Assembly: GCA_964615885.1 (NCBI GenBank)
Contig: CAZTRG010000296.1
Coordinates: 10,313-74,312 of the forward strand
Reading direction: 5' to 3'
From: an uncultured Planctomycetia bacterium
Lineage (GTDB): Bacteria; Planctomycetota; UBA8108
Length of the DNA stretch: 64,000 nucleotides
The notes under the pieces were generated by a model. That model worked only from the letters and a program-made list of their open reading frames with translations, searched no databases and was not told the DNA's origin. Position numbers and translations under genes: made by a program. This document shows, piece by piece, positions 1 to 64,000 of the stretch; positions within the stretch are counted from its first letter, which is position 1, and the number at the start of each line of letters is the position of its first letter.

Positions 1-547
1 TCTGCAAGAGCTCAGCCATTGCCTCCGGGAGCTCTCCCTCAAGTCCGAGATGCCCGGCAAGTTCCCGCGCATCTTCGGCTGCCAGGCCCTCCTTCGGGTC
101 AAAGCAGGCCTTGAAGATCTTTTCTGGAGAGCTTGCAGCCACCTCCTCTATGTCCATACCTCCCTCGGCGGACAACATCAGCACGGGGAGCCCGAGCTGG
201 CGGTCCAGGACAATACCGGCATAAAACTCACTGGCAATATCACAAGCCTTGGCAACCAGGATCTTTTTTACTGTCCGGCCCTCTGGCCCGGTCTGGGGAG
301 TTACCAGCTGCATTCCCAGGATAGCCTCGCTGTGTTCGCGGACTTCTTCGAGATTGCTCGCCAGCTTGACTCCACCACCCTTTCCTCTCCCGCCGGCATG
401 GATCTGGGCTTTCACCACCCAGAGGGATCCTCCCAGTTGCTCAGCGGCAGCCACTGCCCCATCAACAGTATCAACCGCAGTTCCTTCCGGCACAGGAACG
501 CCGGCAGCGGCAAGAACTTCTTTTGCCTGGTACTCGTGAATCTTCAA
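1..547 (-). CDS. sucC: Succinate--CoA ligase (ADP-forming) beta subunit, N-terminal part only. The gene runs off the window start; the C-terminus lies beyond position 1. Probable TTG start at 547.
   Basis: Manual minus-strand translation of 1-560 gives (M)KIHEYQAKEVLAAAGVPVPEG ... YAGIVLDRQLGLPVLMLSAEGGMDIEEVAASSPEKIFKACFDPKEGLAAEDARELAGHLGLEGELPEAMAELLQ. This matches the ATP-grasp N-terminal half of SucC (E. coli MNLHEYQAKQLF..., ...[43 protein letters not shown]...). This frame is absent from the ORF track (it has no ATG start and runs off the window edge); the plus-strand ORF 50..568 is its antisense. Confidence 0.7.
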   Translation of the reverse strand, partial: MKIHEYQAKEVLAAAGVPVPEGTAVDTVDGAVAAAEQLGGSLWVVKAQIHAGGRGKGGGVKLASNLEEVREHSEAILGMQLVTPQTGPEGRTVKKILVAKACDIASEFYAGIVLDRQLGLPVLMLSAEGGMDIEEVAASSPEKIFKACFDPKEGLAAEDARELAGHLGLEGELPEAMAELLQ

Positions 548-741
548 GGGAATCCCCGATCTGGTTGATGCCCGCCAAGGGGCCGATGACTTATCCAGTC
601 CTCAGAATAAGAAGCGTCGATTATAGGAATGGGCACCTGCACAACAAGCCGAAAAGCCTGCCCTGCAGCAAACAATACAGGCAGGGGTTCAGCACTGCTG
701 CCGGGAAGGCAGCATCACCCGGGGCCTGGAAGAGGCAGACC

Positions 742-3033
742 TCAGCCGCGGCCGGAGGACGCTGTCTTCTTCTTGCTGAGGCGCTTCCTGAGCCGCTCGT
801 AACCGCGGCGGCAGACCTGGTTTGTGCGATCAAGCTCCTTGACCACCTTCAGGTATTCCCTGACCGCCAGGACATCCTCACCCATCGATTCGTAGATGAC
901 CCCCATCATTGCCCGCAGATCAGCCTCCAGGAGCCTGGTATCCTTGAGCTCGTTACTGGCCCCTAGAACCTGCAGGCCCTGCCTGAGAGACACCACCGCC
1001 TTCTCGGGTTTTTCCTGCATGCGGTAAACACGGGCATATTTCAGGTAGAGGCGAATGTTCTCTTTTTCGAGTTCCTCACGGATCGTCAGGGCTGCCCGGT
1101 TATGAGCGCGTCTTTCGAAGGGAAGACTGTCAAGCTGGGGAATATCTGTCGCGCCAAGGACCTGGATATTTCCCAGGGTCTCCTCGATCTTCTTCTCTGC
1201 CAGCAGATAATTTTCCAGCGCTGATTGGACCTCGAGTTTGCGCTCCGCCTTGGTGAGCTCATTCCTGCCGGTTGCAATTCCCCAGTGGCTGTCCGCCACC
1301 CCCAGCAAGGCAGGCAGGCTGGATGAATCCAGCACCCGGCTGGTTTCATATTGATCAAGAGCTTCTTTGAAATGGCCCTGGAGACGAAGAACATTTCCAA
1401 GCTCAAAGTGAATCCAGTGAAGATCCTGCTCTGTAGCTTCCGGCAGGGAGCTGTCAATGAACCCCTTGAGAATCTCTGAGGCCTGGAGATAGAGGGAGTC
1501 TTTCTTCTCCTGGTCTTTCTCGACCCGGGCCAGCTCCGAATAGAGCAAGGTGGCGTAGCTTACGTGGGCCTTGAGAAAGCTGGGGTCCTTTCTGCGTGCT
1601 TCCCTCAGGTAGCTGGCTGCCCTGTCATAGCGTTTTTCCGCCCAGAACTGATGCGCCTTGAGCCAGAAAGCCCGGCTCTCCTTACGAGCATCCGTCTCAA
1701 TCTTCCGGTTGTTCAAGACCAGGAGTGACTTTGCCCGCATTTGCTCTGAATTCTCTTTCCACCACTGCTTCCATTTCCCCACAGCCTCCGCCCTCGCGGC
1801 AGGGGTTCCCTCGGCCCTGAAGCCAAAGTTGTTCCGCGTAGAATCCCGCAGGACCCTTGCTGCCAGCGCCCGGATACCTGCCTCCTTCTCTCCCCCCAGC
1901 TCGAGAGCCTCGATAAGAGTAGGGGCCGGGAAAAAGATCCTGTTCCTTACAAGGGCAACGGCAGTAACCATCTTCAGTTCGCCCTTGGATTCGTTATAAA
2001 GATCGAGGAGGGCCTTGTTCTGATTCAGCCGGCGCAGGATCTCAACCGAAAGGGACCGCAGCCGTACATCTTCCTCCGGCCTGCTGATCAGGTACTTTGC
2101 AAGCGGCACGGACTCATCCACGAACTTCGGATAGAGAACCTTCAGGAGCGACTCCTTGACCGCCAGGTTTCCGTAGACCAGCTCCTGGTAGATCTTCGGT
2201 TCAGCAGTTTCCATCTCGAAGGTCACAACCTTCTTGAGGTCATGAACCTGCAGGACTCGGTCAAGAGCCACAAGCGTCTTCGCCCCGGCTGCATCACCAG
2301 CACCTGCTAGCCCGGCCCGGGCTTTCTGAACCTTATCGAGTGCGAAAATGCCGCAGCGAATGAGAAACTTCTCAGCCTGCTCAGCAGCGCCCGGCTCTCC
2401 CTTTGAGAGAATACCGATGGCCTCATCCATCCCAGCGGAAAGTTCGATGGTGTAGTAGTCCGAAGCTGATTCGAGAATCTGGTTTCGATAATAGACGCGC
2501 AGAACCTTGTCACGTCGATAGGTAACCTTCGCTCCATTGGCCAGCTCGATCCGAATCTCTACCCCGGTTTCCTTGATAATCGTACAGGCAACCCTGTGCT
2601 GGTTAACTTTCAGGACCACCAGGTCGGTATCCAGCCTCTGCTGCGAATGCCGGCCTTTGAAGAATTCAATCTTCTCAACCTCAGCCTTCAGGATCCGCTT
2701 TGCGGCACCCCGGTACTCCAGCGAGATGGCATTCCCACCGAGCTCTACCACACTGCCATGCTGCACCGATCCATCTCTCAGATGAACCTTGTCGAGCTTC
2801 TGAAGTGCCTGCAAGCTGGATTTACTTGAAACCGTTTTCTTCGAAGGAGGTGCAGGGGGACCAGTATCCGGCCCGGCTGCCGGAGGTCTTTTACCTTCGA
2901 TTCCACCTGTTGCCTGCTTGCCAGGATCTTCCTGTGAAAATCCTGGTAAAGAAAATGCGCTGAGCGCCAGCACAAGGGGAAAAACGGCTCGCCTGTAAGC
3001 GCCTTGTTTTCCTGCCAATGGTTTAAGCTCCAA
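742..3033 (-). CDS. Secreted TPR-repeat protein (763 aa), function unknown
   Basis: N-terminal signal peptide (RRAVFPLVLALSAFSLPGFSQE). TPR-like helical repeats follow (e.g. FWAEKRYDRAASYLREARRKDPSFLKAHVSYATLLYS, ALDQYETSRVLDSS). Clean ORF bounded by intergenic regions. Confidence 0.5.
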   Translation of the reverse strand: MELKPLAGKQGAYRRAVFPLVLALSAFSLPGFSQEDPGKQATGGIEGKRPPAAGPDTGPPAPPSKKTVSSKSSLQALQKLDKVHLRDGSVQHGSVVELGGNAISLEYRGAAKRILKAEVEKIEFFKGRHSQQRLDTDLVVLKVNQHRVACTIIKETGVEIRIELANGAKVTYRRDKVLRVYYRNQILESASDYYTIELSAGMDEAIGILSKGEPGAAEQAEKFLIRCGIFALDKVQKARAGLAGAGDAAGAKTLVALDRVLQVHDLKKVVTFEMETAEPKIYQELVYGNLAVKESLLKVLYPKFVDESVPLAKYLISRPEEDVRLRSLSVEILRRLNQNKALLDLYNESKGELKMVTAVALVRNRIFFPAPTLIEALELGGEKEAGIRALAARVLRDSTRNNFGFRAEGTPAARAEAVGKWKQWWKENSEQMRAKSLLVLNNRKIETDARKESRAFWLKAHQFWAEKRYDRAASYLREARRKDPSFLKAHVSYATLLYSELARVEKDQEKKDSLYLQASEILKGFIDSSLPEATEQDLHWIHFELGNVLRLQGHFKEALDQYETSRVLDSSSLPALLGVADSHWGIATGRNELTKAERKLEVQSALENYLLAEKKIEETLGNIQVLGATDIPQLDSLPFERRAHNRAALTIREELEKENIRLYLKYARVYRMQEKPEKAVVSLRQGLQVLGASNELKDTRLLEADLRAMMGVIYESMGEDVLAVREYLKVVKELDRTNQVCRRGYERLRKRLSKKKTASSGRG

Positions 3034-3249
3034 TTCTTACCTCAGCCCCACCTGGAGGCTTCTCTCTTCACATAAATAATTCCCGGCGAAGCCTTTGTGC
3101 CCTCCCCCAGAACACTGCCTGGAAGGGGGGAACAAACCTATCCTTTGTAAAATCAGGATCACTTCTGGCCTGCCAGTAATGAGAGATTGTAACTCTTTCG
3201 AGTAACATGCAACAAGTAATCTTCCTAACCTATACCTAATAAAGCACTT

Positions 3250-3299
3250 AAACCCTTTAAGGGAAAAGGGTTTGCGACCCTAAAAGCGGCGATTAATAT
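3250..3299 (+). promoter_or_regulatory. Inverted repeat AAACCCTT-N8-AAGGGTTT (3250-3273) overlapping a candidate sigma-70 promoter (TTGCGA 3272-3277, N16, TAATAT 3294-3299) immediately upstream of the yhaM-like gene. Possible operator.
   Basis: Read directly from the sequence in the only AT-richer stretch (3180-3308) of a divergent intergenic region. The start codon at 3309 would make the transcript nearly leaderless. No experimental support. Confidence 0.2.
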
Positions 3300-3308
3300 A
3301 CCTCGACT

Positions 3309-4337
3309 ATGACAGAACCCCAGAATGGCCCTCCCGGCACCGAACCGGCAAGTAAAAGCCCGCAATGGATAGCCAGCCTGCGTAAAGGCGACCAGGTGAA
3401 TGCCGCGACCTACCTGGTTGAAAGTTCCAACTTCAAGCAGACCCGCAACCAGAAGTATTTCATCCAGATGATCCTGCGGGACAAAACCGGATCACTCCGC
3501 TCCATCAAATGGGATGCAGATGAGGCTCTCTACAATTCCTTCTCTGTGGATGACTTCGTCAGGGTTCATGGACGAGTAGAAGAGTACCAGAACAACCGGC
3601 AAATTATTGTCGATCGTATCGAGAAGCTGCCTGCGCGTGACATCGCCTATGAGGATTTCCTGCCCGCCAGCGAGCGCAACCTCGATGAGATGGTTTCTGA
3701 ATTAAGCGAAATCGTTGAGTCATTGAGCAACCCACATCTCAAGGGGCTGCTCCTGGAATTCATCGGAGATGATGAGATCCTTTTCGCGCTGAGTCGTTGC
3801 CCGGCAGGAAAGAGCCTCCACCATGCTTTCATCGGAGGACTGCTCGAGCATATCCTTTCGCTCTGCAAGCTGGCCCGGAACCTGGCCTCCAACTACAGCC
3901 GTCTCAACCTGGACATGCTCCTGGCCGGCTGTATTCTTCACGATATCGGCAAATGCAGAGAGCTCTCATTCCAGAAGAACTTCAGCTATACAGATGAGGG
4001 ACAGCTGATTGGCCACATAGGTATCGGCCTGGTGATGATCAACGAAAAGGCAGGGAAGCTCCCGGGCTTCCCTGGGAACCTGCTGCTGCAATTGCAACAC
4101 ATCATCGCCAGCCATCATGGCCTGCTGGAATATGGAGCTCTCAAGCGCCCCATGACTCCGGAGGCGATCGCATTCCATTATCTCGACAATCTCGACTCCA
4201 AGATGGGCACGCTCGATACTATCGAGAATGAGATCTCTGCCAATTCACAGGCAACTGCAACAGGCTCCCCCACCTGGAGTGACTACAAGCCTCACCTGGA
4301 AAGAAAGCTCTTCTTCCCGGGAAAGGATCCGGAATAA
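3309..4337 (+). CDS. YhaM-family 3'-5' exoribonuclease / OB-fold plus HD-domain phosphohydrolase
   Basis: N-terminal OB-fold region (KGDQVNAATYLVESSNFKQTRNQKYFIQMILRDKTGSLRSIKWD...RVHGRVEEYQNNRQIIVDRIEKL). HD domain with the metal ligands (HHAFIGGLLEHILS, ILHDIGK, IIASHHG, FHYLDNLDSK). Confidence 0.75.
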   Translation: MTEPQNGPPGTEPASKSPQWIASLRKGDQVNAATYLVESSNFKQTRNQKYFIQMILRDKTGSLRSIKWDADEALYNSFSVDDFVRVHGRVEEYQNNRQIIVDRIEKLPARDIAYEDFLPASERNLDEMVSELSEIVESLSNPHLKGLLLEFIGDDEILFALSRCPAGKSLHHAFIGGLLEHILSLCKLARNLASNYSRLNLDMLLAGCILHDIGKCRELSFQKNFSYTDEGQLIGHIGIGLVMINEKAGKLPGFPGNLLLQLQHIIASHHGLLEYGALKRPMTPEAIAFHYLDNLDSKMGTLDTIENEISANSQATATGSPTWSDYKPHLERKLFFPGKDPE

Positions 4338-4378
4338 GGGGGCCCCCTCCCGGCCTCCGAGCACGTGGAAGCTGAAGC

Positions 4379-5248
4379 TCAGACCTTGATTTCAAGTTCC
4401 GCCAGGATTCCCCGCAAAATATCGCGGGTCTCTTCCTTGGCTTCCACCAGTGGAAGGCGAAACTCGCCCTCGATCAGCCCCTGCATCTCCATGCAGGTCT
4501 TGACCGGGATCGGGCTCGTCTCAATGAAAAGGGACTTCATCAGCGGGTAGAGCTGATGGTGGAGCGGTGCAGCTGCTGCAAAGTCACCTGCGGCGGCAAG
4601 ATGTACCAGCGCAGCCATTTGTGCAGGAACCACATTGGCGGCCACCGAGATAACCACCTTGGCGCCTACTGACATCAGCGCCAGGGTCAGGGAGTCATCT
4701 CCACTGAGAATGGTAATATCACACTCTGCAAGAATCTCGACGGTCCGGTCAACAGAACCACTGGCTTCCTTAACTGCGACGACATTCTCAATCGAGCTGA
4801 GCCTGGCAACCGTCTCGGGCAGAAGATCAATACCCGTACGCCCCGGCACGTTGTAGAGAACGACAGGAATTGAGCATTCTTCAGCTATGGCCGCGAAATG
4901 CCTGTAGAGGCCTTCCTGGGGCGGCTTATTGTAGTAGGGGGTAATCACCAGTGCCCCATCCGCGCCGGCAGCCTGGGCTGACTTGGTCAGGCTGACCGCT
5001 TCAGTGGTGGAGTTAGAACCGGTTCCGGCAAGAACAGGAACCCTCCCGGCCGCTCTCTTGATAACGAACTCGATGACGAGCTCATGTTCACGGTGAGAGA
5101 GCGTGGCCGACTCCCCTGTGGTCCCACAAGGCACCAGGCCATCAGTACCGGCCTCGACGTGGTAATCCACCAGGCCGCCAAGCCTTTCGAGGTCAACCTC
5201 TCCATCTTTAAACGGCGTTACAAGCGCTACGTAGGATCCGTTAAACAT
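4379..5248 (-). CDS. dapA: 4-hydroxy-tetrahydrodipicolinate synthase
   Basis: MFNGSYVALVTPF...YHVEAGTDGLVPCGTTGESATLSHREHE...TPYYNKPPQEGLYRHF...LYNVPGRTG aligns closely with E. coli DapA. The ORF track begins 15 codons upstream (5293). The Met at 5248 (MFNGS) matches the DapA N-terminus and leaves room for a TATAAT at 5302-5307. Confidence 0.9.
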   Translation of the reverse strand: MFNGSYVALVTPFKDGEVDLERLGGLVDYHVEAGTDGLVPCGTTGESATLSHREHELVIEFVIKRAAGRVPVLAGTGSNSTTEAVSLTKSAQAAGADGALVITPYYNKPPQEGLYRHFAAIAEECSIPVVLYNVPGRTGIDLLPETVARLSSIENVVAVKEASGSVDRTVEILAECDITILSGDDSLTLALMSVGAKVVISVAANVVPAQMAALVHLAAAGDFAAAAPLHHQLYPLMKSLFIETSPIPVKTCMEMQGLIEGEFRLPLVEAKEETRDILRGILAELEIKV

Positions 5249-5301
5249 CACCTGTCTCCGTGAAAACGAGCTGGTGGCTCTCCCGCCACCCAAGGCCTTG
5301 C

Positions 5302-5307
5302 ATTATA
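5302..5307 (-). promoter_or_regulatory. Candidate -10 hexamer (TATAAT on the minus strand) upstream of dapA
   Basis: A perfect TATAAT (plus strand reads attata) in the 149-nt glmM-dapA intergenic region of a >60% GC genome. No good -35 at 17-bp spacing was found. Confidence 0.2.
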
Positions 5308-5397
5308 GGCGCGGCTCTCGTACAGGTCCATCAATGATGCCCTGGCCCCGAATCGGTACTGACAGGCCCCACACCTTGCGCCTGGGCAGGAAAGCGG

Positions 5398-6765
5398 TCA
5401 CTGCTCACCCATCGAATCCCTGATCACTGCACAGATTTCCCCGCAAAGCTGGTCGACCAGTTGCTGCTGGGGCCCCTCCAGCATCACGCGCAGCAAGGGC
5501 TCAGTACCGGAATACCGGAGCAGGACCCTTCCCTCTTCGCCCAGCTGGGCCTCGACCTTTCCGACGATCTCCTGCACGGCCCCTACCTCCTCAAGCGGCA
5601 CCCTCTCCCGCACCTTCACATTCATCAGGACCTGCGGATAGCTGGTCATGATCCCGGCCGCAGCGTCAAGGTCGAGGTCCTGGTCGCGGAGGAAATCCAG
5701 CATCTGGATCGCGGCAAGAACACCGTCACCGGTGGAGGAATGCTCCATCAAGATAATATGCCCTGACTGCTCACCTCCAACCGGATGCCTGCCCTCTCTC
5801 ATCTGGCAGTATACATTCCGGTCCCCCACCGAGGTCCTTATCAGCTCGATTCCACATTCTCCAAGGGAACGCTCCAATCCGATATTTGACATCACCGTCG
5901 CAACAACTGCATTGCCCGGCAGCTTCCCAGCCGCCTGGTAATAACGGCCTCCGAGGGCGAGAACGAGATCACCGTCAAAGATCGCTCCGGTAGCGCTGAT
6001 CGGGATTAACCGGTCTGCATCTCCATCGAAACAGAAACCTATATCAAAACCCGACCCTATAACCTCCTCGGAAAGTTTGCCGGGGAAAAGAGAACCGCAG
6101 CCATCATTGATGTTTTTACCATCCGGCTGGTCCCCGATTGACCGGACCTCCATCCCAAGGCGGCGAAAAGCCTCGGGCGCCACCGCACTGGCTGCCCCAT
6201 TGGCGGCATCGATAAATACCTTCCGTCCTTCAAGCCCCCCACCGGAGGTTGACACCAGGAAATTGACATACCTTTCAAAGGCATCGTCTGAAAGATCCCG
6301 CAGGGTTCCGCCTTGGGCAGCTTCGGCTGAAACGCCGGAATCGAATCTCCTGGAGACCTCCTCTTCAAATTGATCAGAAACCTTGGATCCGGCTGCAGAG
6401 ATGAGCTTGATTCCGTTGTCACGGGCAGGGTTGTGGGATGCCGACAGGACAATTGCGAGGCAGCATTCTTTCGACGAGCGTGCAAGCTCGGCAATACCGG
6501 GGGTCGGCAGGATTCCGAGATCACAAACATCCAGACCCGCGGAAAGAAAGCCCCGGGATAATTGCCCGAGTAATTCAGGACCGGACTCTCGAGTATCCCG
6601 CCCGATATAAACAGCGCCCCCTCGCTCCGGACCGATATCGAGAGGGAAATCCCCACGGTCCTGGAGCAGCGAGGCCAGCGCCCTGCCGATTGCTTCAACC
6701 GAATCGGTAGACAGCAGGCCCTCGCCCGCCCTCGCCCGAATACCATCAGTGCCGAAAATGCTCAC
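5398..6765 (-). CDS. glmM: Phosphoglucosamine mutase
   Basis: MSIFGTDGIRARAGEG N-terminus. Phosphoserine loop SASHNPARDNGIKL. Metal-binding FDGDADRL. Sits in the conserved position downstream of cdaA-cdaR. Confidence 0.9.
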   Translation of the reverse strand: MSIFGTDGIRARAGEGLLSTDSVEAIGRALASLLQDRGDFPLDIGPERGGAVYIGRDTRESGPELLGQLSRGFLSAGLDVCDLGILPTPGIAELARSSKECCLAIVLSASHNPARDNGIKLISAAGSKVSDQFEEEVSRRFDSGVSAEAAQGGTLRDLSDDAFERYVNFLVSTSGGGLEGRKVFIDAANGAASAVAPEAFRRLGMEVRSIGDQPDGKNINDGCGSLFPGKLSEEVIGSGFDIGFCFDGDADRLIPISATGAIFDGDLVLALGGRYYQAAGKLPGNAVVATVMSNIGLERSLGECGIELIRTSVGDRNVYCQMREGRHPVGGEQSGHIILMEHSSTGDGVLAAIQMLDFLRDQDLDLDAAAGIMTSYPQVLMNVKVRERVPLEEVGAVQEIVGKVEAQLGEEGRVLLRYSGTEPLLRVMLEGPQQQLVDQLCGEICAVIRDSMGEQ

Positions 6766-6785
6766 CTCTATCTCCTCGACAAACC

Positions 6786-7916
6786 CTATTCCTCTTCACT
6801 GCCCTTCTTTGCAGGGACACTGATTTCATAGGACCAGAAAGCTGCCTGTTGTTCTTTTCGACTTTCATGGCGAAGAACCTCTACCTCTGGAAAATCCTTC
6901 ACCCTGAGGTCACCTTCCAGGAAAGTAAAGGTGCCGCCCTTTTCAGCATCAAGGCCGGTAGGAGGCGGGACGATGAGCGTGATCTCAGGCAGCTCCCTGA
7001 GCTGCTCGATCTGCGCCCGGACCCCCTTAAGGCCTACCGGAATCGTCTCTGTACCGAGGGGAACATCCTTGAGCCTGACCTTGAGAGCTGCCGGCGTCAA
7101 GGGCAGCTGGAAAAGCAGGCGCCCCCTCTCAACCGAGTGTTGCTCCAGGCTCTCCTGGAGGGACGCATTGACCTGGATCTTTACCCGCTCAGGGAACCGG
7201 ACCCAGCGCTTTTCCTCATCTCTTTCCAGGTTGAAATTCTTCAGGATCTGGACAGTCTGCCGCACCCTGGCGTTGTCCGGAACAAGACGCAGATCAAAAA
7301 GGCCGTCCACCCTGCCCTGGTAATTCACCGAAACCGTGACCTTAACGCTGACCCTCTCCTCATCCAGGATCGATTTCGGTCCCCGGATCAGCAATCCTGC
7401 CTCAGGTCCGTCAACCTTGATGTTCACCTTGTCCTCAGGCTTCCGATTGGCAACCTCAACAATCCCTGGAAGATCAGGAATGACCCTCTCCTCGATTTCA
7501 CTCTGCAGAAGGAAATATTTCTCGGGCTGGAATCTCGTGACTGAAACCCCTGATTTGGGGAACCCGAAGTCTTCCTGCTTGAACTCGTGGCCGAGATCCT
7601 CCTTCTCAACAAAGAGCTCAACTGCGAATTTCTTTCCCTGCCCGGCCTTCAACTCCTCAACCTGTTCACGCGGCCCCTCAATGGTCAGGTCCACCTCGTG
7701 CTCACCTTCCTCCGCCAGGTAGCTTTCCTTCTGCTGCGGCTTGCGCACCCCGACAATGGCCATGGTGCCGTCATCCCTGGGCTTGAATTTTACCCAGTAT
7801 TTCAGGGTGGCACGTTCAACCTCGTACTGGTAAGCCACGAACCAGATACTGACAGAAAAAAACAGGGCGATCAGCTTGCTGCGCCAGTTCGCTAAAAATA
7901 ATTTCTGGAGTCTCAT
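6786..7916 (-). CDS. cdaR: YbbR-domain protein, regulator of diadenylate cyclase CdaA
   Basis: N-terminal TM (LIALFFSVSIWFVAY) followed by repeated YbbR-like beta-rich modules. Overlaps the cdaA stop by 4 bp (7913-7916). Canonical cdaA-cdaR-glmM synteny. Confidence 0.7.
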   Translation of the reverse strand: MRLQKLFLANWRSKLIALFFSVSIWFVAYQYEVERATLKYWVKFKPRDDGTMAIVGVRKPQQKESYLAEEGEHEVDLTIEGPREQVEELKAGQGKKFAVELFVEKEDLGHEFKQEDFGFPKSGVSVTRFQPEKYFLLQSEIEERVIPDLPGIVEVANRKPEDKVNIKVDGPEAGLLIRGPKSILDEERVSVKVTVSVNYQGRVDGLFDLRLVPDNARVRQTVQILKNFNLERDEEKRWVRFPERVKIQVNASLQESLEQHSVERGRLLFQLPLTPAALKVRLKDVPLGTETIPVGLKGVRAQIEQLRELPEITLIVPPPTGLDAEKGGTFTFLEGDLRVKDFPEVEVLRHESRKEQQAAFWSYEISVPAKKGSEEE

Positions 7917-8773
7917 CCCTGGGCGCCCTTGTAACCTGCACTGTCCGGCATCTCATCCATCTCTGCCATCTCTTCCTGCTCCTCGAGCTCAACGAAATGA
8001 CGCACGAGCAGTTCGCGCAGGCGGTCGGTATCTACCTTTTCAATCTCACCCCGGCTGGCGAAGGAGACGTTTCCGGTCTCCTCTGAAACGATAACAACAA
8101 TCGCATCGGTCTCTTCGCTGAGTCCAAGACCTGCACGATGCCTTGTCCCGGCTGTATTCCCCGGCCCGGGACTGTCACTCAGGGGAAAAAGACACCCTGC
8201 CGCAGCAATCCGGTCATCACGAATAACAACGGCCCCATCATGAAGATCAGAGCCGGGAAAGAAGATCGTTGAGAGCAGGCCGCTTGTCACCACTGCATCG
8301 ATCTGGGTTCCATGCTCAATGTAATTCCTCAGCCCCACCTCTCTCTCGATAGCAACCAGGGCGCCAATTTTCCTCCGGGACATACGAAACGCTGCCCGAA
8401 CGATCTCCTCAACGACGCCCTTGGTTTCCCGCTTGAGGAACATCCCGAACAGCCTCGTCTGCCCGAGGCGAACAAGAGCACGGCGCAATTCCGGCTGGAC
8501 AACGATCACGATCGCTGGAATGGCGGCAGCTCCGAAAAATCGAATGATAACGAGCAAGCGGTCAAAACGCTCGAAGCGCTCGGCAACAATGGCAAGCAGG
8601 ATTGGAAAGGTCAGCATCAGCAGCGCGATGCCCTTGAGAATACCCTCGCCCCTTGTACCTTCCATGAAACGCAGGAATGCGTAAATAACCAGGTAGATCA
8701 CCAGGATCTCTACCAGGTACTCAAGCCTGATCCAGCTCACCGCGTTCCAGAAACCTTCCAGGAAATTCGTCAC
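7913..8773 (-). CDS. cdaA: Diadenylate cyclase (c-di-AMP synthase), membrane-anchored CdaA type
   Basis: Three N-terminal TM helices. DisA_N/DAC domain motifs DGAVVIRDDRIAAAGCLFPLS and GTRHRAGLGLSEETDAIVVIVSEETGNVS. Confidence 0.85.
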   Translation of the reverse strand: MTNFLEGFWNAVSWIRLEYLVEILVIYLVIYAFLRFMEGTRGEGILKGIALLMLTFPILLAIVAERFERFDRLLVIIRFFGAAAIPAIVIVVQPELRRALVRLGQTRLFGMFLKRETKGVVEEIVRAAFRMSRRKIGALVAIEREVGLRNYIEHGTQIDAVVTSGLLSTIFFPGSDLHDGAVVIRDDRIAAAGCLFPLSDSPGPGNTAGTRHRAGLGLSEETDAIVVIVSEETGNVSFASRGEIEKVDTDRLRELLVRHFVELEEQEEMAEMDEMPDSAGYKGAQG

Positions 8774-9742
8774 TCAGGAACCTCCCTCTTCCGAACCCTG
8801 CAGCACACCGGCTGCTGATGTTCCCGGCGATTTCAGCTGCAGCGCCTCGAAGACATCGAGAAGGTCGCGGGTGTAGGGGACATTGTGCACCCTGAGGATC
8901 AGGGCGCCTTCAAGTACTGCTATCGTATTGGCTGCAACAGTGGCCACATCCCGCTGTGCAGGTTCCCGCCCACGGTCGCCCTGGTCGCCAAGCATCCGCG
9001 AGAGAAACATTTTCCGCGAGGCGCCAAAAAGAACCGGTCGGCCGAGATCACAGAGCTGGCGCAGCCCCCCCATGATCTCGATGTTGTGCCCGGGCTCCTT
9101 GGCAAAGCCTATGCCGGGGTCCAGGACGATACGTCCCCTGGAAATCCCCCCCGCCTCAAGCTCATCCATCCGCCCCTTGAGAAAATCACAGATCTCGTTC
9201 ATCACACCATCGGGATACAGGGTGCGCTCCTGCATATCAGAAGGTGTACCCCTCATATGCATGAGGATGACCGGGCACTGGTATTCTTTGAGAACAGGAA
9301 TCCAGCCGGGGTCCTCACAGGCGCTGACATCGTTAACCACGTCAGCGCCGGCTTCGAGCGCGGCACGCCCCACCGCAGGGTCCCTGGTGTCAATCGACAC
9401 GACCGTCTCGGAGCTTTCCCTGATCCCCCTGATAACAGGCAGGATCCTTGCCAGCTGTTCATCCCCAGAGACAGGCTCTGCTCCCGGGCGGGTCGACTCA
9501 CCGCCAACATCGATAATATCTGCCCCTTCCCGGACCATCTGAAGCGCCTCAGTGACGGCGGCCCCTGCATCTGCATAGCGGCCCCCGTCTGAAAAAGAAT
9601 CGGGGGTGCAATTCAGGATGCCCATCAGCGCCGGCCGCGGGCCGATCTTCCAGGTACCGCCACGCACCAGCTCAAGCTCGAATTCAGCTCCAGGGGCAGT
9701 GCCTGTCATGCCGTTGAGTCCGCCAGGGTCTTCAATTCCCAT
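8774..9742 (-). CDS. folP: Dihydropteroate synthase, with a ~40-aa N-terminal extension
   Basis: Pterin-binding motifs ILNCTPDSFSDGG, ADIIDVGGESTRPGAEPVS, LFGASRK. Lies immediately upstream of cdaA with no intergenic gap. Confidence 0.85.
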   Translation of the reverse strand: MGIEDPGGLNGMTGTAPGAEFELELVRGGTWKIGPRPALMGILNCTPDSFSDGGRYADAGAAVTEALQMVREGADIIDVGGESTRPGAEPVSGDEQLARILPVIRGIRESSETVVSIDTRDPAVGRAALEAGADVVNDVSACEDPGWIPVLKEYQCPVILMHMRGTPSDMQERTLYPDGVMNEICDFLKGRMDELEAGGISRGRIVLDPGIGFAKEPGHNIEIMGGLRQLCDLGRPVLFGASRKMFLSRMLGDQGDRGREPAQRDVATVAANTIAVLEGALILRVHNVPYTRDLLDVFEALQLKSPGTSAAGVLQGSEEGGS

Positions 9743-9770
9743 CCGTATTTCCCTCTAGCTGCCGGCATCT

Positions 9771-10268
9771 CTACCAGGCTTCCACCTTGAGCAGAATCTT
9801 CTCAGCAAGGTTGTCGATCGCGCGTTTTCGCGCCGCATCAATGCTCTCCCCCCGGGAAGCTGAAAGGGGCTGGGTCTCCACCACCTTCTCCTCGCGAACC
9901 TTCCTGTTGGCATAGTCTTCGATCCTGAGATCAATCCGGATGGAAACCAGCGACTCAAGCTTCTCATCCAGCTCGCCTTCGGCCAGTACCTGCTCCCTGA
10001 ATTCCCGGACCCAGCCATAGACGGTCATATCTGACTCCCCATCGGCCACCAGGCGCAGTCCCGTCCGCCCCTGGATCTCTTCACGCAAGGCAGAGGTCAG
10101 CTCGGTTTCAATGTCTCGTCTTAATGGAAAGGTCTGGTTCGTAAAGGTCGGCACCGCAATACGGTAGACTCCCCTGGGAGTCTGTACCCCAAGCCGGTAA
10201 CCACAACCCTGCAAGAGGAGGGTGGCTGCGTAAAACAGGAACAGAATACCTATTTGATGCCTGGTCAC
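9771..10268 (-). CDS. lptE: LPS-assembly lipoprotein LptE-like
   Basis: Lipobox LLLQGC followed by GCGYRL (compare E. coli LptE ...ITAGCGWHLR). About 165 aa, a typical size. Adjacent to a bamD-like gene. Similarity judged from memory only. Confidence 0.5.
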   Translation of the reverse strand: MTRHQIGILFLFYAATLLLQGCGYRLGVQTPRGVYRIAVPTFTNQTFPLRRDIETELTSALREEIQGRTGLRLVADGESDMTVYGWVREFREQVLAEGELDEKLESLVSIRIDLRIEDYANRKVREEKVVETQPLSASRGESIDAARKRAIDNLAEKILLKVEAW

Positions 10269-11278
10269 TGGCTCGTTGTCTTTTCGATCCGGCTGCGTAT
10301 TTCCCGGGCCTCACGCGCTGCCAGGGAGTTGGGGAAATTATCAAGCACAACCCGAAGGTAGATATCACAGGCGCGCAGCTCACTCTCATTGAGATAAAAC
10401 TTGGCGATCCTCAGGTTCTTTTCCCCCTCCAGCTCATTGATCTCACGAAGCTTCCCCCTGGCCTCCTCCCAGTATTCACCGCGAGGATAACTCTGAAGAT
10501 AGTTTTTGAAACGCCGGCGGGACTGCAGGAGCTTGTTCTCATCATAGACTGCGCCTCGTACCTGGAGGTACTCCGCCAGCGCAGACTTGTATTCAGCCAG
10601 CTCCTTCCACTCGCTCTCAGACATCTTCACGATGCTGTCATAGAGCAGAACGGATTCCGCATACTTTCCCTGGTCATAATAATAATTGGCCACCTCGAGG
10701 TAGGCATCATCGGCAAAGGAAAGATAGGGATTCTCCGTGACCAGGCCATCGACGGGGTCCAGCAGTATATCGATCCCGTAATCCGGTGAAGACACCTGGA
10801 AAACCTTCAACATGGACCTGGTCTTTCTCTCCTTGAGATAAGCCAGCGCGATTTCAAAGACCCTCCTGCGAGCCTTGTCGATGAGCTCCGGCGATGGGAA
10901 ATCCTCCTGGTAGACCTTCCTGTAGTACTCGAGAGCATCTTCGTAGCGACCCAGCTGGTAGCAGCATTCCCCGAGGTAGAATCGGAGGTCCAGCATCTTC
11001 GCTGCCGCAGTGGAATCGTCAAGAAACCTGAGAGCTGCCAGCGCATCTGCATAGGCCCCTGCCTCAAAGGCCTTCAGCGCCTCCATACGCACCCGCGCGC
11101 TGGAGCCCCATGCACCAGACGCAGGAAGGATCCACCCGCTCTCTGCTGTCCACCTCGTATCACCCGCTCCGTTTTCAATCCTGGGGCTGTCATCAGCCTC
11201 CGGAATCTGGGGGCTGGCACAGCCCAGCGCCAACAAAACGCACAGCAGGCTCGCCAGAGAACGACCTTTCAAAATCAT
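10265..11278 (-). CDS. bamD: TPR lipoprotein, BamD (YfiO)-like outer-membrane assembly factor
   Basis: Lipobox LLALGC. TPR pairs with the BamD-like C-terminal pattern (LRIAKFYLNESELRACDIYLRVVLDNFPNS, compare E. coli [28 protein letters not shown]). Overlaps the lptE-like start by 4 bp. Confidence 0.55.
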   Translation of the reverse strand: MILKGRSLASLLCVLLALGCASPQIPEADDSPRIENGAGDTRWTAESGWILPASGAWGSSARVRMEALKAFEAGAYADALAALRFLDDSTAAAKMLDLRFYLGECCYQLGRYEDALEYYRKVYQEDFPSPELIDKARRRVFEIALAYLKERKTRSMLKVFQVSSPDYGIDILLDPVDGLVTENPYLSFADDAYLEVANYYYDQGKYAESVLLYDSIVKMSESEWKELAEYKSALAEYLQVRGAVYDENKLLQSRRRFKNYLQSYPRGEYWEEARGKLREINELEGEKNLRIAKFYLNESELRACDIYLRVVLDNFPNSLAAREAREIRSRIEKTTSQ

Positions 11279-11327
11279 CTACTGCATCCCTCCATGAGAG
11301 TCCGGCAAAAAGAGACTGCCGGAAAAG

Positions 11328-12095
11328 CTACAACCAACTGGCCTGATATCTTAACATCTTGAGCGGACGTTCCAACAGGGCGGTAAAACTGTGTGCCAGG
11401 CACAAATGTACCTGTCTGAAATTCTTTTTCTCCAGCCCATTAGACGAGGGCGGGGCAGGTTGCTGCGACAGGTCCTTCAACAGGCGGACCCCGCTACCCG
11501 GCAGAGTAATTGACCCACCGGGGATGGTCTGGGATTTCCCGTTACACTCTCTGCAGACAAGCCCTCCTGCCAGCGGATTAAAATAGGCGGGGCGACTCCC
11601 ACCCGGCCACGGCAAAGCGCAAACAGCGCAGGCATCAACGGATCCCAGGAAGCCCAGCAGGTGAAGGGCGCGGATCTCAAAATGCAGCATATACCAGGGA
11701 ATCTTTTCCACAGAATCAGTCGAGAAGAACGTCAGGGTTCGCACCGCAAGATCAAAAAGTTCGGGATTACGGTCAGCCGGCAGGCTGACACCACGTAGAA
11801 ACTCCAAGAGCTGGCTGGCAGCTATGTACCTTTTCCAGCAGGTGCGAAGTCCCCTCCAACCATCAACCACCTCCGCTTCTGCAAGGATTGACAGACCGGG
11901 ATTCCTCCGCTTCAGGTAGACAAGATCATAGATCGCCGCAAGATCAAATGGACCCTGGAATGAGTTCTTCGGTCGATGGGCACCCTTTGCAATCCCCTCC
12001 AGGAGCCCCTCCTCCCGGCTGAAAAGGGATACAACCTGGCTGGTATTGCTGTAGTCTACGCAGCGAATGGGAATAGCTAGGGTCTTACGTTTCAC
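11328..12095 (-). CDS. recO: DNA repair protein RecO
   Basis: N-terminal OB-fold region (LAIPIRCVDYSNTSQVVSLFSREEGLLEGIAKGA) and C-terminal Zn-finger cysteines (CAVCA...CREC). Confidence 0.8.
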   Translation of the reverse strand: MKRKTLAIPIRCVDYSNTSQVVSLFSREEGLLEGIAKGAHRPKNSFQGPFDLAAIYDLVYLKRRNPGLSILAEAEVVDGWRGLRTCWKRYIAASQLLEFLRGVSLPADRNPELFDLAVRTLTFFSTDSVEKIPWYMLHFEIRALHLLGFLGSVDACAVCALPWPGGSRPAYFNPLAGGLVCRECNGKSQTIPGGSITLPGSGVRLLKDLSQQPAPPSSNGLEKKNFRQVHLCLAHSFTALLERPLKMLRYQASWL

Positions 12096-12161
12096 CTCTG
12101 GGTACAGCCTCTAAGCTGGACAGTCACAAATCCGGCTTCTGCCGGGGATGGGAGAGCCTGT

Positions 12162-13475
12162 TTATCCAGGTCCCTCAGCAACACTTCCATCTCCTTCGGA
12201 AATCTGCAATTCCAGGCGGTAGACACGCCGCCCATCCGCACTGGTTACCTTGAAATGTACCCCGTTTAAATCAAAGGTATCACCGATGGCGGGTATCCTG
12301 CCCATACTGGAAAAGACAAAACCACCAATGGTGTCGTAGTTGTCATTCTCAGGAATACCGAGGTCAAGCTCCTCGTTGAGATCGTCAATGTGCACCGCCG
12401 CATCGACACTGACCAGGCCCTCCTCCAGGCGTTGGATCGGCTCCAGGTCCTCCTTCTGCTCGTACTCATCACTGATCTCGCCGACAATCTCCTCGATCAC
12501 ATCCTCAATCGTAACCAGCCCATCAGTCCCACCATGCTCATCAAGCACAATGGCTATGTGAAGACGGTGCTGCTTGAACTCCTGGAGCAGATCGTCAATT
12601 TTCTTTGATCCGCTTACCCGGTAGGGGCTGCGTACGATGGATTCAAGACTGATATCTTCCTTGCCGTACAGGCTCTTGAGCAGATCCTTTACATAGAGGA
12701 TGCCCACGATGTTGTCTTTGCTTTCACTGTAGACCGGAATTCTTGAGAGCCCGCAATCAATGGCCTTTTCCAGGTTTGAATCGAGGGGTTCTTCCAGCTC
12801 GAGGCAGATCATCTCCGTGCGGGGAGTCATCACCTCTGAAACGGAAACATCGCCAAAGGAAATGATCGATTCGATCATGTCGATCTCTTCGGACTCCAGC
12901 AAACCTTCGCGCTCAACCTCTTCCGCCTTGGAGAGCAGCTCTTCCTCCAGGATAGAGGCCGAGTCTCTGTGCGAGCTGCGCCCGAAAATCCGGGCAAGCG
13001 GCCGCAGGATCCCTTCCAGCAGCCAGCGAGCAGGAGCGAAACAGGCGTGCAGGAAACGAATGAGCCTGGAAAAGCGCGCCAACCAGGCCTCCGGCCAGAG
13101 CCTGCCGATGATGGAAGCCAACAGCTCCAGGACCAGGATCTGCACCCCGGCAATCTTCAGGACCAGGCCCCCGAAAAGAAGAGCTGTTTCCGTACTCAGC
13201 CGAAAACCATCCCCTGGCAGGCCATCCAGAAGTATGCAGCAGGACACAACGCACCTCAGGACGATATCGAGGTTCCCCAGGGTGCCTTCGTAATCTTCCT
13301 TGAAGCGGGCAAAGCGCTCAACGCGCTCCTGGCTCCAATCAACAGACCTCTCCAGCAAGGCCTTCCGGGAAAACCGTTCGGTAGCCTTCCGGCAGATAGA
13401 GATGAAGAGCCCTGCCGCAATGAATGCGAGAGAAACCACCAGCCAGAAATGTCCATACGCCAGCAGTGCGTCCAA
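12162..13475 (-). CDS. CNNM/CorC-HlyC family transporter (DUF21 TM domain, CBS pair, CorC_HlyC domain)
   Basis: N-terminal polytopic DUF21 region. CBS pair (VSEVMTPRTEMICLE...RIPVYSESKDNIVGILYVKDLL; HIAIVLDEHGGTDGLVTIEDVIEEIVGEI). C-terminal transporter-associated domain (DGRRVYRLELQI). Confidence 0.8.
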   Translation of the reverse strand: MDALLAYGHFWLVVSLAFIAAGLFISICRKATERFSRKALLERSVDWSQERVERFARFKEDYEGTLGNLDIVLRCVVSCCILLDGLPGDGFRLSTETALLFGGLVLKIAGVQILVLELLASIIGRLWPEAWLARFSRLIRFLHACFAPARWLLEGILRPLARIFGRSSHRDSASILEEELLSKAEEVEREGLLESEEIDMIESIISFGDVSVSEVMTPRTEMICLELEEPLDSNLEKAIDCGLSRIPVYSESKDNIVGILYVKDLLKSLYGKEDISLESIVRSPYRVSGSKKIDDLLQEFKQHRLHIAIVLDEHGGTDGLVTIEDVIEEIVGEISDEYEQKEDLEPIQRLEEGLVSVDAAVHIDDLNEELDLGIPENDNYDTIGGFVFSSMGRIPAIGDTFDLNGVHFKVTSADGRRVYRLELQISEGDGSVAEGPG

Positions 13476-13541
13476 TTCTACCTCTGCTAAAGTGCACCCA
13501 TTAACCTGGGAGCTGCCTGATCTGCAACCCCTTCTAAACGC

Positions 13542-16500
13542 TTACTTATCTGCATCTTCACCCGCTTCCGGCCCTTCCTGCTCAACCCCTTCCGGGCTGC
13601 CCTCCTCCGCAGGTTCGCCACCGGCCTCCGGAGCGCCGCCGGCTTGCTCCTGGGCCTTCTTGAAATCCTCTGCCAGCTCGTTCACCAGGCGCCCGACATT
13701 GCCCTGGCGCTGATGAAGACGCTCAAGCGTCCGCGACCACTGCTCTGAACCCTGGCCATCGTTGCTCTGGCGGAAATCTTCAAGCTGCCCTGTCTGCCGG
13801 TTGATCTCAAGCTGCAGATTCTTGAGCATCAGCAATTCTGCCAGGATCGTCACCAGGGGTTGCCTTCCCTGCTGCTGCAGCTGCTGTTGCTGTTGCTGCT
13901 GCTGTTGTTGTTGCTGTTGCTGCTGCTGGCGCTTCATCAGCTCGAGCTGTTCCTGCAGGGAAGCCATCATCCTCTCCAGGTCGACAACAATTTCCTTCTG
14001 CAGAAACTGGGTAAAGGAATCCGTCTCAAGCTCCAGGAGAAGATCCCGAACCTGTTGCATATCGGCGCTCACATTGTTCAGCATAAAGCTGAAGACCTTG
14101 GAGGACTCTTCCTCAAGGCGCCCGATCAACGAGACCACCTTCTGCGCCAGCTCCCCTTCACCCTGCGCGAGAGGTTCGAGAAGACGCTGCAGAGAGGCTC
14201 TCCTGCGGCGGCTCAAGCGCCCGCTGGGCCTGCTCTCCTGGGCCTTGGCCGTCCCCGCATTGATCTCCAGCTGGGCATCCCTTGCCTCGGTCAACTCGTT
14301 GATCATCGAGACAAGCTCCTGCTCACGCTTTAACTCCGCGAGGCTTTCCTCCTCTCTACGAAGCTCTTCCTCCTGCTGCTGCAGCTTCGCGAGGGCATCC
14401 TCCTGGTTCTTCTCAGCCTCTTCCGGGTTATCCTTCTCCAGGTTTTCAGAGGCCTTCTTCATGTCCCTTGAGGCTTCCTCAAGTTGTTGAGAGCGCTGCT
14501 GCTGCCCGGATGACTTGCTCTGCCGTGCAGCCTGCGAGGTCTGCCGCGACAGCTCTTCCTGCTCCTGGGCCTCCTTCTCAAATTTTTTGCGCCGCTCGAG
14601 CCTGGCCAGCTCTTCTTTTTTCTCCTCCTCAACAGCCTCTTCAGCCTTCTTGAGTTGCTCAAGAGCTTCTTCCTGCTTCTTACGGCTCAGCTCCCTGCGG
14701 CCCTGGGCCGAATCCCTCATCTTGCTGGCAGCCTGCTCCAGGGACCTGGAAATTTCCTGGAGACGTCCAGGCTCCTGCTGGTCCTTGCGCCGGAGCTTCC
14801 GTTCAAGCCGATCGGCCTCTTTCGCTGCCTCCTCCGTCTTGCGGGAAAGTTTCCTGCTAAGGTCACGGCGCTTTTCTTCCTCTGAACGCTTCGCAAGACC
14901 CTCCCTTGCTTTTTGCAGCTCCTTGCTGGCCTGCTCAAGAGCAGCGCCAGCCTCCCTTCCGGACTGCTCGGCCTGTTCCCTGCGTGCTTCGCTGAGCGAC
15001 TCCCTGGCCTGCCTCATCGCCTGCGATGCTTTCTGGAACAGGGAGGCCCCTCTCTTCAGTGCCTCGCGCGCTGATTCAGAAAAGCTCTTCTGTGCCTGCT
15101 CCCCCAGCTGGGCAGAGGATGCCGACGCCTTGCGCGCCAGCCGGCTCTCCTCCTGTTCAAGACCCGCCGTCTGCAGGGAGTTCCTGGCCCGGGCCTCCTT
15201 CAGCTGGCGGCTAATCTCCTCCCTGGCCTTCTCCAGCTCTTCCACCGCAGCAGCCTGGTTCTTTTCCGCCCCGGCGAAGTCTCCCTGCTGGATTTTCCTG
15301 CCGGCCTGCTCATTCTTTCCCGCAGCTGCCGAAAAGTTCTCCCTGGCCTCCCCGGGCAACTCCGCATTCTCAGACTCTTTGCCAAGGCGCTGAATTTTCC
15401 CCTGCAGATCCGCCGTACGGCTCTCCAGCTCCGACTTCAAGCGCGAGATCTCCTGGGCGGCTCGTGCCTGCTCCAGCTCACTGACCCCCTTGCGAATCCT
15501 GGGCTCGGTCTTCTTTCCGGGATCTTTTTCCGACGGCTGGCCCTGCTTCCCAGCCTCCTGCCCGGTTTCCTTTCCGGCTTCCTTTCCGGCTTCCTTCCCA
15601 TCTCCTGGGGTCTTTTCCGTTTTCTCGGGACTGTCATCGCCGGGTGAGTCCTTGCCGGCATCTTTCCCCGGTTGATTTTCACCGCCACCGGACGGCTTTT
15701 CATTACCGCCTTCTTTACCGGTCTTGCCGGGTGAGTCCTGGCCGGCCTCGGGGCTCCCCGCTTTTGCAGCTCCGGCCATTTGCTTCAGCTCTTCAGCCCT
15801 CGATCCAAGGTCGCGCAGGTCTCCGGTCAATCCCCGGGCCTGCCGGATGAGGCCATCGAGCTCCTCAAGAACCTTCTTTGCATCCGCGATGGTCTCCTGG
15901 TCCTTCCGGGACTCTTTACCGCCGGGCAATTTCTCTATTCCCTCGTTAACCCTTTCCTGCAGCTTCTGCAGGGCCTGGGCCTCTGCGAGGGCGCTCTCAA
16001 TCGCCTCACGGTCCAGGGCCTTCCCCTCCGAATCGATTTGATCTACCGGCTTGCCATCAAGCAGCCCCTTCTGCATCTCCAGGGCCTTCCTGATCATCTC
16101 CTGGAGATCCTCCAGCTGGGCTGAATTCTGTTTCGATTCAAGAAACTCCCGGGTCTTATCCAGCAGGCGCTCCTGTTGCTGCTTGAGCTCTGCGGCGATT
16201 TGCCGGTCCTTCTTGAGCTGCTCCAATTGCTTGCCGGTACGGTCCTCGCTGAACTGGCTGGCCTCCAGCACGGAGAGGATTCCCTCGATGACCTTGATCG
16301 CATCATTCTGGCTGGAGACAGCCTCGATAAACTGCTTGTTGGAGAGCATTCCCTCAATCTGGGAGAGGGTGTCAGGCAGGCGCTGGTTCCTGATCTGGCG
16401 GGCAGCCTCTCTCAGGCGCTCCGCATCCTCGGGCTCACTGGCCTCCAGCTTTGCAGCCACCTTCTCCATGTCATTGGCAAGCTTGATGACGATGGCCCGG

Positions 16501-16685
16501 ATCTGTTCCTGCTCGCGCGAGAGCTCCTGGTCGGAGGCCTGCTGCGGCTGCCCCAGGGCTTCTGATGTGGCAAGCGGACACCAGGCCAGGAAACAGATAA
16601 AGCTGACTCTGCAAAGAACTAACCGATTTGGCATGATCAGATACATCTTAACCGACTGTAAGCACGAAGGCATCCCACTCCTCAT
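13542..16685 (-). CDS. Secreted 1047-aa coiled-coil protein, E/K/R/Q/A-rich, with a ~21-residue polyglutamine tract. Last gene of the MoxR/BatA-like operon.
   Basis: Signal peptide (LVLCRVSFICFLAWCPLATSEA). Long heptad-like charged segments. Q17-L-Q3 run. GKEA tandem repeats. ATGA start/stop overlap with the upstream gene at 16682-16685. Confidence 0.6.
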   Translation of the reverse strand: MRSGMPSCLQSVKMYLIMPNRLVLCRVSFICFLAWCPLATSEALGQPQQASDQELSREQEQIRAIVIKLANDMEKVAAKLEASEPEDAERLREAARQIRNQRLPDTLSQIEGMLSNKQFIEAVSSQNDAIKVIEGILSVLEASQFSEDRTGKQLEQLKKDRQIAAELKQQQERLLDKTREFLESKQNSAQLEDLQEMIRKALEMQKGLLDGKPVDQIDSEGKALDREAIESALAEAQALQKLQERVNEGIEKLPGGKESRKDQETIADAKKVLEELDGLIRQARGLTGDLRDLGSRAEELKQMAGAAKAGSPEAGQDSPGKTGKEGGNEKPSGGGENQPGKDAGKDSPGDDSPEKTEKTPGDGKEAGKEAGKETGQEAGKQGQPSEKDPGKKTEPRIRKGVSELEQARAAQEISRLKSELESRTADLQGKIQRLGKESENAELPGEARENFSAAAGKNEQAGRKIQQGDFAGAEKNQAAAVEELEKAREEISRQLKEARARNSLQTAGLEQEESRLARKASASSAQLGEQAQKSFSESAREALKRGASLFQKASQAMRQARESLSEARREQAEQSGREAGAALEQASKELQKAREGLAKRSEEEKRRDLSRKLSRKTEEAAKEADRLERKLRRKDQQEPGRLQEISRSLEQAASKMRDSAQGRRELSRKKQEEALEQLKKAEEAVEEEKKEELARLERRKKFEKEAQEQEELSRQTSQAARQSKSSGQQQRSQQLEEASRDMKKASENLEKDNPEEAEKNQEDALAKLQQQEEELRREEESLAELKREQELVSMINELTEARDAQLEINAGTAKAQESRPSGRLSRRRRASLQRLLEPLAQGEGELAQKVVSLIGRLEEESSKVFSFMLNNVSADMQQVRDLLLELETDSFTQFLQKEIVVDLERMMASLQEQLELMKRQQQQQQQQQQQQQQQQLQQQGRQPLVTILAELLMLKNLQLEINRQTGQLEDFRQSNDGQGSEQWSRTLERLHQRQGNVGRLVNELAEDFKKAQEQAGGAPEAGGEPAEEGSPEGVEQEGPEAGEDADK
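13868..13928. repeat. Imperfect trinucleotide repeat (CTG/TTG)n on the plus strand, equal to (CAG/CAA)n on the coding strand, encoding polyQ
   Basis: ctgctgctgcagctgctgttgctgttgctgctgctgttgttgttgctgttgctgctgctg read directly. About 20 units with mixed synonymous codons. Confidence 0.9.
15564..15599. repeat. Three tandem 12-bp units (ggtttcctttcc / ggcttcctttcc / ggcttccttccc) encoding GKEA-type tetrapeptide repeats in the coiled-coil protein
   Basis: Read from the sequence. The protein shows ...GKEAGKEAGKETGQEAGKQ... Confidence 0.8.
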
Positions 16686-19081
16686 TCTTCTTCCTCCGGT
16701 TCACCCTCACCGCCCCCGAGAAGATTCCTGGTATTGTCACGCAGCCCTTCCTGGCGGCGCTTGATCTCCCTCATCAACTGGATGAGCCCACGCAAATCGC
16801 CGAATTCACTCATTCGTACAACAATAGACTCAAGGTCTCTCTCTACCTCGAGCTGAGAACCAACAATCCTGCCCAGGCTGGCCGGATCCTGGTCCGATTC
16901 CTGGACCAGCGAACGAAGCTCATCGAGCTCCCCCGCGATCCGGTCAGATTTGAGCTTTGAGATCTCAGTTAATTCTTTCTCCAGCCCGGTGAGCCAGTCC
17001 TTCCACTTCTGCTCGCCCACCTTGTTGATCTTCATCTTGGCGAGCAGCCGGCCGAGGTTCCCCGACAGGTCGAGCAATCCTTCCGAAACCCGTACCTGGT
17101 CCTGGCGATGCCGGGAGATGCGTCCGGCCGAATCCTTTCCCAGTTTCTTTCCGAGAAGAAACTGGCTCTGCGATTCCTCGAGGTCCTTTCTTACCGATTC
17201 CTGTCGTCCCCTCAGCCTGTCGGCAATATCACGCAGGGCCATGACCTCACGGGCATACTGGTCCTCGAGATACTCCGGATCAACCACCTGCAGAAGGTAT
17301 TCCTGGGACACTCCGATATTTCCCTTCCCCCCTCCCCCATCACCGAAATCCTCCGCAAGAACAAAGAATTGAAACCGCGCACCCGATGAAGGAGCGCCAC
17401 CATCTCCCCCACCAAGCTCAGCGACCTTCAGGACATACGGATCAAGCTCCGGCTCGCTCTCTCCCCCCGCCGGGCCGGCAGCCGAGACATCGAGCAGGGT
17501 CACCAGGTTGCGCTCAGGCTCGGTCTCTCCGGCAGAATAATAGCTGCCCTGGAGTTCGATTTTTTTCACTGCGTAGTCGTCCTTGATAACTGCAAGGATG
17601 GGAACCTCCGCACGAGGCGACACGTCTTCTGTCAGCCGTTGCGGCTCAACAATCCTCACCACCGGCTTGCGATCGGCGACCGCCTGGATCCTGAAACGCT
17701 CCGATTGAGTACTTCGAAATCCTCCCGGATCTTCAAACTGGAAGAAATAGCTGCCGCTTCCCTCGACCACGAAATTCCCGCTGAACCGCCTTCCCTCTGT
17801 AATCTCCAGGGTGGCGGCTTCCGGGTCAGGCCAGCTGGAGTCCTTTGCCCCGGCAACCTCTTTTTCATCGACCCCTTTTTTCAAAACCAGGTAGGCCTTG
17901 GCAATCTCAACATTGGCTGCCAGCCTGAAGCTGACCTTCGTTCCCGCGGGCACCTTCAAATTACCGTGGCGCTGAACAACCTCTTCAGCACTCTTGCCGG
18001 TATAGACCGGGTTGCGGTAGGCCACCCTGTTGAAGCCCCCCTCCTCCCACTCCTTCATATCGATCCTCGGACGGTTGCGGACCTTGACCTCTACCCATTC
18101 TGTCTCATCCTCGCCGCTGCCATCGAAGGCCTTGAAACTGAAAGCCTTGCTTACATTTCTGAATACATAGGCAAAGCGCCTGGAGCCCTGGCTCGACTCC
18201 ATGGGCTTCCTTCCACCTGAACCATCCTCGAGCTTCCACTCTATCTCGACAATCCTTGGCGAGCCCCGCAGGACACGTACCGCAACAGACAGGTCATCTC
18301 CAACGGCGACAAACTCCGGAGTGCCCTCCTCGATCTCCAGCTGGATACTCTTTGGCCAGTCCACCGACCTGTCGAGAAACACGTTTCTCTGCAGCCAGAT
18401 TGCTGCGAGATCCGGCTGCCAGCCGGCCCCTGCGCCGATCGTAGCTGCCGCCAGGCAAAAGATGCCGAAATTCAACTTCAGGCGCCTGAGATCTATAACC
18501 TTGCCGGAGAGAAGCGAACCAGCCCCTGACTCAACCTCCTCGACCACCGAATCAAGCATCTCCCGGGAGACATCACGGGATCCGGCGCTCTCAGCGCGGC
18601 AGAGCTCAACAGCGGTAACCAGCGCCTGGTTGAGCTCCGGGTTGGCCTCCTCTATAAGCATCGCCAGCTCAGGATCCTCAAGCTTGCGCGAAAGCGGCGC
18701 CAGGACTCCCCGCATAAGCAGCCAGAGAAACCCGGCGGAAGCCCCAAGCAGGAAAACCAGCCTGGCCGCAAAGGGCAATCCCCTCGACTGGCCGGAGCCC
18801 ACCAGGTTGAGGAAATAATCGAGCCCGAAAGAAACCAGCAAGGCGAGGGCCACGATGGATCCCAGGCGCAAAAGACCGCGCAGGAATGAAATCGTGCGGA
18901 TCTTCCGGCGTAGCAGGGCAAGGATCTGCAGGCTCCGCTGCGGCGTCTTTCCTGGTGTTGAGGTCGAGCCTGTCAAAGGATCAGTTTTCCGTGATCGGCA
19001 GATACTGGTTCGGATATTGCAGGATGATCGACGCCATGGCGGTTGCATAGTTGGAGCCCACCAGGTCGGTCCACTGGCCAC
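16682..19081 (-). CDS. Membrane protein with two N-terminal TM helices, a ~680-aa extracytoplasmic region and a C-terminal coiled coil. Part of the MoxR/BatA-like operon.
   Basis: TM segments (LGSIVALALLVSFGLDYFL; LVFLLGASAGFLWLLM). Gly/acidic stretches (GGGDGGAPSSG, DFGDGGGGKG). The annotated ATG at 19081 overlaps the upstream gene by 100 nt; a TTG at 18976, 5 nt after the upstream stop, is an alternative start. Confidence 0.45.
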   Translation of the reverse strand: MASGPTWWAPTMQPPWRRSSCNIRTSICRSRKTDPLTGSTSTPGKTPQRSLQILALLRRKIRTISFLRGLLRLGSIVALALLVSFGLDYFLNLVGSGQSRGLPFAARLVFLLGASAGFLWLLMRGVLAPLSRKLEDPELAMLIEEANPELNQALVTAVELCRAESAGSRDVSREMLDSVVEEVESGAGSLLSGKVIDLRRLKLNFGIFCLAAATIGAGAGWQPDLAAIWLQRNVFLDRSVDWPKSIQLEIEEGTPEFVAVGDDLSVAVRVLRGSPRIVEIEWKLEDGSGGRKPMESSQGSRRFAYVFRNVSKAFSFKAFDGSGEDETEWVEVKVRNRPRIDMKEWEEGGFNRVAYRNPVYTGKSAEEVVQRHGNLKVPAGTKVSFRLAANVEIAKAYLVLKKGVDEKEVAGAKDSSWPDPEAATLEITEGRRFSGNFVVEGSGSYFFQFEDPGGFRSTQSERFRIQAVADRKPVVRIVEPQRLTEDVSPRAEVPILAVIKDDYAVKKIELQGSYYSAGETEPERNLVTLLDVSAAGPAGGESEPELDPYVLKVAELGGGDGGAPSSGARFQFFVLAEDFGDGGGGKGNIGVSQEYLLQVVDPEYLEDQYAREVMALRDIADRLRGRQESVRKDLEESQSQFLLGKKLGKDSAGRISRHRQDQVRVSEGLLDLSGNLGRLLAKMKINKVGEQKWKDWLTGLEKELTEISKLKSDRIAGELDELRSLVQESDQDPASLGRIVGSQLEVERDLESIVVRMSEFGDLRGLIQLMREIKRRQEGLRDNTRNLLGGGEGEPEEEE

Positions 19082-20183
19082 CAGCCTCCTGCAACAGGAG
19101 CAGATCCTGTCTTATCGCCTCGTACCAACGCTGCCAGAAGCTGCCGCCTTTCTGAAAGGCTGCCTGCACTGCGTAGTACTGGAAATAATAATAATCAAAG
19201 GTGTAGCGAGCCTCTCCCCGAAGCGGACGCTCCCGCCAGATGTAGCGAAGCCCCTCGTTGATCTGAAAGGCATCGTATTCTCCTGCACTGTAAAGAGTCG
19301 TCACTCCTGCCGCCGTCAAGGCCGGGGTCCAGCGACTGTGAACCCCCCTGAACTCAAGGCCCAGCTGGTAGGTAAAAGCCCCGACCCCGGGGACGAAGCT
19401 CTTCTTGACATAGTTTACGGCCTTATCGATCGTCCCCGATGGGACCTCGATCCCTGCATTGCGGGCTGCACGAAGAGCCATCATCTGGCAAACCGTGATC
19501 GACATATCTGAATCCTGGGCACCTGGACGGTACCGCCAGCCGCCTTCCGGATTCTGGGCGTTGACAATCAACCTGATAGAGCTCTTCAGGGCCCGTTTCA
19601 TCCTGTCGGTATCACGATAGGAACCGGTTCCATAGGCTTCCGCCAGGAACAGGGTGGCGAAGGCGTGGCTGTACATCCGCGAGCCATTGGCACTGATAAA
19701 ACCATTGGCCGCAGATACCCGGCTGATCACATATTCGAGTGCTTTCTCAAGCACCTCGCAGAAGGTGACCTTTCTGCCGTTCTTCATGACATAGCCGGCA
19801 GAGCCCTGGCCCGGCAGAACGCCATGAGCCAGGAAGGCGATCCCGGCAAGACCGGTCACCCCCACATGTGGAGCGACGGTTCCCCGGTAGGTCATATGAA
19901 CCTTGCGACCGACCCTGTCGGTCCAGGAGCCATCGCGATTCTGGTTCAGGGCGAGAAATTTGAGCCCCTTTTCAATCGCCCCCGCGGTAGAAGCATGCAC
20001 TCCGCGAGCCAGCGGCCTGGGCTTCACTCGAGGGCTTGGCGGCTTCTTTTCCTGTGCGAAGGATAAGACCGGGAGCCCTGAAACCAGGCAGATCGCCACC
20101 AGCAGCGAGAAACGCACAAAAAGCGGCCTGGAGAAATAGTTGGGGGGTTCTTTTAACAGTTTTCCGCTGTCCATCGGGAACAT
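18981..20183 (-). CDS. Secreted prenyltransferase / squalene-hopene-cyclase-like (alpha/alpha-toroid) repeat protein
   Basis: Signal peptide. Repeats of the QW-like signature (AIEKGLKFLALNQNRDGSW; NAQNPEGGWRY; GGQWTD). Paralogous to the C-terminal domain of the 41270..42976 protein. Confidence 0.6.
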   Translation of the reverse strand: MFPMDSGKLLKEPPNYFSRPLFVRFSLLVAICLVSGLPVLSFAQEKKPPSPRVKPRPLARGVHASTAGAIEKGLKFLALNQNRDGSWTDRVGRKVHMTYRGTVAPHVGVTGLAGIAFLAHGVLPGQGSAGYVMKNGRKVTFCEVLEKALEYVISRVSAANGFISANGSRMYSHAFATLFLAEAYGTGSYRDTDRMKRALKSSIRLIVNAQNPEGGWRYRPGAQDSDMSITVCQMMALRAARNAGIEVPSGTIDKAVNYVKKSFVPGVGAFTYQLGLEFRGVHSRWTPALTAAGVTTLYSAGEYDAFQINEGLRYIWRERPLRGEARYTFDYYYFQYYAVQAAFQKGGSFWQRWYEAIRQDLLLLQEAGGQWTDLVGSNYATAMASIILQYPNQYLPITEN

Positions 20184-20291
20184 CCGGGCTGAGCCTGGGG
20201 CCTTGCTGTAACTACCTTGGGGATTTTACCGCCAATGATACGTAAAATCCTTTGAATAAAGGCTTTTGAGGCCCGGGGAGCGGCCTGAACG

Positions 20292-22838
20292 TCAAAATGT
20301 AGGGCCACCGAAGGCCGAGAGCCAGCTCTGGGAGGAAATGATAATCTGCCCACCGCCGATATGCGGACTGCCGACCTGGAAAAGCCGCCCCGCAACGGTC
20401 TCTCTCGAGAGTAACCGGAGGCGTTTTCTCAGGTCAAAACCAACTGTTTCAAGCTGTCCACGGCTGGCATAAAGCACACCGCTTGAGGTCAGCAATCCCC
20501 TCGCCTTGATAGAATCCGGCTCCCATACAAGCGGAGAACCAATCCGGGAAACCTGCGGCAGTCGCGTCAATCTGTCGATGGTCTCATCCGGCCCCGCGGC
20601 CTTCTTACTGCCGGCCGGAATCGAACGAGGCAAGCTGCCAGCCAGCTCTCCCTCGATGTTGAGCGAAGAGATATCGAGGGCGAAAATCCCATCCCTGCCT
20701 GAAAAATATAATCTTCCCTGGTGAGCTCCCAGGAGGTCACGAAGATCACCGGCAGAGTTGTCATAGGTCCAGAGGATCTGGCCTTCCCGGCTGGCGCCAC
20801 CCGGCCCGCACCCGGTATCGATCGCAAAGAGGTATTGTGAATCCCTCGGAGCCACAATCAGCACGTTGCCGATCAGCAGGGGAGAGTTGAGCCCCCAGTG
20901 GAGCTCTCTCATGCGGGGAAACCTCCCAATTGTCGGGGGCGGCTTAATATAATCATAAGCAGTCACCCACAGCACCCTCCCACTGCGGCTTTCGATCGCG
21001 GCCACGGCACCGAGATTCGAAAGATAGTAAAGGACTCCGTCCTTCTCAGTCAGGAAGGAGGCAAAAGGCTCCCTTCCCAGCTCGCCAAACATCGTCTGTT
21101 CCATCTGGGCAGAGGAGACGGACGCCTCCCAGACGGTCTTGCCGGTGCGCAGGTCGAGAGCCCGCACCAGGCTGTTGATGTAACCATCCTGCTTCCAGCC
21201 ACCGGCGAAAACGAGCCCATCTCGAACCAGTGCCGGAGAGGAATAGCTGATCTCTGCCGGGATCTCATTGGGGCCGTAGATATCCTGCTGCACCGCGTCA
21301 CGCAGGTCCTCGGTACGCCAGATGAGCTCTCCACTCTTGCGGGAAAATGCCGCCAGGGATCTCGTTGGAATGCTGACCGTGATGTCATACCCCATGTAAT
21401 GACGGCGCCTGGAGAACCCGGCGATGTAATGCGACAGCAGGAGCTCATCGGGCAGCTCCTGCAGACCGGAAAATCGATCCGCACCGGCAGCCCTGTCCCG
21501 GCCCCAGGTGGTTACGGTATAGAGCGCAGAGTCGCTCTGTTCGCGGTACCTTCCCTTTAACCCGGCGGGGGTCGGCTTGGGAATCTGCCGCAACAGCTTC
21601 CCGACTCCCGGACGTGCATCGATCTCGTAGATACTGTAGACGCCGGAAAGGAATACGGTATTGCGCTGTACAAGCGGAACAAAGGGGTAATCAATTCCAC
21701 GTGGCTGGAATATCTGCCCGCGAGCAAACCCACCGTTGAGCAGCGGGTCATAGTTATCTGCGATGGCCACCGTAGAGGCCCAGTCGAGGCTTTTCCAGGA
21801 TGCCTCCAGGGGACCACCCGGGAGATCGGGAAGTCCACCGGCACCCAGCCTGGGCGAAGCCGCCCCACCGGGAACCTCGCCTCCCCAGTAGCTTTCCTGG
21901 ACAGTGCCGGCCGGCAGCGGCAGCCCCCCCTGGAAATCAGCCTTTTCAAGCCTCTTTACAAGGTCCTCATAGCCTGCGAATGCATCTTCTCCTGCTGCCC
22001 GGGAGAACCCGGCATAGCGCTTCTTTTCATGGCTGAAAAGTTTCGATCTTCCACCGTGCCTGAGGCAGGTCAGCGCCTTTTCCACCAGCCGGCTGATCGA
22101 TTTCGAGGCTGGTTCTTCCCTGGCCGAATCTTCCAGGACAGCCCTGTATCCGACCCAGGCCTTATCGTAAAAGCCGGCCTCAAAATCCAGGTCAGCCTTT
22201 AATTCACGGGCAAAAAATCCCGGCTCGGTAAGGGAGTAAAGCCTGCAGACATCATCGAGGACAGCCCTGTCCCCCTCCTGCCGGTAGCGCTGAAGAAGCT
22301 GGCTGGCAGCCTCCGTATAGAGCTTGCGGTAGGTGCCGCGCGCCTGGGCGGGAAGCATGCCCAGGACGATCCTGGCAGCCCGGCCGGCCTCGACATACCG
22401 CCCCCATTCCCTGTTAACCTGGGCAGCTTCCTCGAACCTCTGAACCCGGGGCCTGGGAAGCTGGCCGGGCCGGATAATGACCGGGCCACGGGATGGGCGA
22501 GCCGGAGGTGGTTTGAGGACCTGCTTGCGGGAAGGAGAGGCCAGCAGCGCCCGGAGACGGCCAAGATCTCCTACCGATACCGGCAGACGCACCATCCCCC
22601 CCTTCTGAGAGCTGATAAGACCCTGGAGGATTCGAACACCGGTGGAGTGATCATTCCGGCCGACTGCATCCAGTGCCTCCAGAAGCTTCGACTCCCACTC
22701 TCCCCCGGCCCCGGCCACCAGGACCTGCTCACGAGCCGGCAAGGCCAGCTGGCAACTCACCAGGAGTGTGAGGGAAACTGCAAACACCCACCGGTAGCGC
22801 GGCGAGGTTATTTTTCCGGGGCTTTGTGCAAACACCAT
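20292..22838 (-). CDS. Secreted PQQ-like (BamB-type) beta-propeller repeat protein, 848 aa
   Basis: Signal peptide (VFAVSLTLLVSCQLALPA). Recurrent A-x-D-x-x-T/S-G-x-x-L/VW repeats (LVRALDLRTGKTVWEA; VAAIESRSGRVLWVT; LFAIDTGCGPG...ILWTY). Confidence 0.55.
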   Translation of the reverse strand: MVFAQSPGKITSPRYRWVFAVSLTLLVSCQLALPAREQVLVAGAGGEWESKLLEALDAVGRNDHSTGVRILQGLISSQKGGMVRLPVSVGDLGRLRALLASPSRKQVLKPPPARPSRGPVIIRPGQLPRPRVQRFEEAAQVNREWGRYVEAGRAARIVLGMLPAQARGTYRKLYTEAASQLLQRYRQEGDRAVLDDVCRLYSLTEPGFFARELKADLDFEAGFYDKAWVGYRAVLEDSAREEPASKSISRLVEKALTCLRHGGRSKLFSHEKKRYAGFSRAAGEDAFAGYEDLVKRLEKADFQGGLPLPAGTVQESYWGGEVPGGAASPRLGAGGLPDLPGGPLEASWKSLDWASTVAIADNYDPLLNGGFARGQIFQPRGIDYPFVPLVQRNTVFLSGVYSIYEIDARPGVGKLLRQIPKPTPAGLKGRYREQSDSALYTVTTWGRDRAAGADRFSGLQELPDELLLSHYIAGFSRRRHYMGYDITVSIPTRSLAAFSRKSGELIWRTEDLRDAVQQDIYGPNEIPAEISYSSPALVRDGLVFAGGWKQDGYINSLVRALDLRTGKTVWEASVSSAQMEQTMFGELGREPFASFLTEKDGVLYYLSNLGAVAAIESRSGRVLWVTAYDYIKPPPTIGRFPRMRELHWGLNSPLLIGNVLIVAPRDSQYLFAIDTGCGPGGASREGQILWTYDNSAGDLRDLLGAHQGRLYFSGRDGIFALDISSLNIEGELAGSLPRSIPAGSKKAAGPDETIDRLTRLPQVSRIGSPLVWEPDSIKARGLLTSSGVLYASRGQLETVGFDLRKRLRLLSRETVAGRLFQVGSPHIGGGQIIISSQSWLSAFGGPTF

Positions 22839-22931
22839 CTCGTACTGCCTGCTAATGAATGACTTCCGCTGAAACTATCTTATCTTCCTCTCGGGCACTT
22901 CGCCCACATTACTTTAGCCGGGGCCGGTTGC

Positions 22932-25469
22932 TCAAACCAGGCGTACCGCCTTGCGCAGTATCCACTCCATTGCGAGAATCGAGACAATCAGCACCACGAC
23001 CCACCACTCATCCCAGAGGTTTTGAGCCTTCGGTGTACGTTCGCTTGTGTGGGTAATTCCCTGCACCTTCTCAACAGCCTTCATGATATCGGGGAAATCA
23101 AAGTAGGCGCCGCCGGACAATTCAGCAACCTGCTTGCCGAGGGTCCTGTTGAGGCGGGTATCACGGGCTTCCAGGGCAGGAACCTCCACCGTGTAGGAGG
23201 TGAATGCAGAGCGCTCCTGGGGCGTACCAAGCCAGATATCGTGCCGCCCCCTGGTACCGGCTGAAATACTTCCCCGGTAGATCCCCTGGCCCTGGAGGTG
23301 CAGAGCCAGCTCGATCTCCTGGACGCTCTCTTCGGATTCTCCCTGCACCTGGTGGTAAACCGAGATGGTTTCGTCCTCGGAAGGATTCATGTTCGCATCA
23401 TAAACCTGGGCCTCTACGCCCACGCTCTCTCCGATACTGTAGACCTCCTTGTCAGAGGTGATCGTGAAACGCGGGGTTTTTCCAAGCAGCCTCCCCGCAG
23501 CAACGAAGCGGCAGACCTGGCCCCAGAACCTGTAGAAGTGGAGGTTGTCCACTCCTGCGCGCCAGCGCCAGGTGTTGTCAACAGCACTGAAGAAGGTCCT
23601 GCCCTTTCCGTAATTCATGAAGGCAAAAATAACCAGTGGCTTCGGGGGATTGCTCAGCGGCTGGGTCAGCTCAGGATGCTGGGCCAGCACCACCGCATTG
23701 CCCTTGGGCCGACCGGCCCTGGCGAACCAGAAAAACCCGGGCAGGTGATCGTAGAAACGCCCATCCTCGTTTTCCCAGAGCTGAAGGTTCCGCTCCGGGT
23801 CGTTGTCGAGCCTCATCACAGGATGCTCGCGGCCCACAGCACTCAGCTTGACGTTGAAAGACTTTGTCACCGGGGAATCAAAATCGTTCAGGGTACCTGC
23901 CTCGCTCACCTGGACAGGAAGAAGGGTGTAGAGATCAGAAGAACGCGGATAGCGCGATGGGTTATGGTGCGGGCCGCTGAGAAAGACCACTCCTCCCCCT
24001 GCTGCAACAAACTCCTTGAGCAATTCAAGCCGGGCAAGACCAAGGTGACGCTCAGGGTCGACATCTCCGAGGATGATCACGTGGTATTTAAAGAGCTCAT
24101 CCCGCTGGGATGGGAAGGCGTTCAGCGCAGGCACCCCGGGGGAAGAATCCTGGGTAAACTCCGGATCCGCAGAGAAAAGAAAGATCTGGGTCTCCATCGT
24201 CTTGTCCCGGATCAGGGCATTCTTGAGGTAGCGATACTCCCAGCGGGGAAGGTACTCGGCGTAGAGCACCTTGATCTTCTGGTCCAGCACAGTGATGTTG
24301 CGGGAGAGGGAGGTGTTGTCAGAGAAGACCTCCCCTCCCTGGAACTCCACCTCGACAGTGGCTGTCATCTTTCCGGGTTTTTTCGGGTGGTGAATGAAGC
24401 GGAGTCCCTGGCGTTTCCCCCCACCCTCCAGCACGATGTACTGGGTGTCGACAATAACGGAATCGATACGCAGGTCCACCCGCACTCGCTCTCCCTCGAA
24501 ACCATCGGCCACCACCGACACATCCAGGGGGACATCATCATCGACAAGAACGACATCATTCACATCCACATTGGTAACCCGGATATCCTTCGGCTCATCC
24601 GGGTTGCCGACCCCTACCGCGAAAACAGGGATCTTGCGTTCTCCCAGTCCCCTGGCAAATTCCGTAAGCGAAATCGTATCAGCATTCTGCTGGAAATCGC
24701 TCAGCATGATCACGCCGGAAACCTCCTCGCGGCGCTTGCCGAAGCCGAGCCCCAGGACACCGGAAACCGCGTCCCTGAGTCCCTCGGCTACCTTGGTCTC
24801 CTGCACCCGCTGGTCCCCCCGAACCTTTGAATAGGCAGGCAGGATCTCATCTGCCTCTTCTGTATCTTCTCCTCCTGCCTCCTCGGAGCCTTCGGTGGCG
24901 GAAGAATCATCACCGGCCCCGAGCTTCGAGTAGGTCTTCAGGCTGTTGACCGACCCGCTGAAAGTGTAAACCGCCAGCTTGGCTTTCTTTCTCAGCTTAT
25001 CTATAAAGCCGATCTCCTGGTCCCGCACCAGCCTTCGGACAAGATCATAACGGGTCATCTCTTCACCCGCCGCAGGCCCCAAAAGCTCGGCGATCGCTTC
25101 AGAGATCTCAGGCTGGGAATACTTGTCTCGAATGTCCTGGCTGAGGGAATCGTCCACCAGCAGAACGAGGGTGCTGTCGGTGGTCTCGTAGGTTTTCTTC
25201 TGTCGCACCGGCTGGGCGATCATCAGCAGTGCCAGCACCAGCACCAGGAACCGCAAGGCCCCAAGGGTCCAGCGCCAGCGCGGATTGCCTACCGGCTTTT
25301 CGCGCTTGTAGAAGAAGGTAACCCAGCCGACCACCAGGGGAAGAATGACAAGGACCACAACCCATGGCTCGGGCATCTCGAGCCAGCGAATCTTTTCCTC
25401 TGTCACGAGTCCGGGCTGTGCCCCGGCCTGCGCGAAACAGCCAGGCGTAAAAAAAGCTGTCGGCATCAA
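22932..25469 (-). CDS. BatA-like protein: N-terminal double-TM aerotolerance-regulator domain plus VWA domain, and a long C-terminal region with a terminal TM
   Basis: PWVVVLVILPLVVGW...LRFLVLVLALLMIAQP TM pair. MIDAS motif LVLLVDDSLSQDI (DxSxS). The likely true start is the internal Met at ~25376 (MPEPWVVV); the ORF as listed overlaps the upstream gene by ATGA. Confidence 0.7.
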   Translation of the reverse strand: MMPTAFFTPGCFAQAGAQPGLVTEEKIRWLEMPEPWVVVLVILPLVVGWVTFFYKREKPVGNPRWRWTLGALRFLVLVLALLMIAQPVRQKKTYETTDSTLVLLVDDSLSQDIRDKYSQPEISEAIAELLGPAAGEEMTRYDLVRRLVRDQEIGFIDKLRKKAKLAVYTFSGSVNSLKTYSKLGAGDDSSATEGSEEAGGEDTEEADEILPAYSKVRGDQRVQETKVAEGLRDAVSGVLGLGFGKRREEVSGVIMLSDFQQNADTISLTEFARGLGERKIPVFAVGVGNPDEPKDIRVTNVDVNDVVLVDDDVPLDVSVVADGFEGERVRVDLRIDSVIVDTQYIVLEGGGKRQGLRFIHHPKKPGKMTATVEVEFQGGEVFSDNTSLSRNITVLDQKIKVLYAEYLPRWEYRYLKNALIRDKTMETQIFLFSADPEFTQDSSPGVPALNAFPSQRDELFKYHVIILGDVDPERHLGLARLELLKEFVAAGGGVVFLSGPHHNPSRYPRSSDLYTLLPVQVSEAGTLNDFDSPVTKSFNVKLSAVGREHPVMRLDNDPERNLQLWENEDGRFYDHLPGFFWFARAGRPKGNAVVLAQHPELTQPLSNPPKPLVIFAFMNYGKGRTFFSAVDNTWRWRAGVDNLHFYRFWGQVCRFVAAGRLLGKTPRFTITSDKEVYSIGESVGVEAQVYDANMNPSEDETISVYHQVQGESEESVQEIELALHLQGQGIYRGSISAGTRGRHDIWLGTPQERSAFTSYTVEVPALEARDTRLNRTLGKQVAELSGGAYFDFPDIMKAVEKVQGITHTSERTPKAQNLWDEWWVVVLIVSILAMEWILRKAVRLV

Positions 25470-27790
25470 CCTGCCCTCCTGCCGAAAAACTGGGCAAGCG
25501 CCGTCTCGAGCAACAGGAGTGCAATCACCGCCGCCAGGCAGTGCTTCCAGAACTCGCGGCCAAGCAATTGCTTCTGCTCTTGCCGCCGGCTTTCCACCTT
25601 CTCTGAATAATCGAGGAACTGTTCAGGCTGCACCTCAAAGTGGGTCCCCAGCTCCGAGTCGGCTATTCCACGGAGGTCGCTCTCATCGGTTGAAATATTG
25701 ACGCTGAAATACTCAACGGAGTTGGACTTCGCAGCATCCCCTGGCGGGACATCACTGCCTTCAAGGCTGCGGTTCAGATCCAGCCTGTAGAGCCCCGGGA
25801 TATCTGTCTGGCCATAGGTGATGGAAAATCTCCCGGGGTCGTCAAGTTCGCGCATCGGAGTGCGGGCAGTACGCCCCCCGGGGAGGCTTCTCCCTGGAAT
25901 CGGTGGCGCGCGGAGCATGACCTCCAGAGCGAATTCAGAGCCATCGTAAAACCTCTGAAATTCATCGCCGATCCCCAGGTTGTCATTCAGGGTGCGAAAG
26001 CCAACCAGGTAGGCTATCGATTCATAGAGGAACACCACGTAATCCTGCCAGGCAGGAAACTCGTTCCAGTCATCATCTGCAGATGAGGTGAACCACATGA
26101 CCCGCCCACGGCCGTAGGAGTTGTCAAAGACAGCAGGGCTCCTGTCAAGATCGTTGTAGCGGCAGAAGATCCGGGCGCCGGTCTCCTCCTTCGGCACTGC
26201 AAGCTTCATGAAACGGTAGAAGGGAACCAGGGCCCTGTGCAGCTCGGTGCGTTCCTTGTGCTGGGCAAAATAATCAGCCACGGGGTGAGAGCTGTCTGAA
26301 AACTGCAGGTACACAGGGCTGAGGCTGTCCCCGCGCTGCTCAACCACCTCGAAGGGCAGAAGGCTCTTGGGGCCAGGGGTGTAAAAGAGACTGTTGTAAA
26401 CCTGGGGGTCGACATTATCCCCCATGAACACAACCAGGAACCCGCCCTCGTCAACATAGCGTTGCAGGGTGGCAAGCTCGGCAGGGGCGATGGATTCCAG
26501 GTTCGCCAGGACCACCATGGAATACCTTTTCCATTCCATATCACGGACAAGGTCTGCAGACAGGTTGACCGGCTGAAAGGGTGTAATCCGGCCACCGAGA
26601 ACAGCCAGGGCATCATCCCTCGGCTGCAGCGCCGTCTGCAGGTAGAAGGTCTCGGTCTCGAGTGGATCGACCGCCGGGTCACCATCCACCAGCAGGACCT
26701 CTATTTCATCACGCACCTCGACAGCGAGGAAGCGCTTGTTGTCGATCACAAGGCCATCGGTACGCACCTCGGCAACAACTGTATGGTAGCCGGGTTCATC
26801 AAAACGATAGGGAAGGCTGCGGGTGACCGTACCCCCGGCAGGAATCCTCAGGATCTCTCCCTCCCCGGCTTCCCCACTCTCCGCTCCCATGGCCGGATCG
26901 ACCTGGATAGTAAAAACAAGGCCATCGGCCTCCTTGTCCCCGTAGTTCCTGAGCGTCACCTGGATCTCAACTGTTACTCCCTTTGAGAAGAGATCAGGCT
27001 TTACCGCCAGGCTGGTAACGGCCACGTTGGGCCGGTTGCTCTCCGATGCTCCAATTCGTGAAAACACGACATCGTGCCCATCCTGCTTGAGCTCCTTGAG
27101 CAGCTGCTTGAGCTCCGGAGAGCGTGGACCTTCATCTCCCAGCCAGTCCTTTCGCTGCAGGTCGCTCAGCAGGACGATCCTGCAGGGTTCAACAGGGCCT
27201 CCATCGGAAGCTACGAACTGCTCGCTGAGGTCCTTGATGGAGCGCAGCGAGGTCACCAGGCGCAGCCCCCTGCTGGTACCGGTCAAACGGCCAAGCTCCG
27301 CCTCCAGCAGGGCCCGGTTGGTGCTGTTCATCTGCTTTCGCTCAAGCACCACCGCCGGCACATGCCCAAGCGTCATCACTGCCACATAGGCATCTTCCTC
27401 CACATAGGTACCCACCACGTCCAGGATCGTCTGCTTCGCACTCTCAAGCAGGCTCGACCCTCCATCGACGTAGTCCATGCTGAAGGATGTATCGACCGCA
27501 AAGATCCAGTTCTTGTTGCCGGCAACAGTGCTCGAGGCGGTGTCAGACAGCATGCGGGGACGCGACACCGCCAGGGCCAGCAGAAGCACAATCAGGCACC
27601 GGATCAACAAGAGCAGGAGGTTCTGTACCTGCAGCCGGCGGCGGCTCTTTTTGAGCGCCTTCAGCAGGAACTCCATGGCAGCCCATTTGCGGCGTCGATA
27701 GCGCTGGCGGTTGATCAGGTAGATGAGGATCGGGACACCAACGAGGGCGCCTAGCCAGAGCAGGAGGGGATTGACAAAAAAACTGCTCAC
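25466..27790 (-). CDS. BatA-like protein: N-terminal double-TM domain plus VWA domain, 774 aa
   Basis: PLLLWLGALVGVPILIYLI...LLLLLIRCLIVLLLALAVSRP. MIDAS motif IFAVDTSFSMD. ATGA overlap with the upstream DUF58 gene. Confidence 0.7.
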   Translation of the reverse strand: MSSFFVNPLLLWLGALVGVPILIYLINRQRYRRRKWAAMEFLLKALKKSRRRLQVQNLLLLLIRCLIVLLLALAVSRPRMLSDTASSTVAGNKNWIFAVDTSFSMDYVDGGSSLLESAKQTILDVVGTYVEEDAYVAVMTLGHVPAVVLERKQMNSTNRALLEAELGRLTGTSRGLRLVTSLRSIKDLSEQFVASDGGPVEPCRIVLLSDLQRKDWLGDEGPRSPELKQLLKELKQDGHDVVFSRIGASESNRPNVAVTSLAVKPDLFSKGVTVEIQVTLRNYGDKEADGLVFTIQVDPAMGAESGEAGEGEILRIPAGGTVTRSLPYRFDEPGYHTVVAEVRTDGLVIDNKRFLAVEVRDEIEVLLVDGDPAVDPLETETFYLQTALQPRDDALAVLGGRITPFQPVNLSADLVRDMEWKRYSMVVLANLESIAPAELATLQRYVDEGGFLVVFMGDNVDPQVYNSLFYTPGPKSLLPFEVVEQRGDSLSPVYLQFSDSSHPVADYFAQHKERTELHRALVPFYRFMKLAVPKEETGARIFCRYNDLDRSPAVFDNSYGRGRVMWFTSSADDDWNEFPAWQDYVVFLYESIAYLVGFRTLNDNLGIGDEFQRFYDGSEFALEVMLRAPPIPGRSLPGGRTARTPMRELDDPGRFSITYGQTDIPGLYRLDLNRSLEGSDVPPGDAAKSNSVEYFSVNISTDESDLRGIADSELGTHFEVQPEQFLDYSEKVESRRQEQKQLLGREFWKHCLAAVIALLLLETALAQFFGRRAG

Positions 27791-28692
27791 CGCCTTAGAC
27801 TCCCTGCTCGCTTGGCCAGGTAGGTAGAGAGCGCCACATCAAGCGGGTCACTCGTGTCAAGAGCCACGTAATCAAATCGATTATTCCGGCAGGCCCTTCG
27901 CAGGCGGCTGAGGAACTTCTCCAGCTCCTCGAGATAGGCCTCCTTGAGCAGGCGGGGATTGGCCAGGACCTCCTCCATTCCTTCCAGCCCCTCAAACATG
28001 GTCATATTCTGAAAGGGAAAGGTCCTCTCATCGGTGTCGAGCAGGTGAAAGAGGATCACCTCGTGGTTGCAGTAGCGCAGGTGCTTCAGCCCCCGCTCGA
28101 TGTGCTCGATATCATCCAGCATGTCTGAGATGATGACGACCAGGCCCCGGCGGTGAATCCTGCCGGCAAACTCGTGCAGGATAACACCGAGATCGGTCTT
28201 TTCCTTCAAGCCGGGATTCTCAGCCAGCTCCAGGAGGGTCTTGAGATGAGATCCTGTCGAGCGGGCCCCCACCATGTCGCAGACCTTCTCATCAAAAAGA
28301 GCGAGCCCGACGGCATCCTGCTGTTGCAGAAGCAGGTAGGAGAGCGAGGCTGCCACCATCACGCCGTAGTCAAACTTGCTGACCCCATCGGATCCGTAGC
28401 TCATGGACTCCGAGGAATCCAGGAGTATGTGAGTACTGAGGTTGGTCTCTTCCTCGTACTGCTTGATGTAAAAGCGGTCGGAGCGTCCGAAGACCTTCCA
28501 GTCAATATGACGGACATCATCACCGGGAACGTATTCACGGTGTTCAGCAAACTCGATACTGAAGCCGTGGTACGGACTCCGGTGGAGGCCGGAAATAAAC
28601 CCCTCCACAATCAACCGGGCCTTGATCTCCAGGCGTGATATGCCGTTCAGGACCTTGGGATCGAGGTACTTGGAAGGCGATTCAGCAGCCAA
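27787..28692 (-). CDS. DUF58 (VWA-like) protein, the usual partner of MoxR ATPases
   Basis: Characteristic motifs HRSPYHGFSIEFAEHREYVPGDDVRHIDWKVFGRSDRFYIKQYEEE and HILLDSSESMSYG. Located immediately downstream of moxR. Confidence 0.85.
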   Translation of the reverse strand: MAAESPSKYLDPKVLNGISRLEIKARLIVEGFISGLHRSPYHGFSIEFAEHREYVPGDDVRHIDWKVFGRSDRFYIKQYEEETNLSTHILLDSSESMSYGSDGVSKFDYGVMVAASLSYLLLQQQDAVGLALFDEKVCDMVGARSTGSHLKTLLELAENPGLKEKTDLGVILHEFAGRIHRRGLVVIISDMLDDIEHIERGLKHLRYCNHEVILFHLLDTDERTFPFQNMTMFEGLEGMEEVLANPRLLKEAYLEELEKFLSRLRRACRNNRFDYVALDTSDPLDVALSTYLAKRAGSLRR

Positions 28693-28767
28693 TCATCTCT
28701 CCCTGAAAACTCTCAACCGATGAAATTAAAGTACAGGACAAAGGCAATGCCCGCCCGCAGTTCTCCA

Positions 28768-29883
28768 CTACCCGCTGGCAGCTGCCCCTGCCGCACCGGT
28801 ATCGTGTACGGGGGTTTCCTCCACCAGCCTGTCGATAATCGTCTCAGGACTGACTCCTTCGGCTTCCGCACTGAAGTTCGTCAGGATCCTGTGGCGCAGT
28901 ACAGGATAAGCAACCGCCTGGACATCCTCGGCAGAAACGTGGTTGCGGCCATAGAGAACAGCCCGGGCCTTGGCTCCAAGAATGAGGTACTGCGAAGCTC
29001 GCGGCCCCGCTCCCCATGCAAGCCAGCCCTTGATGTAATCGGGAGCCTCATCCTTATTGATCCGGGTTGCCCGTGTAAGCCTGAGGACGTAACGAATGAC
29101 CTCATCTGCAACCGGTACCTTTCGGACGATTTCCTGCAAATCCCTGATCTCCTCACCATTGAGGATTTCTTCAACCTCGGCCTCCATGCCGACCGTGGTC
29201 CGCTTCATGATCTCGACCTCTTCATCTTCGGTCGGGTAATCCACGAGAATATTGAACATGAAACGGTCGAGCTGGGCCTCTGGAAGCGGATAGGTACCTT
29301 CCTGCTCAATCGGGTTCTGGGTCGCAAGGACGAAGAAGGGCTCATCAAGCTCGTGCTTCTTGCCCCCTGCTGTCACCTGGCGCTCCTGCATGGCCTCCAG
29401 CAAGGCCGCCTGGGTCTTGGGGGGAGTCCTGTTGATCTCATCTGCAAGAATGACGTTGGCGAATACCGGTCCCTGGAGAAACCTGAAGTTCCTCTCCCCG
29501 GTACCCTTGTCCTCCTGGATCACCTCGGTACCCGTGATATCCGATGGCATGAGATCCGGGGTGAACTGGATTCTTGAAAAAGACAGGGAGAGGCAGCGCG
29601 CAAGGGTGCTGATGATCAGGGTCTTGGCAAGCCCGGGAACCCCCACCAGCAGGCTGTGCCCCCTGGCGAAAATTGAGATCAGAATCTGCTCGAGGACCTC
29701 GTCCTGGCCAACGATCACCTTGCCCAGCTCCGCACGGATCCTGTCGTAACTCTCCCGCAGTTTTTTTACCGTTTCAAGGTCACTCGAATCGAGGGGTGCC
29801 TCTGTTGGGGCCTGGGAGCTCTCGTCCTGGTTTTCGCCGGCTTCAGTTTTGTCGATGTCTTCTTCGCTCATCTCGACCTTCAC
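28768..29883 (-). CDS. moxR: MoxR-family AAA+ ATPase
   Basis: [33 protein letters not shown] (Walker A). [28 protein letters not shown] (Walker B / sensor). Classic MoxR/AAA_3 layout. First gene of the minus-strand operon. Confidence 0.9.
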
Positions 29884-30407
29884 CGCCCTTTCCTGCAGGG
29901 CAAAATACCCGCCTGGCTATCCAGCCGGCCGGCATCGTGCTGAGTTTAAATATTGAATTCCAGATGGTCCCTGAAGCCCTCACCGGGAAAGAACACTCCC
30001 CGGAGAACCTCCTTTTTCCAGCAGCCGAAGTAGCTACGTAAGCTATGGAAGTGAAAGGGTTTCAAGCCGCAGGAATGATAAAATCACCCTCCAGCCTAGT
30101 CAAACACTATTAGCCCCCCGCTCAAGGGCGCGACCCGCGCTCAACATTTCCCTGGCGCCGGTCACAGCCACTCACTTTCACTGCCACTTGCAGCCGGCCA
30201 CACCCCCGAAGAACCGGGGACAGGTTCAAGGCCACACCGCAGGCTGCCGGCAGGCACTGGCAGGATCGGCAAAGAAGGCGGTGCCCCTCTGGAGTTGTAC
30301 TTGCTTTCTCTTAGGCTGCCCATATACTTACCCGATCAATTTTCACTTAAGCGGCAGCCAGCGCTGCACTTGTCTCCTTCACAGGAGACGACTCCAGGGA
30401 GTCTCAG

Positions 30408-31919
30408 ATGCACTCGGACGGGCAAACTGCCAGCGCCCTCTTTGAGAGAGGGGATGGTCTTACCTACAACGATTTCATCGTTCTGCCCGGACATATTGAC
30501 TTCGCTGCAACCGATGTCGGCTTATCGACCCTCATCACGCGCCGGATCGCCCTGAAGAACCCCATCTGCAGCTCGCCGATGGACACCGTGACCGAGAACA
30601 AGATGGCCATCGGAATGGCCTTGCTCGGTGGAATCGGGATTATCCACTACAACAACACTCCGGAGGCGCAGGTCGAGGAGGTCCGCAAGGTCAAGCGGTT
30701 TGAAAACGGCTTCATCACCGACCCGGTGGTGCTTGGACCGAAAAACACCATTGCCGATGTAGACCTGATCTTCCAGGAGCAGGGTTTCGCAGGCATTCCC
30801 ATCACAGAAGATGGGACCCTCAAAGGTAAATTAATCGGAATCGTCACCAACCGGGATGTTGATTTTGAGCCGGATCGCAACTGCCCCCTGCAGGAGGTTA
30901 TGGTTACCGACCTGGTAACGGCCCCCGAAGGCGTCACCCTCAACGAAGCGAACAAGATCCTTCGTGAGTCCAAAAAAGGGAAATTGCCGATCATCGACGA
31001 AAAGGGCTGCCTTGTTTCCCTCGTCTCACGTACAGACCTGAAAAAGAACAGGGACTTCCCCGAAGCCAGCAAAGATGAGAGCAAACAGCTCAGGGTCGGC
31101 GCAGCTATCTCCACCCAGCAGGCCGACCGCGAGAGGCTTGAAGGCCTTGTCGAAGCGGGAGTCGACCTGGTGGTCATTGACGCCGCCCAGGGTGATTCGG
31201 TTTTCCAGGTCGAGATGATCGAGGAGATCAAGAAGAACCACCCGACTGTAGACGTACTTGCAGGCAACGTGGTGACCACCAACCAGTGCGAGCACCTCAT
31301 CGATGCAGGAGCCGACGGCATCCGAATCGGCATGGGCCCCGGATCGATCTGCATTACCCAGGACACCATGGCTGTCGGCCGTGCCCAGGCAACCGCCGTT
31401 TACCAATGTGCCAAGTATTGCAGGACGCGCAAGATCCCGGTCGTTGCCGATGGCGGGATCAACAACACAGGCGCCCTCGGAAAGGCCCTGGCACTCGGAG
31501 CCAACGTGGGAATGATGGGATCGATGTTTGCCGGAACCCAGGAGACCCCTGGCGATTATTTCTACAAGGATGGAATGCGGGTCAAGAAATACCGGGGGAT
31601 GGCTTCGGTCGAGGCCATGGAGCGCGGCGGTGGAAAGCGCTACATGTACTCCAACAGAAACATCAAGGTTGCCCAGGGAGTATCCGGCCTGGTTGTCGAT
31701 AAGGGCTCGGTCTATGACCTGGTCCCCTACCTCGTACAGAGCCTGCGCCAGTCATTCCAGGACATGGGACACCGTACCATCGAAGATCTTCACCAGGCCC
31801 TGGAGAACGATGGGATTCGTTTTGAGAGACGATCCCCCTCAGCCCAGCGCGAAGGTGGAGTCCATGGCCTCATGGCCTACGATGAGCCGTTCAGGGAGGG
31901 CGGGCGAGAGAGACAATAA
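30408..31919 (+). CDS. guaB: Inosine-5'-monophosphate dehydrogenase, with CBS pair
   Basis: Catalytic loop [45 protein letters not shown] pair between the barrel halves. Confidence 0.9.
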
Positions 31920-32018
31920 TCACTCCCCCTCCTACCCCTGTGCCTGCTAAGCTATCGTAAATTCCCCAGGAGCTGCCGCCCCTGGCTTTTTCCCAATTGA
32001 TTATCCGGAACCAAACCC

Positions 32019-33557
32019 TTGCCTGAATTCGTAGCAATATTGGACTTCGGCTCCCAGTACACGCAGCTGATCGCGCGCCGGGTCCGAGAACAGAAGGTCT
32101 ACTGCGAGATCCTGAAGTGTGACACTTCCCCCGAGGATCTCTCCGGCAGACAGCTGAAAGGAATTATCCTCTCAGGCGGGCCTTCAGGTGTCTACGAAGA
32201 GGATGCTCCACGCTGTAATCCCGCCATTTTCGACCTCAAGGTTCCCATCCTGGGAATCTGCTATGGCATGCAGCTTGGGTGCGAAATTCTTGGTGGAAAG
32301 GTCATCCCTGCCAAACACCGTGAATACGGATCCACCGAGCTGGATGTCTCTGTGGAAGACGACCTCTTCAGCGGCCTCGAAAGCACAACCACTGTCTGGA
32401 TGAGCCATGGCGACCGGGTCACCGATATCGAAGAGGGATTCGAGACCATCGCAAAAACAGACAACTGCCCCCATGCCGGTATCCGGCACCGGGAAGCAGG
32501 CTTCCACGGAATCCAGTTCCATCCCGAGGTGACCCATACGCCCGAGGGATCCAAGATCCTTCGCAACTTTCTCTACTCCATCTGCGACTGCTCGGGCGAC
32601 TGGTCCCTGAGCCGCTTCATCGAGGAAAAAACGGCTGAGCTCAAAGAGACCATCGGCTCGAAGAATGTCGTCCTTGGCCTCTCCGGTGGCGTTGATTCAA
32701 GTGTCGTCGCCCTCCTTCTTGACCGCTCCATCGGCAAGCAGCTGACCTGCATTTTCGTCGACAACGGTGTCCTGAGAAAAGATGAACGCGAGCAGGTCAG
32801 GGATATGTTTACCGACCACTATGAGTTCAACCTGCGGGTTGTCGATGCGACCGAGGTCTTCCTCAATAACCTGGCCGGTGTTGAAGATCCCGAGGAGAAG
32901 CGCAAGCGAATCGGCAATACATTCATCGATGTCTTCAAGGAAGAGGCGGCCGACATTCCCGATGTCGAATTCCTCGCCCAGGGAACACTCTATCCCGATG
33001 TCATCGAAAGTCTCTCCCCCATAGGCGGCCCCTCGGCCACCATCAAGAGCCACCACAATGTCGGCGGCCTGCCCGAACAGCTTGGCTTTGAGCTCGTCGA
33101 GCCCCTCAGGAGCCTGTTTAAAGACGAGGTTCGCCAGATCGGCAAAGAGATGGGCCTGGCCCCCGAGCTTCTCCACAGGCAGCCCTTCCCCGGCCCCGGG
33201 CTGGCGGTCCGGGTGCTGGGAGAGGTGACGGCTGACCGGCTCGATATCCTGCGCAACGCCGATGCCATCATCCAGGAAGAGATCGAGAAGTGGGAAGGCT
33301 ACCCGGGTATCTGGCAATCCTTCGGGGTGCTCCTCCCGGTTCAGACGGTAGGGGTCATGGGAGACCAGAGAACCTACGACAATGTTGTAGCCCTTCGCAT
33401 CGTGGAATCTCTCGATGGAATGACAGCCAACTGGATCCACCTCCCACAGGAGATCCTGGCCACTATCTCATCAAGGATCTGCAACGAGGTGCCGGGAATC
33501 AACCGGGTTGTCCTCGACATCTCCTCCAAGCCACCTTCCACCATCGAATGGGAATGA
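32019..33557 (+). CDS. guaA: GMP synthase (glutamine-hydrolysing)
   Basis: GATase1 N-terminus (ILDFGSQYTQLIARRVRE, catalytic GICYGMQL). ATP-PPase motif SGGVDSSV. C-terminal dimerisation domain ending IEWE. Confidence 0.9.
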   Translation: MPEFVAILDFGSQYTQLIARRVREQKVYCEILKCDTSPEDLSGRQLKGIILSGGPSGVYEEDAPRCNPAIFDLKVPILGICYGMQLGCEILGGKVIPAKHREYGSTELDVSVEDDLFSGLESTTTVWMSHGDRVTDIEEGFETIAKTDNCPHAGIRHREAGFHGIQFHPEVTHTPEGSKILRNFLYSICDCSGDWSLSRFIEEKTAELKETIGSKNVVLGLSGGVDSSVVALLLDRSIGKQLTCIFVDNGVLRKDEREQVRDMFTDHYEFNLRVVDATEVFLNNLAGVEDPEEKRKRIGNTFIDVFKEEAADIPDVEFLAQGTLYPDVIESLSPIGGPSATIKSHHNVGGLPEQLGFELVEPLRSLFKDEVRQIGKEMGLAPELLHRQPFPGPGLAVRVLGEVTADRLDILRNADAIIQEEIEKWEGYPGIWQSFGVLLPVQTVGVMGDQRTYDNVVALRIVESLDGMTANWIHLPQEILATISSRICNEVPGINRVVLDISSKPPSTIEWE

Positions 33558-33570
33558 CCAGGCGAACCCC

Positions 33571-34059
33571 ATGACAGACCAGGAAGGCAAACTTGATGCC
33601 AGCGGAAGGTGTTTCGCAATTGCTGCCTCCCGCTTCAACGATTTCGTCGTGGAAGGTCTTCTCAAGGGGGCCCGGGACACTCTCCTGGAGCTTGGAGCAG
33701 GAGAAGATTCCATCGAGGTCTACCAGGTTCCCGGGGCATTTGAGATCCCGGCGATAGCCCGCAAGCTGGTTGAAGAGAACCGCTTCGATGCGGTCATCTG
33801 CCTCGGGGCGGTTATCCGCGGCGAGACTCCTCATTTTGACTATGTCGCGGGAGAATCAGCGCGTGAGCTTGCCCACCTCGCAGCCAGGAGCCCCATACCG
33901 GTCATCTATGGGATCCTGACCACCGACACCATCGAGCAGGCTCTTGACCGGATCGAGTTCAGGGAGGACGGCAACAAGGGATCCTATGCAGCCAGGGCCG
34001 CAGTGGAAATGGCGGATCTCTTTGCCGGGCTCAAAGGGAGTCAAGCTCCTGATGCCTAA
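33571..34059 (+). CDS. ribH: 6,7-dimethyl-8-ribityllumazine synthase
   Basis: FAIAASRFNDFVVEGLLKGA...VPGAFEIPAIARKL...DAVICLGAVIRGETPHFDYVAG. The start is taken as MTDQEG just after the guaA stop; the ORF track begins 21 codons earlier inside guaA. Confidence 0.85.
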   Translation: MTDQEGKLDASGRCFAIAASRFNDFVVEGLLKGARDTLLELGAGEDSIEVYQVPGAFEIPAIARKLVEENRFDAVICLGAVIRGETPHFDYVAGESARELAHLAARSPIPVIYGILTTDTIEQALDRIEFREDGNKGSYAARAAVEMADLFAGLKGSQAPDA

Positions 34060-34498
34060 GCGAAACAGAACACTCGCCAGGGAGCTCGCCCTGCAGACAC
34101 TCTACCAGCAGGATCTCGCAGGCAACAAGTCCCGGAAAATGTGGCTCTACAGGGATTGGGAAATCTGCGCAATCCTGGCGCAGGCCACCGACAACCACAA
34201 GGTTCGCAGCTATGCCAGGATGCTCATCCTGGGAACATTAAAAAACATCCGGGAGCTCGATGAACGCATCAGCGAGGTCACTAACAACTGGAAACTGGAG
34301 CGAATCGCCGCCGTAGATCGCGCAGCGCTCCGCCAGGGACTCTACGAACTGCTCGAGGTCGAAGAGGTTCCTCCAAAGGTCGTTATCAATGAAACTGTCG
34401 AGCTGGCCAAGACCTTCAGCACTGCCAAGTCAGGTGCCTTTGTTAACGGTGTCCTTGATAAGCTCTACCAAAACCTGTTAGCCACGTCTGAAAGCTGA
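34052..34498 (+). CDS. nusB: Transcription antitermination factor NusB
   Basis: MPKRNRTLARELALQTLYQ... arginine-rich N-terminus typical of NusB. Canonical ribH-nusB order with an 8-nt overlap. Confidence 0.75.
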   Translation: MPKRNRTLARELALQTLYQQDLAGNKSRKMWLYRDWEICAILAQATDNHKVRSYARMLILGTLKNIRELDERISEVTNNWKLERIAAVDRAALRQGLYELLEVEEVPPKVVINETVELAKTFSTAKSGAFVNGVLDKLYQNLLATSES

Positions 34499-34527
34499 CT
34501 CAACAGATAATTCCGGAGGCCGGTTGA

Positions 34528-35658
34528 ATGGCATGGTTCAAAAAATGGAGATCGGGCAAGAAAAAAGATCCCGAGGCTTTACCCGCCGAAGCAGCTGAAG
34601 CTCCCCTGGAGGAAGAAGAGGAGCCGGCCGGGGAAGATTCCGGACTGGAAACCGAGCCAGCCGATCCGCCCCCTCCCGCTCCAGAGCCGCAAAAGCAGGA
34701 AGAACCGGAGAAAAAACCGGAGAAAAAGAAGAGGTCTGCCTGGTCCATCCTGCGCCGGGGACTGGAGAAGACCCGCCAGGGTATTGCGGGGATCTTCAGC
34801 CTGGGCAGGGCCATCGACGAGGAGCTGGTCGATGAAATCCAGGACAGTCTCATCGCCGCTGATTTCGGTCCGGAAACCGTAACCGAGCTGATCGAGGGCG
34901 AAGACGGCCTGCGCAAAGCCTGGAAAGACAAGAAGCTCAAGGAATCAACCGAGGTCCGTGATTTTCTCAAGGACCTGCTGAAGGGCAATCTCAAGAAGAG
35001 AGACAACAGCCTCCTGCAGGCAGCCGAGGCGCCCACTGTTATCCTGGTTTCCGGGGTGAATGGAACCGGCAAGACCACCAGCATCGCAAAGCTTGCCCAC
35101 CGCCTCTCGGCTGAGGGCAAGACTGTAATTCTTGCCGCAGCAGACACCTTCCGGGCAGCTGCGGTTGAGCAGCTGACCATCTGGAGCCAGCGACTCGGCA
35201 TCGAGATTGTAACGGGAGAGGCCGAGTCCGACCCGGCCTCCGTAGCCTACAGGGCTGCTGAACAGGCCGCCGAAACCGGTGCAGATTACCTGATCGTCGA
35301 CACCGCGGGACGCCTCCACACCCAGACCAACCTGATGAAAGAGCTCTCCAAGATCCGCAACGTACTGGAAAAGAAAATCAGCGGCGCGCCCCATGAATCG
35401 CTGCTGGTTCTCGATGCCACAACTGGACAGAATGCCCTCCTGCAGGCCTCGCACTTCCTGGAGGCAGTCCAGGTCAGCGGCATCGTCCTGACCAAGCTCG
35501 ATGGTACCGCCAAGGGAGGGATCGTGGTGGCCATCAACAACCGCCTCCAGATCCCCGTCAAGTTCATCGGGGTTGGAGAGCAGGTTGAAGACCTCGAGGC
35601 CTTCAACCCTGACGGATTCGTCGATGCCCTGCTCGATTCAGCCGAAAGCACCAGCTAA
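34528..35658 (+). CDS. ftsY: Signal-recognition-particle receptor FtsY
   Basis: Acidic N-terminal A domain. NG domain with G1 motif VILVSGVNGTGKTTSIAKLA, LIVDTAGR, TKLDGTAKGG. Confidence 0.85.
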   Translation: MAWFKKWRSGKKKDPEALPAEAAEAPLEEEEEPAGEDSGLETEPADPPPPAPEPQKQEEPEKKPEKKKRSAWSILRRGLEKTRQGIAGIFSLGRAIDEELVDEIQDSLIAADFGPETVTELIEGEDGLRKAWKDKKLKESTEVRDFLKDLLKGNLKKRDNSLLQAAEAPTVILVSGVNGTGKTTSIAKLAHRLSAEGKTVILAAADTFRAAAVEQLTIWSQRLGIEIVTGEAESDPASVAYRAAEQAAETGADYLIVDTAGRLHTQTNLMKELSKIRNVLEKKISGAPHESLLVLDATTGQNALLQASHFLEAVQVSGIVLTKLDGTAKGGIVVAINNRLQIPVKFIGVGEQVEDLEAFNPDGFVDALLDSAESTS

Positions 35659-35674
35659 AAGCTGCTGCTTTCGA

Positions 35675-38600
35675 TCAGAATCCAAACGGCAGGCAACCGG
35701 CCTCGTCCAGGCGGAAAGGCAGGCTCAGGCTCTGGAGTGACTGGCTCTCACCGGTGCCGAACTTCGACTGGAAGTAGACACGGAACCGGACGAAGCGCGT
35801 ACCCTTGAGATTCCTCGGGTCACGCACCAGGCCATTCAGCTCATCAGCCTGGCCATGGACATCAAGGCTCTCGCCGGCGCTTTCCCAGACCACGACAGCC
35901 CTCGTTCCCGGAGGCTGCTGGAAGGTATTGTAAACCACCCTGGCGCCATCAAGCATGAGGCCGTGGGTGGAAGCCGAGAAGCCCGGTCCAACGCCGAGAC
36001 GATGGATTCGAGAGACAGCTACCGATTCGACGATATCCCAGAGGAAGGGGCCCGTTGTAACGCTCGGGTTGACTCCCTGGCTCCTGATTCGCGAGGTCGG
36101 GGAGAACTCGATACGGATCCGGCCATTTGCCGCACCCCCACCCAGGCCGCCAAAGGCGGTCCCGGTAAGAGCCGGCGGAGAAGCCTGGCTGGCACGAATA
36201 TTACCCTCGTAGAGACGAATACCTGAGGAGAAGAAGGGTGGCAACCTGTTGGCCTCTCCAGCGCTGACGTCAGACTGGAAGCCGTTCTCTATCGTGATCG
36301 TGTTCTTGACCTGGAGGAAGATCGTTCCACCGGCCCCGGCCCCACCATTACCGGCAAGGTCAATCGACTGGAAGGCATCACCCCCACGGGCAAGAAGCTT
36401 GGAGGTCGAACGCAGGTAGAGGTCGTTGGCAACGATATTGATAATACCGCCACCACCGCCGCCGCCCGTTCCGGGAGCGTAGAGAGCCTCACCCTTGTAG
36501 GGATAGGTTCCGGAGATACTTCCGTTCTGGTAGGTACGGCTGACATTGGCGCTCGCGCCACCACCGCCTCCACCGAGGCCGCCGACAAGCGCCAGCCCGA
36601 TAATCACGTTGTTGAGGTAGAGGCGCTGGTCCCTGAAGTTGACCAGGTCACCGCCCTGTCCCACCAGAGAATTACGCAGGCCACCACGGCCGGGCAGGAG
36701 AAGGACGTCTCCATTAGAGCCCGCCCTCAGGTTTCCACCACCGCCGCCACCGCCACCGGACTCGAAACAGTCGATTCCACAGGTACGGCCGCCGAGGCTT
36801 GAACCTCCGGTCGACCCGGTGATCGGGGGATTCTGGATTCCAAAGGTGTTGGCCGTCTCGATGATATTGGGCAGCAGCGAGTCACCCGCATCCGAGACCT
36901 GGATATTGTTGGGGTTCACATCAAAGTTCGTGACCATTCCCCCGTCGCCACCGGCGCCACCACCGGCCCCGGGAACACCGCCAAAGCCGAAGGCCGGCAG
37001 GCCGCCACCCTGGGTAAAGCGAAGTGCACCACCGTGGCCACCGGAAGCATCGATGGTCCCGGAAATTTCAGCGTAGTCCCTGACCGAGATCCGAAGAGGA
37101 TTAGGGCCGGTCGCGCGCAGGACAACGTCCTCGTCGATAATAAGCGCGGAGAGATCCATGAAGCCCGGATTGTTATCCGAAGCACGGGTTTCCTTCACGA
37201 TATTGCCGACCGGAGAGCGCAGGGTGCTGGAGGCCGTATCAAAGACCCAGACCGAAAGAGGACGACCGGTCTGCGTGTCGCTGAGCGGAGCTCCTGTATC
37301 GGGGTCGAGACTCTGGATAAAGCGCAGGTGAACCACTCCGTCCCTGCCGCGGCCGAATTCCGGCTCTTCAGGTGCCTCGATAAAGCCGCCGTTCATCAGA
37401 ACGGTCGGATCATCTGCAGGCTGGATAGTACTTGGAGAGATGAATACCGAGGTTCCGCTCGAATGAGAAACCCTGGAACCTTCGATAGCGCGAGTCAGGC
37501 CGGTGAAGGTGTTGGCGGTCTTGCCGCTGTAGGCTATGACCTCATCGTCAATCTTCACCTTACCTGCATTCGGGAATGCCTGGGTCGACTGAACCCGGAT
37601 CGTCTGGTTTCGGTTATTGGAACCGCTGAGCGTAGAGGTCAGCCTGGTAGAGGCCTGGAGGGTCATACAGAAAGGCGTTCCGCCTGTTCCGCTCTCGAGG
37701 CGAATATAACCATCACTGCCTATTCCGCGTCCACCGGTACGATTCTGGCCATTGGAGGGACCGCCGGTACCACCGGCTCCACCCCTGACCTGGAGACTGT
37801 CACAGGTGCTTACGTCAACACTTCCGGTGGCGCGCAGGTGGATAGATCCTCCACTTCCGCCGCCGCCCGCTCCACCGTTGGTCGTTCCTGCCGGGGCCTC
37901 TCCAGGAGGCACCCTTCCGGAACCGCCCCCGCCGCCATTGGCCTGGACCGAACCGATCACAACGACTCCACCGCGTGCGGTCAGCCTCAAGGCTCCACCG
38001 CCGCCGCCACCGCCACCGCCACCGGTAGCGGCAAACTCACCGCCCGTGGTGCGGGAAAGACTGGCCCCTCCACCACCTCCACCCGACCCGGTGGTCAGGG
38101 GGGTGAGCAGGGCATTTCCTCGTATCACACCGCCAGCACCCACGCGAGGTGCGGAGAAATTGGGAATGTTGGGGTTGCCGTAATTACCATCGCCACCGGC
38201 TTCCCTGTGGCCACCACCACCGCCGGGAGCACCGGCAAAGGTAGAGTTCCGGGCCTGGTCAGGATTGATAGCCGCCGGGGTCGTTCCACCAACGCCGCCT
38301 CCATTAGCTCCGGCCATGGCCGGCTCAAGAAGACGTACAGTAGCCCCTGTATTCAACTGCATAAGAGCGCCGTCACCTCCAGCGCCGCCGCCAGCGGTTC
38401 CATCTCCACCTTGTCCACCCACCAGGGAGCCATCCGCTCCATCTCCACCATTGAGATCAAGAGCTCCCATGATGGTAAACACCGGGTCTGTATCAGACGC
38501 CGCGTTTCCACCACCGGAAACCCGCATCACAAGGGGGCGGTCCCCCTGCACGAAGACAGTGGTCTGCGGTGCAATGGTGAAGGTTGCAAAATGAAATTCA

Positions 38601-40330
38601 TCGACGGCCTCACCGGGATTGATAACCCTGTTTCCATCAGGGGTCCCATCATCGGTGAGGATATAAGGTCTTGATTCTTCGGCAATAACCGCCGGCTCGC
38701 CCTCGAGGGCAACATTCCTCAGCAGCACGTGAGAAACATCTACACGGTCAGTATCGATCAGGTAGTACTGGCCGGTGATCGTATCGGGGTCGATGAAATT
38801 ATCTACTGGCTGAATCTCGAGGTAGACCTCGGCCTCACCCTGGCCGAACTGGTAGATATCATTGGTGTTCGTCTCACCCTCCAGGAGGCCGGGGTTGTAA
38901 GGAGCTCCCCAGCTGGCATCGCTCAGATTGAGATTCCGGCCGAAATCGGTATCAAAAGACTCTACGACCTCGCCGGAACGCCAGCCGACCACTTCATCTT
39001 CAGGGCGGTCCTCGACCCAGTAATAGATAAACGAGGGCGCCTCAAAAGCATGCTCACTGAATTCGCGCTCACCGGCATCAGGAATCGGCCTCACCCTGAA
39101 ATGTACCTTCCAGTACCTGGGGGGAGTGACTCCACCTTCGATGGTCTCGTTCAGTTCCCTGAAGAGCGGGTCGCACTGGGCGTCCCACACAAAGGTCCTG
39201 CGAAGCCCGCCTGAAGGAAGGAGCCTCCGGCCGGGATATTTATGCTGAATGGTTCCGCAGGTAATCTCGAATTTTCCTTCGTTATCGGGATCCTCATCGC
39301 GTGGCTTGGCCGGGTTCCATTCAAGGTCCGGCTGGCCGACATCCACGGCCCATTCAAACTCCATGGTATAGGATGCGTCGACCACCAGCTCATAGCAGGT
39401 ATAGTCAACACGTACGGGGCCGGTTGAAACACCACTGGGAACTCTCATCCCATTGACCACCGCACCGATCACCTCGATCAGGTTTTCATTGGCCACGGGA
39501 ATCTCGACCCGGTTCGAGATACCTGCAGTACTCCTGGCAACGATTCCAAGGTTCTCGCGCGGAAGCGCAAAGGGGAAGGAAACATTGTTGTTCCCATTGT
39601 TTCCATCATTGAGAACAAAAGAAAATGACTCATAGCCGGAAGGAGCCTCGCCAGGAACAAAACCTCCCGAGTTGTTGTTGATGAAGGTGCTCGAGGTCAC
39701 GCGGACACTGTTGCCGCTGCCATCATCGATATCGATATAGAGGACATCGGAGAGATTGATTCCGTAAAGGTTAACCCTGCTGTTCTCCTGGAACCGCGAG
39801 AGCAGAGGAGTGTAGACGACGTATTCCTCATCTTCATTTGCACCAAGGGTCACCGCGTAGATCGCCGGACAGGCATCGAAGCCGACAGCGCCGGCTGAAA
39901 CTCCATGGCAGAGCAGCTCGATGTTGCCGGAGGTCACACCGGTGGGAACAATGACTTCCAGGGAAGACTCAACCGTCTCACTGTCGAGATCAACCCTTCG
40001 GTTGACCACGCTCAGCGGCATTCCGAGAATCGCTCCACCGCCGGCGGAGAAGAGCACACGGTGCTCATCGATGTTGTCAGAGAAGTTGAACCCGTTGAGC
40101 TGGATAATCGTTCCAGGGCAAAGCGGATCTTCTGCACTCCCACTGCCAACTCGCTCATAATTGAGCAGGACGCATGCGGTCAGGTCTTGCGGTTGCACCG
40201 GCTCCTGGGGCCCGAAGGGATTCGTGCCACCACCGGTATTCGACTGGTCCCAGGAGAGATCACACCCTCCTACGAAAAGAGAAACCCCCAGAAGGGCCAT
40301 AATGAAGAGGCTATTCCGATTCATGGACAC
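35675..40330 (-). CDS. Giant (1551 aa) glycine-repeat lipoprotein with IPT/TIG-like modules. Possible surface adhesin or beta-helix protein.
   Basis: Lipoprotein signal (LLGVSLFVGGC). IPT-like segment (PGTIIQLNGFNFSD). Long runs of GGxGGxG / GGGGGGG repeats (e.g. GGQGGDGTAGGGAGGDG, TGGGGGGGGGGALR). The plus-strand ORFs across this gene are antisense artefacts. Confidence 0.6.
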   Translation of the reverse strand: MSMNRNSLFIMALLGVSLFVGGCDLSWDQSNTGGGTNPFGPQEPVQPQDLTACVLLNYERVGSGSAEDPLCPGTIIQLNGFNFSDNIDEHRVLFSAGGGAILGMPLSVVNRRVDLDSETVESSLEVIVPTGVTSGNIELLCHGVSAGAVGFDACPAIYAVTLGANEDEEYVVYTPLLSRFQENSRVNLYGINLSDVLYIDIDDGSGNSVRVTSSTFINNNSGGFVPGEAPSGYESFSFVLNDGNNGNNNVSFPFALPRENLGIVARSTAGISNRVEIPVANENLIEVIGAVVNGMRVPSGVSTGPVRVDYTCYELVVDASYTMEFEWAVDVGQPDLEWNPAKPRDEDPDNEGKFEITCGTIQHKYPGRRLLPSGGLRRTFVWDAQCDPLFRELNETIEGGVTPPRYWKVHFRVRPIPDAGEREFSEHAFEAPSFIYYWVEDRPEDEVVGWRSGEVVESFDTDFGRNLNLSDASWGAPYNPGLLEGETNTNDIYQFGQGEAEVYLEIQPVDNFIDPDTITGQYYLIDTDRVDVSHVLLRNVALEGEPAVIAEESRPYILTDDGTPDGNRVINPGEAVDEFHFATFTIAPQTTVFVQGDRPLVMRVSGGGNAASDTDPVFTIMGALDLNGGDGADGSLVGGQGGDGTAGGGAGGDGALMQLNTGATVRLLEPAMAGANGGGVGGTTPAAINPDQARNSTFAGAPGGGGGHREAGGDGNYGNPNIPNFSAPRVGAGGVIRGNALLTPLTTGSGGGGGGASLSRTTGGEFAATGGGGGGGGGGALRLTARGGVVVIGSVQANGGGGGSGRVPPGEAPAGTTNGGAGGGGSGGSIHLRATGSVDVSTCDSLQVRGGAGGTGGPSNGQNRTGGRGIGSDGYIRLESGTGGTPFCMTLQASTRLTSTLSGSNNRNQTIRVQSTQAFPNAGKVKIDDEVIAYSGKTANTFTGLTRAIEGSRVSHSSGTSVFISPSTIQPADDPTVLMNGGFIEAPEEPEFGRGRDGVVHLRFIQSLDPDTGAPLSDTQTGRPLSVWVFDTASSTLRSPVGNIVKETRASDNNPGFMDLSALIIDEDVVLRATGPNPLRISVRDYAEISGTIDASGGHGGALRFTQGGGLPAFGFGGVPGAGGGAGGDGGMVTNFDVNPNNIQVSDAGDSLLPNIIETANTFGIQNPPITGSTGGSSLGGRTCGIDCFESGGGGGGGGNLRAGSNGDVLLLPGRGGLRNSLVGQGGDLVNFRDQRLYLNNVIIGLALVGGLGGGGGGASANVSRTYQNGSISGTYPYKGEALYAPGTGGGGGGGIINIVANDLYLRSTSKLLARGGDAFQSIDLAGNGGAGAGGTIFLQVKNTITIENGFQSDVSAGEANRLPPFFSSGIRLYEGNIRASQASPPALTGTAFGGLGGGAANGRIRIEFSPTSRIRSQGVNPSVTTGPFLWDIVESVAVSRIHRLGVGPGFSASTHGLMLDGARVVYNTFQQPPGTRAVVVWESAGESLDVHGQADELNGLVRDPRNLKGTRFVRFRVYFQSKFGTGESQSLQSLSLPFRLDEAGCLPFGF

Positions 40331-40737
40331 CCCGACTCCTTTTCAGATACTTGCCAGCAGGCGATCTGCTTATTTCTTACGGATTGGTAAAACTTTAACC
40401 CTGTTTTCGCTTCCAGCTCTCTCAACAGTCAAACGCAGATTCCGGCAGAAAATAACCAGGAGAAGCGATTAAAACCGACCGCTCTGTCCTGTCAGCTATT
40501 CTTTGTCTACTCTGCGAATGGAACTATCAAATCCTTCCTGCAAAGAAGCCCGGTCAAAAAGGACTTGCCGGCTCAAAAAGAACCGCCAGGGCCGGGAAAC
40601 AAGCAGGGTGTCAGAGAGGAAATTTTATTCCAGGTAAACTAACCGGCACGAGCTGAAGACCCTTTACCCGAGACTGTTTTTCACAGCCCCGGGAGATCGG
40701 ATAACGTACCGAAAAGACGATGTTAACTCTCCACTGT

Positions 40738-40759
40738 GGGTTTGAAAACCCCCTTTTCC
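40738..40759 (+). terminator. Terminator-like hairpin (GGGTT-tgaa-AACCC) followed by CCTTTTCC in the 940-bp non-coding region. Possible 3' end of a plus-strand sRNA.
   Basis: Read directly from the sequence. No flanking coding gene on the plus strand would use it. Confidence 0.15.
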
Positions 40760-41269
40760 TGATAAAGAAAAGACATTAAAGACGCCTCTGCAGAATTGAA
40801 GGACTGTACTTCCAGGTTTCCGACTTCCACCTCACGGACAAACACGGCCTTAACCCTGCCCCTCTAAAACAGAAACAGGATCCAGGAACACTTCTGCAGA
40901 CAAAAAAACAAAAGGCTGAACTCCTTCAAGCTCGACTTACAAGCTGTCACAACCTTGATTAACGCAATTGTCGTTCCGCGACCTGCGTTTTCTTACTTCT
41001 TCTACTAAACAGTATAACTCAAAGAGTTTATGGGAATCTGGAACCACTTTGACAGCAGCTGAAATGCAAATATCGTCATTAAGTGTGTCCCTTTCGTCCC
41101 ACTCGTCCATAAAATGGACACCGCCTGGCTGAAAAATACGAGGCCTTCATCGATTACCTCCACCCCATATTTCAGGCAGCCGAGTAACAGATGGCTTACA
41201 ATGCAGTAGAGACTTTCCCCAACGGGGCAACCAGCATTCAGCAGCCCCAGGTATCCGGATCCATTCGCG

Positions 41270-42976
41270 ATGTTCCGCAGTTTTAAATACCTGTTCAAAC
41301 GAGAAATTGAGTTCTTCTCCCGCCTGCGCTTTTCGATGAAAAAGAGCGTTCAGCCCGGTAGAAAACCCAGCCGGTCGAAAAGGAAAAACCCTTTCCTCGT
41401 CGCCGGCCCGCCTCCCGTGCAGCGAATCACCTTCAGGAGAAGGTATCCGAGGTTAACCAGCCTGCTGGCCATTGGGATCTCGCTCGTGGTTCATATCGGG
41501 GTAGCGCTGCTGATCTACATCCAGCTCTTTGACAGGCCACCCCCCCATGAGAAAAATGAAATCACCGTCACGATACGGCTGCCCTCAAAAAAACCTCCCG
41601 GCAAGAAGCCCGAGGAGCTGAAGAAGCCCCGGCCGGAAGAGAAAAAGCCGGAGAACCCCGAACCGGTAAAGAAGGTCGTCAAAGAAGTGGTCAAGCCGAA
41701 GCCCCTTCCCCCGAAAACGACTCCACGTGAGGTCAAAAAGAAGCCGGCAGTGGTAAAGTCACCCAGCAGAAAGAAGGCTCCCAGCACCAAGAGCCTCAGG
41801 CAGATCCCGAAGGCTCCTCCCCTGGGACTGGGAGTTTCTCCCCCGGGACTCACCGCTGGAGGGTCCAAGGTCGGCGGGGGAATTCTTGGTTCGCGGGGAC
41901 GCGATGCCAAGCTGGTTGCCCTGCAGCGCTACGGCGGTAACGGACGAACGGAGAATGCTGTCGATAAAGGCCTGGCCTGGCTGGCCGCCCACCAGGATCC
42001 CGATGGTGGCTGGGATGCAAAAGATTACCAGCGCCACTGCCGCCACCATCGCCCCTGCAAAGGCCAGGGCCTGGGCGAATTCGACATGGGAGTGACGGCC
42101 CTTGCAACGCTCGCCTTCCTTGGCTCCGGGCACTCCCCCAACAAGGAGGGGCCCTACCGCCGCCATGTCACCAAGTCCCTGAAGTACATCACCGATGCCC
42201 AGAGCGGCATCGGCAGCTTTGAGCCACGCGGTGACAAGTATAACTACAATCATGCCCTGGCAACCCTGGCGCTGGCGGAAGCCTACGCTATGACCCGTGA
42301 CTCCTTCTACAAGGACAGCCTTCAGAGTGCTCTCAGGTACTCCTTCTCCTCCCAGCAGGCCGGCGGGGGCTGGGATTACAGCAGCATCAAGACCGGGCGC
42401 AACGACCTCTCCATTACCGGCTGGCAGGTCATGGGCCTGCGGGCCGCCCAGAAAGCCGGCATCCCCATACCGGCCCGGGTCCGGCAGAACCTCAGCCACT
42501 TTCTCAACCGGGCCTTCACCCCAAGCGGTTACGGGATCTACGCCAACCTCCCACCGGAGGCCGGGCGCAAGGGCGCCAACATGGTAGCCGTTGCATTGAT
42601 GACCCACCTCTACAACGGCGGACTCAGCTCGGACTCAAGGGCCCGCAGGGCTGTCAGCCGGCTTGTAAAAGACAACCCTCCTGAGGTCAAGGGAATGGCA
42701 CGCTGGGATCTCTCCTACCAGTCCTATTACTACTGGTACACCGCCACCCTGGCTCTCTTCAATGTCGGCGGTAAGACCTGGGAAGCCTGGAACACCCTCC
42801 TGCAACAGAAGGTGCTGCCGCTGCAGGACAGGGAACCCCACAGCTCCGGAAGCTGGGCGCCCGAACCCAACTGGGTGGGCCACTACGGCGGCCGCGTCTA
42901 CTCAACGGCCATCAATGTCCTGACCCTTGAGGTTTACTACCGCTACCGGCCGGTCTTTACTGTACGTAAATCATAG
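41270..42976 (+). CDS. Membrane-anchored protein: N-terminal TM, Pro/Lys-rich TonB-like linker, then a C-terminal squalene-cyclase-like repeat domain
   Basis: TM LTSLLAIGISLVVHIGVALLIYI. Linker KKPEELKKPRPEEKKPENPEPVKKVVKEVVKPKPLPPK. Repeat signatures AVDKGLAWLAAHQDPDGGWD, SQQAGGGWDY, HSSGSW. The start may be the internal Met (MKKSVQ). Confidence 0.6.
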   Translation: MFRSFKYLFKREIEFFSRLRFSMKKSVQPGRKPSRSKRKNPFLVAGPPPVQRITFRRRYPRLTSLLAIGISLVVHIGVALLIYIQLFDRPPPHEKNEITVTIRLPSKKPPGKKPEELKKPRPEEKKPENPEPVKKVVKEVVKPKPLPPKTTPREVKKKPAVVKSPSRKKAPSTKSLRQIPKAPPLGLGVSPPGLTAGGSKVGGGILGSRGRDAKLVALQRYGGNGRTENAVDKGLAWLAAHQDPDGGWDAKDYQRHCRHHRPCKGQGLGEFDMGVTALATLAFLGSGHSPNKEGPYRRHVTKSLKYITDAQSGIGSFEPRGDKYNYNHALATLALAEAYAMTRDSFYKDSLQSALRYSFSSQQAGGGWDYSSIKTGRNDLSITGWQVMGLRAAQKAGIPIPARVRQNLSHFLNRAFTPSGYGIYANLPPEAGRKGANMVAVALMTHLYNGGLSSDSRARRAVSRLVKDNPPEVKGMARWDLSYQSYYYWYTATLALFNVGGKTWEAWNTLLQQKVLPLQDREPHSSGSWAPEPNWVGHYGGRVYSTAINVLTLEVYYRYRPVFTVRKS

Positions 42977-43009
42977 TTCGTACAAGCCGGCTTCAAGAGC
43001 AGTGGCAAC

Positions 43010-43714
43010 ATGACATCAGCTCGACCCGAAAAACCCGAGACCGTACGTGAATGGGACCGCCTGGCCATCGAAGAGTATGGGATCCCCGGGATCGTGCTCA
43101 TGGAAAACGCCGGGGCTGGTGCCGCAGCGATCATCTCCAGGCTGAATCGTGATGACCCCCGCAGCTATGCTCCCCCTTTTATCATCCTCTGCGGGCCGGG
43201 AAACAACGGCGGCGATGGCTTCGTGGTGGCACGCCACCTGTTCAACTCAGGTTTCCCCGTCGAGGTGTACCTCTCCTTCGAGCCCGGAGGGCAGCATGAA
43301 GATTCAGATGCAGGCATCAACCTCACCACTATCAGGAAGATGGGAATACCCGTTGAGACTCCCGGGCCGGTCGAGCTCGACCGGATTCTTCAACAGAAGG
43401 GAACCTGCACAATTATCGATGGGCTCCTGGGAACAGGCCTCAGCCGCCCTCTTGAGGATCCCTACCTTGCCTGGGTCGGCGCAATAGCAGCGAGCGGACA
43501 GGCGGTGATCGCCCTGGATATTCCCTCCGGCCTCGATGCCGGCAGCGGAGAGATCCTCGGCAGCTGTGCAGCAGCAGACCACACCATTACCTTTGCAGCA
43601 GCGAAAACGGGGCTCTGCCAGGGCAGCGGACCTGACTTTACCGGTCGATTACACGTGGTAAAAATCGGAATTCCGCAAAACATCTGTGAAAATGGCGAAA
43701 AGCATCAGGGTTGA
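43010..43714 (+). CDS. nnrE: NAD(P)H-hydrate epimerase (YjeF N-terminal domain only)
   Basis: PGIVLMENAGAGAAAII...ILCGPGNNGGDGFVVARHL motif of the YjeF_N family. No fused C-terminal dehydratase domain. Confidence 0.7.
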   Translation: MTSARPEKPETVREWDRLAIEEYGIPGIVLMENAGAGAAAIISRLNRDDPRSYAPPFIILCGPGNNGGDGFVVARHLFNSGFPVEVYLSFEPGGQHEDSDAGINLTTIRKMGIPVETPGPVELDRILQQKGTCTIIDGLLGTGLSRPLEDPYLAWVGAIAASGQAVIALDIPSGLDAGSGEILGSCAAADHTITFAAAKTGLCQGSGPDFTGRLHVVKIGIPQNICENGEKHQG

Positions 43715-43846
43715 GCCCTCTTTTTTCGATACTTTTGATACAGAAGCTCTTTTCCCAAGGTAACCTAGTAGTTACTGAGACCTTCCGGTTCACGGCAATG
43801 CCGGCCCCGGAAAAGTAAAGACTCACCAGCGCCTGGATACTCTGCC

Positions 43847-44491
43847 ATGCTTGATAAATTCGAAAAGATCTGCCACGGGTTCTGCGGTGTTACCGTGCTG
43901 ATCGTGGCATGCCTCTACCTCAACCCCTTCGGGTTCTGGTTCGATATTCCCGACAACAAGCCGCGGGAATTCCTGCAGAAATCGACGGCCACCAGCAAGC
44001 CCCCCCAGAGTCTCCTCAAGCCCAGGGAGGGATCGAAAACTCCGGCCTGGTCACCGATCGAAAACACCAAGAAGAAGAACAGCGTCATCGCCAAGTTGAA
44101 AAAAGCCAACCCCAAGATCTCCTCTAAAGATCTGCAGGAAAAATACATGCAGATCCCAAAGGAGAGCTTCGATTTCATCCGCAACGAGACAAACTGGCTG
44201 CCTGAGCTCAAGCAGGCCGGCCGGGCCATACAAAAGAACCGGGACGGGTCCACCAGCCTGGTGATCACCAAGATCAAGAACAACTCCGTCCTCACCCGGG
44301 TGCTGGGCCTCGAAGCAGGCGACCGCATTGAATTGATCAACGGTGAGAGGTGCGACTTCAGCGAAGACTCCACATTAAGCCACCGTAACAGGGCCAGGGA
44401 CATCTTCGAAACCATCGGAAGTGGCGGCACCGCCACGGTCACCATCATGCGCAACAACGCTCCCCAGCAGATTACCCTAAGTCTCAGATGA
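43847..44491 (+). CDS. Small membrane protein with a C-terminal PDZ-like domain
   Basis: N-terminal TM (VTVLIVACLYLNPFGFWF). C-terminal segment LVITKIKNNSVLTRVLGLEAGDRIELINGERCDF...ATVTIMRNNAPQQITLSL resembles a PDZ fold. Slightly lower GC than its neighbours. Stop overlaps the next gene's start. Confidence 0.35.
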   Translation: MLDKFEKICHGFCGVTVLIVACLYLNPFGFWFDIPDNKPREFLQKSTATSKPPQSLLKPREGSKTPAWSPIENTKKKNSVIAKLKKANPKISSKDLQEKYMQIPKESFDFIRNETNWLPELKQAGRAIQKNRDGSTSLVITKIKNNSVLTRVLGLEAGDRIELINGERCDFSEDSTLSHRNRARDIFETIGSGGTATVTIMRNNAPQQITLSLR

Positions 44492-45651
44492 TCAGGCGTT
44501 CACGGGCACTCGGCCATCTGATGGATCTTCTGAAAACACCCGGCCCAAGCGGTGGAGAGTCCGCTGTTGCCAGGCTGGTCAGGGAAAAGCTTGTGGCCTT
44601 CGGCTGCAGGAAAGCCTGGATCCGCCATGACAAGGCGCATGAGAAAATCGGCGAGGGCTATGAGGTCGGCAACCTGATCGCAAGGCTGCCCGGCACCGTC
44701 AAGGCTCCCCGGCTGCTCTTTTCCGGGCACATGGACACCGTGCCGCTGTGCCGCGGTGCGGTGCCCCTGCGCAAGGGCAACCGGATTGTTCCACGCGGTA
44801 AAACAGCCCTGGGAGGAGACAATCGAACCGCCGTGGGTTGCCTGCTCACCCTGGCTGAAACCATCCTCCGCAACCAGGTCCCCCACCCCCCGCTGACCCT
44901 GTTGTTTACCGTCGGCGAGGAGGTCGGGCTCAAAGGCGCCCGGCAGGTCAAGCCGGCCGACCTTGGGAAGCCAGTCATGGGCTTCAATTACGATGGCGGC
45001 GACCCTGCCTCCGTTACGATCGGAGCAACCGGCGCCGACCGGTGGAGTGTTGAGATCACAGGGGTCTCCTCCCATGCCGGCGTCCATCCGGAAGAAGGGG
45101 TCTCAGCAACCCTGATCGCCAGCCGGGCCATCACCTCCATCGCCGCAAAAGGCTATTTCGGCGCTGTCAAGAAGGGCCGGAAGACAGGTACCTCGAACAT
45201 CGGACCGGTCCACGGAGGCGAGGCTACCAACCAGGTTACAGACCACATGGTCCTCAGGGGAGAGTGCAGAAGCCATGATCCTGCATTTCTCGACCGGATC
45301 ACTGCGGTTCACCTCGCCGAATTTGAGAAGGCTGCAGCCTCGGTGCGCAACACTGCCGGCGAATGCGGCAGCATTCAATTCACTTCGTCTCGCGACTATC
45401 ACTCTTTTGAAATGGAGCGGGATTCAGAAGTCGTGCTCCGGACAGAAGAAAAGATCAGGGCTCTCGGCTCCACCCCACTGCTCAAGATCGCCAATGGAGG
45501 ACTGGATGCGAACTGGCTCAATCAAAAGGGAATTCCCACGGTGACACTGGGCGCCGGGCAGCACAATGCCCATACGCTGAAGGAATACGTGGACATCCGG
45601 GAATACCTTGGTGGTTGCGAGCTGGCCCTCAGCCTTGCAAGGGCCGACTGA
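44488..45651 (+). CDS. M20-family metallopeptidase (PepT / DapE / ArgE-like)
   Basis: Metal-binding motifs FSGHMDTVPL and GGDNRTAVGCLL. Catalytic Glu region FTVGEEVGLKGA. Dimerisation-domain-sized insert. Confidence 0.7.
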   Translation: MIRRSRALGHLMDLLKTPGPSGGESAVARLVREKLVAFGCRKAWIRHDKAHEKIGEGYEVGNLIARLPGTVKAPRLLFSGHMDTVPLCRGAVPLRKGNRIVPRGKTALGGDNRTAVGCLLTLAETILRNQVPHPPLTLLFTVGEEVGLKGARQVKPADLGKPVMGFNYDGGDPASVTIGATGADRWSVEITGVSSHAGVHPEEGVSATLIASRAITSIAAKGYFGAVKKGRKTGTSNIGPVHGGEATNQVTDHMVLRGECRSHDPAFLDRITAVHLAEFEKAAASVRNTAGECGSIQFTSSRDYHSFEMERDSEVVLRTEEKIRALGSTPLLKIANGGLDANWLNQKGIPTVTLGAGQHNAHTLKEYVDIREYLGGCELALSLARAD

Positions 45652-45657
45652 GCGCCC

Positions 45658-47082
45658 TCAAGCCTCTATACCCAGCTTGCGAACCAGGTTGTAGAGGGTC
45701 TTGACGTTGATACCCAGCTGCCTTGCTGTCTTCGTCTTGTTGCCCCTGTTTTTAGCCAGCGCCTTTGCAATATGCGCCCGCTTCACATCCTCGAGGCTGG
45801 CAGAAGAATCAAGCTCCTCAAGAACCGGCTCGCACAGTCCCTGCTGAAGATGTTCCCTGATTTCGGCAGGACCAATAAGGGAGCTGTCAGAAAGCAGGAG
45901 CAGGCGCTCGACGAGGTTTTCCAGCTCACGCACATTACCCTCCCATTGCAGGCCGGCAAGCAGCTCAAGAGCCTGGGGGCTGAACTCGCATTCGCCAAGC
46001 CCCCTGCGACCTTCCAGGCGGGCTGAAAAATGGTCGATGAGAGCGGGAATGTCCGATGTTCTCTGGCGAAGAGGAGGAAGCTCAAGGGCTACCACGTTCA
46101 GCCTGTAGTAGAGATCCAGGCGAAACCGGCCTTCCCTGACTTCTGTCTGCAGGTCGCGGTTAGAGGCTGCAAGCAGGCGGACATCTGCCTTGAGCAGCCG
46201 CGAGCCCCCCAGCCGCCTGAACTCACCCGACTGGAGAACCCGGAGAACCTTGACCTGCATGGCCGGGGTCATCTCTCCCACCTCATCGAGAAATACAGTG
46301 CCGCCCTCTGCCATCTCAAACAGGCCCTGGCGCCGGTCGAGCGCTCCGGTAAAAGCTCCCCTCTCGTGACCGAAAAGCTCACTCTCAAGCAATGATTCCG
46401 GCAGGGCTCCACAGTTGATGGCGACGAAATTCCTGCCGGACCTGGAGCTGTACTGATGGATATGCCGGGCGAGGACCTCTTTTCCAGTGCCGCTTTCACC
46501 CTGGATCAGGACGGTTGCATCGGCGGGAGCGACCTTTTCTGCAAGCGAAACCACCTTCCGCATCTGCGGGCTGCCACAGACCATTCGCACACTCTCTTTG
46601 CGACCGGCCGAACCGGCCCCATTGGAGGAAGCAGGAGCTTCGCTGGTCTTCTGTCCTGCGCGCTGCAGATGGTTTTCGAGCTTCCGGGAGATCTCCTCCC
46701 TTGCCTCCTCTGCAAAAATAAAATCTGCTGCCCCGGCTGCCATGGTGTTGAGAACCAGCTCACGATCAGGATCAATGGCCACAGCCACCAGTGGCAGAGA
46801 CGGAGGCACATACCGGCTGAGCGTCCTGACCACCTCGACACGCTCATGGCTCTCAACGGCCACCAGGATGAGTCCCGGGAGGAAATCATCGAGATAATCG
46901 CTGAGCATTTCCCCGGTTTCGAGATATTTACGGTTGAGCCCGTCTGCAAAGAAAACCTTCTCAAGCAGGATCTTCAGCTCCGGGTTCCGGTTGATGACCA
47001 CCAGGTCATGCCCCCTTACTGCCCCGTCGCGGCTCAACAAACGGGAGTCGATTCTGTCAACACCGATGGCGGGATCAGGCAC
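45658..47082 (-). CDS. Sigma-54-dependent transcriptional activator (NtrC/FleQ-like): atypical receiver, AAA+ domain and Fis-type HTH
   Basis: [15 protein letters not shown] (Walker A). [12 protein letters not shown] (Walker B). [15 protein letters not shown] (GAFTGA). C-terminal [25 protein letters not shown]. The N-terminal receiver-like domain lacks the DD pair and the phospho-acceptor Asp. Confidence 0.85.
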
Positions 47083-47920
47083 TGGCGGTCGTCCTTTCCC
47101 TGTAGCTGGAGAGCTTGTCGAGAAACACCTTCACGATCGTTTCATCCAGCTGGCTTCCACCTGCACTCGAGAGGTTTTCACGGATCTTTGCCTCCGACAG
47201 GCTGCCCTGGTAAGGACGGCAACCGGCCATGGCATCATAGGAATCACAAACCGCTATGATCCGGGCCTCCAGCGGAATGTCGGCACCTGAGAGCCCATCC
47301 GGATAGCCTCCACCATCCACTCTTTCATGATGATGGCGAACCGCCGCGGGAGCCCAGGAGCAGCCCATCAGTGCAGCCAGCGGAGCAACCAGGGATTGTG
47401 AATGTACCGGGTGAGCCTTGATCTCTTCGTATTCCTGCGGCAGCAATCTGCCGGGCTTCCTCAGGACCTCACCAGAGACCGCCAGCTTTCCTGCATCATG
47501 GAGACTTCCCACCCACTGGATATCTTCCACCTTCCCCGGGGGAAGGCCGAGGTCTTCTGCCACCAGGGCTGCAAGAATCCCAACCCTGCGGCTATGGCCT
47601 GCAAGGTAATCGGCCTTGCGGGACAGGGCCTCCATGATATCCCTGGTCCTCTCCCTCAGAACGGCCTGCAGGGCCGTGGAGCTTGAAAAACCGGAGGTGT
47701 CTGCATTGGCAGAGAAGCTCCCTGCCACAGCCGCAGTTCCGCGCGGACTGACTGCCGGCAACAGGATATTGCCGGGAGAGGGAGGTTCACCTGCAAGGCC
47801 CGGCATCAACAAGTCCGTCAGCAGCAGGGATGTCGAGGGGCAGGCCGGAGGATTCTTTCCCACGGCTGCCTTGGCCTCGCGTTTTTCCCTTTTGCTGGCG
47901 CTTTTATTTTTTCTCATCAT
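47075..47920 (-). CDS. HD-GYP domain phosphodiesterase (putative c-di-GMP hydrolase)
   Basis: HSRRVGILAALVAEDLGL...SLHDAGKLAV...HHERVDGGGYPDGL. 8-nt overlap with the downstream EBP and 4-nt overlap with the upstream AAA+ gene. Confidence 0.8.
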   Translation of the reverse strand: MMRKNKSASKREKREAKAAVGKNPPACPSTSLLLTDLLMPGLAGEPPSPGNILLPAVSPRGTAAVAGSFSANADTSGFSSSTALQAVLRERTRDIMEALSRKADYLAGHSRRVGILAALVAEDLGLPPGKVEDIQWVGSLHDAGKLAVSGEVLRKPGRLLPQEYEEIKAHPVHSQSLVAPLAALMGCSWAPAAVRHHHERVDGGGYPDGLSGADIPLEARIIAVCDSYDAMAGCRPYQGSLSEAKIRENLSSAGGSQLDETIVKVFLDKLSSYRERTTASA

Positions 47921-48864
47921 CTCTGCCCCGCAGGGTCCACAGCTTCTGTATCTGGGTACCCACTCCCGGAAGGCTTCGCCTCCGGATCCACCGCCTCTTC
48001 TGCCGGACGGTTCTTCGTCAACAGCAGGTCTCCGAATACACCATCAAGCCTGTTGAGAACCTTGAATTCTTCCATGCATTCATCGAGCTGACGGCTGACC
48101 TTCCTCAGGGCCGGGTCCTGCCTCCCGCCAAGCCAGAAATTGGCGATTCTCGGCGAGAGGTGCTCGGCTGCTATTTCTCCGCTGACGGACCTGAGCAGCC
48201 TGCTGAGCTCGCTTGCAAGCTCAGCGTGGTTGCCGGGCCATGGATAAGAGCTGAGAGCCTCCAGGGCGTCGGGGCAGAAGACAGCCTCGGAGCCTGCAGT
48301 GAAATGGCGAACCAGGGCCCCGAGATCCTCCCTGCGCTTCCTCAGCGGGTCCAGGGCCAGCTGGGAGCCCGCGAAGGTGTCAAACAGCTTACGGTCAAAC
48401 AACCCGGCCCGCGTGAAAGAGGCGATATCTCTTGAGCTTGAAAACACCAGCCTGCTGAAGCCTCGCTCCCGGAGCTCTCCTCGACTGCAGGACTCGATAT
48501 ATTCCCGCAGGAGGGCCTGGATGGAAGGAGCCATTTCTTCGCACCTGGCGAGATAGCAGGTCCCCCCAGCGGATTCCTGGAGGATGCCCGGCTTCACGTT
48601 CTCCCCGGCCGCCGAATGGCTGCAGGCGAAGAGCTCGGCACCGAGCTCTTCGGAGAAAAACTCTGAGCAATCAACAACCTGGAAAGGATGCGCTCTTCGC
48701 AGGGAGCCACTGTGGATCAGGCGGGCGATCCGGTCCTTACCAACCCCGGGTTCTCCCGACAGGAGAACAGGCCCATCGAGGCTCGAATGAACTCGCACAA
48801 AATCACCCATCAGCCCCACTGCGGAACTTGACCCCACCATCGACCAGCAGCTTCCCGGCTTCAT
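47917..48864 (-). CDS. Degenerate sigma-54-activator-like AAA+ protein: Walker A retained, Walker B acidic residues and GAFTGA absent, no HTH
   Basis: LLSGEPGVGKDRIARLIH and ...PFQVVDCSEF resemble the EBP AAA+ core. The Walker B position reads GGTCYLARCEEM instead of GGTxFLDExGE. The GAFTGA position reads ELFACSHSAAGEN. No Fis-type HTH at the C-terminus. Confidence 0.55.
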   Translation of the reverse strand: MKPGSCWSMVGSSSAVGLMGDFVRVHSSLDGPVLLSGEPGVGKDRIARLIHSGSLRRAHPFQVVDCSEFFSEELGAELFACSHSAAGENVKPGILQESAGGTCYLARCEEMAPSIQALLREYIESCSRGELRERGFSRLVFSSSRDIASFTRAGLFDRKLFDTFAGSQLALDPLRKRREDLGALVRHFTAGSEAVFCPDALEALSSYPWPGNHAELASELSRLLRSVSGEIAAEHLSPRIANFWLGGRQDPALRKVSRQLDECMEEFKVLNRLDGVFGDLLLTKNRPAEEAVDPEAKPSGSGYPDTEAVDPAGQR

Positions 48865-49376
48865 CGATTCCTCCCCGGAGCGCTCAAGCTGTTGCTGCCT
48901 GGAAGGATCGTGCCGCTCTCAACCGCCTGGCTGGTCCCGGCACCAGCAGGACCCTGTTCCAATATGCCGAAGGAATCGGAGAGCAAGCCGGGCAGCTTGC
49001 CCACGCACCCGGCACACAAGCTCTTCCCGGTTTTTTCGCAACTGCCGGCCGCCTGCCGGCCGTCTTGTTTCAACTGCCCGTACATTGTTCAACATCCAAT
49101 GTGTTAACTGGTTTGTGGCAAATGAGGACACAACTCTGCTGCCTGCCCATGGCAGCAAGCTCATCCGCCAGGCTCCCGCGAAGCGGTTAACCGGCCCCAA
49201 AACCCGGTTCCGCAGAAGTATATGGCCTCATCCGGGGGTCGTCAAACCGATCAAATCACCGATAAGAAGAGCACTGAAGTGCCTCACAATGGCCTGAAAC
49301 AGCCTCCGGAGACCATCCGGATAACTTCTGCCGGCAGGGCTGCCGGCAGGGTACCGTTTTCGGAAGTTCAGCCACC

Positions 49377-52300
49377 TCAGGCTGAACTGCTGGCTGCCAT
49401 CTCTTCCATCTTTTCAGGGTCGTAGGACTCCAGCGAAACGGCCACTCGCTTAGAGACGCCCCGCTCCTGCATGGTGATGCCATAGAGTGTGTCGGCCTCG
49501 CCCATGGTGACCTTGTTATGGGTAATAATGATGAACTGGGTGTTGGCGAGGAAATCATCCAGGAGGACGGTAAATCGCCTGACATTCGCATCATCAAGAG
49601 GGGCATCGACCTCGTCCAGGATACAGAAAGGACTGGCCTTCGATTTGAAGATCGCCAGGAGCAAGGCGATTGTCGTCATCGTCTTCTCGCCACCGGACAT
49701 CTGCATCAGGGTTCGGAGCTTCTTGCCGGGAGGCCGGGCGACGATGTCGATTCCTGCCTCCAGGATATCGACCCCCTCCTCCAGGACCAGCTCTGCACGG
49801 CCCCCTCCGAAACACTTCCTGAAGAGATCCTTGAAGTTGGTCTGAACCGAGTCGAAGGTGTCCTGGAAGAGCTGCCTGCACTTGGCGTTGAGCTCGGCAA
49901 TGATGGCCTGGAATTCCTTCTCTGAATTTTCCAGGTCCGTCTTCTGGTCCATCTGAAACTTGTAGCGCTCCTCGAGCTCATCGAGTTCATCCAGCGCCTC
50001 CAGGTTGACGTTCCCCAGCTTGCGCATCTTCTCTCGCAGCTCTCCGAGCTCATCCTGTGCCTCCACAGGATTCCAGTCAGGCAGGGGTCGAAGGTAGCGC
50101 TCCTCATCGCTGAGTTCCGGTTCCGGCTCCGGTTCCTGCTGCTCCTGCTCAGAGCCAGGAGCAGCTTCTGTTCCTGCCTCGCCTTCCGCCTCTTCCTGGT
50201 CCTCCGGGGACTCGGGAAGCGGCGGCGGCCCTGCCTCCCGCCAGTGGCGCGCCTTCTCCAGGAGGGATTTGAGATCGATCCCATATTCCTCCTCGATCCG
50301 GTCGAGGGCTGTTTCCCGGCGGTGGCGTTCCTCCTGGTCTTTCAGCTGAAGGGCCTCCTTCCGGTCGGAATACTCCTTGATGACAGCCCGCACACTCTCA
50401 CACTGCCTATGGAGGCCATCCTCTTCCCGGGAGAGAAGCTGCTCCCGCTTCTCCTTGCTCTCGAGTTCCCCGACAAGCTCGACCTCCCGGTCACCCAGCT
50501 CCATAAGACGGCACCTGGCATCGACCTGGTCCTTGCGGGTCTCGAGAATCTTATCCTTCGTCAGGCTGATGGTTCTTCCAAGGTCTTCACAGCGGGCTTT
50601 CTGATCTTCGTAGTTCCTCTCCTGGCGCTGGAGAAACTCGTCAATGTTCTCCTCCTCATGCTCCACCTTACCCAGTGCCAGCTTAGCCTCAGAAACCCCG
50701 TCTTTGGCCGATTCCGCCTCCTGCCTCAACGATTCGAGGTCCTTTTCGAGCTGTTCGATGGAGGTTTCTGCCTCTGAACACTCCGAATCAAGCCTCGCAA
50801 TCTCGCTGGAATGATCTGACTCAACCCGGCTTTTGCGCGCAATATCCCTGAGCACCTCATCTCTCTCCTGGATATTCACTTTGATTTCCCGCTCCAGCTT
50901 CTCAACCTCCCTGGCCGCCTGCTCGATCTCTCCCTCGCAAACCATAGCCAGGCGCCGGGCATCATCTGCTGAGCGCCCCTTGTTTCCCCGGGCAAGACGG
51001 AGCTTACCAAGCTTCGCCCTCAGACCCTCAATCTCCCCCTCCAGGAGGGTACACTCCCGGTCACGGACCTGGATGGACTCACTGAGCCTGTCCAGCTCAA
51101 CCCCTTCGGCAAACCCGCCCTTTCCGCTTGCCGGCGCCGAGAGCCCGCCCCAGGGTTCGAGCAATTCCCCAGCAGGAGTGACAATCCTGCAGCTACCTGC
51201 TCCGTTGCGAGAGAGGGAGAAGGCCAGGGCTACATCCTCCACCAGCAGAACATCTGCAAGCAGCTGGTCGGCGACGGATTCAAAACCCGGCTCCACCTCA
51301 ACAAAATCCCGCAGGGGGCCAAGCACCCCATCTGCCTGGGAGAACGAAACGGCTGTAGCCGGAGCAGCCGGGGCAATACGGTCCAGCGATATAATTCCCG
51401 CGCCCTCGCCATCCTCACGCCTGACACAGCTCAGCAGTTCAAACACACCCTCCTGGCCTTCGACAATCACGGCATGGTTCATCTCACCAAGGGCCACCTC
51501 CAGTGCGGGTGCATACTCATCCGGAACCCGGAAAATCGACTGGACCCTGCCATTTACCTGCGCGGCTCCGTCGAGCTCGCCGGAACGCCTGGAAAACACA
51601 GCGGAGCTGTCCTGCAGAGAATTGAGGGCCTCGAAGCGCGAGGTGTCACGGTTGAGCTCCTTCCGCATCCCCCGCAGCTTCTCCTCCATCTCCTCTATGC
51701 GAGCCTCGAAGGTTTCCATCGCCTGTGAAATTTTTTCCCGCTCACGCTCCACCTCTCCGAGAGCTCCCCGGCTTTTCTCGGTCTTCTTCTCAAGGTTCTC
51801 GGCCCCGTCCATACAACGTCGCAGGGCCTCCTCCTGCCGGCTGATGGTTCCATCGTAATGAACCTCTCTCTCCCGGAGGCTCTTGAGGCTGGCCGTGGTT
51901 TCTACCAGGAGGTTATAGGTGGCCGCGCGTTCCTGCAGCCCTTCAACCAGGCCCTCCTTGCGGGACTCAAGCAGGCGCCGCAGGTCCGCCACCTGCCCCC
52001 GGCGCAGCCGCAGCTCTTCCTTTGCGTCCGCGAGCACTGTGCGGCAGGCTTCGAGGTTTGACTGGAGGCCACCGGACTTGCTCCGCTCCTGGTGGACCTG
52101 CAGCCGTGTTCTCTCCAGGCTGGCTGCAGCCTGGTGCAGCTCCTCTTTCCGGGCTGATTCTTCCTCGATCAGCTCCACGTACCTCTTGTCGGCATGGTTG
52201 ATCTCTCCCTTGGTGCGCTCCCTGGCCAGGCGCTCCTCTTCCACCCTGTCGCGGGATTGCTGAAGGTCGCTTCGCAGCTGCTCCCGCTCACCCCGCCTGG

Positions 52301-53111
52301 ATTCGATCTGTTCGCCAAGGCGGCGCAGCTCACCCTCCTGGACCGTGATCTTCTCCAGGACATCATCAAGCCCGGTGGAAAGCTTTGAGCCCTCCACCAC
52401 AGATCCCTGGTAAGCATCCAGGGCAATACGAACCCTGAGATCCCTGATGCGGTCAGAGTAGGCCTGGTAGCGCCTTGCCTTGCTCGCCTGGGCCTTGACG
52501 CGCCGGACCCTCTTGCCCACTTCATCAATAAGATCCTGCAGCCTGCTGAGGTTGTCCTCCACCCGCAGCAAGGCCCTCAGGCTCTCCGCCTTGCGGACCC
52601 TGTACTTGGAGATCCCGGCGGCCTCTTCGAAAACCACCCGGCGGTCGGAATTGCTGGCCTGCAGAAGAACATCGATCTTGCCCTGCTCCAGGATGGAATA
52701 GGAGGTTGCCCCGAAACCTGTATCCAGGAAGAGGGTCTTGATGTCCTTGAGGCGGCAGGGCTGCTTGTTGATGAGATATTCACTCTCGCCGCTTCTGAAC
52801 AGGCGCCTGGTGACCGCCACCTCTGAGAAGTCGATATCGAAATACCTGTCGGCATTGTCAAACACGACCGTGACCTCAGCATAGCCAAGCGGTTTGCGGT
52901 TCTGGGTACCGCCGAAGATAACATCCTGCATCTCCGTACCCCGGAGTCCCTTGGGGGACTGGCTTCCAAGGATCCACTTGAAGGCATCGACTACGTTTGA
53001 CTTCCCGCAACCGTTCGGCCCGACGATCCCTGTAACGCCCGGTTTGAAATCCAGGCTCGTACGGTCCGCGAACGACTTAAAACCTACCAGCTCAAGCTTC
53101 TTCAGATGCAC
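49377..53111 (-). CDS. smc: Chromosome segregation protein SMC
   Basis: N-terminal Walker A MHLKKLELVGFKSFADRTSLDFKPGVTGIVGPNGCGKSNVVDAF. Long coiled coils and hinge. C-terminal signature/Walker B (LSGGEKTMTTIALLLAIF...FCILDEVDAPLD). Confidence 0.9.
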   Translation of the reverse strand: MHLKKLELVGFKSFADRTSLDFKPGVTGIVGPNGCGKSNVVDAFKWILGSQSPKGLRGTEMQDVIFGGTQNRKPLGYAEVTVVFDNADRYFDIDFSEVAVTRRLFRSGESEYLINKQPCRLKDIKTLFLDTGFGATSYSILEQGKIDVLLQASNSDRRVVFEEAAGISKYRVRKAESLRALLRVEDNLSRLQDLIDEVGKRVRRVKAQASKARRYQAYSDRIRDLRVRIALDAYQGSVVEGSKLSTGLDDVLEKITVQEGELRRLGEQIESRRGEREQLRSDLQQSRDRVEEERLARERTKGEINHADKRYVELIEEESARKEELHQAAASLERTRLQVHQERSKSGGLQSNLEACRTVLADAKEELRLRRGQVADLRRLLESRKEGLVEGLQERAATYNLLVETTASLKSLREREVHYDGTISRQEEALRRCMDGAENLEKKTEKSRGALGEVEREREKISQAMETFEARIEEMEEKLRGMRKELNRDTSRFEALNSLQDSSAVFSRRSGELDGAAQVNGRVQSIFRVPDEYAPALEVALGEMNHAVIVEGQEGVFELLSCVRREDGEGAGIISLDRIAPAAPATAVSFSQADGVLGPLRDFVEVEPGFESVADQLLADVLLVEDVALAFSLSRNGAGSCRIVTPAGELLEPWGGLSAPASGKGGFAEGVELDRLSESIQVRDRECTLLEGEIEGLRAKLGKLRLARGNKGRSADDARRLAMVCEGEIEQAAREVEKLEREIKVNIQERDEVLRDIARKSRVESDHSSEIARLDSECSEAETSIEQLEKDLESLRQEAESAKDGVSEAKLALGKVEHEEENIDEFLQRQERNYEDQKARCEDLGRTISLTKDKILETRKDQVDARCRLMELGDREVELVGELESKEKREQLLSREEDGLHRQCESVRAVIKEYSDRKEALQLKDQEERHRRETALDRIEEEYGIDLKSLLEKARHWREAGPPPLPESPEDQEEAEGEAGTEAAPGSEQEQQEPEPEPELSDEERYLRPLPDWNPVEAQDELGELREKMRKLGNVNLEALDELDELEERYKFQMDQKTDLENSEKEFQAIIAELNAKCRQLFQDTFDSVQTNFKDLFRKCFGGGRAELVLEEGVDILEAGIDIVARPPGKKLRTLMQMSGGEKTMTTIALLLAIFKSKASPFCILDEVDAPLDDANVRRFTVLLDDFLANTQFIIITHNKVTMGEADTLYGITMQERGVSKRVAVSLESYDPEKMEEMAASSSA

Positions 53112-53214
53112 CTTGAAACGCCTCTCTTCACTTCCAGCCCGGAAAAGCCTTCCGCCCAGATGGGTGGAACCCGGGTCAGTCTTTCACTTCTTCAATTCCC
53201 GCCCTGCCCGCTGC

Positions 53215-55227
53215 CTACTCCTCTCTCAAGACCGCCGCATCCTGCGGCGCAAAAACTTCCAGGGCCCCCGCGATCAGCCCGCAGTACTGCTCCTGGCTGA
53301 TCGAGCCCAGGCTAGTTCCCACGACTCCTCCTCGGGGAACAACCTTCGTCAAATACCGGGCAAGAAGCCCCATCGATTTCAGCGGATCCTGCTCCCTGGA
53401 ACGAACACCGGAGCAGTAGAGAGCCCCGGCATCTTCAAGAGGCCGGACATTCTCCGGATACAGGCGCCCATCCATAACCTGGAGACGCCTGATCTGCCCC
53501 AGGTTGCGGCTCTCCTCAAGGACCAGGGATAAGCCGAGGCGATTCTCCTCCACCTCGAGTCTCTTCTCTAAACCGCCGATGATTTCCAGGGCCTTGTCTG
53601 CTGCGGCGCCGGATTCATGCAGCTGGGTTCCGCAGAGATAGTGGGCGCATTCATTCAGTCCCACCAGGCCGATGATTCCCGTCGCGCCCTCCTCCAGCAG
53701 TCTCCCCCCAGCACCAATACCTGCCAGCTCGCAGAGACCGGCGAAGATACTCTCCTCCCCGGAAAACACCTTCGTCAGCAAACGGGTTCTTTCACGGATC
53801 CCCTTAACCGCCAGGGCGACAATTTCATCCAGCTCAGTTTCAATACTTGCACCACCGCCTCGCGCAGAACGGTAAGCGGCCCGCGGCAGGTTGATCGTCG
53901 TCTTTCCTGCCACCAGGACAGGCAAGCGGGACCGGTCCTGCAGACGGCTGCAGGACACCGGCACCAGGTCGAACTCGATGCCTGCTTCTGAGAGCAACAC
54001 CAGCCTGGCAGCCAGGTTCTCAATCCCCTCTGCAGCTGAAGGCTGGAGCCTTATGAGCAAATGCGGAGCTTCGCCTCCCCGGCGGACTCCCCCAATGAGG
54101 GAATCAAGGAATTCCAGGTGGCCGTCCCGGGCCGTGTCCAGCTCGATGACCAGTCCGGGAGCTCCATCGGACTGCCCTGAAGGGGACAGGGGAAGACGGT
54201 CCACCCCGGGCGAAGTGAAGGGTACATTTTCAGCCTGCACCTCCCGGGACACCAGCTCCCCGATACCCGGCTCCTCCAGCGAGAGAACGTCCTCAAAACC
54301 AGCCAGGAGCCTGTAACAACGAAGCGGATTGGCCAGGTCATGCACATAAAACCTGCCGTTGCGGTGGGCTCTTGCGACCTCCGGAGACAGAACCTCTTCC
54401 AGCGAGTACTGCAGGAGCATTCTGCGGGCGATATCCTGTTCAATCTCCCTGGGAGTCGAACGCAATCCCGGGGAATTGCCGGCAGCTTCGCCATGGATCA
54501 TCTTCTCCATGTCGTATTTCGGCAGCCCCAGGGGAGCCTGCTTTTTGAGCTTGGTATCATAGCCACGCTCAAAGAGCTCGTTATCCACCAGCTCCCTGAT
54601 CAGCGCGGTCGAGATCAGCAGGATCCCCGTACGAAGAACCTTGGCCTCGACACTCGCAGCAATCTCCTCTGCTACCGCGGGGTCAAGATCGGCCTCCCTG
54701 ATGAGTGCTGCGGTTATCCTGGCCTTCTTCCAGGAAGAGACTCCCGCATCGGTTTTCTCAACGGCCGGCAATTCGCCCGGCGTCCCTTTTTCCCGGGGCG
54801 CTTTCTCCCGGCGCACCTCCAGTGTCTGGCGCAGCACCTCCCGCTTCCTGCGGTAGAGAATATAAGACTTGGCGATCTCTCCGCAGTCGGGACGTGACAT
54901 CAGCACCTTCTCCACCACGTCCTGGATCTCTTCGATGTGAGGAATGCCGCTTTCCAGCGATCCGGATTTCTCAGTCAGCAGGAAGTGCCCGACCACCTCC
55001 GCAAGCTCTCGCGCATACCCGGCGTCGGCTGCACCGACTGAAACCTGGGCGCGGTAGATTGCATCGGAGATTTTATCCAGGTCAAAGGGGACAACCCGGC
55101 TGTCTCGTTTTCGCACTTCGCGGATATTCATGATGACATTGGCCTGGGCTCTTCGCCCGGCTCGATCCTCTGCGGTACTTCGTCTTTCGTTCGAAACCCG
55201 CAACAGTGTCACACAATTAGTGGGCAA
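53215..55227 (-). CDS. ATP-cone protein with class III (NrdD-like) ribonucleotide-reductase-like N-terminal motifs. No canonical glycyl-radical motif recognised.
   Basis: ATP-cone starting at the internal Met (MNIREVRKRDSRVVPFDLDKISDAIYRA, ~55131). NrdD-like segment SPEVARAHRNGRFYVHDL (compare E. coli NrdD PEELVHAHHKGLIHLHDM). C-terminus has Cys pairs (CAHYLC, YCSG, YCG) but no RVCGY-type motif. Immediately downstream of nrdR. Confidence 0.45.
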   Translation of the reverse strand: MPTNCVTLLRVSNERRSTAEDRAGRRAQANVIMNIREVRKRDSRVVPFDLDKISDAIYRAQVSVGAADAGYARELAEVVGHFLLTEKSGSLESGIPHIEEIQDVVEKVLMSRPDCGEIAKSYILYRRKREVLRQTLEVRREKAPREKGTPGELPAVEKTDAGVSSWKKARITAALIREADLDPAVAEEIAASVEAKVLRTGILLISTALIRELVDNELFERGYDTKLKKQAPLGLPKYDMEKMIHGEAAGNSPGLRSTPREIEQDIARRMLLQYSLEEVLSPEVARAHRNGRFYVHDLANPLRCYRLLAGFEDVLSLEEPGIGELVSREVQAENVPFTSPGVDRLPLSPSGQSDGAPGLVIELDTARDGHLEFLDSLIGGVRRGGEAPHLLIRLQPSAAEGIENLAARLVLLSEAGIEFDLVPVSCSRLQDRSRLPVLVAGKTTINLPRAAYRSARGGGASIETELDEIVALAVKGIRERTRLLTKVFSGEESIFAGLCELAGIGAGGRLLEEGATGIIGLVGLNECAHYLCGTQLHESGAAADKALEIIGGLEKRLEVEENRLGLSLVLEESRNLGQIRRLQVMDGRLYPENVRPLEDAGALYCSGVRSREQDPLKSMGLLARYLTKVVPRGGVVGTSLGSISQEQYCGLIAGALEVFAPQDAAVLREE

Positions 55228-55240
55228 TGCTCAATACCAC

Positions 55241-55747
55241 TCAGTGCAGGACTTCATCTTTTAGCTCGCCCGCCACAGGGGAGGTGCAGGCGGTTGGCGA
55301 ACGGCGCAGAGGCTCAACGGCCTCGTGGAATTGTTCCACATCAGTAAATTCCCGGTAGACGGAGGCGAACCTCACATAGGCAACCTGGTCGATCTCCTTG
55401 AGGATCTCGCTGACATGCTCTCCCACCGAGCGGGTGCTGACCTCGTTGTCGTATTTCTCAAACACCTCGGTCTCAACACGGCTGGCGATAGCCTCCAGCT
55501 GTTCTTCGGAGATGGGGCGTTTCTTGCAGGCGAAGCGGAGTCCCTGCAGGATCTTGTCCCGGTTGAAATGCTCACGCCGCTGGTCCTGTTTAACCACCAG
55601 CCGTGGAGCGGCCTCAATCCTCTCATAGGTCGTGAACCTTTTATCGCACCCCAGGCACTTGCGCCGCCTGCGGATTGAATTGCCCTCACCTATGACGCGC
55701 GAATCGACAACTCTGTCGTTGTCCTTCTTGCAAAAGGGACACTGCAT
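55241..55747 (-). CDS. nrdR: Transcriptional repressor NrdR (zinc ribbon plus ATP-cone)
   Basis: MQCPFCKKDNDRVVDSR...RRRRKCLGCDKRFTTYE zinc ribbon followed by an ATP-cone. The start is taken at the internal Met (MQCPFC); the ORF track begins 17 codons upstream. Confidence 0.85.
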   Translation of the reverse strand: MQCPFCKKDNDRVVDSRVIGEGNSIRRRRKCLGCDKRFTTYERIEAAPRLVVKQDQRREHFNRDKILQGLRFACKKRPISEEQLEAIASRVETEVFEKYDNEVSTRSVGEHVSEILKEIDQVAYVRFASVYREFTDVEQFHEAVEPLRRSPTACTSPVAGELKDEVLH

Positions 55748-56015
55748 ATACGAAAGCTCCTCTGTGATTACCGCGCGATTGCCTGCAGCTGCAGGCAATT
55801 ACAATTCAACCGCCCTGTTGGACGGCAGCTCTTCACACGGACCGTCCTGGGGCCTCTCCAACAACTGGAGGACTCTCCTGATCTTCTCTTCTTCTGACTT
55901 CTCTTCTTTTTTCTTCTTCTCTTCTATCCCACTGCTGTGGGGACGGGTCCATTAGTTAACACACAACTACCTGTGGTGCAAGGGGTAGTGTTATCGGAGC
56001 GGCACCTTTTTAGGG

Positions 56016-57421
56016 TCATTTGCCGATGCAGAAACTGGAAAACACATGGGCGAGCACATCATCTGGCGTTACCTTGCCGGTGAGGTCCTCCAGGCACCGC
56101 AATGCGTCCCGCAGATCAGCAGCTGCAAGCTCAAGCCCCAACCCTTCAGCAAGAACCTCCAGGGCTCTCTCAAGAGCCCCGGAAGCCGCCTGCAGAGCGG
56201 ATTCCTGGTGGGCGCTGACCAGCAAGTCCGGCGGCTCCCCCGCCTTGAGGCCCGAATCAGAAGTTTTCAGCGCCCGGGAACGCACGGCCTCCCGCAGGCT
56301 GGAGATTCCCGTACCTTTCAGCGCCGAAACAAACAGTGCAGCAGGGTATTGCCGCTGAAGGCTGGCCCGGTCCTGCTCTTCCAGGAGATCTGCCTTGTTA
56401 AAAATCAGCAGCTTCACCCTTGAATCAAGGGCAGCGCAGGCCTCCAGGCTTTCGGCCGGATCGCTGGTGGCATCAACCAGCCAGAGAACTGCATCGGCAT
56501 ACTCGAGCTCGAAACGGGTGAGCCGCTCGACGGCAGTCCTGGTCTCAGGGTTCATTTTTTTATCGAGCCCCACAGCTGCAGCCCCTTCCGGACAGCTTCC
56601 TGCAAGATCAACCCACATCACGGAGAGCCCCGCTTCACGGGTAGCTGCCCGTACAGGATCGCGGGTGGTTCCGGCCAGCTCCGACACCAGCGCCGCCCTG
56701 CTGCCCAGGAGAGTGTTGAGAAGACTCGACTTCCCTGCATTGGGCAGGCCGGCGAGAACACAGCGAAACCCATCCCCTCCCGCCAGGCGCAGCGTGGTCG
56801 AACTCCTCAGCTGGTCCATCTGCTCCGCAGCCTCCCGGACCCCGGCCGAGATCTCTCCGGCAGCCATCCCGGGGAGGTCCTCATCAGAAAAATCGATGCA
56901 GCTCTCCAGCAGTGCAAGCGACCTGGTCAGGAGTTCTGACACCTCCCCCGCCTTCTCTCCCAGCTCACCAGCCAGGCCGCGCTGGGCTGCCCGCAGCTCC
57001 GCCTCCCCGGTGGCGCTGATCACCTGGGCAACGGCTTCGGCCTGGGCAAGGTCGATTCGCCCGTTTCGAAAAGCTCGCAGGGTGAACTCACCTGGCCCGG
57101 CCCGGCGCACCCCCTCCTCCAGGGCAAGCCTTCTTGCCAGGAGCCCCATCAAGGGGGCACTGGCCGGAAGATGAATCTCGACCATGTCCTCCCTGGTATA
57201 GGAGCTCGGTGCCCTGTAGACGACAACCCAGGCCTTCACCAGGTCTCCAGCGACCAGCAGCTCGAGCTCGACACCTTCAAATCCCCGGCATTCATCGAGG
57301 AGGCCGGGCCTCGACGCGAGCTTTTCGACAGCCGGAATCGAGGCGGGCCCGCTCAGGCGAAAGACACCACGGGCGGCGGTTCCTGCGGCTGTGGCAGAAG
57401 CGAAGATCGTTCCATCGAGCA
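56016..57421 (-). CDS. mnmE: tRNA modification GTPase MnmE
   Basis: G domain (AGLPNAGKSSLLNTLLG; DLAG). C-terminal signature FSSFCIGK. The N-terminus (M)LDGTIFASATAAG resembles MnmE's TIAAIATPPG. A GTG start at 57421 is proposed because the longer ATG ORF overlaps yidC by 190 nt. Confidence 0.85.
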
Positions 57422-57453
57422 CGGCCAGCCCTCCCTGTTCCGGCGCGATTCCT

Positions 57454-60135
57454 TCAGCGTTTCCTGCGGCGGTTCTTTTTCTTCTTCGCCGAGGTTGGAG
57501 CCGGCCTCTGTCCCGCCGACTTGTTTTTTGCCGGGTAGAGGGGCTCCTGGGGAGCCGAAACAGTGGCAGCTCCCTCCACCTCGAGATCCTCTTTGGCCAG
57601 CTGCGCCTTGATAATCTTGCTCTCAGCGATTCCGAGTGCCGCACTGGTCATGATGTAGAGCATGAAGCCGGCGGGGAAGGAATAGAAGATGACCCCGAAG
57701 AAGAGCATCATGAATTTCATCATTTTCTGCTGCGCCGCTTGCTGAGGCTCTTTCGCGGGTGGCTGCATATAGCTCTGGTTGACCAGGGTCAGGATCACAT
57801 ACAGAATCGGCAGGATGTTGAGGTGCCCGTAGAAAGGCCAGAAATTGAGGAGGCCGATAGTGTATTGCGGCCCCATAATCGCCCGGTCGAGCATATCAGG
57901 CCTGGTGAGGTCACCGATCCAGAGGAAGCTCGCCTGGCGTAATTCGATCGTGTAATCAAGACTGTAGATGATTCCAATCCAGATCGGCATCTGCAGGAAG
58001 ATCACCAGGCAGCCGAGCATCTGCTTGGCTGGGTTCACATTGTGCTTCTTCCAGAGCTTCTGGACCTCCTGGGAGTATTTCATACGGTCCGCGCCGTGTT
58101 TCTCCTGCAGGGCGTCCATCTCCGGCTTGATCTTGCCCATCACCTTGCCCATGCGCATCATGCCGCGCTGGTTTTTACGCGTGATCGGGTGCAGGCAGAT
58201 CTTGACGAGAACGGTCAGCAGGATGATGGCGGCCCCCCAGCCCCCGGTGATCCCATGCAGGAGGTGAAGGATCCCCATGAAAAACTTGATCAGGCCGCTT
58301 GTCATGCCCAGGTCATTGGCCCCATCCAGGTTCAGCCGGTCACCCGCTTTTATGAAATCACTGAAGCGGGGCCCCAGGTAGAGTCCGAACTCGATGGTCT
58401 GCGTCTTCTTTACCGGCAGCCTGCGCCGGCACTTGAACGCTGCCTCAAAGCTCTTGCGCTGCTCAAGGGCTTCCTTCAGTTTTGGATCTTTTACTGTTTC
58501 CAGCGGGTAGGGAATCGCAGCGACATGCAAACCCTCAACCCCTTCATCGAGGGGCCTCTCCCCCCTGGGAAACATAAGAGCTGTAAAGTAGGAATTGACC
58601 GTCGCCACCCAGGCGTAGCTGTCCTTTTTATCAAGGTTCGGGATCTCATCCGGATCTTTAACGCGAGCTTCGGCGCCTTCGCTGTTGGCGTAGTTGGTCG
58701 CCCAGGCAAACTGCATATCAAGGCCAACCCACCTTTCCGATGTAGTTGAAATGGCGCAGGGGCCATAGATCCTGAAGGGGAACCCCCTGATCGTCTTGTC
58801 CGATGTGTTGGTTAATTCAATCGTGACGTGGAGCAGGCGGCCGTCTGCATAAGCCGGTGCTTCACCAAGCACCCCGGAGAAATCTCCGTCGCCAGCAGGA
58901 GAAATTTTCTTACGGACAAGAATTTCGCTGCCCTCGAACCGGACCAGCTTCTCAAAGACAATCTCCCCGGGCTGATCCCCGCTCTGAACAATCTTCTCGC
59001 TCCAGGGGCCGCTCCAGCCATCAGCCAGGTCATCCGCAGGCTTTCCCGAAAGGGAACCCATCTCCAGGAGAATACGGCCGGCCTTTCGCTCCAGGAGAAG
59101 CGGTTGGTTTTCGCGGCCTTGATCTCCCTCCACCGCAGTCCATGTGTCCAGGAGGGTGACACCCGCGATGCCCCCCCTCTCAGAATCAACAGCTACCTTG
59201 AAGCGGTCGGGAACAAAGTCTTCCCAGGTTCTGTTGATCCTGAAAAGCTCTCCACCGATCCCATTGTCAGCGTAATTGATCATCTGCCCTGGCGCACTGC
59301 TGCCAAAGCTGAGATCAAAAGTGACCTCGCTGTCCCCATCGGCCAGCCCTCCCTCCAGGGCTATACCTTTTGCATCGGCCACTGCAGCCTCAGCCTTTTC
59401 CTCCACCGACAGGACTGCCAGGCGGTCAGACTTGCGCAAGGCAACCCATTCGGCCTCACCTTCGGTGCGCCCGCCCGGTTGCGCCGGGTCGAAGGCCCAG
59501 CTCCTGACCTCACCCTTCACACGGCTCGCCGCAATAACCCGGTCCCCTTCAGCTGAAAAAGATGGGCCATGAATGCGGTAGCGCAGGGGCTTCTCCAGGG
59601 GCTCGCCGCCGGCACCTTTGAAGGTCAGCTCAACGCTTAATTGCTGGATGTCATCTGCAACGGCATCGTCATCGGTGATCACCCTCGTGATCGTATAGGC
59701 ACCCGCCTTCCCCTCATCTTGCCAGACGTTCTTTTCAGGAGCCTTGTCTTCCCCCTGGAAATTCACCGGCTCGAAACCCGCAGCCCCCTCAATGCTCAAA
59801 CCCGCCGCACCGGCAGAGCCTGCAAGCTCTTTGCCGTCCTTGAGGAGCCTCCCCTCCTTCACCTCGATTCCGGCAGCCGTAGATGCGGGCTTCTCCGGTT
59901 CAGCGGGCTCAGTAAGCTCCCCAGGCTTCTGAGGCTTCTCCGAAGGAGCTTCACCGGGTTTTCCGGGCTTCAGCTCAGGCTGGGCAGGATCTTTCGCAGC
60001 GGGCTTCTTATTCCCACCCGCCAGGTTCGCTTCTTCCTTTTGAGCGTCCTTCTCCGCCGGCTTGGGCTGCAACGAAACCCAGAAAACCATCAGGGCGGCG
60101 GAACAAATGAAGGCAAGTATGTAGCGCGGTAACAT
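57454..60135 (-). CDS. yidC: Membrane protein insertase YidC, 893 aa, with an unusually large periplasmic domain
   Basis: N-terminal TM1. ~600-aa periplasmic region. C-terminal Oxa1 core (GWGAAIILLTVLVKICLHPITRKNQRGMMRM...MPIWIGIIYSL...). Lys/Arg-rich tail. Conserved yidC-mnmE order. Confidence 0.8.
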   Translation of the reverse strand: MLPRYILAFICSAALMVFWVSLQPKPAEKDAQKEEANLAGGNKKPAAKDPAQPELKPGKPGEAPSEKPQKPGELTEPAEPEKPASTAAGIEVKEGRLLKDGKELAGSAGAAGLSIEGAAGFEPVNFQGEDKAPEKNVWQDEGKAGAYTITRVITDDDAVADDIQQLSVELTFKGAGGEPLEKPLRYRIHGPSFSAEGDRVIAASRVKGEVRSWAFDPAQPGGRTEGEAEWVALRKSDRLAVLSVEEKAEAAVADAKGIALEGGLADGDSEVTFDLSFGSSAPGQMINYADNGIGGELFRINRTWEDFVPDRFKVAVDSERGGIAGVTLLDTWTAVEGDQGRENQPLLLERKAGRILLEMGSLSGKPADDLADGWSGPWSEKIVQSGDQPGEIVFEKLVRFEGSEILVRKKISPAGDGDFSGVLGEAPAYADGRLLHVTIELTNTSDKTIRGFPFRIYGPCAISTTSERWVGLDMQFAWATNYANSEGAEARVKDPDEIPNLDKKDSYAWVATVNSYFTALMFPRGERPLDEGVEGLHVAAIPYPLETVKDPKLKEALEQRKSFEAAFKCRRRLPVKKTQTIEFGLYLGPRFSDFIKAGDRLNLDGANDLGMTSGLIKFFMGILHLLHGITGGWGAAIILLTVLVKICLHPITRKNQRGMMRMGKVMGKIKPEMDALQEKHGADRMKYSQEVQKLWKKHNVNPAKQMLGCLVIFLQMPIWIGIIYSLDYTIELRQASFLWIGDLTRPDMLDRAIMGPQYTIGLLNFWPFYGHLNILPILYVILTLVNQSYMQPPAKEPQQAAQQKMMKFMMLFFGVIFYSFPAGFMLYIMTSAALGIAESKIIKAQLAKEDLEVEGAATVSAPQEPLYPAKNKSAGQRPAPTSAKKKKNRRRKR

Positions 60136-60409
60136 TTGCAGGAAGACCCGTTAACCAGTTCCATAAAATCAGCAGGAGCAACAAACAATAAAGTGTTGCA
60201 GAGGAAAGTCCACCCCTGCATTCACACTTTGTCCCGGCAATAGAAAAAGGGAACGGGCCGGGCCATTTCCGCGTTCACAAGTCCCCTCTGTAAAAAGAGA
60301 TCTGGCGAACCGCCGGAGAATCCCCGGGTTAAAAACCAGGCGGGTAAATAGCGCCGGTATCGACTGCGGAATGAGCGCCAGGAAACGCTACGGTCCCCGA
60401 GGAGTTGCC

Positions 60410-61183
60410 TTACTTTCCCTCTTTGAGCCTTTCGGCGAGGTACTCGGGCAGACCGGGGCTTTCTTCAAACCTTTTGAGGGTCCGCTCGATGTCGTATTCA
60501 ATGCGGCGGAAGTGGATCGCCTCGTCATCGATGACAACGTAGGAAGCTCTTGAGTCCCCATCGCGGGGCTGTCCGACCGAACCTACATTCACCATGACCC
60601 GCTCAGGGCGGGTGCTGTACTCGTAGCGGTTGTCGATCTGGGCCGGATCGAGAAAGAGGTAGGGCACGGACTGCGCAAAAACACCCGGATGATGGGTATG
60701 CCCTGCAAAACAGACCTTCCAGGACAGCTCCGGTGGAGATTCAAAGATTTCGTCCATCTTTGAACGGTCACGAATATCCTGTTTGAAAACGTACTCCCTG
60801 GTGGGGTCCCTCGGAGATCCATGCACGTAGAGGATCTCCCCCTCCTTGTGCTGCTTGGACAGGCCACCGATGAAATTCCACATTTCGCGGTTCTCATCCT
60901 CAGGGCTGTCAGGGAGGCTGAGCTGTTCCTTGGTCCAGTCGATGGCGGCCTTGGCCTTGGGATTGAATCCAATCGGACCGAACAGAACTGCCTCTTCGTG
61001 GTTGCCCAGGAGGTTAAGGCCGCACTTGCGGGCCATGAGGATACATTCACGTGGATCGGGACCGTAGCCGATGATATCGCCCAGGCAGTAAATGTCCTCA
61101 CACCCCTGCTCTTCAATATCAGCCATTACGGCTTCAAAGGCAGCCTGGTTCGCATGAATATCTGAGATGACAGCGCGCTTCAA
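60410..61183 (-). CDS. Calcineurin-like metallophosphoesterase
   Basis: Metal-site motifs ISDIHAN, CLGDIIGYGP, GNHE, YVHGSPRDP, HTHHPGVF. Confidence 0.7.
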   Translation of the reverse strand: MKRAVISDIHANQAAFEAVMADIEEQGCEDIYCLGDIIGYGPDPRECILMARKCGLNLLGNHEEAVLFGPIGFNPKAKAAIDWTKEQLSLPDSPEDENREMWNFIGGLSKQHKEGEILYVHGSPRDPTREYVFKQDIRDRSKMDEIFESPPELSWKVCFAGHTHHPGVFAQSVPYLFLDPAQIDNRYEYSTRPERVMVNVGSVGQPRDGDSRASYVVIDDEAIHFRRIEYDIERTLKRFEESPGLPEYLAERLKEGK

Positions 61184-61462
61184 GGAAAGTACACCTCAAT
61201 ACATGCGGTTAAATTCAGGAAGAAACCCATGATACTTATTTCTCCCCGCTTCTCCCCGCAGAGAAAATTGCCCTCGCGTAATGGAAAAAACCCGCTCCGA
61301 CCGACCGGGCCATTGAATACATCCACCACTGACTTCTCGTCGTGAGACGAACAAGAGCTTCTGCATTTCGTAAGACCCCACAAAACAAGGTGCTTACGAT
61401 TTTAAGCTGGGTACGATACCCCTCCATTTCAACTCTGTCAAGCTTCAACGACTCACCTGCAC

Positions 61463-63772
61463 CTATTCACAAATAGCGTCTTCTGTGGGATCAGGGCCGG
61501 GAGCCGGGAAGGGAGCCGGCGGATTGCCCGCCTGGTCTCCGGTGTCCCGCAGATAGCTCAGGAGTCTCATCAGATCGCCGAAATTGAGCTGGCCATCATC
61601 ATTGAGATCCGCCGCATCCCGGTTTTCAGGCCAGGCACCGGCGCCACCGAAGAGAAGACCTGAAAGGAGAGTTACATCGGAGTCTGTGACCTGGCGATCT
61701 CCGTCAATGTCACCCCGGACAAACTCCGGAGGCATCTCGTAAACCAGCAGGACCTCGTTCTGGATAAGAGTCAGCGGATCCCGCACAAGAACCTGGACCG
61801 GTCCGGCTGAATCCCTGCTCGGGCAGATAAAGCTCAGGTGCTGTTCAGAGTGGAAAACAAACCCGGAGCTGTCCACCTCCACTCCCTCAACGAACACTTC
61901 GCAGCGATCGGTGAAGCCAGCTCCAAAGACATCAACGGAGCTTCCACCGCATACGGTTACGGCTTCAGGCTGGATGAGGTTGACCTCTATGAAATTGGCA
62001 GCCTGCTTCTGCTCCTGGGAACACTCACCCTCTACAATCCCGAGCGGAGTCGGCAGCGAGAGGATCTCAAGAGCATCTGCGGCGGGGTCGAGAGGATCCA
62101 TCAGCTCGACTGAGACAAAGGCCTCGTCTCCGATGGGAAGACCCTCCTGTGGAGCCCGAACGAGCAGGCTCCGGCCATCACTGGAAACAGCGGGACGGCC
62201 GGAACGGTCAAAATGCTCCGCCACCAGCGCTTCACGACCATCGATCTCGAGCTTCACGACCGTACTGCTGGAGAAACCGGTCCCCTGGAGTTCAATAAAG
62301 TCGCCGCAATCGGCTCTCAGCGTTCCGATGTCGACCCCAAGCAGGCTGGGGGTCTCGAAAGAATAAGCTTCGCTGAGCACCACCACCTGGGAACCGACGG
62401 TAATTTCCACATCATAAGCCAGGCTGTTTTCCAGGGGGAGAATCGCCGGGCGCTGTCCCAGTGAATCCGGCACGACAAAGGACACCGCTGCCCTGCCCGT
62501 GGAGACCAGGTTAGCGGCAGACACCGTCAGGATGTCTCCTTCGCCCTCGGAGGGCAGAAGCCGGATCACCGGTACAAGGTCACCGTTACCGTTCAGGCCG
62601 ACCCCTGACAGTCCCACCTCGTTACCGCCGGTAAAGGGACCGGTGGCCGGTGAGATCGAGTGCAGCTGAACCTCGGGGAATTCACCGCCGAGTTCCAGGG
62701 TGGCATCAAAGAACGAATCGATCACCGGGCGGCCTGGAACAGCCTGCTCCGGGAAGAACGCAGTAGGCTGGTCAGCAGAAGATTCCTTCACAAAGGAGAT
62801 GGCTGAGAGAGTCCTGGGAGCATCGGAAGAAAGCCTGGACCGGAAGCTGAGGTTCAATATCGAGCCGTTTTCAAACGGTTGCAGCAAATCGGTCTCCAGG
62901 GTACCGAAATTAAAGCTGATCCAGCCAATTCTCAGATCGCCGGTGGAGTTGATATCAGCAAGAGATGAATCCGTCGGGAGGAAGATTTCCCCAAGGCCGG
63001 CTGCGACGGTGCCTGCCTGCTCGGGATCCACGGGCAGCAGCTCGAGCTCGGTGGGATCAAACTGCAGGTGAATGTTGAAGGCATTGAACTCGTAGCTGGG
63101 GATCTCAGCAGGCGCCCTCAGGCTTCCGCTGACCACCACATCCATCACCTGGTCGTCACCTGTGGGGGAAACGCCGAGCTTGAGGTAGCTGTTGGCAAAC
63201 TCGATCTGGCCATCGGCTGATTCAACAGAGCGGAACTTGTCAAACCCCTTGAACCGGATGCGGGCATCTTCGATCTCCAGGGAGGCCTGCCCGGGAAGTT
63301 CGGCTGGAAGCGCGGCCTCCAGCTTCACGATGGTCACCAGGGCGCCTGGGGTTTGCTCAACAGGCGAAAGGTCTCCCTCCCGCACCTCTATTTTCTGCAT
63401 CCCATCACCGAGGGGAATCCCGGCTGCAAGTGCGGGAGCCAGGATTGAAATCGATTCGGGAAGGATAAGGTCAAATTCTACGGCATCGATTTCCGCACCT
63501 GCCCCCGTTGTGAGGGGGAGCAATGCGAGAACCGGGATCTCAAAGGATGCCTCGCCAACAGCTGCAACCGTCGGGCCGATTGAAACCCTTGGCTCATAGA
63601 CAAGATCAGTACAGCTGGTTTGTTCCTGGCCGGCCCGGAGGCTGACCGTGTAGGAGCCCACGGGCTCCACTGAGTCGAAGAAAAATCCGGTATCACTCGG
63701 GAGAATGTCGGAAACAACCCGCACCCCGACCTCTTCACCGTCGATGAAATGGGCCATCTCCAGGGTCAACAT
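61463..63772 (-). CDS. Large secreted protein with IPT/TIG modules and a C-terminal dockerin-like double Ca-binding repeat. The N-terminus probably lies beyond the window end.
   Basis: IPT-like ISPATGPFTGGNEVGLSGVGL. C-terminal DIDGDRQVTDSDVTLLSGLL...DLNDDGQLNFGDLMRLLSYL (two dockerin-type EF-hand-like loops). The reading frame stays open upstream of the Met at 63772 for at least 80 nt. Confidence 0.55.
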   Translation of the reverse strand: MLTLEMAHFIDGEEVGVRVVSDILPSDTGFFFDSVEPVGSYTVSLRAGQEQTSCTDLVYEPRVSIGPTVAAVGEASFEIPVLALLPLTTGAGAEIDAVEFDLILPESISILAPALAAGIPLGDGMQKIEVREGDLSPVEQTPGALVTIVKLEAALPAELPGQASLEIEDARIRFKGFDKFRSVESADGQIEFANSYLKLGVSPTGDDQVMDVVVSGSLRAPAEIPSYEFNAFNIHLQFDPTELELLPVDPEQAGTVAAGLGEIFLPTDSSLADINSTGDLRIGWISFNFGTLETDLLQPFENGSILNLSFRSRLSSDAPRTLSAISFVKESSADQPTAFFPEQAVPGRPVIDSFFDATLELGGEFPEVQLHSISPATGPFTGGNEVGLSGVGLNGNGDLVPVIRLLPSEGEGDILTVSAANLVSTGRAAVSFVVPDSLGQRPAILPLENSLAYDVEITVGSQVVVLSEAYSFETPSLLGVDIGTLRADCGDFIELQGTGFSSSTVVKLEIDGREALVAEHFDRSGRPAVSSDGRSLLVRAPQEGLPIGDEAFVSVELMDPLDPAADALEILSLPTPLGIVEGECSQEQKQAANFIEVNLIQPEAVTVCGGSSVDVFGAGFTDRCEVFVEGVEVDSSGFVFHSEQHLSFICPSRDSAGPVQVLVRDPLTLIQNEVLLVYEMPPEFVRGDIDGDRQVTDSDVTLLSGLLFGGAGAWPENRDAADLNDDGQLNFGDLMRLLSYLRDTGDQAGNPPAPFPAPGPDPTEDAICE

Positions 63773-64000
63773 CCCCTCTCCATAGCCACGCCAGGGTTCA
63801 CTCCAGCTGACCTCGACACCGCCGGATTCCTTGCGGCAGGCGAGTCCGACATCTGAGATGTCCGGAGCAGAGACGGTAAAGGAGAGGAAGGAAATCGTTT
63901 CGCTCTCAACCAGGGAACCAGGCCCGAGACCACCGCAGTTCTGCCCAATGCCGATTTTCTTGGAGGCCGTAAGGCTCAGGGTATAAGTTCCCGCAGCAGC

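Follow-up and report, generated by a model that had tools for sequence, protein, structure and literature searches.

A probable Planctomycetota-type expansion of the MoxR–DUF58–BatA–DUF4175 envelope operon

The window, a 64,000-nucleotide stretch of a contig from an uncultured Planctomycetia bacterium, carries eight tightly packed open reading frames on its minus strand, running from 29883 down to 13542 and numbered here g1 to g8 in that order. A reading of the letters alone (hereafter, the sequence-only reading) had proposed eight co-directional genes, and all eight were recovered at the same positions. The cluster is real and is kept across the Planctomycetota, and an arrangement found again in dozens of independent contigs is far more than chance would produce. 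From predicted hydrophobic segments, g1 and g2 lack transmembrane (TM) and export signals; g3, g4, and g7 are membrane anchored; and g5, g6, and g8 begin with export-type hydrophobic segments. Three junctions are start/stop overlaps of 4 nt that had been described as ATGA: the overlaps themselves exist, but ATGA occurs solely at g7/g8 (16682–16685), with GTGA at g2/g3 (27787–27790) and TTGA at g3/g4 (25466–25469; TGATG if g4 starts with the ATG at 25466–25464). The g6 stop and the g7 start are separated by a 5-nt gap, and gaps of 93 and 108 nt lie on either side of g5.

The first two genes encode the cytoplasmic pair. The g1 product (28768–29883, minus strand; an alternative ATG at 29871 may be the true start) is a MoxR-type AAA+ ATPase, matching AAA_3 (4.6e-64) and AAA_lid_2, with a Walker A motif GVPGLAKT and a Walker B motif ILADE. 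That of g2 (27787–28692, minus strand) is a DUF58 protein (6.9e-45), the VWA-like partner of MoxR, with a MIDAS motif of the DxSxS form (DSSES) and a weak VWA_2 match in Pfam. A search for TM segments found none in g1 or g2.

The next two genes encode BatA-type membrane proteins. The g3 protein (25466–27790, minus strand) has a BatA_N double-TM anchor, a periplasmic VWA domain (DTSFS), a GATase1-like domain, and a C-terminal TM helix: Pfam returns BatA (1.6e-16), VWA_2, and a GATase1-like Glyco_hydro_42M match, TIGR02226 also matches, and TM helices are predicted at residues 8–26, 58–76, and 751–769. Its paralogue g4 (22932–25469, minus strand) is built the same way: a pair of TM helices near the N terminus is followed by a VWA-like region (DDSLS), one resembling GATase1, and a last TM helix at the C terminus; the GATase1-like region is common to both (BLASTP, 1e-4). 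The domain assignments of the sequence-only reading hold in Pfam for g1, g2, g3, g5, and g6; its claim of two BatA_N-plus-VWA proteins stands for g3, but g4, despite the same layout, has no BatA_N match in Pfam and only faint matches to VWA and GATase1_like, VWA being matched by g4 orthologues. In the BatA-type protein BB0173, the VWA domain was shown by experiment to face the periplasm (PMC5700661).

The following two genes encode predicted exported proteins. The g5 protein (20292–22838, minus strand) has a hydrophobic segment near its N terminus, then helical repeats and a beta-propeller of the PQQ/BamB-like kind (PQQ_2, 1.5e-10, residues 493–673), and an AF2 model of low confidence (pLDDT 57) places helices at residues 150–300 and strands at 390–848; homologues at the g5 position in distant loci are often ~1500 aa in length, with three PQQ_2 stretches. 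Although its propeller is of the BamB type and g5, like this outer-membrane assembly lipoprotein, is exported, g5 differs from BamB in its size (848 aa, of which the N-terminal ~480 aa lie outside the propeller), scores 20.6 bits against BamB equivalog models (cut-offs 285–423), and showed no conserved lipobox cysteine when one was sought. The g6 protein (18981–20183, minus strand) is a single alpha/alpha-toroid of the prenyltransferase/squalene-cyclase repeat type (SQHop_cyclase_C, 9e-8) with three QW-like repeats and a predicted signal-like segment at residues 25–43. Its family comprises at least 3744 clusters at E ≤ 1e-30, each named one of which is from the Planctomycetota.

The last two genes are best considered together. 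We place the g7 start at the TTG at 18976 (16682–18976, minus strand), giving 764 aa, as backed by an identical 764-aa database protein (P0021); a 799-aa frame overlapping g6 was rejected. The sequence-only reading had given g7 two TM helices and a ~680-aa outside domain, which the structural model replaces with three N-terminal membrane-length helices (the third too weakly hydrophobic to pass a simple cut-off), a helical domain of ~70 aa in the cytoplasm that links helices 2 and 3, and ~565 aa outside; Ig-like beta-sandwiches lie in the periplasm, and the C terminus forms a bundle of four helices. No Pfam family was found for g7 or g8. By profile comparison, g7 is a remote DUF4175 homologue: hhalign gives 99.5% against a true DUF4175 protein, one that scores above the Pfam threshold for that family and sits in a DUF4159–MoxR–DUF58–BatA–DUF4175 operon, and the part best conserved with DUF4175 is the helical domain (residues ~92–163). 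The g8 product (13542–16685, minus strand) is a predicted exported, acidic, E/Q/K/R-rich helical protein (15% E, 11.5% Q, net charge −27) with a predicted signal-like segment at residues 22–40, a G/P/K/E-rich linker at residues 301–400, and a run of 16 glutamine codons (residues 920–935; 13881–13928, minus strand; regular-expression search of the translation) that is limited to close relatives. Its C-terminal region matches the C terminus of proteins in which g7 and g8 are fused (P0037, 92.8%, E 3.9e-7; P0040, 78%). On these similarities, g7 and g8 together are the DUF4175-type component, which is a single polypeptide in other lineages.

Upstream of moxR lies a sigma-70-like promoter (TTGACT-17-TATCAT; 30075–30103, minus strand), the only promoter-like site found in a scan of 12–31 kb; in six relatives, neither the hexamers nor the sequence around them varies, within an intergenic alignment that is elsewhere 64% identical. 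Independent promoters or terminators in the gaps had been named as signs of separate transcription units: the single promoter found is the one upstream of moxR, and the internal gaps contain no convincing terminator and no stable hairpin. The g5–g6 gap holds a conserved non-coding block (20223–20261, minus strand; CTTTATTC...GATTTTACGTATCAT...TAAAAT), with 64 of 144 columns of this gap identical among relatives, compared with 41–47 for the other gaps, and TAGAAT-like hexamers are found again in the g5–g6 gap of distant loci. The promoter scan did not flag this block, which is possibly, as its conservation suggests, an internal promoter or regulatory site, and which leaves room for an internal promoter despite the single scanned one.

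All eight genes are found, in unchanged order, in 12 of 12 related genome loci, down to 30% g5 identity, as well as in a 7.87-Mb chromosome and in many metagenome loci with flanks unrelated to those in the window; the sequence-only reading had set loss of synteny between the distal genes (13542–22838) and moxR against its claim of a single module, and the neighbourhood comparison found genes 5 to 8 with moxR–DUF58–batA across related loci instead. The single-module claim draws further strength from metagenome loci anchored on g6, in most of which the genes flanking the cluster in the window are absent: where both sides extend 3 kb or more, a partner gene is present in 28 of 29, and where the upstream side extends 8 kb or more, g3 or g4 is present in 22 of 26. 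In distant lineages the core genes are again accompanied by g6 and, in the slot of g5, by a propeller protein, and a second g6 paralogue follows g8 in many relatives. Rearranged loci include one with g6 upstream of moxR (L017), one ordered g3–g5–g6–g4 (L089), and another (L102); g3 is fused to g4 in L019, and two loci (L035 and L040) show neither g7 nor g8 on the downstream side. Because both kinds of fusion (g3+g4, g7+g8) and the rearrangements argue for it, the genes of the cluster appear to be functionally linked.

Operons of the MoxR–DUF58–BatA–DUF4175 type (with or without DUF4159) in other phyla, of which L021 (a Longimicrobiales MAG), L022, and L024 are examples, share the gene order of the cluster, with an AAA_3 MoxR, a DUF58 protein, a BatA_N/VWA membrane protein, and a g7 homologue that is a long membrane protein with TM helices at its N terminus. 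The cluster differs in having a pair of large BatA-type paralogues, in dividing the DUF4175-type protein between g7 and a g8 that is exported on its own, and in the insertion of a propeller and a toroid-repeat protein; DUF4159 was looked for among the eight proteins and not found. Four components had been thought to lie outside any known MoxR system, which holds for g5 and g6 but not for g7 and g8; judged by homology, the propeller and toroid proteins are the genuine additions to the core operon. The Rhizobium leguminosarum operon cmdA-D (RL3499–RL3502) is probably of the same class. The Bat operons of Bacteroides, Leptospira, and Borrelia (MoxR, DUF58, BatA–BatE) have in common with the cluster MoxR, DUF58, and BatA_N-anchored proteins whose VWA domain is periplasmic, and their biochemical role is likewise poorly understood (PMC5700661; see also PMC3557215). 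Among g3 to g8, no TPR/SH3 BatB–E-type or BatD-type protein was detected. Bat operons are not known to include DUF4175-like, propeller, or toroid proteins.

A different parallel is offered by the MoxR–vWA–beta-propeller ternary conflict systems (Kaur et al. 2020, PMC7159879), in which the propeller would serve as a sensor or effector against invaders. These share with the cluster MoxR and vWA proteins, a membrane/helical-repeat/propeller component, and extra helical proteins. They occur in planctomycetes, and their third component joins a membrane segment, TPRs, and a propeller, accompanied by alpha-helical proteins of no known type and L12/ClpS-domain insertions. The architecture of g5 is of this kind, some g7 orthologues have a ~70-aa insert weakly matching the Ribosomal_L12 C terminus (E 0.012), g1 has a secondary match to PF20030 (bpMoxR), and MoxR evolves far more slowly than either g5 or g8. 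Such an identity is nonetheless very improbable. The defining vWA–propeller fusion is missing (no propeller family matches g2, g3, or g4), DUF58 and BatA are present, and the P-loop is the canonical GVPGLAKT, not GXXXTAKS; g1 scores 214.6 bits against AAA_3 versus 48.5 against bpMoxR, which also matches the MoxR of ordinary DUF4159/DUF4175 operons. No PADLOC model matches any of the eight proteins, the neighbours in this lineage are housekeeping genes (guaB, guaA, recO, and folP), and export signals are present on the propeller, toroid, and helical proteins, in contrast to conflict systems, which are described as acting inside the cell.

The cluster might also be two or more units, with moxR–DUF58–g3–g4 forming a Bat-type operon and g5 to g8 being neighbours unrelated to it, held in place solely by synteny across the lineage or transcribed from a promoter of their own. 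The gaps flanking g5, the conserved block with its −10-like hexamer, and the loci whose membrane genes have no adjoining moxR or DUF58 (L019 and L023) would fit such a division, and the flanks of the cluster are syntenic as well in its closest relatives, so that conserved gene order in those genomes does not single out the cluster. We find this quite improbable, however, since the association of g3/g4 with g7/g8 and g6 holds in loci with unrelated flanks and outlasts rearrangement and gene fusion, g7-like proteins directly follow BatA-type genes in all distant contexts examined, and functional linkage would survive the presence of an internal promoter. The family of g6 suggests yet another role, the handling of isoprenoid/hopanoid lipids or other hydrophobic envelope molecules, with g6 as an active cyclase/prenyltransferase-like enzyme and the other proteins as its assembly or transport apparatus: its SQHop_cyclase_C match exceeds the Pfam threshold, the solved structures nearest to it in sequence are of proteins with an SQHop_cyclase_C domain (E ~5e-4), and its QW-like repeats and recurrent second paralogue agree. 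Such a role is unlikely all the same, as g6 is a single ~340-aa barrel versus the two-barrel, ~630-aa cyclase, its family has neither the DxDD nor the DDxxD catalytic motif, it scores 29 bits against NCBIfam cyclase models (cut-off 322.7), and its export is unusual for cyclases; matches to the alpha-macroglobulin TED domain within the family suggest a binding toroid.

We consider it reasonably probable that the region is a Planctomycetota-type expanded MoxR–DUF58–BatA–DUF4175 envelope operon, working as an assembly or remodelling machine for envelope upkeep. As such a machine, a MoxR hexamer and its VWA-like adaptor DUF58 would act in the cytoplasm as a chaperone pair and engage small cytoplasmic parts of membrane proteins, the best candidate target being the helical domain of g7, with ATP used to assemble or remodel an inner-membrane-anchored periplasmic complex. 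The scaffold would be built from the MIDAS VWA domains that g3 and g4 contribute, from g7 through its Ig-like domains and helix bundle, and from the long, acidic, helical g8; the basic propeller g5 and the toroid g6 may dock on it as binding modules. We infer an envelope-spanning machine from the domains, from its fit to the predicted topology, and from analogy with related operons.

Mutants of the related cmdA-D operon of Rhizobium are reported to show envelope and morphology defects (PMC5700661), and by analogy the role of the cluster would be the upkeep of envelope integrity or cell shape under stress. If the operon is as proposed, a widespread but poorly understood envelope operon would here have been enlarged by a secreted propeller and a secreted toroid protein.

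Eight long open reading frames, arranged head-to-tail on the minus strand from 29883 to 13542, form an expanded Planctomycetota-type MoxR–DUF58–BatA–DUF4175 operon, the additions being a propeller protein (g5) and a toroid-repeat protein (g6). Pfam and NCBIfam profile searches upheld the domains that the sequence-only reading had assigned to the cluster genes. The first gene, g1 (28768–29883), encodes a MoxR-type AAA+ ATPase whose matches to AAA_3 (214.6 bits; cut-off, 27) and AAA_lid_2 (65.8 bits; cut-off, 22.7) both exceed Pfam gathering and whose translation reads GVPGLAKT at Walker A and ILADE at Walker B, fitting GxxGxxK[ST] and hhhhDE. Its VWA-type partner adjoins it 75 nt downstream: the DUF58 protein g2 (27787–28692), which is VWA-like and has the MIDAS sequence DSSES. 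The product of g3 (25466–27790) combines a BatA/TIGR02226 double-transmembrane N-terminus with VWA_2 and a GATase1-like domain, and its paralogue g4 (22932–25469) yields faint VWA and GATase1_like matches and nothing else; MIDAS-type DxSxS motifs occur in g2, g3, and g4 alike. Among the distal genes, g5 (20292–22838) carries a PQQ_2 (BamB-type) propeller in its C-terminal half, g6 (18981–20183) matches SQHop_cyclase_C at 31.9 bits (cut-off, 26.1), and g7 (16682–18976) and g8 (13542–16685) return no Pfam or NCBIfam family match even at E ≤ 10.

A hydrophobicity scan finds no membrane segment in g1 or g2, two N-terminal helices plus one C-terminal helix in both g3 and g4, and a single N-terminal hydrophobic segment, consistent with a signal peptide, in each of g5, g6, and g8. 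In both g3 and g4 the loop joining helices 1 and 2 is strongly basic, and most of each protein, VWA domain included, should therefore face the periplasm, as has been demonstrated by experiment for the BatA-type protein BB0173 (PMC5700661). The AlphaFold model of g7 (pLDDT, 83.5) contains long helices at residues 13–59 and 69–96, a helical domain (101–154), a third long helix (164–199), a series of beta-sandwich domains (212–565), and a C-terminal four-helix bundle (567–756). The g5 model is of low confidence (pLDDT, 57), and the helical repeats that it places between the N-terminal hydrophobic segment and the PQQ-type propeller are to be read accordingly. Glutamate makes up 15% of g8 and glutamine 11.5%; the protein also has a linker rich in G/P/K/E and a stretch of 16 consecutive glutamines. 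Net charges are +16 and +17 for the exported g5 and g6, and −16 and −27 for g7 and g8; opposite charges of this kind would be compatible with electrostatic docking.

The identity of g7 and g8 follows from remote alignments. A bona fide DUF4175 protein (P0042; PF13779 at 44.4 bits versus a gathering cut-off of 27.3), whose gene comes after MoxR–DUF58–BatA, aligns over its residues 10–581 with the g7 family (hhalign probability, 99.5%; E = 7.7e-23; 488 columns), and g7 occupies the operon position that the DUF4175 gene has in other clusters, downstream of the BatA gene(s). The DUF4175 model itself hits 1 of the 19 g7 family members, at a best E value of 0.0033. No match between g8 and P0042 was detected; the conserved region at the C-terminal end of g8 can be aligned with the C-termini of two fused g7+g8 proteins, P0037 (1,296 aa; hhalign, 92.8%; E = 3.9e-7) and P0040 (1,259 aa; 78%; E = 1.8e-5). 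This relation was found by hhalign alone, HMMER with our own g8 model having missed both proteins; a motif common to g8 and P0037 reads LAELLMLKNLQLEINRQT in the former and LAQLVVLRDLQAEINERT in the latter. Because of the alignments to P0042, P0037, and P0040, g7 and g8 are, as judged from sequence, the separated halves of a long DUF4175-like protein that other lineages make as one polypeptide. The claim that all four distal proteins stand outside known MoxR systems is therefore not supported: g7 and g8 are of the DUF4175 type, and only g5 and g6 are additions. The g7 family is very large (clustered at 50% identity, 19,956 clusters at E ≤ 1e-3 and 7,175 at E ≤ 1e-30), yet it is not captured by any Pfam model.

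Several g7 orthologues in the loci compared with the window (L003:13867–16356, and those of L009, L013, L015, and L001) have an insert of ~70 aa between the first beta-sandwich strands (alignment columns ~330 to 400); the g7 of the window and those of L014 and L016 have no such insert. The inserted sequence follows the pattern ELxxxLxxxGxxV, reminiscent of the C-terminal domain of ribosomal L7/L12, and one insert gives a weak Ribosomal_L12 match (E = 0.012); passages of PMC7159879 report L12/ClpS-domain insertions in MoxR–vWA propeller systems. In L002, L006, and L009, contigs that are otherwise near-identical, g8 is split or frameshifted with breaks at the G/P/K/E and polyQ regions, which suggests that the repeats vary in length or were misassembled.

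Among the candidates tried for g5, BamB was rejected (equivalog models, 20.6 bits versus cut-offs of 285.2 and 423; the candidate lipobox cysteine varies), and a lipoprotein reading was ruled out because the cysteine of LVSC is not conserved. The g6 protein (400 aa) consists of one barrel-sized region with three Qx2-5GxW (QW-like) repeats. It shares QW-type repeats and the SQHop_cyclase_C match with squalene-hopene/terpene cyclases, whereas those enzymes have two alpha/alpha barrels, ~630 aa, and a DxDD motif, against a single barrel size without DxDD in g6. That g6 is a catalytic terpenoid enzyme is thus unlikely: neither DxDD nor DDxxD occurs in its operon-linked orthologues, and cyclase models stay below cut-off (NCBIfam, 29 bits versus 322.7). 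The g6 family comprises at least 3,744 clusters, and all the named ones among the matches listed are Planctomycetota. A second, more divergent toroid-repeat paralogue with ~33% identity to g6 comes after g8 in many relatives (L001:20029–21186, L016:18904–20097, L105:17196–18299) and in many metagenome loci (e.g., L029, L046, L058, L060, L066, L068, and L103); the window lacks it, and corC comes directly after g8.

Conservation of the eight genes as a module was assessed at several distances. A word-based homologue search with g5 produced only 11 matches, all close, and profile searches and locus scans were therefore used to find others. The genome scan with the g5 family gave 12 loci, all in Planctomycetota MAGs, and the eight-gene order is kept in every one (12/12) as far as contigs reach, down to 30 to 33% g5 identity. 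The flanks of these loci share genes as well (guaB and guaA; corC and recO), and lineage synteny alone could explain the order there. The metagenome scan with the g6 family yielded at least 579 relatives, and among the best 80 loci, which were examined, at least one partner gene is present in 28 of the 29 with ≥3 kb on both sides; g3 or g4 in 22 of the 26 with ≥8 kb upstream; a g5 homologue in 21 of the 33 with ≥3 kb upstream; and g7 or g8 in 31 of the 43 with ≥3 kb downstream. Of 29 metagenome loci that carry the module and were checked for the window's flanking genes, only 5 have any of them; the association of the genes is therefore module-specific. That proximal and distal genes are independent units is contradicted both by this persistence where flanks differ and by the gene fusions; the synteny of the distal genes with moxR, on which the sequence-only reading had staked its single module, is found in order in the genome loci and again in metagenome loci with other flanks.

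Searching with a g7 family profile extended the comparison to distant homologues (23 to 25% identity), whose contexts were scored with HMMs built for g1 to g8. One such locus, L017, is arranged [PQQ protein]–g6–MoxR–DUF58–g3–g4–g7–g8, where orthology of the upstream PQQ protein to g5 is unsupported (hhalign probability, 1%, with only the C-terminal 553 aa in the locus). L019 has fused g3+g4, then a long g7, a small gene, and g6; L023 has DUF58–g3–g4 followed by the same three. The Longimicrobiales MAG locus L021 reads DUF4159–MoxR–DUF58–BatA–DUF4175, and L022 and L024 have similar cores, DUF4159 included. Two layouts can be described: type I, g1 to g8 in order, often followed by the second g6 paralogue, with a g5 often of about 1,500 aa containing three PQQ_2 stretches; and type II, without the propeller, in which g7 and g8 are one ORF and g6 lies after a small gene. 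Rearranged forms occur in L089 and L102. The small type II protein (245 to 281 aa; L019:13888–14733, L023:13163–13900) always lies between the fused g7–g8 and g6 and has no Pfam match.

Gene junctions within the cluster are tight. Of three proposed ATGA overlaps, all are 4-nt overlaps, but only g7/g8 reads ATGA, with GTGA at g2/g3 and TTGA at g3/g4; the g6/g7 gap is 5 nt, and the three larger gaps are 75, 93, and 108 nt. Translation of g7 begins with TTG (18976) rather than with the GTG upstream: orthologues begin at the equivalent position, and the 764-aa product is identical to the database protein P0021. The sole sigma-70-like site in the 12 to 31 kb interval (TTGACT-17-TATCAT, 30103–30075) is upstream of moxR and is an invariant island in an intergenic alignment of six relatives that is 64% identical overall. 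Folding of the internal gaps is in no case better than that of shuffled sequence, and the one terminator-like match within them (g1–g2 gap, 28756–28736) is weak. The g5–g6 gap contains a conserved ~40-nt block (20223–20261, minus strand) ending in the −10-like TAAAAT/TAGAAT, and similar hexamers recur in this gap in distant loci; the block may be an internal promoter for g6 to g8 or a processing site. Separate promoters or terminators in the gaps, named beforehand as evidence against a single unit, are thus nowhere convincing, but this block could hold an internal promoter.

Compared with known systems, the MoxR–DUF58–BatA–DUF4175 operons of L021, L022, and L024 have the same core as g1 to g3, in one direction and with a BatA_N double-TM VWA protein; they differ in having DUF4159 (PF13709), which none of the eight cluster proteins matches. 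Of the parts of Bat operons, those of the BatB–E type are not in evidence, with no TPR, SH3, or BatD family match in g3 to g8 and the NCBIfam BatB model far below its cut-off (17.5 bits versus 350). We consider it very improbable that the cluster is instead an Aravind-type MoxR–vWA beta-propeller ternary conflict system, a type that, in passages of PMC7159879, occurs in planctomycetes and has a TM-TPR-propeller component. The hydrophobic segment, helical repeats, and propeller of g5 recall this third component, a likeness by description that draws on a low-confidence model. Sequence profiles find no propeller family match in g2, g3, or g4, where the hallmark vWA-propeller fusion (~4-blade) would lie. 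The P-loop of g1 is GVPGLAKT rather than the GXXXTAKS that those passages give as frequent in conflict systems, PADLOC matches none of the cluster proteins, and the genomic setting is housekeeping.

Elsewhere in the window are two more very large ORFs, both on the minus strand: 35675–40330 (1,551 aa; no Pfam match at E ≤ 1e-5) and 49377–53111 (1,244 aa). GC and AT skew are both strongly negative across 50 to 54 kb, just as they are in g8, pointing to a further low-complexity coding region rich in purines. A gene for a BamD/YfiO-like TPR lipoprotein (10265–11278) lies three genes downstream of g8, also on the minus strand; near relatives share its synteny, along with that of corC and recO, and distant loci show no linkage between it and the module.

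The most likely mechanism is one in which the cytoplasmic MoxR/DUF58 chaperone pair would work on cytoplasmic parts of the membrane proteins, with the helical domain of g7, the segment best conserved with DUF4175, as the best candidate target. The outcome would be the assembly or remodelling of a complex in the periplasm, made up of VWA, Ig-like, helical, propeller, and toroid parts. By analogy with related operons, for which passages of PMC5700661 cite envelope and morphology phenotypes, this complex would serve envelope integrity. A bolder and rather doubtful proposal is a Planctomycetota-specific, ATP-driven envelope machine, whose MoxR/DUF58 motor would act via the g7 cytoplasmic domain to build or tension a periplasmic scaffold (VWA/MIDAS domains, Ig-like stalks, the ~1,000-residue acidic helical protein, propeller, and toroid) that shapes or tethers the unusual planctomycete envelope; if true, a new class of trans-envelope systems would have the g7 family at its membrane core.

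To our knowledge, MoxR–DUF58–BatA operons are among the most widespread bacterial clusters without a known biochemical function, and planctomycete envelope biology is still debated. Literature searches for MoxR, DUF58, BatA, DUF4159, and DUF4175 in planctomycetes found no account of this cluster, which extends a known, functionally obscure type of system and defines no new type. Without establishing a new principle by itself, the variant ties a DUF4175-type protein to the MoxR–DUF58–BatA system through homology and gene fusion, identifies two recurrent exported partners, the propeller and the toroid protein, and gives experimental work on culturable planctomycetes a concrete list of parts and a topology to start from.

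Follow-up and report, generated by a model that had tools for sequence, protein, structure and literature searches.

A length-variable polyglutamine tract in a conserved low-complexity loop of a putative Planctomycetota protein family

Introduction

A close bacterial parallel for a glutamine-rich segment of the kind considered here is offered by the Q-linkers (Wootton and Drummond 1989) of NtrC, NifA and NifL, which PMC5801912 gives as 15-25 residues long. The low-complexity loop described below belongs to a similar length class, with a tract of 20 residues, a full linker of 26 and a family median of 21; it is likewise Gln-rich with Pro, Glu and Arg, conserved in position and poorly so in sequence, and, like the Q-linkers, presumed to be a flexible tether. 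The two differ in that Q-linkers tether separately folding domains of cytoplasmic regulators, whereas our loop sits inside a single predicted bundle of an exported protein, in which Pfam and NCBIfam scans found no regulatory domains, and in that Gly (10%) is a major component additional to the Q-linker composition. Typical Q-linkers are also far less homopolymeric than a pure run of 16 Q.

A second set of parallels comes from gene context. The Bat, or MoxR-VWA, operons include Bacteroides fragilis BatI, Leptospira bat, Borrelia bb0170-bb0176 and Rhizobium leguminosarum RL3499-RL3502 (cmdA-D); the systems described show phenotypes in envelope and morphology, and their biochemical function is not settled (PMC5700661). 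In these, as in the operon studied here, a MoxR AAA_3 ATPase, a DUF58 protein and BatA-N/VWA membrane proteins are encoded together, which places our operon in the Bat-type class. Its polyQ protein and ~780-aa transmembrane partner, in contrast, are without a counterpart in Bat systems detectable by Pfam or NCBIfam, its PQQ-propeller and squalene-cyclase-repeat-like proteins are extra relative to the described systems, and its proteins have no Pfam match to TPR or SH3 (BatC/BatE-type) domains. We considered whether the polyQ protein might be one of the named Bat components (BatC, BatD or BatE, with TPR, BatD or SH3 domains) and rejected this identification because the protein and its homologues match no Pfam or NCBIfam family.

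DUF4175/TIGR02302 comprises long alphaproteobacterial membrane proteins that have Gln/Gly-rich low-complexity stretches, are encoded with MoxR-DUF58-BatA-type genes, and carry two to three transmembrane helices at the N terminus ahead of a long region outside the cytoplasm; our protein differs in having a single signal-peptide-like segment. Two distant homologues (P0016 and P0020) show weak DUF4175 (PF13779) matches (E = 1e-4 and 2e-3; 21.0 and 16.8 bits, both below the gathering threshold of 27.3), which lie in different parts of the profile, both coiled or of low complexity. The window protein itself has no DUF4175 match at E <= 1 and no TIGR02302 match at E <= 0.1, and membership in DUF4175 was rejected on these grounds. 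The transmembrane protein encoded upstream of it likewise gave no DUF4175 signal.

Beyond bacteria, huntingtin exon 1 and TBP share with this locus the order of helix, polyQ and Pro, the splitting of CAG runs by CAA interruptions, and whole-codon length polymorphism. The resemblance is without homology; the tract here is bacterial, exported and bounded at ~20 or fewer residues, and, unlike in eukaryotic polyQ tracts, homologues of the protein put Gly or Pro at the Gln site. To our knowledge, long pure polyQ runs are uncommon in bacteria, and the literature that we searched on DUF4175, on MoxR/BatA in Planctomycetes and on polyQ in bacteria yielded nothing on the family described here.

A mixed CAG/CAA tract and its host protein

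We analyzed a 64-kb stretch of DNA, termed the window throughout, from a marine Planctomycetota genome. The features on which the analysis centers are collected in Table 1.

Table 1. Coordinates of the tract, its host gene and the accompanying operon in the window
Feature	Coordinates	Strand	Basis
CDS, 1047-aa all-alpha exported protein	13542..16685	minus	ORF, orthologues, AlphaFold2
N-terminal signal-peptide-like segment, residues 1 to ~44	16554..16685	minus	hydropathy scan
Central low-complexity region, residues 310-400, G/E/K/P/S-rich	15486..15758	minus	repeat scan, orthologues, AlphaFold2
Conserved C-terminal domain, residues 780-1013, predicted six-helix bundle	13647..14348	minus	AlphaFold2, profile
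Whole low-complexity linker KRQ16LQ3GRQP, residues 918-943, helix 4-helix 5	13857..13934	minus	hmmalign, AlphaFold2
(CAG/CAA)n tract encoding Q16-L-Q3, residues 920-939	13869..13928	minus	codon reading, Tandem Repeats Finder
Helix 5 motif LVTILAELLMLKNLQLEINRQT, residues 944-965	13791..13856	minus	alignment
Upstream partner, ~799 aa, two N-terminal transmembrane helices, no Pfam match	16682..19081	minus	
Squalene-cyclase-repeat-like protein, 400 aa	18981-20183	minus	
PQQ-type beta-propeller protein, 848 aa	20292-22838	minus	
Weak VWA/GATase1-like protein, 845 aa	22932-25469	minus	
BatA-N plus VWA protein, 774 aa	25466-27790	minus	BatA 1.6e-16, together with VWA_2
DUF58 protein	27787-28692	minus	DUF58 E = 6.9e-45
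MoxR AAA_3 ATPase	28768-29883	minus	AAA_3 E = 4.6e-64

As assembled, the tract comprises 20 codons (13 CAG, 6 CAA and 1 CTG) in the order CAG CAG CAG CAA CAG CAA CAA CAA CAG CAG CAG CAA CAG CAA CAG CAG CTG CAG CAG CAG. The original prediction had counted Q17-L-Q3 in a tract of ~21 residues; the codon reading yields one Q fewer and 20 residues, 19 of them Q. Tandem Repeats Finder reports period 3 with 20 copies, and a period-24 reading of the same tract scores 97, the top score in the window. No second run of eight consecutive CAR codons occurs elsewhere in the 64 kb, none of 100 dinucleotide-preserving shuffles produced such a run, and by our own arithmetic (1047 x 0.115^16) ~1e-12 runs of 16 Q are expected by chance per protein. 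CAG and CAA are intermixed such that no codon is repeated more than three times in succession; the longest identical-codon runs in most relatives are 3-5, with 8 in L020. The mixed codon usage to which the original prediction drew attention is real, and CAA is enriched: 30% of the Gln codons within the tracts are CAA, versus 15% elsewhere in the same genes (pooled Fisher p = 6.5e-5, across genes that are not phylogenetically independent). This enrichment could reflect selection to stabilize a tract that matters. No special mRNA fold was evident at the tract (RNA structure z-score, -0.66).

The host protein is rich in charged and polar residues, in keeping with its initial description as E/K/R/Q-rich and 1047 aa long (E, 15%; Q, 11.5%; A, 10.9%; L, 10.5%; R, 8.4%; K, 8.2%). 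Its predicted secretion is likewise supported by a hydropathy scan, in which the N terminus is signal-peptide-like, with the hydrophobic core LVLCRVSFICFLAWCPLA followed by SEA|LGQ. Such a segment recurs in 131 of the 144 full-length family members, and none shows a further transmembrane-like segment in a scan of 19-mers. The compartment to which the protein is exported is probably the periplasm. Its designation as a coiled-coil protein fares less well, as the AlphaFold2 models instead consist of helical hairpins and bundles, the tract being surrounded by a compact bundle of six helices. The central low-complexity region, which is predicted to be disordered, contains a 12-nt repeat at 15562-15596 encoding (EAGK)n and is free to vary in length among orthologues.

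A large family defined by its C-terminal domain

Among clusters formed at 50% identity, a profile of the C-terminal domain matches 2,937 at E <= 1e-3 and 1,679 at E <= 1e-10; the window sequence was among those used to build the profile, and its own match is thus circular. The family is defined by the C-terminal ~225-230 residues, in which a low-complexity loop precedes the helix 5 motif. This motif, the most conserved element of the family, begins directly after the linker, has the consensus LVxxLAELKMIRSLQxRVNRRT and the more general form LVxxLAEL[KR][ML][IL][KR]xLQx[RE][VI]Nx[RQ]T, to which the window protein conforms, and contributes to the invariant columns of alignment A2, which include L165, V166, A170, E171, L172, Q179, N183 and T186. 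Both motif and loop are present in all of the 150 matches listed that cover the region. Scans against Pfam and NCBIfam gave no significant match for the host protein, 12 orthologues and 18 distant members; the sub-threshold matches (DUF4175, BrxC, SesA and CheT) lie in coiled or low-complexity parts. Judged by these profile comparisons, the host protein is a member of a large unannotated Planctomycetota family.

AlphaFold2 modeled the C-terminal domain fragment with a pLDDT of 82.5 and a pTM of 0.81, the latter of which indicates a single compact bundle in the model. In both the fragment and the full-length models, the flanking helices are modeled confidently and the tract has a pLDDT of <50. 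One arrangement that we considered is that the long loop may serve as a crossover connection between parallel helices.

A loop of bounded length and variable composition

At the alignment position of the tract, a segment rich in Q or in Q/G/P is present in all 15 orthologues at ~60% identity, in a 35% homologue and in homologues at ~30% identity. Thus, the conservation of a Q-rich segment among orthologues, which the original prediction had proposed to check, is borne out, and the refuting outcome that it had named was not observed. For loop statistics, we aligned 168 and then 285 members with hmmalign, the latter being the best 285 of the 2,937 clusters, and found the helix 4-helix 5 loop to be of low complexity in every one of the 285. 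Across this set, the scored linker segment has a median length of 23 residues (interquartile range, 22-25; range, 16-29), and its composition of 28% Q, 16% P and 10% G compares with 7.9%, 1.4% and 3.4% in the flanking helices; hydrophobic residues account for ~7% of it. A stricter count on the 168 members gives 13-26 residues with a median of 21 (Q, 33%; P, 17%; G, 11%; E, 10%; K, 7%; R, 5%; S, 5%). Two of the other four loops are fixed at one length in every member, and the remaining two are much shorter, with medians of 8 and 12.

Within this band, residue identity is variable: in other members the loop consists of polyG (G10-11), of Pro-rich sequence or of mixed Q/P/G/E. The window protein has the longest loop and the longest and purest Q run among the 285 proteins. 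The original prediction stressed how rare polyQ is in bacterial secreted proteins; in this family the tract is not an isolated oddity but marks the far end of a feature found family-wide. Of the two roles suggested for the tract, the family data favor that of a flexible linker; an aggregation-prone role is unlikely, given the polyG, Pro-rich and mixed versions in other members.

Taking these observations together, we propose that the tract is probably a conserved flexible loop, joining helix 4 to helix 5, in its most nearly homopolymeric form, and that the loop is subject to codon slippage under a length constraint. Selection would maintain the presence of the loop together with its polarity, its flexibility and its lack of hydrophobic residues, and would hold the scored segment to ~16-29 residues; the identity of its residues, seemingly irrelevant, would be left to drift among Q-rich, P-rich and G-rich states, and in the marine clade of the window this drift may have reached almost pure Gln. 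The polyQ run would be the product of drift in a Q/P/G-rich linker and not a fresh insertion. We infer the flexibility of the loop and the slippage mechanism, and further that the loop gives slack or reach to the helix 5-6 hairpin.

A role specific to polyQ deserves consideration against this background. The Gln run could extend helix 4 as a polar helix or a coiled-coil zipper, or it could mediate self-association or condensation in the periplasm; the helix, polyQ and proline order of huntingtin exon 1 would offer the parallel. AlphaFold2 continues helix 4 through the first ~7-8 Gln (H111-147 in the fragment; H890-927 in the full-length model), and the order of helix, Q run and Pro is present, with GRQP after the tract in the window and typically xPP in the family. 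Moreover, pure Q17-19 runs recur within the marine clade of the window, and the sole match in a profile search of PDB sequences was to huntingtin exon 1 fusions. That match, however, is driven by polyQ and is compositional, not homologous, leaving the family with no PDB relative in the search; the part of the model that would have to form the helix has the low confidence noted above; and nothing in the analysis points to oligomerization. Most members carry at the tract site either a loop rich in helix-breaking Pro and Gly or no more than 1-3 consecutive Q, and a Gln-dependent mechanism therefore cannot be what the family conserves. We accordingly regard a polyQ-specific function as not supported and such a role as quite unlikely, although in the marine clade, with its longest and purest tract and its recurring Q17-19 runs, Gln as such could be selected for and not just tolerated.

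Whole-codon variation between close relatives

The tract is a local indel hotspot. In pairwise alignments over 2.2 kb, 6 of 9 indels fall inside it, i.e., within <=60 nt, and all indels observed in the tract are multiples of 3. L006 and L019 are 99.6% identical and are separated by a single indel, one Gln codon within the tract; between L007 and L020, at 99.4% identity, the tract again differs by one codon. Compared with the tract in the window, that of L003 differs by 9 nt and that of L016 by 6 nt. Close relatives of the window carry 17, 18 or 20 codons; the tract forms recovered include Q17 (L003), Q18 (L016 and L006) and Q19 (L019) besides the Q16LQ3 of the window. The suggestion that the tract is an in-frame length-variable site is thus upheld by whole-codon differences among very close relatives. 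Missense interruptions are seen as well, with L in the window and D, E, P and R in relatives.

In a flexible loop of constrained length, a stretch encoded by CAG and CAA would be prone to gain or loss of whole codons, through slippage during replication or through unequal recombination, which would account for the concentration of indels in the tract, while synonymous CAA codons and the occasional missense interruption would keep pure runs short. Since the tract is not a pure microsatellite, slippage should be slow relative to that in classical contingency loci. We examined classification as a simple-sequence contingency locus, with which the tract shares a repeat number that differs among close strains, and rejected it: the longest identical-codon run is too short, and a 3-nt unit inside a CDS provides no frameshift switch. 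As length changes keep the reading frame, on/off switching is impossible, and the view of the tract as a genetic switch is not supported.

A subtler possibility is that the repeat is kept as a tuning knob, supplying in-frame length alleles that alter how far the helix 5-6 hairpin reaches, its geometry or an exposed epitope, with heritable functional or antigenic diversity as the outcome. This would be the length-variable site of the original prediction in a stronger version. The one-codon differences between near-identical strains, the share of local indels in the tract and the range of codon counts among the close relatives of the window would all fit. So too would the observation that 2 of 11 genome-bin contigs end in or just after the tract (L010 and L011) and one just before it (L013), if strain heterogeneity broke the assemblies; such ends at low-complexity repeats are, however, a common effect of short-read assembly. 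Further, the identical-codon runs are short, the preserved frame leaves no on/off alternation, and the narrow length band across the 285 members looks like constraint rather than diversification. We therefore consider a tuning knob unlikely.

The contig ends also bear on whether the tract, or its exact length, is an artifact of misassembled low-complexity metagenome reads. All relatives found are metagenomic, and the contig of L010 ends in junk (TAA repeats) right after the tract. Yet the tract is in frame and is bordered by conserved sequence on both flanks, and assemblies made independently in different projects place 13-20 Gln codons at this site. An artifact is thus highly improbable.

Operon context and a possible envelope machine

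The host gene is the last of a MoxR/DUF58/BatA-VWA operon, the remainder of which, upstream of the partner gene, spans 18981..29883 on the minus strand; the orthologous locus L001 keeps the same gene order. The host CDS overlaps the stop codon of the upstream partner by 4 bp in both loci, and the true start of this partner may lie downstream of the longest-ORF start. A two-transmembrane ~780-aa gene is found directly upstream of the family member in every one of the eight loci examined. The order MoxR, DUF58, BatA, VWA, ~780-aa transmembrane protein and family member is seen in seven of these, with the eighth retaining the ~780-aa neighbor, and the loci with this arrangement span identities down to ~25-34% to the C-terminal domain of the window protein. 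A family scan (E <= 5) of the upstream transmembrane protein and four homologues returned nothing meaningful.

This linkage raises the prospect, which we hold to be a long shot, that the loop is a length-calibrated tether or hinge, on which the helix 5-6 hairpin would swing out to dock on a partner, in an undescribed Planctomycetota-wide envelope machine. The putative parts would be the MoxR ATPase, DUF58, the BatA/VWA proteins, the two-transmembrane ~780-aa protein and the exported helical protein; the hairpin, bearing the invariant Glu of the "AEL" motif, might dock on, for example, a VWA metal site, with slippage tuning its reach between strains. Were this so, the polyQ tract would mark a functional hinge in a family of ~2,900 clusters without annotation.

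Taken alone, the tract is a modest finding, being a clear bacterial case of a loop with constrained length and free sequence in which codon-level slippage is visible between near-identical strains. Its larger value is indirect: it led to a large family without a Pfam, NCBIfam or PDB relative that is tightly linked to the Planctomycetota MoxR/DUF58/BatA-VWA operon, an operon class whose function is unsettled wherever it has been studied. The conserved helix 5 motif beside the loop is the obvious first target for mutagenesis.

As a separate observation, the low-complexity regions of family genes seem to break assemblies and to yield truncated gene calls in public data.

Sequence and rarity of the tract

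By codon count, the polyglutamine tract reads Q16-L-Q3, encoded on the minus strand as (CAG)3 CAA CAG (CAA)3 (CAG)3 CAA CAG CAA (CAG)2 CTG (CAG)3. The original prediction had placed one Gln too many in it (Q17-L-Q3), and the remainder of its description of the tract was upheld on rechecking the sequence. The tract is real and far beyond chance: Tandem Repeats Finder reports it with period 3 and 20 copies, and a period-24 reading of it is the top-scoring repeat of the window. Eight CAR codons in a row occur only here within the 64 kb and in 0 of 100 shuffles. Since Gln makes up 11.5% of the protein (alongside 15% E, 10.9% A, 10.5% L, 8.4% R, and 8.2% K), simple arithmetic gives ~1e-12 chance Q16 runs. 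As a microsatellite the DNA is impure, the window tract having at most three identical codons in succession. Within tracts, 30% of the Gln codons are CAA, compared with 15% in the remainder of those genes (pooled Fisher p = 6.5e-5, the pooled genes being related), and the mRNA of the tract shows no unusual fold (z = -0.66). At a related locus, L020 (Ga0066842_10000090), the tract contains a pure (CAA)8 run, the longest identical-codon run that we saw, which uses the rarer Gln codon.

A conserved loop in a predicted helical bundle

We take the central result to be that orthologues keep the tract. Whether these retain a Q-rich tract, a question raised when the tract was flagged, is answered by all 15 orthologues at ~60% identity, which carry one in the same alignment columns, its Q-rich runs broken by D, E, P, or R. 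A homologue at 35% identity has GKQNQQQGPQ at this position, and those at ~30% have QKGQPQQGQGQSQPGEKP or QQGQPSEGQPGQPQPQP, followed by the same motif, PLVxxxAEL. Directly after the tract comes the family's most conserved element, LVxxLAEL[KR]M[IL]RxLQxR[VI]NxRT. The AlphaFold2 model of the full-length protein, of low confidence overall (mean pLDDT 64, pTM 0.38), is all alpha-helical save four predicted disordered stretches. For residues 780-1013, modeled with an eight-sequence alignment, AlphaFold2 predicts a six-helix bundle (mean pLDDT 82.5, pTM 0.81), in which helix 4 takes in about seven Gln at the start of the tract, confidence falls below pLDDT 50 over the remaining tract residues, and helix 5 starts ~4 residues past the conserved LV, inside the conserved motif. 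The N-terminus bears a single hydrophobic segment of the signal-peptide type, with no further transmembrane-like segments by hydropathy, which suggests that the protein is exported.

Of 1.84 billion cluster representatives, 2,937 match a profile built from the C-terminal 233 positions with E <= 1e-3, of which 1,679 reach E <= 1e-10. In full-length matches, proteins of ~450-1200 aa, the domain lies at or near the C-terminus; shorter matches are apparently fragments or genes called too short. Many database members are called at only ~256-270 aa, relative to ~600 aa in full-length relatives, with ~1 kb of DNA upstream that has no call or a probably spurious opposite-strand ORF. These truncated calls are probably caused by the G/E/K/P-rich low-complexity region, the length of which, unlike that of the Gln loop, varies freely across orthologues.

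Loop statistics were drawn from 285 sequences spanning both flanks, the best-scoring 285 of ~2,900 clusters; they come from the best 150 matches, a further 119 taken from a second database, and the original set. The segment joining helices 4 and 5 is low-complexity in every one of these 285, with a median length, as scored, of 23 (interquartile range 22-25, range 16-29), or 21 (range 13-26) by a stricter count of 168 sequences. Of the other four loops, one pair is constant in length in all members, and the other pair is far shorter (medians 8 and 12). Gln accounts for 28% of the helix 4-5 segment, Pro for 16%, and Gly for 10% (helices: 7.9%, 1.4%, and 3.4%, respectively), and ~7% of its residues are hydrophobic. 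Among the 285 proteins, the window ranks first in both loop length and Q run (16; runner-up, 11), and DNA loci of its own clade reach Q17, Q18, and Q19. A role specific to polyglutamine in this clade, such as helix extension or self-association, appears improbable, and it could not be the conserved function of the family because G10-11 runs or Pro-rich loops fill the same site in other members.

Length variation between strains and species

The tract had also been proposed as a length-variable site, and this is borne out at the strain and species level: in 2.2-kb pairwise DNA alignments centered on it, six of nine indels fall within the tract, all six being multiples of 3 nt. Between the related loci L006 and L019 (99.6% identical), the sole indel is one tract Gln codon, and L007 and L020 (99.4%) likewise differ there by one codon. 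Compared with its two complete clade relatives (87-88% nucleotide identity), the window differs in the tract by 9 nt from L003 and by 6 nt from L016; the Leu of the window is a single CAG-to-CTG change within the segment absent from L003. Of the 11 genome-bin contigs, two terminate in the tract or immediately past it, and a third stops ~40 nt short of it, a pattern that could come from strain heterogeneity or from assembly breaking at low-complexity sequence. The end of L010 has TAA-repeat junk after QQQQPHCQQQ. A contingency locus was rejected because the tract is in frame and without long pure runs.

The best-supported interpretation is that of a flexible loop resembling a Q-linker. The original prediction stands in part: a flexible linker is the favored reading and the tract does vary in length, and the Q17 count is off by one. 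Q-linkers are described, in a text citing Wootton and Drummond 1989, as 15-25 residues rich in Q, R, E, S, and P (PMC5801912). By that description, the tract matches in length and composition but departs in context; because it would lie in an exported protein, apparently inside one folded bundle, we suggest Q-linker-like behavior, not a Q-linker proper. The presence, polarity, and length of the loop are probably under selection, with its sequence itself free. In the marine clade, composition has probably drifted to nearly pure Gln, the resulting loop gaining and losing codons by slippage inside a bounded range. Low-complexity Q-rich linkers with codon-slippage indels are an already known kind of feature, of which this is an unusually clean example.

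Genomic context

Of more interest than the tract is what it led to, an unannotated Planctomycetota protein family that keeps a constant position within a MoxR-VWA operon. In the window, the minus-strand operon runs from a MoxR AAA_3 ATPase through DUF58, a BatA-N plus VWA membrane protein, a weak VWA/GATase1-like protein, a PQQ-type beta-propeller, a squalene-cyclase-repeat-like protein, and a 799-aa protein with two transmembrane helices to the polyQ gene, which is last and whose start overlaps the upstream stop codon by 4 bp. Unrelated housekeeping genes follow (CNNM/CorC, RecO, BamD-like TPR protein, LptE, and DHPS). The longest ORF of the 799-aa protein overlaps the squalene-cyclase-repeat-like gene by ~100 nt; these genes are 56 nt apart in the orthologous locus L001, and therefore the true start in the window probably lies further downstream.

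By species-representative genomes, the relatives are marine Planctomycetota bins (deep ocean, Tara Oceans, and Station ALOHA), the closest being OC6_3000m_MAG_153 (94% identity in the C-terminal domain, 86% over the whole protein). Among eight loci, down to about 25-34% identity to the window C-terminal domain, seven have MoxR, DUF58, BatA, a VWA protein, and an unannotated ~730-865-aa transmembrane protein, followed by the family member; the eighth keeps a ~780-aa neighbor, with the MoxR part not adjacent. In Pirellulales-type loci (L002, L014, L015, L028, L029, and L030), the family member is followed by a ~350-aa unannotated protein (679 aa in L015), an NPCBM-domain protein, and three trypsin/PDZ (HtrA-like) proteases, a conserved set that the window lacks, CNNM/CorC and RecO standing there instead. 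DUF4175/TIGR02302 proteins are Gln/Gly-rich envelope proteins whose genes adjoin MoxR operons; a relationship to them was unsupported at the HMM level. For Bat/MoxR-VWA operons of Bacteroides, Leptospira, Borrelia, and Rhizobium, envelope, morphology, and stress phenotypes are reported, with no settled mechanism (PMC5700661).

Coordinates of the tract, its protein, and other features
Feature	Locus	Position	Strand	Remark
polyQ protein ORF	window	13542-16685	minus	1047 aa
Tract	window	13869-13928	minus	residues 920-939
12-nt repeat, 2.9 copies	window	15562-15596	minus	encodes EAGKEAGKETGQEAGK in the central disordered region
Predicted disorder (full-length AlphaFold2)	window	residues 1-55		N-terminus
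Predicted disorder (same model)	window	residues 310-400		G/E/K/P-rich low-complexity region
Predicted disorder (same model)	window	residues 924-940		Gln tract
Predicted disorder (same model)	window	residues 1011-1047		acidic tail
Overlap, 799-aa protein ORF	window	18981-19081		
1551-aa ORF	window	35675-40330	minus	
(CCACCG)n repeats	window	36735-36758; 37995-38024		
nrdR-like gene	window	55241-55798		
TCT/CTT-rich tract	window	55874-55925		polypurine on minus strand
mnmE-like gene	window	56016-57644		
Contig end near tract	L010	10307-10478		
Contig end near tract	L011	2174-2324		
Contig end near tract	L013	6331-6378		
Short call	L014	8914-10001		
Short call	L015	8791-10001		
Short call	L028	9042-10001		
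Short call	L029	8890-10001		

Two other sites were noted in the window. Many poly-Gly runs (up to ~11 G), partly from (CCACCG)n repeats, occur in the 1551-aa ORF, which begins with a signal-peptide-like or lipoprotein-like N-terminus; its product is another low-complexity protein that is possibly exported. The TCT/CTT-rich tract lies just upstream of the nrdR-like gene, within the 217-bp gap between this and the mnmE-like gene, both names having been assigned by eye from translations.

Follow-up and report, generated by a model that had tools for sequence, protein, structure and literature searches.

A predicted lipoprotein of uncultured marine Planctomycetota carrying two apparent copies of a glycine-rich domain

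Folds in which glycine is obligatory, such as polyglycine-II (PGII) bundles and sandwiches, are uncommon and are represented by no more than a handful of known structures. PGII helices have been described in the gp38 tip protein of phage S16 and the T-even phages, the snow-flea antifreeze protein, the N-terminal domain of Obg and the beta subunit of acetophenone carboxylase (PMC8409303). In these bundles and sandwiches only glycine is accepted at inward-facing positions, and phage gp38 has central helices made of 6-7 consecutive glycines (PMC8409303, PMC9436101). PGII folds are overlooked by standard secondary-structure classifiers (PMC8409303). A PGII sandwich has also been predicted for the PGRS domain of the mycobacterial PE_PGRS proteins (PMC9436101, PMC10216338).

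Here we examined a glycine-rich protein encoded on the minus strand of the window, by which we mean the whole 64,000-nt stretch of DNA that was analysed. The 1551-aa ORF begins with GTG in the ORF list and occupies 7.3% of the window, in agreement with the share of about 7% given previously. Direct reading of the sequence places an in-frame ATG 2 codons downstream of the GTG, and the Shine-Dalgarno-like motif ahead of the start (Table 1) is conserved, as AAGGAGT, in L002 and L003. The 24 full-length orthologues, at 36-93% identity, have lengths of 1540 ± 40 aa and lie in conserved synteny, which holds down to 38% identity. The gene is single-copy, and its conserved neighbours are housekeeping genes (guaBA-ribH-nusB-ftsY, also YjeF_N). 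Instead of the internal stops expected of a decayed gene, relatives carry intact orthologues, with a frameshift noted in L007. The ORF is therefore a real conserved gene, and it belongs to a marine Planctomycetota lineage for which no cultured member is known. A search of positions 35000-41500 against Rfam revealed no RNA family inside or around the gene. Conservation of the 939-nt upstream spacer is limited to close relatives, and it yielded no regulatory element.

Table 1. Features of the gene and of the opposite strand, in window positions (aa, residues of the protein; AF2, AlphaFold2).
Feature	Position	Strand	Residues	Basis or remark
Shine-Dalgarno-like AAGGAG	40336..40341	-		5 nt upstream of GTG start; sequence read directly
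Complete CDS	35675..40330	-	1551 aa + stop	ORF list, orthologues, synteny
Predicted signal peptide and lipobox	40262..40330	-	1-23	...LFVGG-C23, +2 = Asp; PS51257-style rule
Two predicted N-terminal beta-sandwich (Ig-like) domains	39461..40198	-	~45-290	AF2, Foldseek, sub-threshold TIG in P0049
Family-specific beta-rich region leading into module A	38579..39460	-	~291-584	Invariant columns A1/A2, AF2
Gly-rich module A	37646..38578	-	585-895	hhalign, local HMM iE 7e-67, 76-instance consensus
Phage baseplate-wedge/tail-fibre-type domain	37388..37660	-	~891-981	PHROG, tblastn, Foldseek, AF2
Connector into module B, beta-rich	37169..37387	-	~982-1054	AF2 pLDDT 67-89
Gly-rich module B	36071..37168	-	1055-1420	hhalign vs A, local HMM iE 2.6e-42
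C-terminal ~130-aa beta domain	35678..36070	-	1421-1551	Conserved in A1/A3
(CCACCG)x5 hexamer tract	37995-38024
Antisense ORFs 36639-37076, 37034-38674, 37752-38183, 38265-38594	within 36639..38674	+		By-products of GGN codons, not genes

Glycine makes up 17.2% of the protein and is concentrated in one block at aa ~600-900 and a second at ~1075-1400, where it reaches 30-44% in 50-aa windows; composition is ordinary in the first ~600 aa, in the ~160-aa middle insert and in the last ~130 aa. The three glycine strings quoted in the earlier note are present at aa 638, 770 and 1250, but its description of the protein as dominated by polyglycine is too strong, and its "repeat arrays" appear to be something else. 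We conclude from profile comparisons that the two blocks are probably paralogous copies of one ~300-aa domain, an internal duplication that had been missed. Modules A and B align with hhalign over 280 collinear columns (99%, E 5e-18), a score that glycine composition may partly inflate, and B carries an extra ~50-aa insertion relative to A. The module is recognised by four near-invariant poly-Gly runs of 5, 8, 9 and 7 residues, between which lie short beta-strand motifs (PLviR, ALRLxA...IxAxGG, GGGGSGGxIxL and GRIRxE), and the order of motifs is kept over ~290 columns in 76 instances. The runs are fixed in position and length both in the orthologues, where G5, G6 and G7 are of the same length in 20-22 of 24, and across phyla.

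On the plus strand, stop codons are depleted in two of the three frames over the glycine blocks. Long antisense ORFs had been dismissed as spurious, Pro/Ala-rich products of the GGN codon bias. This is mostly right: three of the four, of 109-145 aa, lie inside the blocks and contain 25-35% proline, but the longest (546 aa) has 4% and is not Pro-rich.

The Gly module was found in more than 100 retrieved proteins from at least three phyla, among them the very large Ig-like proteins on the surface of Desulfopila and Myxococcota, a spread that had also gone unrecognised. It measures ~250-360 aa, and the lipoproteins and giant extracellular Ig-like proteins that contain it have between one and five copies. 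Its company in other module-bearing proteins (Big_5, TSP3_bac, Laminin_G_3, Kelch and dockerin domains) points to an extracellular setting. Recovery depended strongly on method: a word-indexed search returned ~10 homologues, poly-G words saturating the candidate list, and an exhaustive HMM search gave more than 2000 matches. Pfam and NCBIfam matched nothing on the whole protein, on seven segments or on 13 diverse module instances. PHROG and PDB searches likewise gave no match to the module, a PDB sequence search with three profiles returning only artificial Gly/Ser linkers and Obg at a non-significant E of 0.58. No segment matched an enzyme family in Pfam, NCBIfam or PHROG; the repeats do not align to a known enzyme, and this supports the earlier view that the glycine-rich parts are structural. 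The module thus appears to be a discrete domain that lacks an entry in Pfam, NCBIfam, PHROGs and the PDB. The C-terminal domain, which has a local HMM match in 46 of 100 retrieved proteins of at least 800 aa, is common to many two-module and some one-module relatives; it has no Pfam or PHROG match, and AlphaFold2 confidence in it is low.

The N-terminus, MSMNRNSLFIMALLGVSLFVGGC, satisfies a PROSITE PS51257-type lipobox rule with Cys23 as the lipobox cysteine. This rule, in the form applied, requires an N-terminal basic residue, a hydrophobic core and a lipobox [LIVMFWSTAG]2-[LIVMFYSTAGCQ]-[AGS]-C whose cysteine falls within the first ~15-35 residues; here the lipobox is MSMNRNSLFIMALLGVSLFVGG-C23. 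The strict rule is satisfied by 25 of 36 family members and most of the others keep ...GC[DN], so that the lipobox noted previously is borne out. In E. coli an Asp at +2, as found here, specifies retention in the inner membrane, a rule that may not be that of the Planctomycetota. Given this residue, the cell-surface location suggested for the protein is uncertain.

IPT/TIG modules had also been proposed. We found no IPT/TIG match in Pfam or NCBIfam, either with the whole protein (E<=1) or with isolated segments (E<=10), and the gathering score of PF01833 was not reached; among isolated segments a Big_9 match (E 0.14) was sub-threshold. The homologous domain of a distant relative, P0049, matched TIG at E 0.0034, with 17.8 bits against a cutoff of 20.9. 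An AlphaFold2 model of aa 24-610, built from 7-8 input sequences, is all-beta with a pLDDT of 58, and Foldseek matched it to tandem Ig/FnIII arrays with TM scores of only 0.12-0.18. The N-terminal domains are predicted beta-sandwiches and contain a motif resembling TIG ('CPGTIIQLNGFNF...LEVIVPTGVTSGNIEL'), but confidence in the model is too low to separate TIG from other Ig-like folds. What stands of the proposal is a generic Ig-like/FnIII fold, predicted at low confidence, in which the first domain (aa ~63-128) is possibly IPT/TIG-like. The beta-rich region that follows had no family match in a segment search. It contains an invariant FVWDA motif (A1/A2), homology to P0049 recorded for it spans 477 columns, and aa ~505-605 are modelled with a pLDDT of 79-87.

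How the Gly module folds can be approached by comparison with the PGII proteins. Likenesses are the conserved runs of 5-9 glycines (6 and 7 in the central helices of gp38), a glycine periodicity of three residues, the intolerance of the glycines to substitution, and the co-occurrence with a domain of phage-fibre type. The differences are that there is no detectable sequence homology, that our module, at ~300 aa, is the larger and has Gly runs alternating with conserved beta-strand motifs, and that it resides in cellular lipoproteins and giant surface proteins rather than in phages. Glycine positions recur at lag 3 with an observed/expected ratio of 1.58 (z 29), a signal that the GGxGG motif itself or glycine composition may partly inflate; with the runs masked, lag 3 stands at 1.55 and lag 2 at 1.07. 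The invariant runs and this periodicity (lag-3 z = 29) are the obligatory glycine and triplet spacing by which the PGII class is recognised. Since the runs are of fixed length, under strong purifying selection and periodic in three residues, they would be load-bearing in a compact fold where only glycine fits. The most likely arrangement would be a PGII/beta-solenoid hybrid in which the helices pack against, or stack along, short beta hairpins. Overall, we consider a conserved envelope lipoprotein with the duplicated glycine domain as its load-bearing fold to be a reasonably probable explanation. The stronger proposal, that the module represents an undescribed extracellular domain family spread across phyla, in which PGII helices and beta hairpins form a new polyglycine-II-based fold, and that it is duplicated here around a captured phage domain in a core envelope lipoprotein, is put forward tentatively.

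It could be argued that the modules are classical right-handed parallel beta-helices in which glycine occupies the turns only and there is no PGII packing. The units, [Gly run]-xIxLxA-xG-xIxI-G-xIxA-xGGxGG, do resemble solenoid rungs, and AlphaFold2 places short strands between the Gly runs (pLDDT 60-78). Beta_helix_2 was found sub-threshold nearby in one module-bearing giant protein, and a tailspike depolymerase appeared as a weak fold match (E 0.1). Beta-helix adhesins, tailspikes and autotransporters share with our protein the [turn]-strand-turn-strand pattern of the module's C-terminal half and a multidomain, Ig-like, extracellular setting. However, turns need one or two glycines and not uninterrupted, invariant runs of 5-9, the periodicity is 3 rather than 2, and the N-terminal half of the module is nearly without strand-like segments. 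No beta-helix, PbH1 or PATR family was matched at E<=10 by the 13 diverse instances, nor did the autotransporter HMMs match; the protein has no translocator barrel, and its C-terminal domain is only ~130 aa long. On balance we think such a beta-helix rather unlikely.

A lower probability still, that of an improbable alternative, attaches to the view that intrinsic disorder prevails in the glycine blocks, which would serve as low-complexity spacers or elastic linkers joining folded domains. Their composition is extreme, and the AlphaFold2 model of aa 585-1551 has a pLDDT of 44.6 overall, falling to ~20-25 in the Gly runs. That model, however, rested on only 7 input sequences, and PGII folds escape the standard classifiers (PMC8409303). 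Disordered linkers soon diverge in both length and sequence, whereas these runs stay in place and at the same length even down at 36-40% identity and between phyla, and the motif order is preserved through ~290 columns of the 76 instances. Under the load-bearing reading the Gly runs would be neither flexible linkers nor slippage-prone repeats.

The domain between the modules, of ~90 aa, had gone unnoticed. It matches PHROG 2885 (baseplate wedge subunit, E 1.8e-11), PHROG 4406 (virion structural, 2.3e-10) and the tail fibre PHROGs 708 and 11439, with E values from 1.8e-11 to 9e-4. TBLASTN identified it, at 35-44% identity, in 117 cyanophage records, in their T4-like gp7 ('baseplate wedge initiator'). 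Foldseek matched its model (pLDDT 70-89) to BFVD entries with an rmsd of 1.3-3 Å over ~75 aa, and to 8jov_1 in the PDB; we assign it to the small domains of phage baseplate-wedge/tail-fibre type. Other large proteins carry it in tandem, with as many as 11 copies in an array. Since 37 two-module relatives lack it, it is an insertion; in P0006 the connector is kept and the phage-type domain is absent.

The middle domain is genuinely of phage type and phage gp38 adhesins use polyglycine folds (PMC8409303), and this raises the question of whether the whole gene is phage-derived, as part of a prophage or a tailocin tail fibre or baseplate, rather than encoding a cellular envelope protein. We regard this as highly improbable. 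What is shared with the cyanophage gp7 and the four PHROGs is one ~60-90-aa domain, while the remainder of the protein is cellular, as is its genomic setting. The housekeeping neighbourhood is syntenic across the lineage and free of phage genes, the lipoprotein signal is conserved, and the relatives without the phage-type domain still have both modules. The Gly modules, N-terminus and C-terminus had no PHROG, phage TBLASTN or viral-contig match. Two of these searches were weak: TBLASTN of module A against phages found nothing with the low-complexity filter applied, and the scan of viral contigs with the module profile, a generic poly-G pattern, found none among the matches listed (<=600 stretches).

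Very little probability also remains for a PGRS-like or adhesin repeat protein whose glycine repeats grow and shrink through slippage or recombination, giving length or antigenic variation; the earlier note had suggested a PGRS-like architecture and a likely hotspot of this kind. PE_PGRS proteins, from the Mycobacterium tuberculosis complex and relatives, begin with a PE domain, after which come polymorphic GGA/GGN repeats. They resemble our protein in their glycine-rich GGX-type triplets, in a proposed cell-envelope location and in glycine that is probably structural rather than disordered. They lack, however, the homopolymeric Gly runs and interspersed beta motifs found here, whereas our protein has no PE domain, comes from a planctomycetal and not a mycobacterial host, and carries a module that is fixed in length and order rather than polymorphic; membership of the family therefore fails. 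GGxGG-type strings are present, and many copies in the databases are incomplete, the contigs breaking off within the gene. The frameshift of L007 falls inside the glycine block of module B, but its contig is labelled 8x, so that an assembly indel is plausible. Tandem Repeats Finder (TRF) and repeat scans revealed no DNA tandem array beyond the 30-nt (CCACCG)x5 tract. The hotspot idea is refuted because the runs are conserved in length and position, the glycine codons within them are mixed and tandem arrays are absent. Orthologue lengths are uniform over the whole range of identity, and between species the slippage view is already contradicted.

RTX-type calcium-binding beta-rolls (GGxGxDxUx nonapeptides) are scarcely credible: the strings GGQGGD and GGAGGD are present at aa 638-654 and some giant proteins combine the module with calcium-binding repeats of TSP3 type, but HemolysinCabind (PF00353) was not matched at E<=10 by the protein or by 13 module instances, the tandem nonapeptide register is absent, Asp stays below the 50% level throughout the 76-instance consensus, and the conserved parts are homopolymeric Gly runs, not GGxGxD. 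A collagen-like triple helix was rejected on direct reading of the sequence, which has no long uninterrupted G-X-Y register and whose blocks are not Pro-rich.

Returning to the conserved envelope lipoprotein, the earlier picture of a secreted, lipid-anchored, all-beta multidomain envelope protein is supported in outline. From the N-terminus the protein comprises the lipobox, a predicted all-beta Ig-like stalk of ~560 aa, module A, the phage-type domain with its ~70-aa connector, module B and the C-terminal domain. The lipid anchor would hold it on a membrane, and the two rigid Gly modules, together with the phage-fibre-type and C-terminal domains, would project into the periplasm or from the cell surface, where the protein may serve a structural or ligand-binding (adhesin-like) purpose. 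Its most likely role is that of a structural or binding protein held in the envelope by a lipid anchor.

With near-invariant runs and no Pfam or PDB entry, the module could serve to define a new family of domains, perhaps with a new fold. If the PGII-based proposal were true, the module would correspond, in cells, to the polyglycine tips with which phage fibres bind their receptors. The locus also bears on annotation practice, in that a long poly-Gly tract need be neither unstable nor disordered, that Pro-rich antisense ORFs opposite them are artefacts, and that poly-G words swamp word-indexed searches. For the biology of the Planctomycetota, it adds a large conserved protein, predicted to be an envelope lipoprotein, in an abundant uncultured marine lineage.

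The 1551-aa protein studied here is secreted, multidomain and all-beta, with a conserved lipobox, and carries two copies of a glycine-obligate domain (modules A, aa 585-895, and B, aa 1055-1420) together with a phage-fibre-type domain. Its gene is real and conserved; it starts with GTG, with AAGGAG ending 5 nt before and an in-frame ATG two codons on. What the earlier note observed is confirmed in part, and its interpretation is supported in part. The lipobox signal claimed there was recovered, Cys23 in MSMNRNSLFIMALLGVSLFVGGC satisfying a PS51257-type rule, and the three peptide strings quoted there lie at aa 638, 770 and 1250. The description "dominated by polyglycine" applies to two Gly-dense blocks (aa ~600-900 and ~1075-1400, 30-44% Gly per 50-aa window) but is overstated for the protein as a whole (17.2% Gly), because glycine is confined to these blocks and the first ~600 aa, the middle insert and the C-terminus are of ordinary composition. 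The named genomes with homologues are the marine Planctomycetota MAGs ALOHA_A2.5_93 and EAC72, and all public copies are annotated "hypothetical protein [Planctomycetota bacterium]".

In a 10-sequence alignment, the columns of the Gly runs stay invariant down to 39% identity. Of 24 full-length orthologues, 22 share the length of the G5 run at aa 703, and 20 each that of the G6 run at aa 750 and of the G7 run at aa 1289; a G10 run is interrupted by A or S substitutions and is gap-free in the 10-sequence alignment. These fixed lengths, the mixed GGT/GGC/GGA/GGG codons that encode the runs, and DNA-level scans in which a 30-nt (CCACCG)x5 was the only tandem array contradict the prediction of a hotspot of repeat-mediated length variation, and the comparison of orthologue lengths proposed as a check (1540 ± 40 aa over the 24) also speaks against it. 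As to gene decay, one relative's locus (L007, 6001-10729 of a 1.86-Mb contig) has the orthologue broken by a frameshift into two intact ORFs, 1215 and 359 aa long, at query aa ~1113-1140, the Gly-rich start of module B. Since the contig name is labelled "8x", which we read as low coverage, an assembly indel seems likelier than a pseudogene; against decay, full-length homologues, near and far, are intact at 36-93% identity. Many public copies are partial because contigs end within the gene, which seems to be a frequent metagenome assembly breakpoint: it is cut at aa 1326 in contig JAKUSY010000141.1 (L001), and most NCBI members of the cluster of the homologue P0004 are marked "partial".

Profile-profile comparison of aa 585-885 with aa 1064-1414 (99% probability, E 5e-18, 280 collinear columns, a score that Gly composition may inflate) identifies the two blocks as paralogous copies of one module. 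In word-indexed searches poly-G words crowded the candidate list, so that only ~10 relatives were found. An exhaustive HMM search returned 2264 proteins at E<=1e-3 (95 at E<=1e-30), and local HMM searches located the module in 122 of 159 retrieved proteins. When we tallied the architectures of the 100 retrieved proteins of at least 800 aa, 22 (the orthologue group) had the middle phage-type domain along with two modules, 37 had two modules without it, 13 one module, 4 three or more, and 24 no Gly module and phage-type domain arrays only. Five modules, three of them ~455 aa apart, span aa 3963-7408 of a 7437-aa "Ig-like domain-containing protein" (P0094, WP_304511247.1) of Desulfopila sp. IMCC35008, which, as a named strain with a complete genome, makes the module amenable to structural study; another multi-module protein, of 4063 aa, is from Myxococcota. 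The partner domains in multi-module proteins (Big_5, Big_7, TSP3_bac, Laminin_G_3 and Kelch), and the dockerin of one single-module relative, are extracellular company. A consensus of 76 instances at <55% pairwise identity is nearly all glycine with a few strand motifs (G..PLviR.sG; i.G.id..G..G; G.GG.gg.GGG.GG.Gg; ggpGGGGG; G.GG..rG; l.gGsGGGGGGa; GgGGGGGGGa....a.G.....g.i.a.GG.gg.g; g.GGGGsGG.I.l.atG; gG.G..GrIR.E). Of 13 diverse instances none matched Pfam at E<=10, their profile matched only artificial linkers among solved structures, and PHROGs gave no match to the module; it is therefore an uncurated domain family.

AlphaFold2, with an input of only seven sequences, gave pLDDT ~20-25 across the Gly runs and 60-78 for the short strands between them (ALRLTAR/VVVI/SVQ, SIHLRA/VDV, IINIVA, TIFLQV). 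Known polyglycine-II (PGII) bundles and sandwiches tolerate only Gly at inward-facing positions, and phage gp38 has central helices made of 6 and 7 consecutive Gly (PMC8409303, PMC9436101). The module resembles PGII proteins in its consecutive Gly of fixed length and in a three-residue Gly periodicity that persists when runs of at least four Gly are masked (lag 3 = 1.55 vs lag 2 = 1.07). From these features and the PGII precedent we infer a fold that probably combines PGII with beta hairpins, or else a solenoid whose Gly faces stack. That it is instead a classical beta-helix is a serious rival, if an unlikely one. Disorder is a minor rival and quite improbable, since run length is fixed among orthologues at ~36-40% identity and in most instances from other phyla, and since the periodicity (lag 3 obs/exp 1.58) lies at z = 29 against block shuffles; these sequence facts favour a compact structure in which Gly is obligatory.

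Between the modules, the phage-type domain matched PHROG 2885 (baseplate wedge subunit, E 1.8e-11), 4406 (virion structural protein, E 2.3e-10), and 708 and 11439 (tail fibre). Its tblastn matches, at 35-44% identity, were to 117 cyanophage records within the T4-like gp7 "baseplate wedge initiator"; Foldseek against BFVD gave 19 matches at E<=1e-3 (rmsd 1.3-3 Å over ~75 residues), and the PDB match was chain 8jov_1 of a phage portal-tail complex. The homologue P0006 and all ~1320-1360-aa two-module relatives are without the domain, which elsewhere occurs in arrays of up to 11 copies; it is a mobile domain, and in this lineage it has been inserted between modules A and B. Five giant proteins of 3.8-5.8 kaa without a Gly module (P0053, P0126, P0120, P0133, P0097) have 8-11 tandem copies of the ~70-aa domain, and smaller carriers combine it with a Prophage_tail (P0143) or G8 domain (P0159).

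The IPT/TIG modules of the earlier note are unconfirmed by the defining HMM, because neither Pfam nor NCBIfam matched the whole protein at E<=1 and Pfam at E<=10 matched seven isolated segments only with Big_9 (E 0.14). The N-terminal model is all-beta (pLDDT 58) and matched tandem Ig-like/FnIII arrays only generically (TM 0.12-0.18). In a distant relative whose N-terminus is homologous (hhalign 99.7%), TIG matched below threshold at the equivalent of aa ~63-128; an IPT-like fold is plausible for the first domain. The C-terminal ~130-aa domain is common to many relatives and matched no family. No segment gave an enzyme signature, the kind of match that the earlier note named as refuting its structural reading.

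Features of the stretch and of the encoded protein
Feature	Position	Strand	Remarks
Gly-module gene ORF	35675..40330	minus	1551 codons (ORF list)
Phage virion-type domain	aa ~891-981		PHROG, tblastn, Foldseek, PDB
Divergent intergenic spacer	40331-41269		939 nt, unusually long, lower GC
Divergent neighbour, 568 aa	41270-42976	plus	SQHop_cyclase_C-like alpha/alpha-toroid repeat region, E 6e-8
E/K/Q/A-rich coiled-coil-like ORF, ~1030 aa	13545-16700	minus
Large ORF, 1244 aa	49377-53111	minus	in a stretch of strongly negative GC skew (-0.19 at 50-52 kb)

Synteny is kept down to ~38% identity, with a divergent SQHop_cyclase_C-like gene (~530-614 aa, spacer 0.7-0.9 kb in relatives) on one flank and, on the other, a convergent ftsY followed by nusB, ribH, guaA and guaB. 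The gene is a core gene in single copy, set among housekeeping genes, and an island or prophage location was rejected; the only two Gly-module copies in the window are its own. The pairing with the SQHop_cyclase_C-like neighbour is kept throughout the orthologue group, and a functional link is possible. The neighbour has an N-terminal hydrophobic segment and a Lys/Pro-rich spacer besides its repeat region. Upstream spacers of 0.7-0.9 kb are present in all relatives; several near-identical blocks shared with the locus L002 (78% identity), e.g. TTCCCATAAACTC.TTG.GTTATACTG.TTAGTAGAAGA and GAAAAGGGGGTTTTCAAACCCA.AGT.GAGAGTTAACATCG, are not conserved in distant relatives, and Rfam did not match the window's spacer. 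An inserted 483-aa CotH-domain gene separates the Gly-module gene from ftsY at the P0005 loci (L003/L004, 14827-16278, 50% identity) and is missing from the window and other relatives. The earlier note is right that the antisense ORFs arise as a side effect of GGN codons: three plus-strand ORFs within the Gly blocks are 25-35% Pro and plus-strand stops are depleted there in two frames. The longest antisense ORF, of 546 aa at 37034-38674, is not Pro-rich. Elsewhere, the strong anomaly in composition at 14-16 kb (AT skew -0.35, GC skew -0.20) is explained by the coiled-coil-like ORF, whose N-terminus looks like a signal peptide and which contains a Q15 run (QQQQQQQQQQQQQQQLQQQ).

By the E. coli rule, Asp at +2 leads one to expect the inner membrane, and Planctomycetota may differ. 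The lipid tether would hold the protein to a membrane, from which a rigid domain array may project and act as a structural or binding element of the envelope. Glycine-dependent structural domains of surface or envelope proteins are a known kind, of which the module is a variant; the interest of this gene lies in a glycine-obligate domain that is duplicated here, occurs across phyla and is absent from the domain catalogues, and in a phage-type domain that it has captured.
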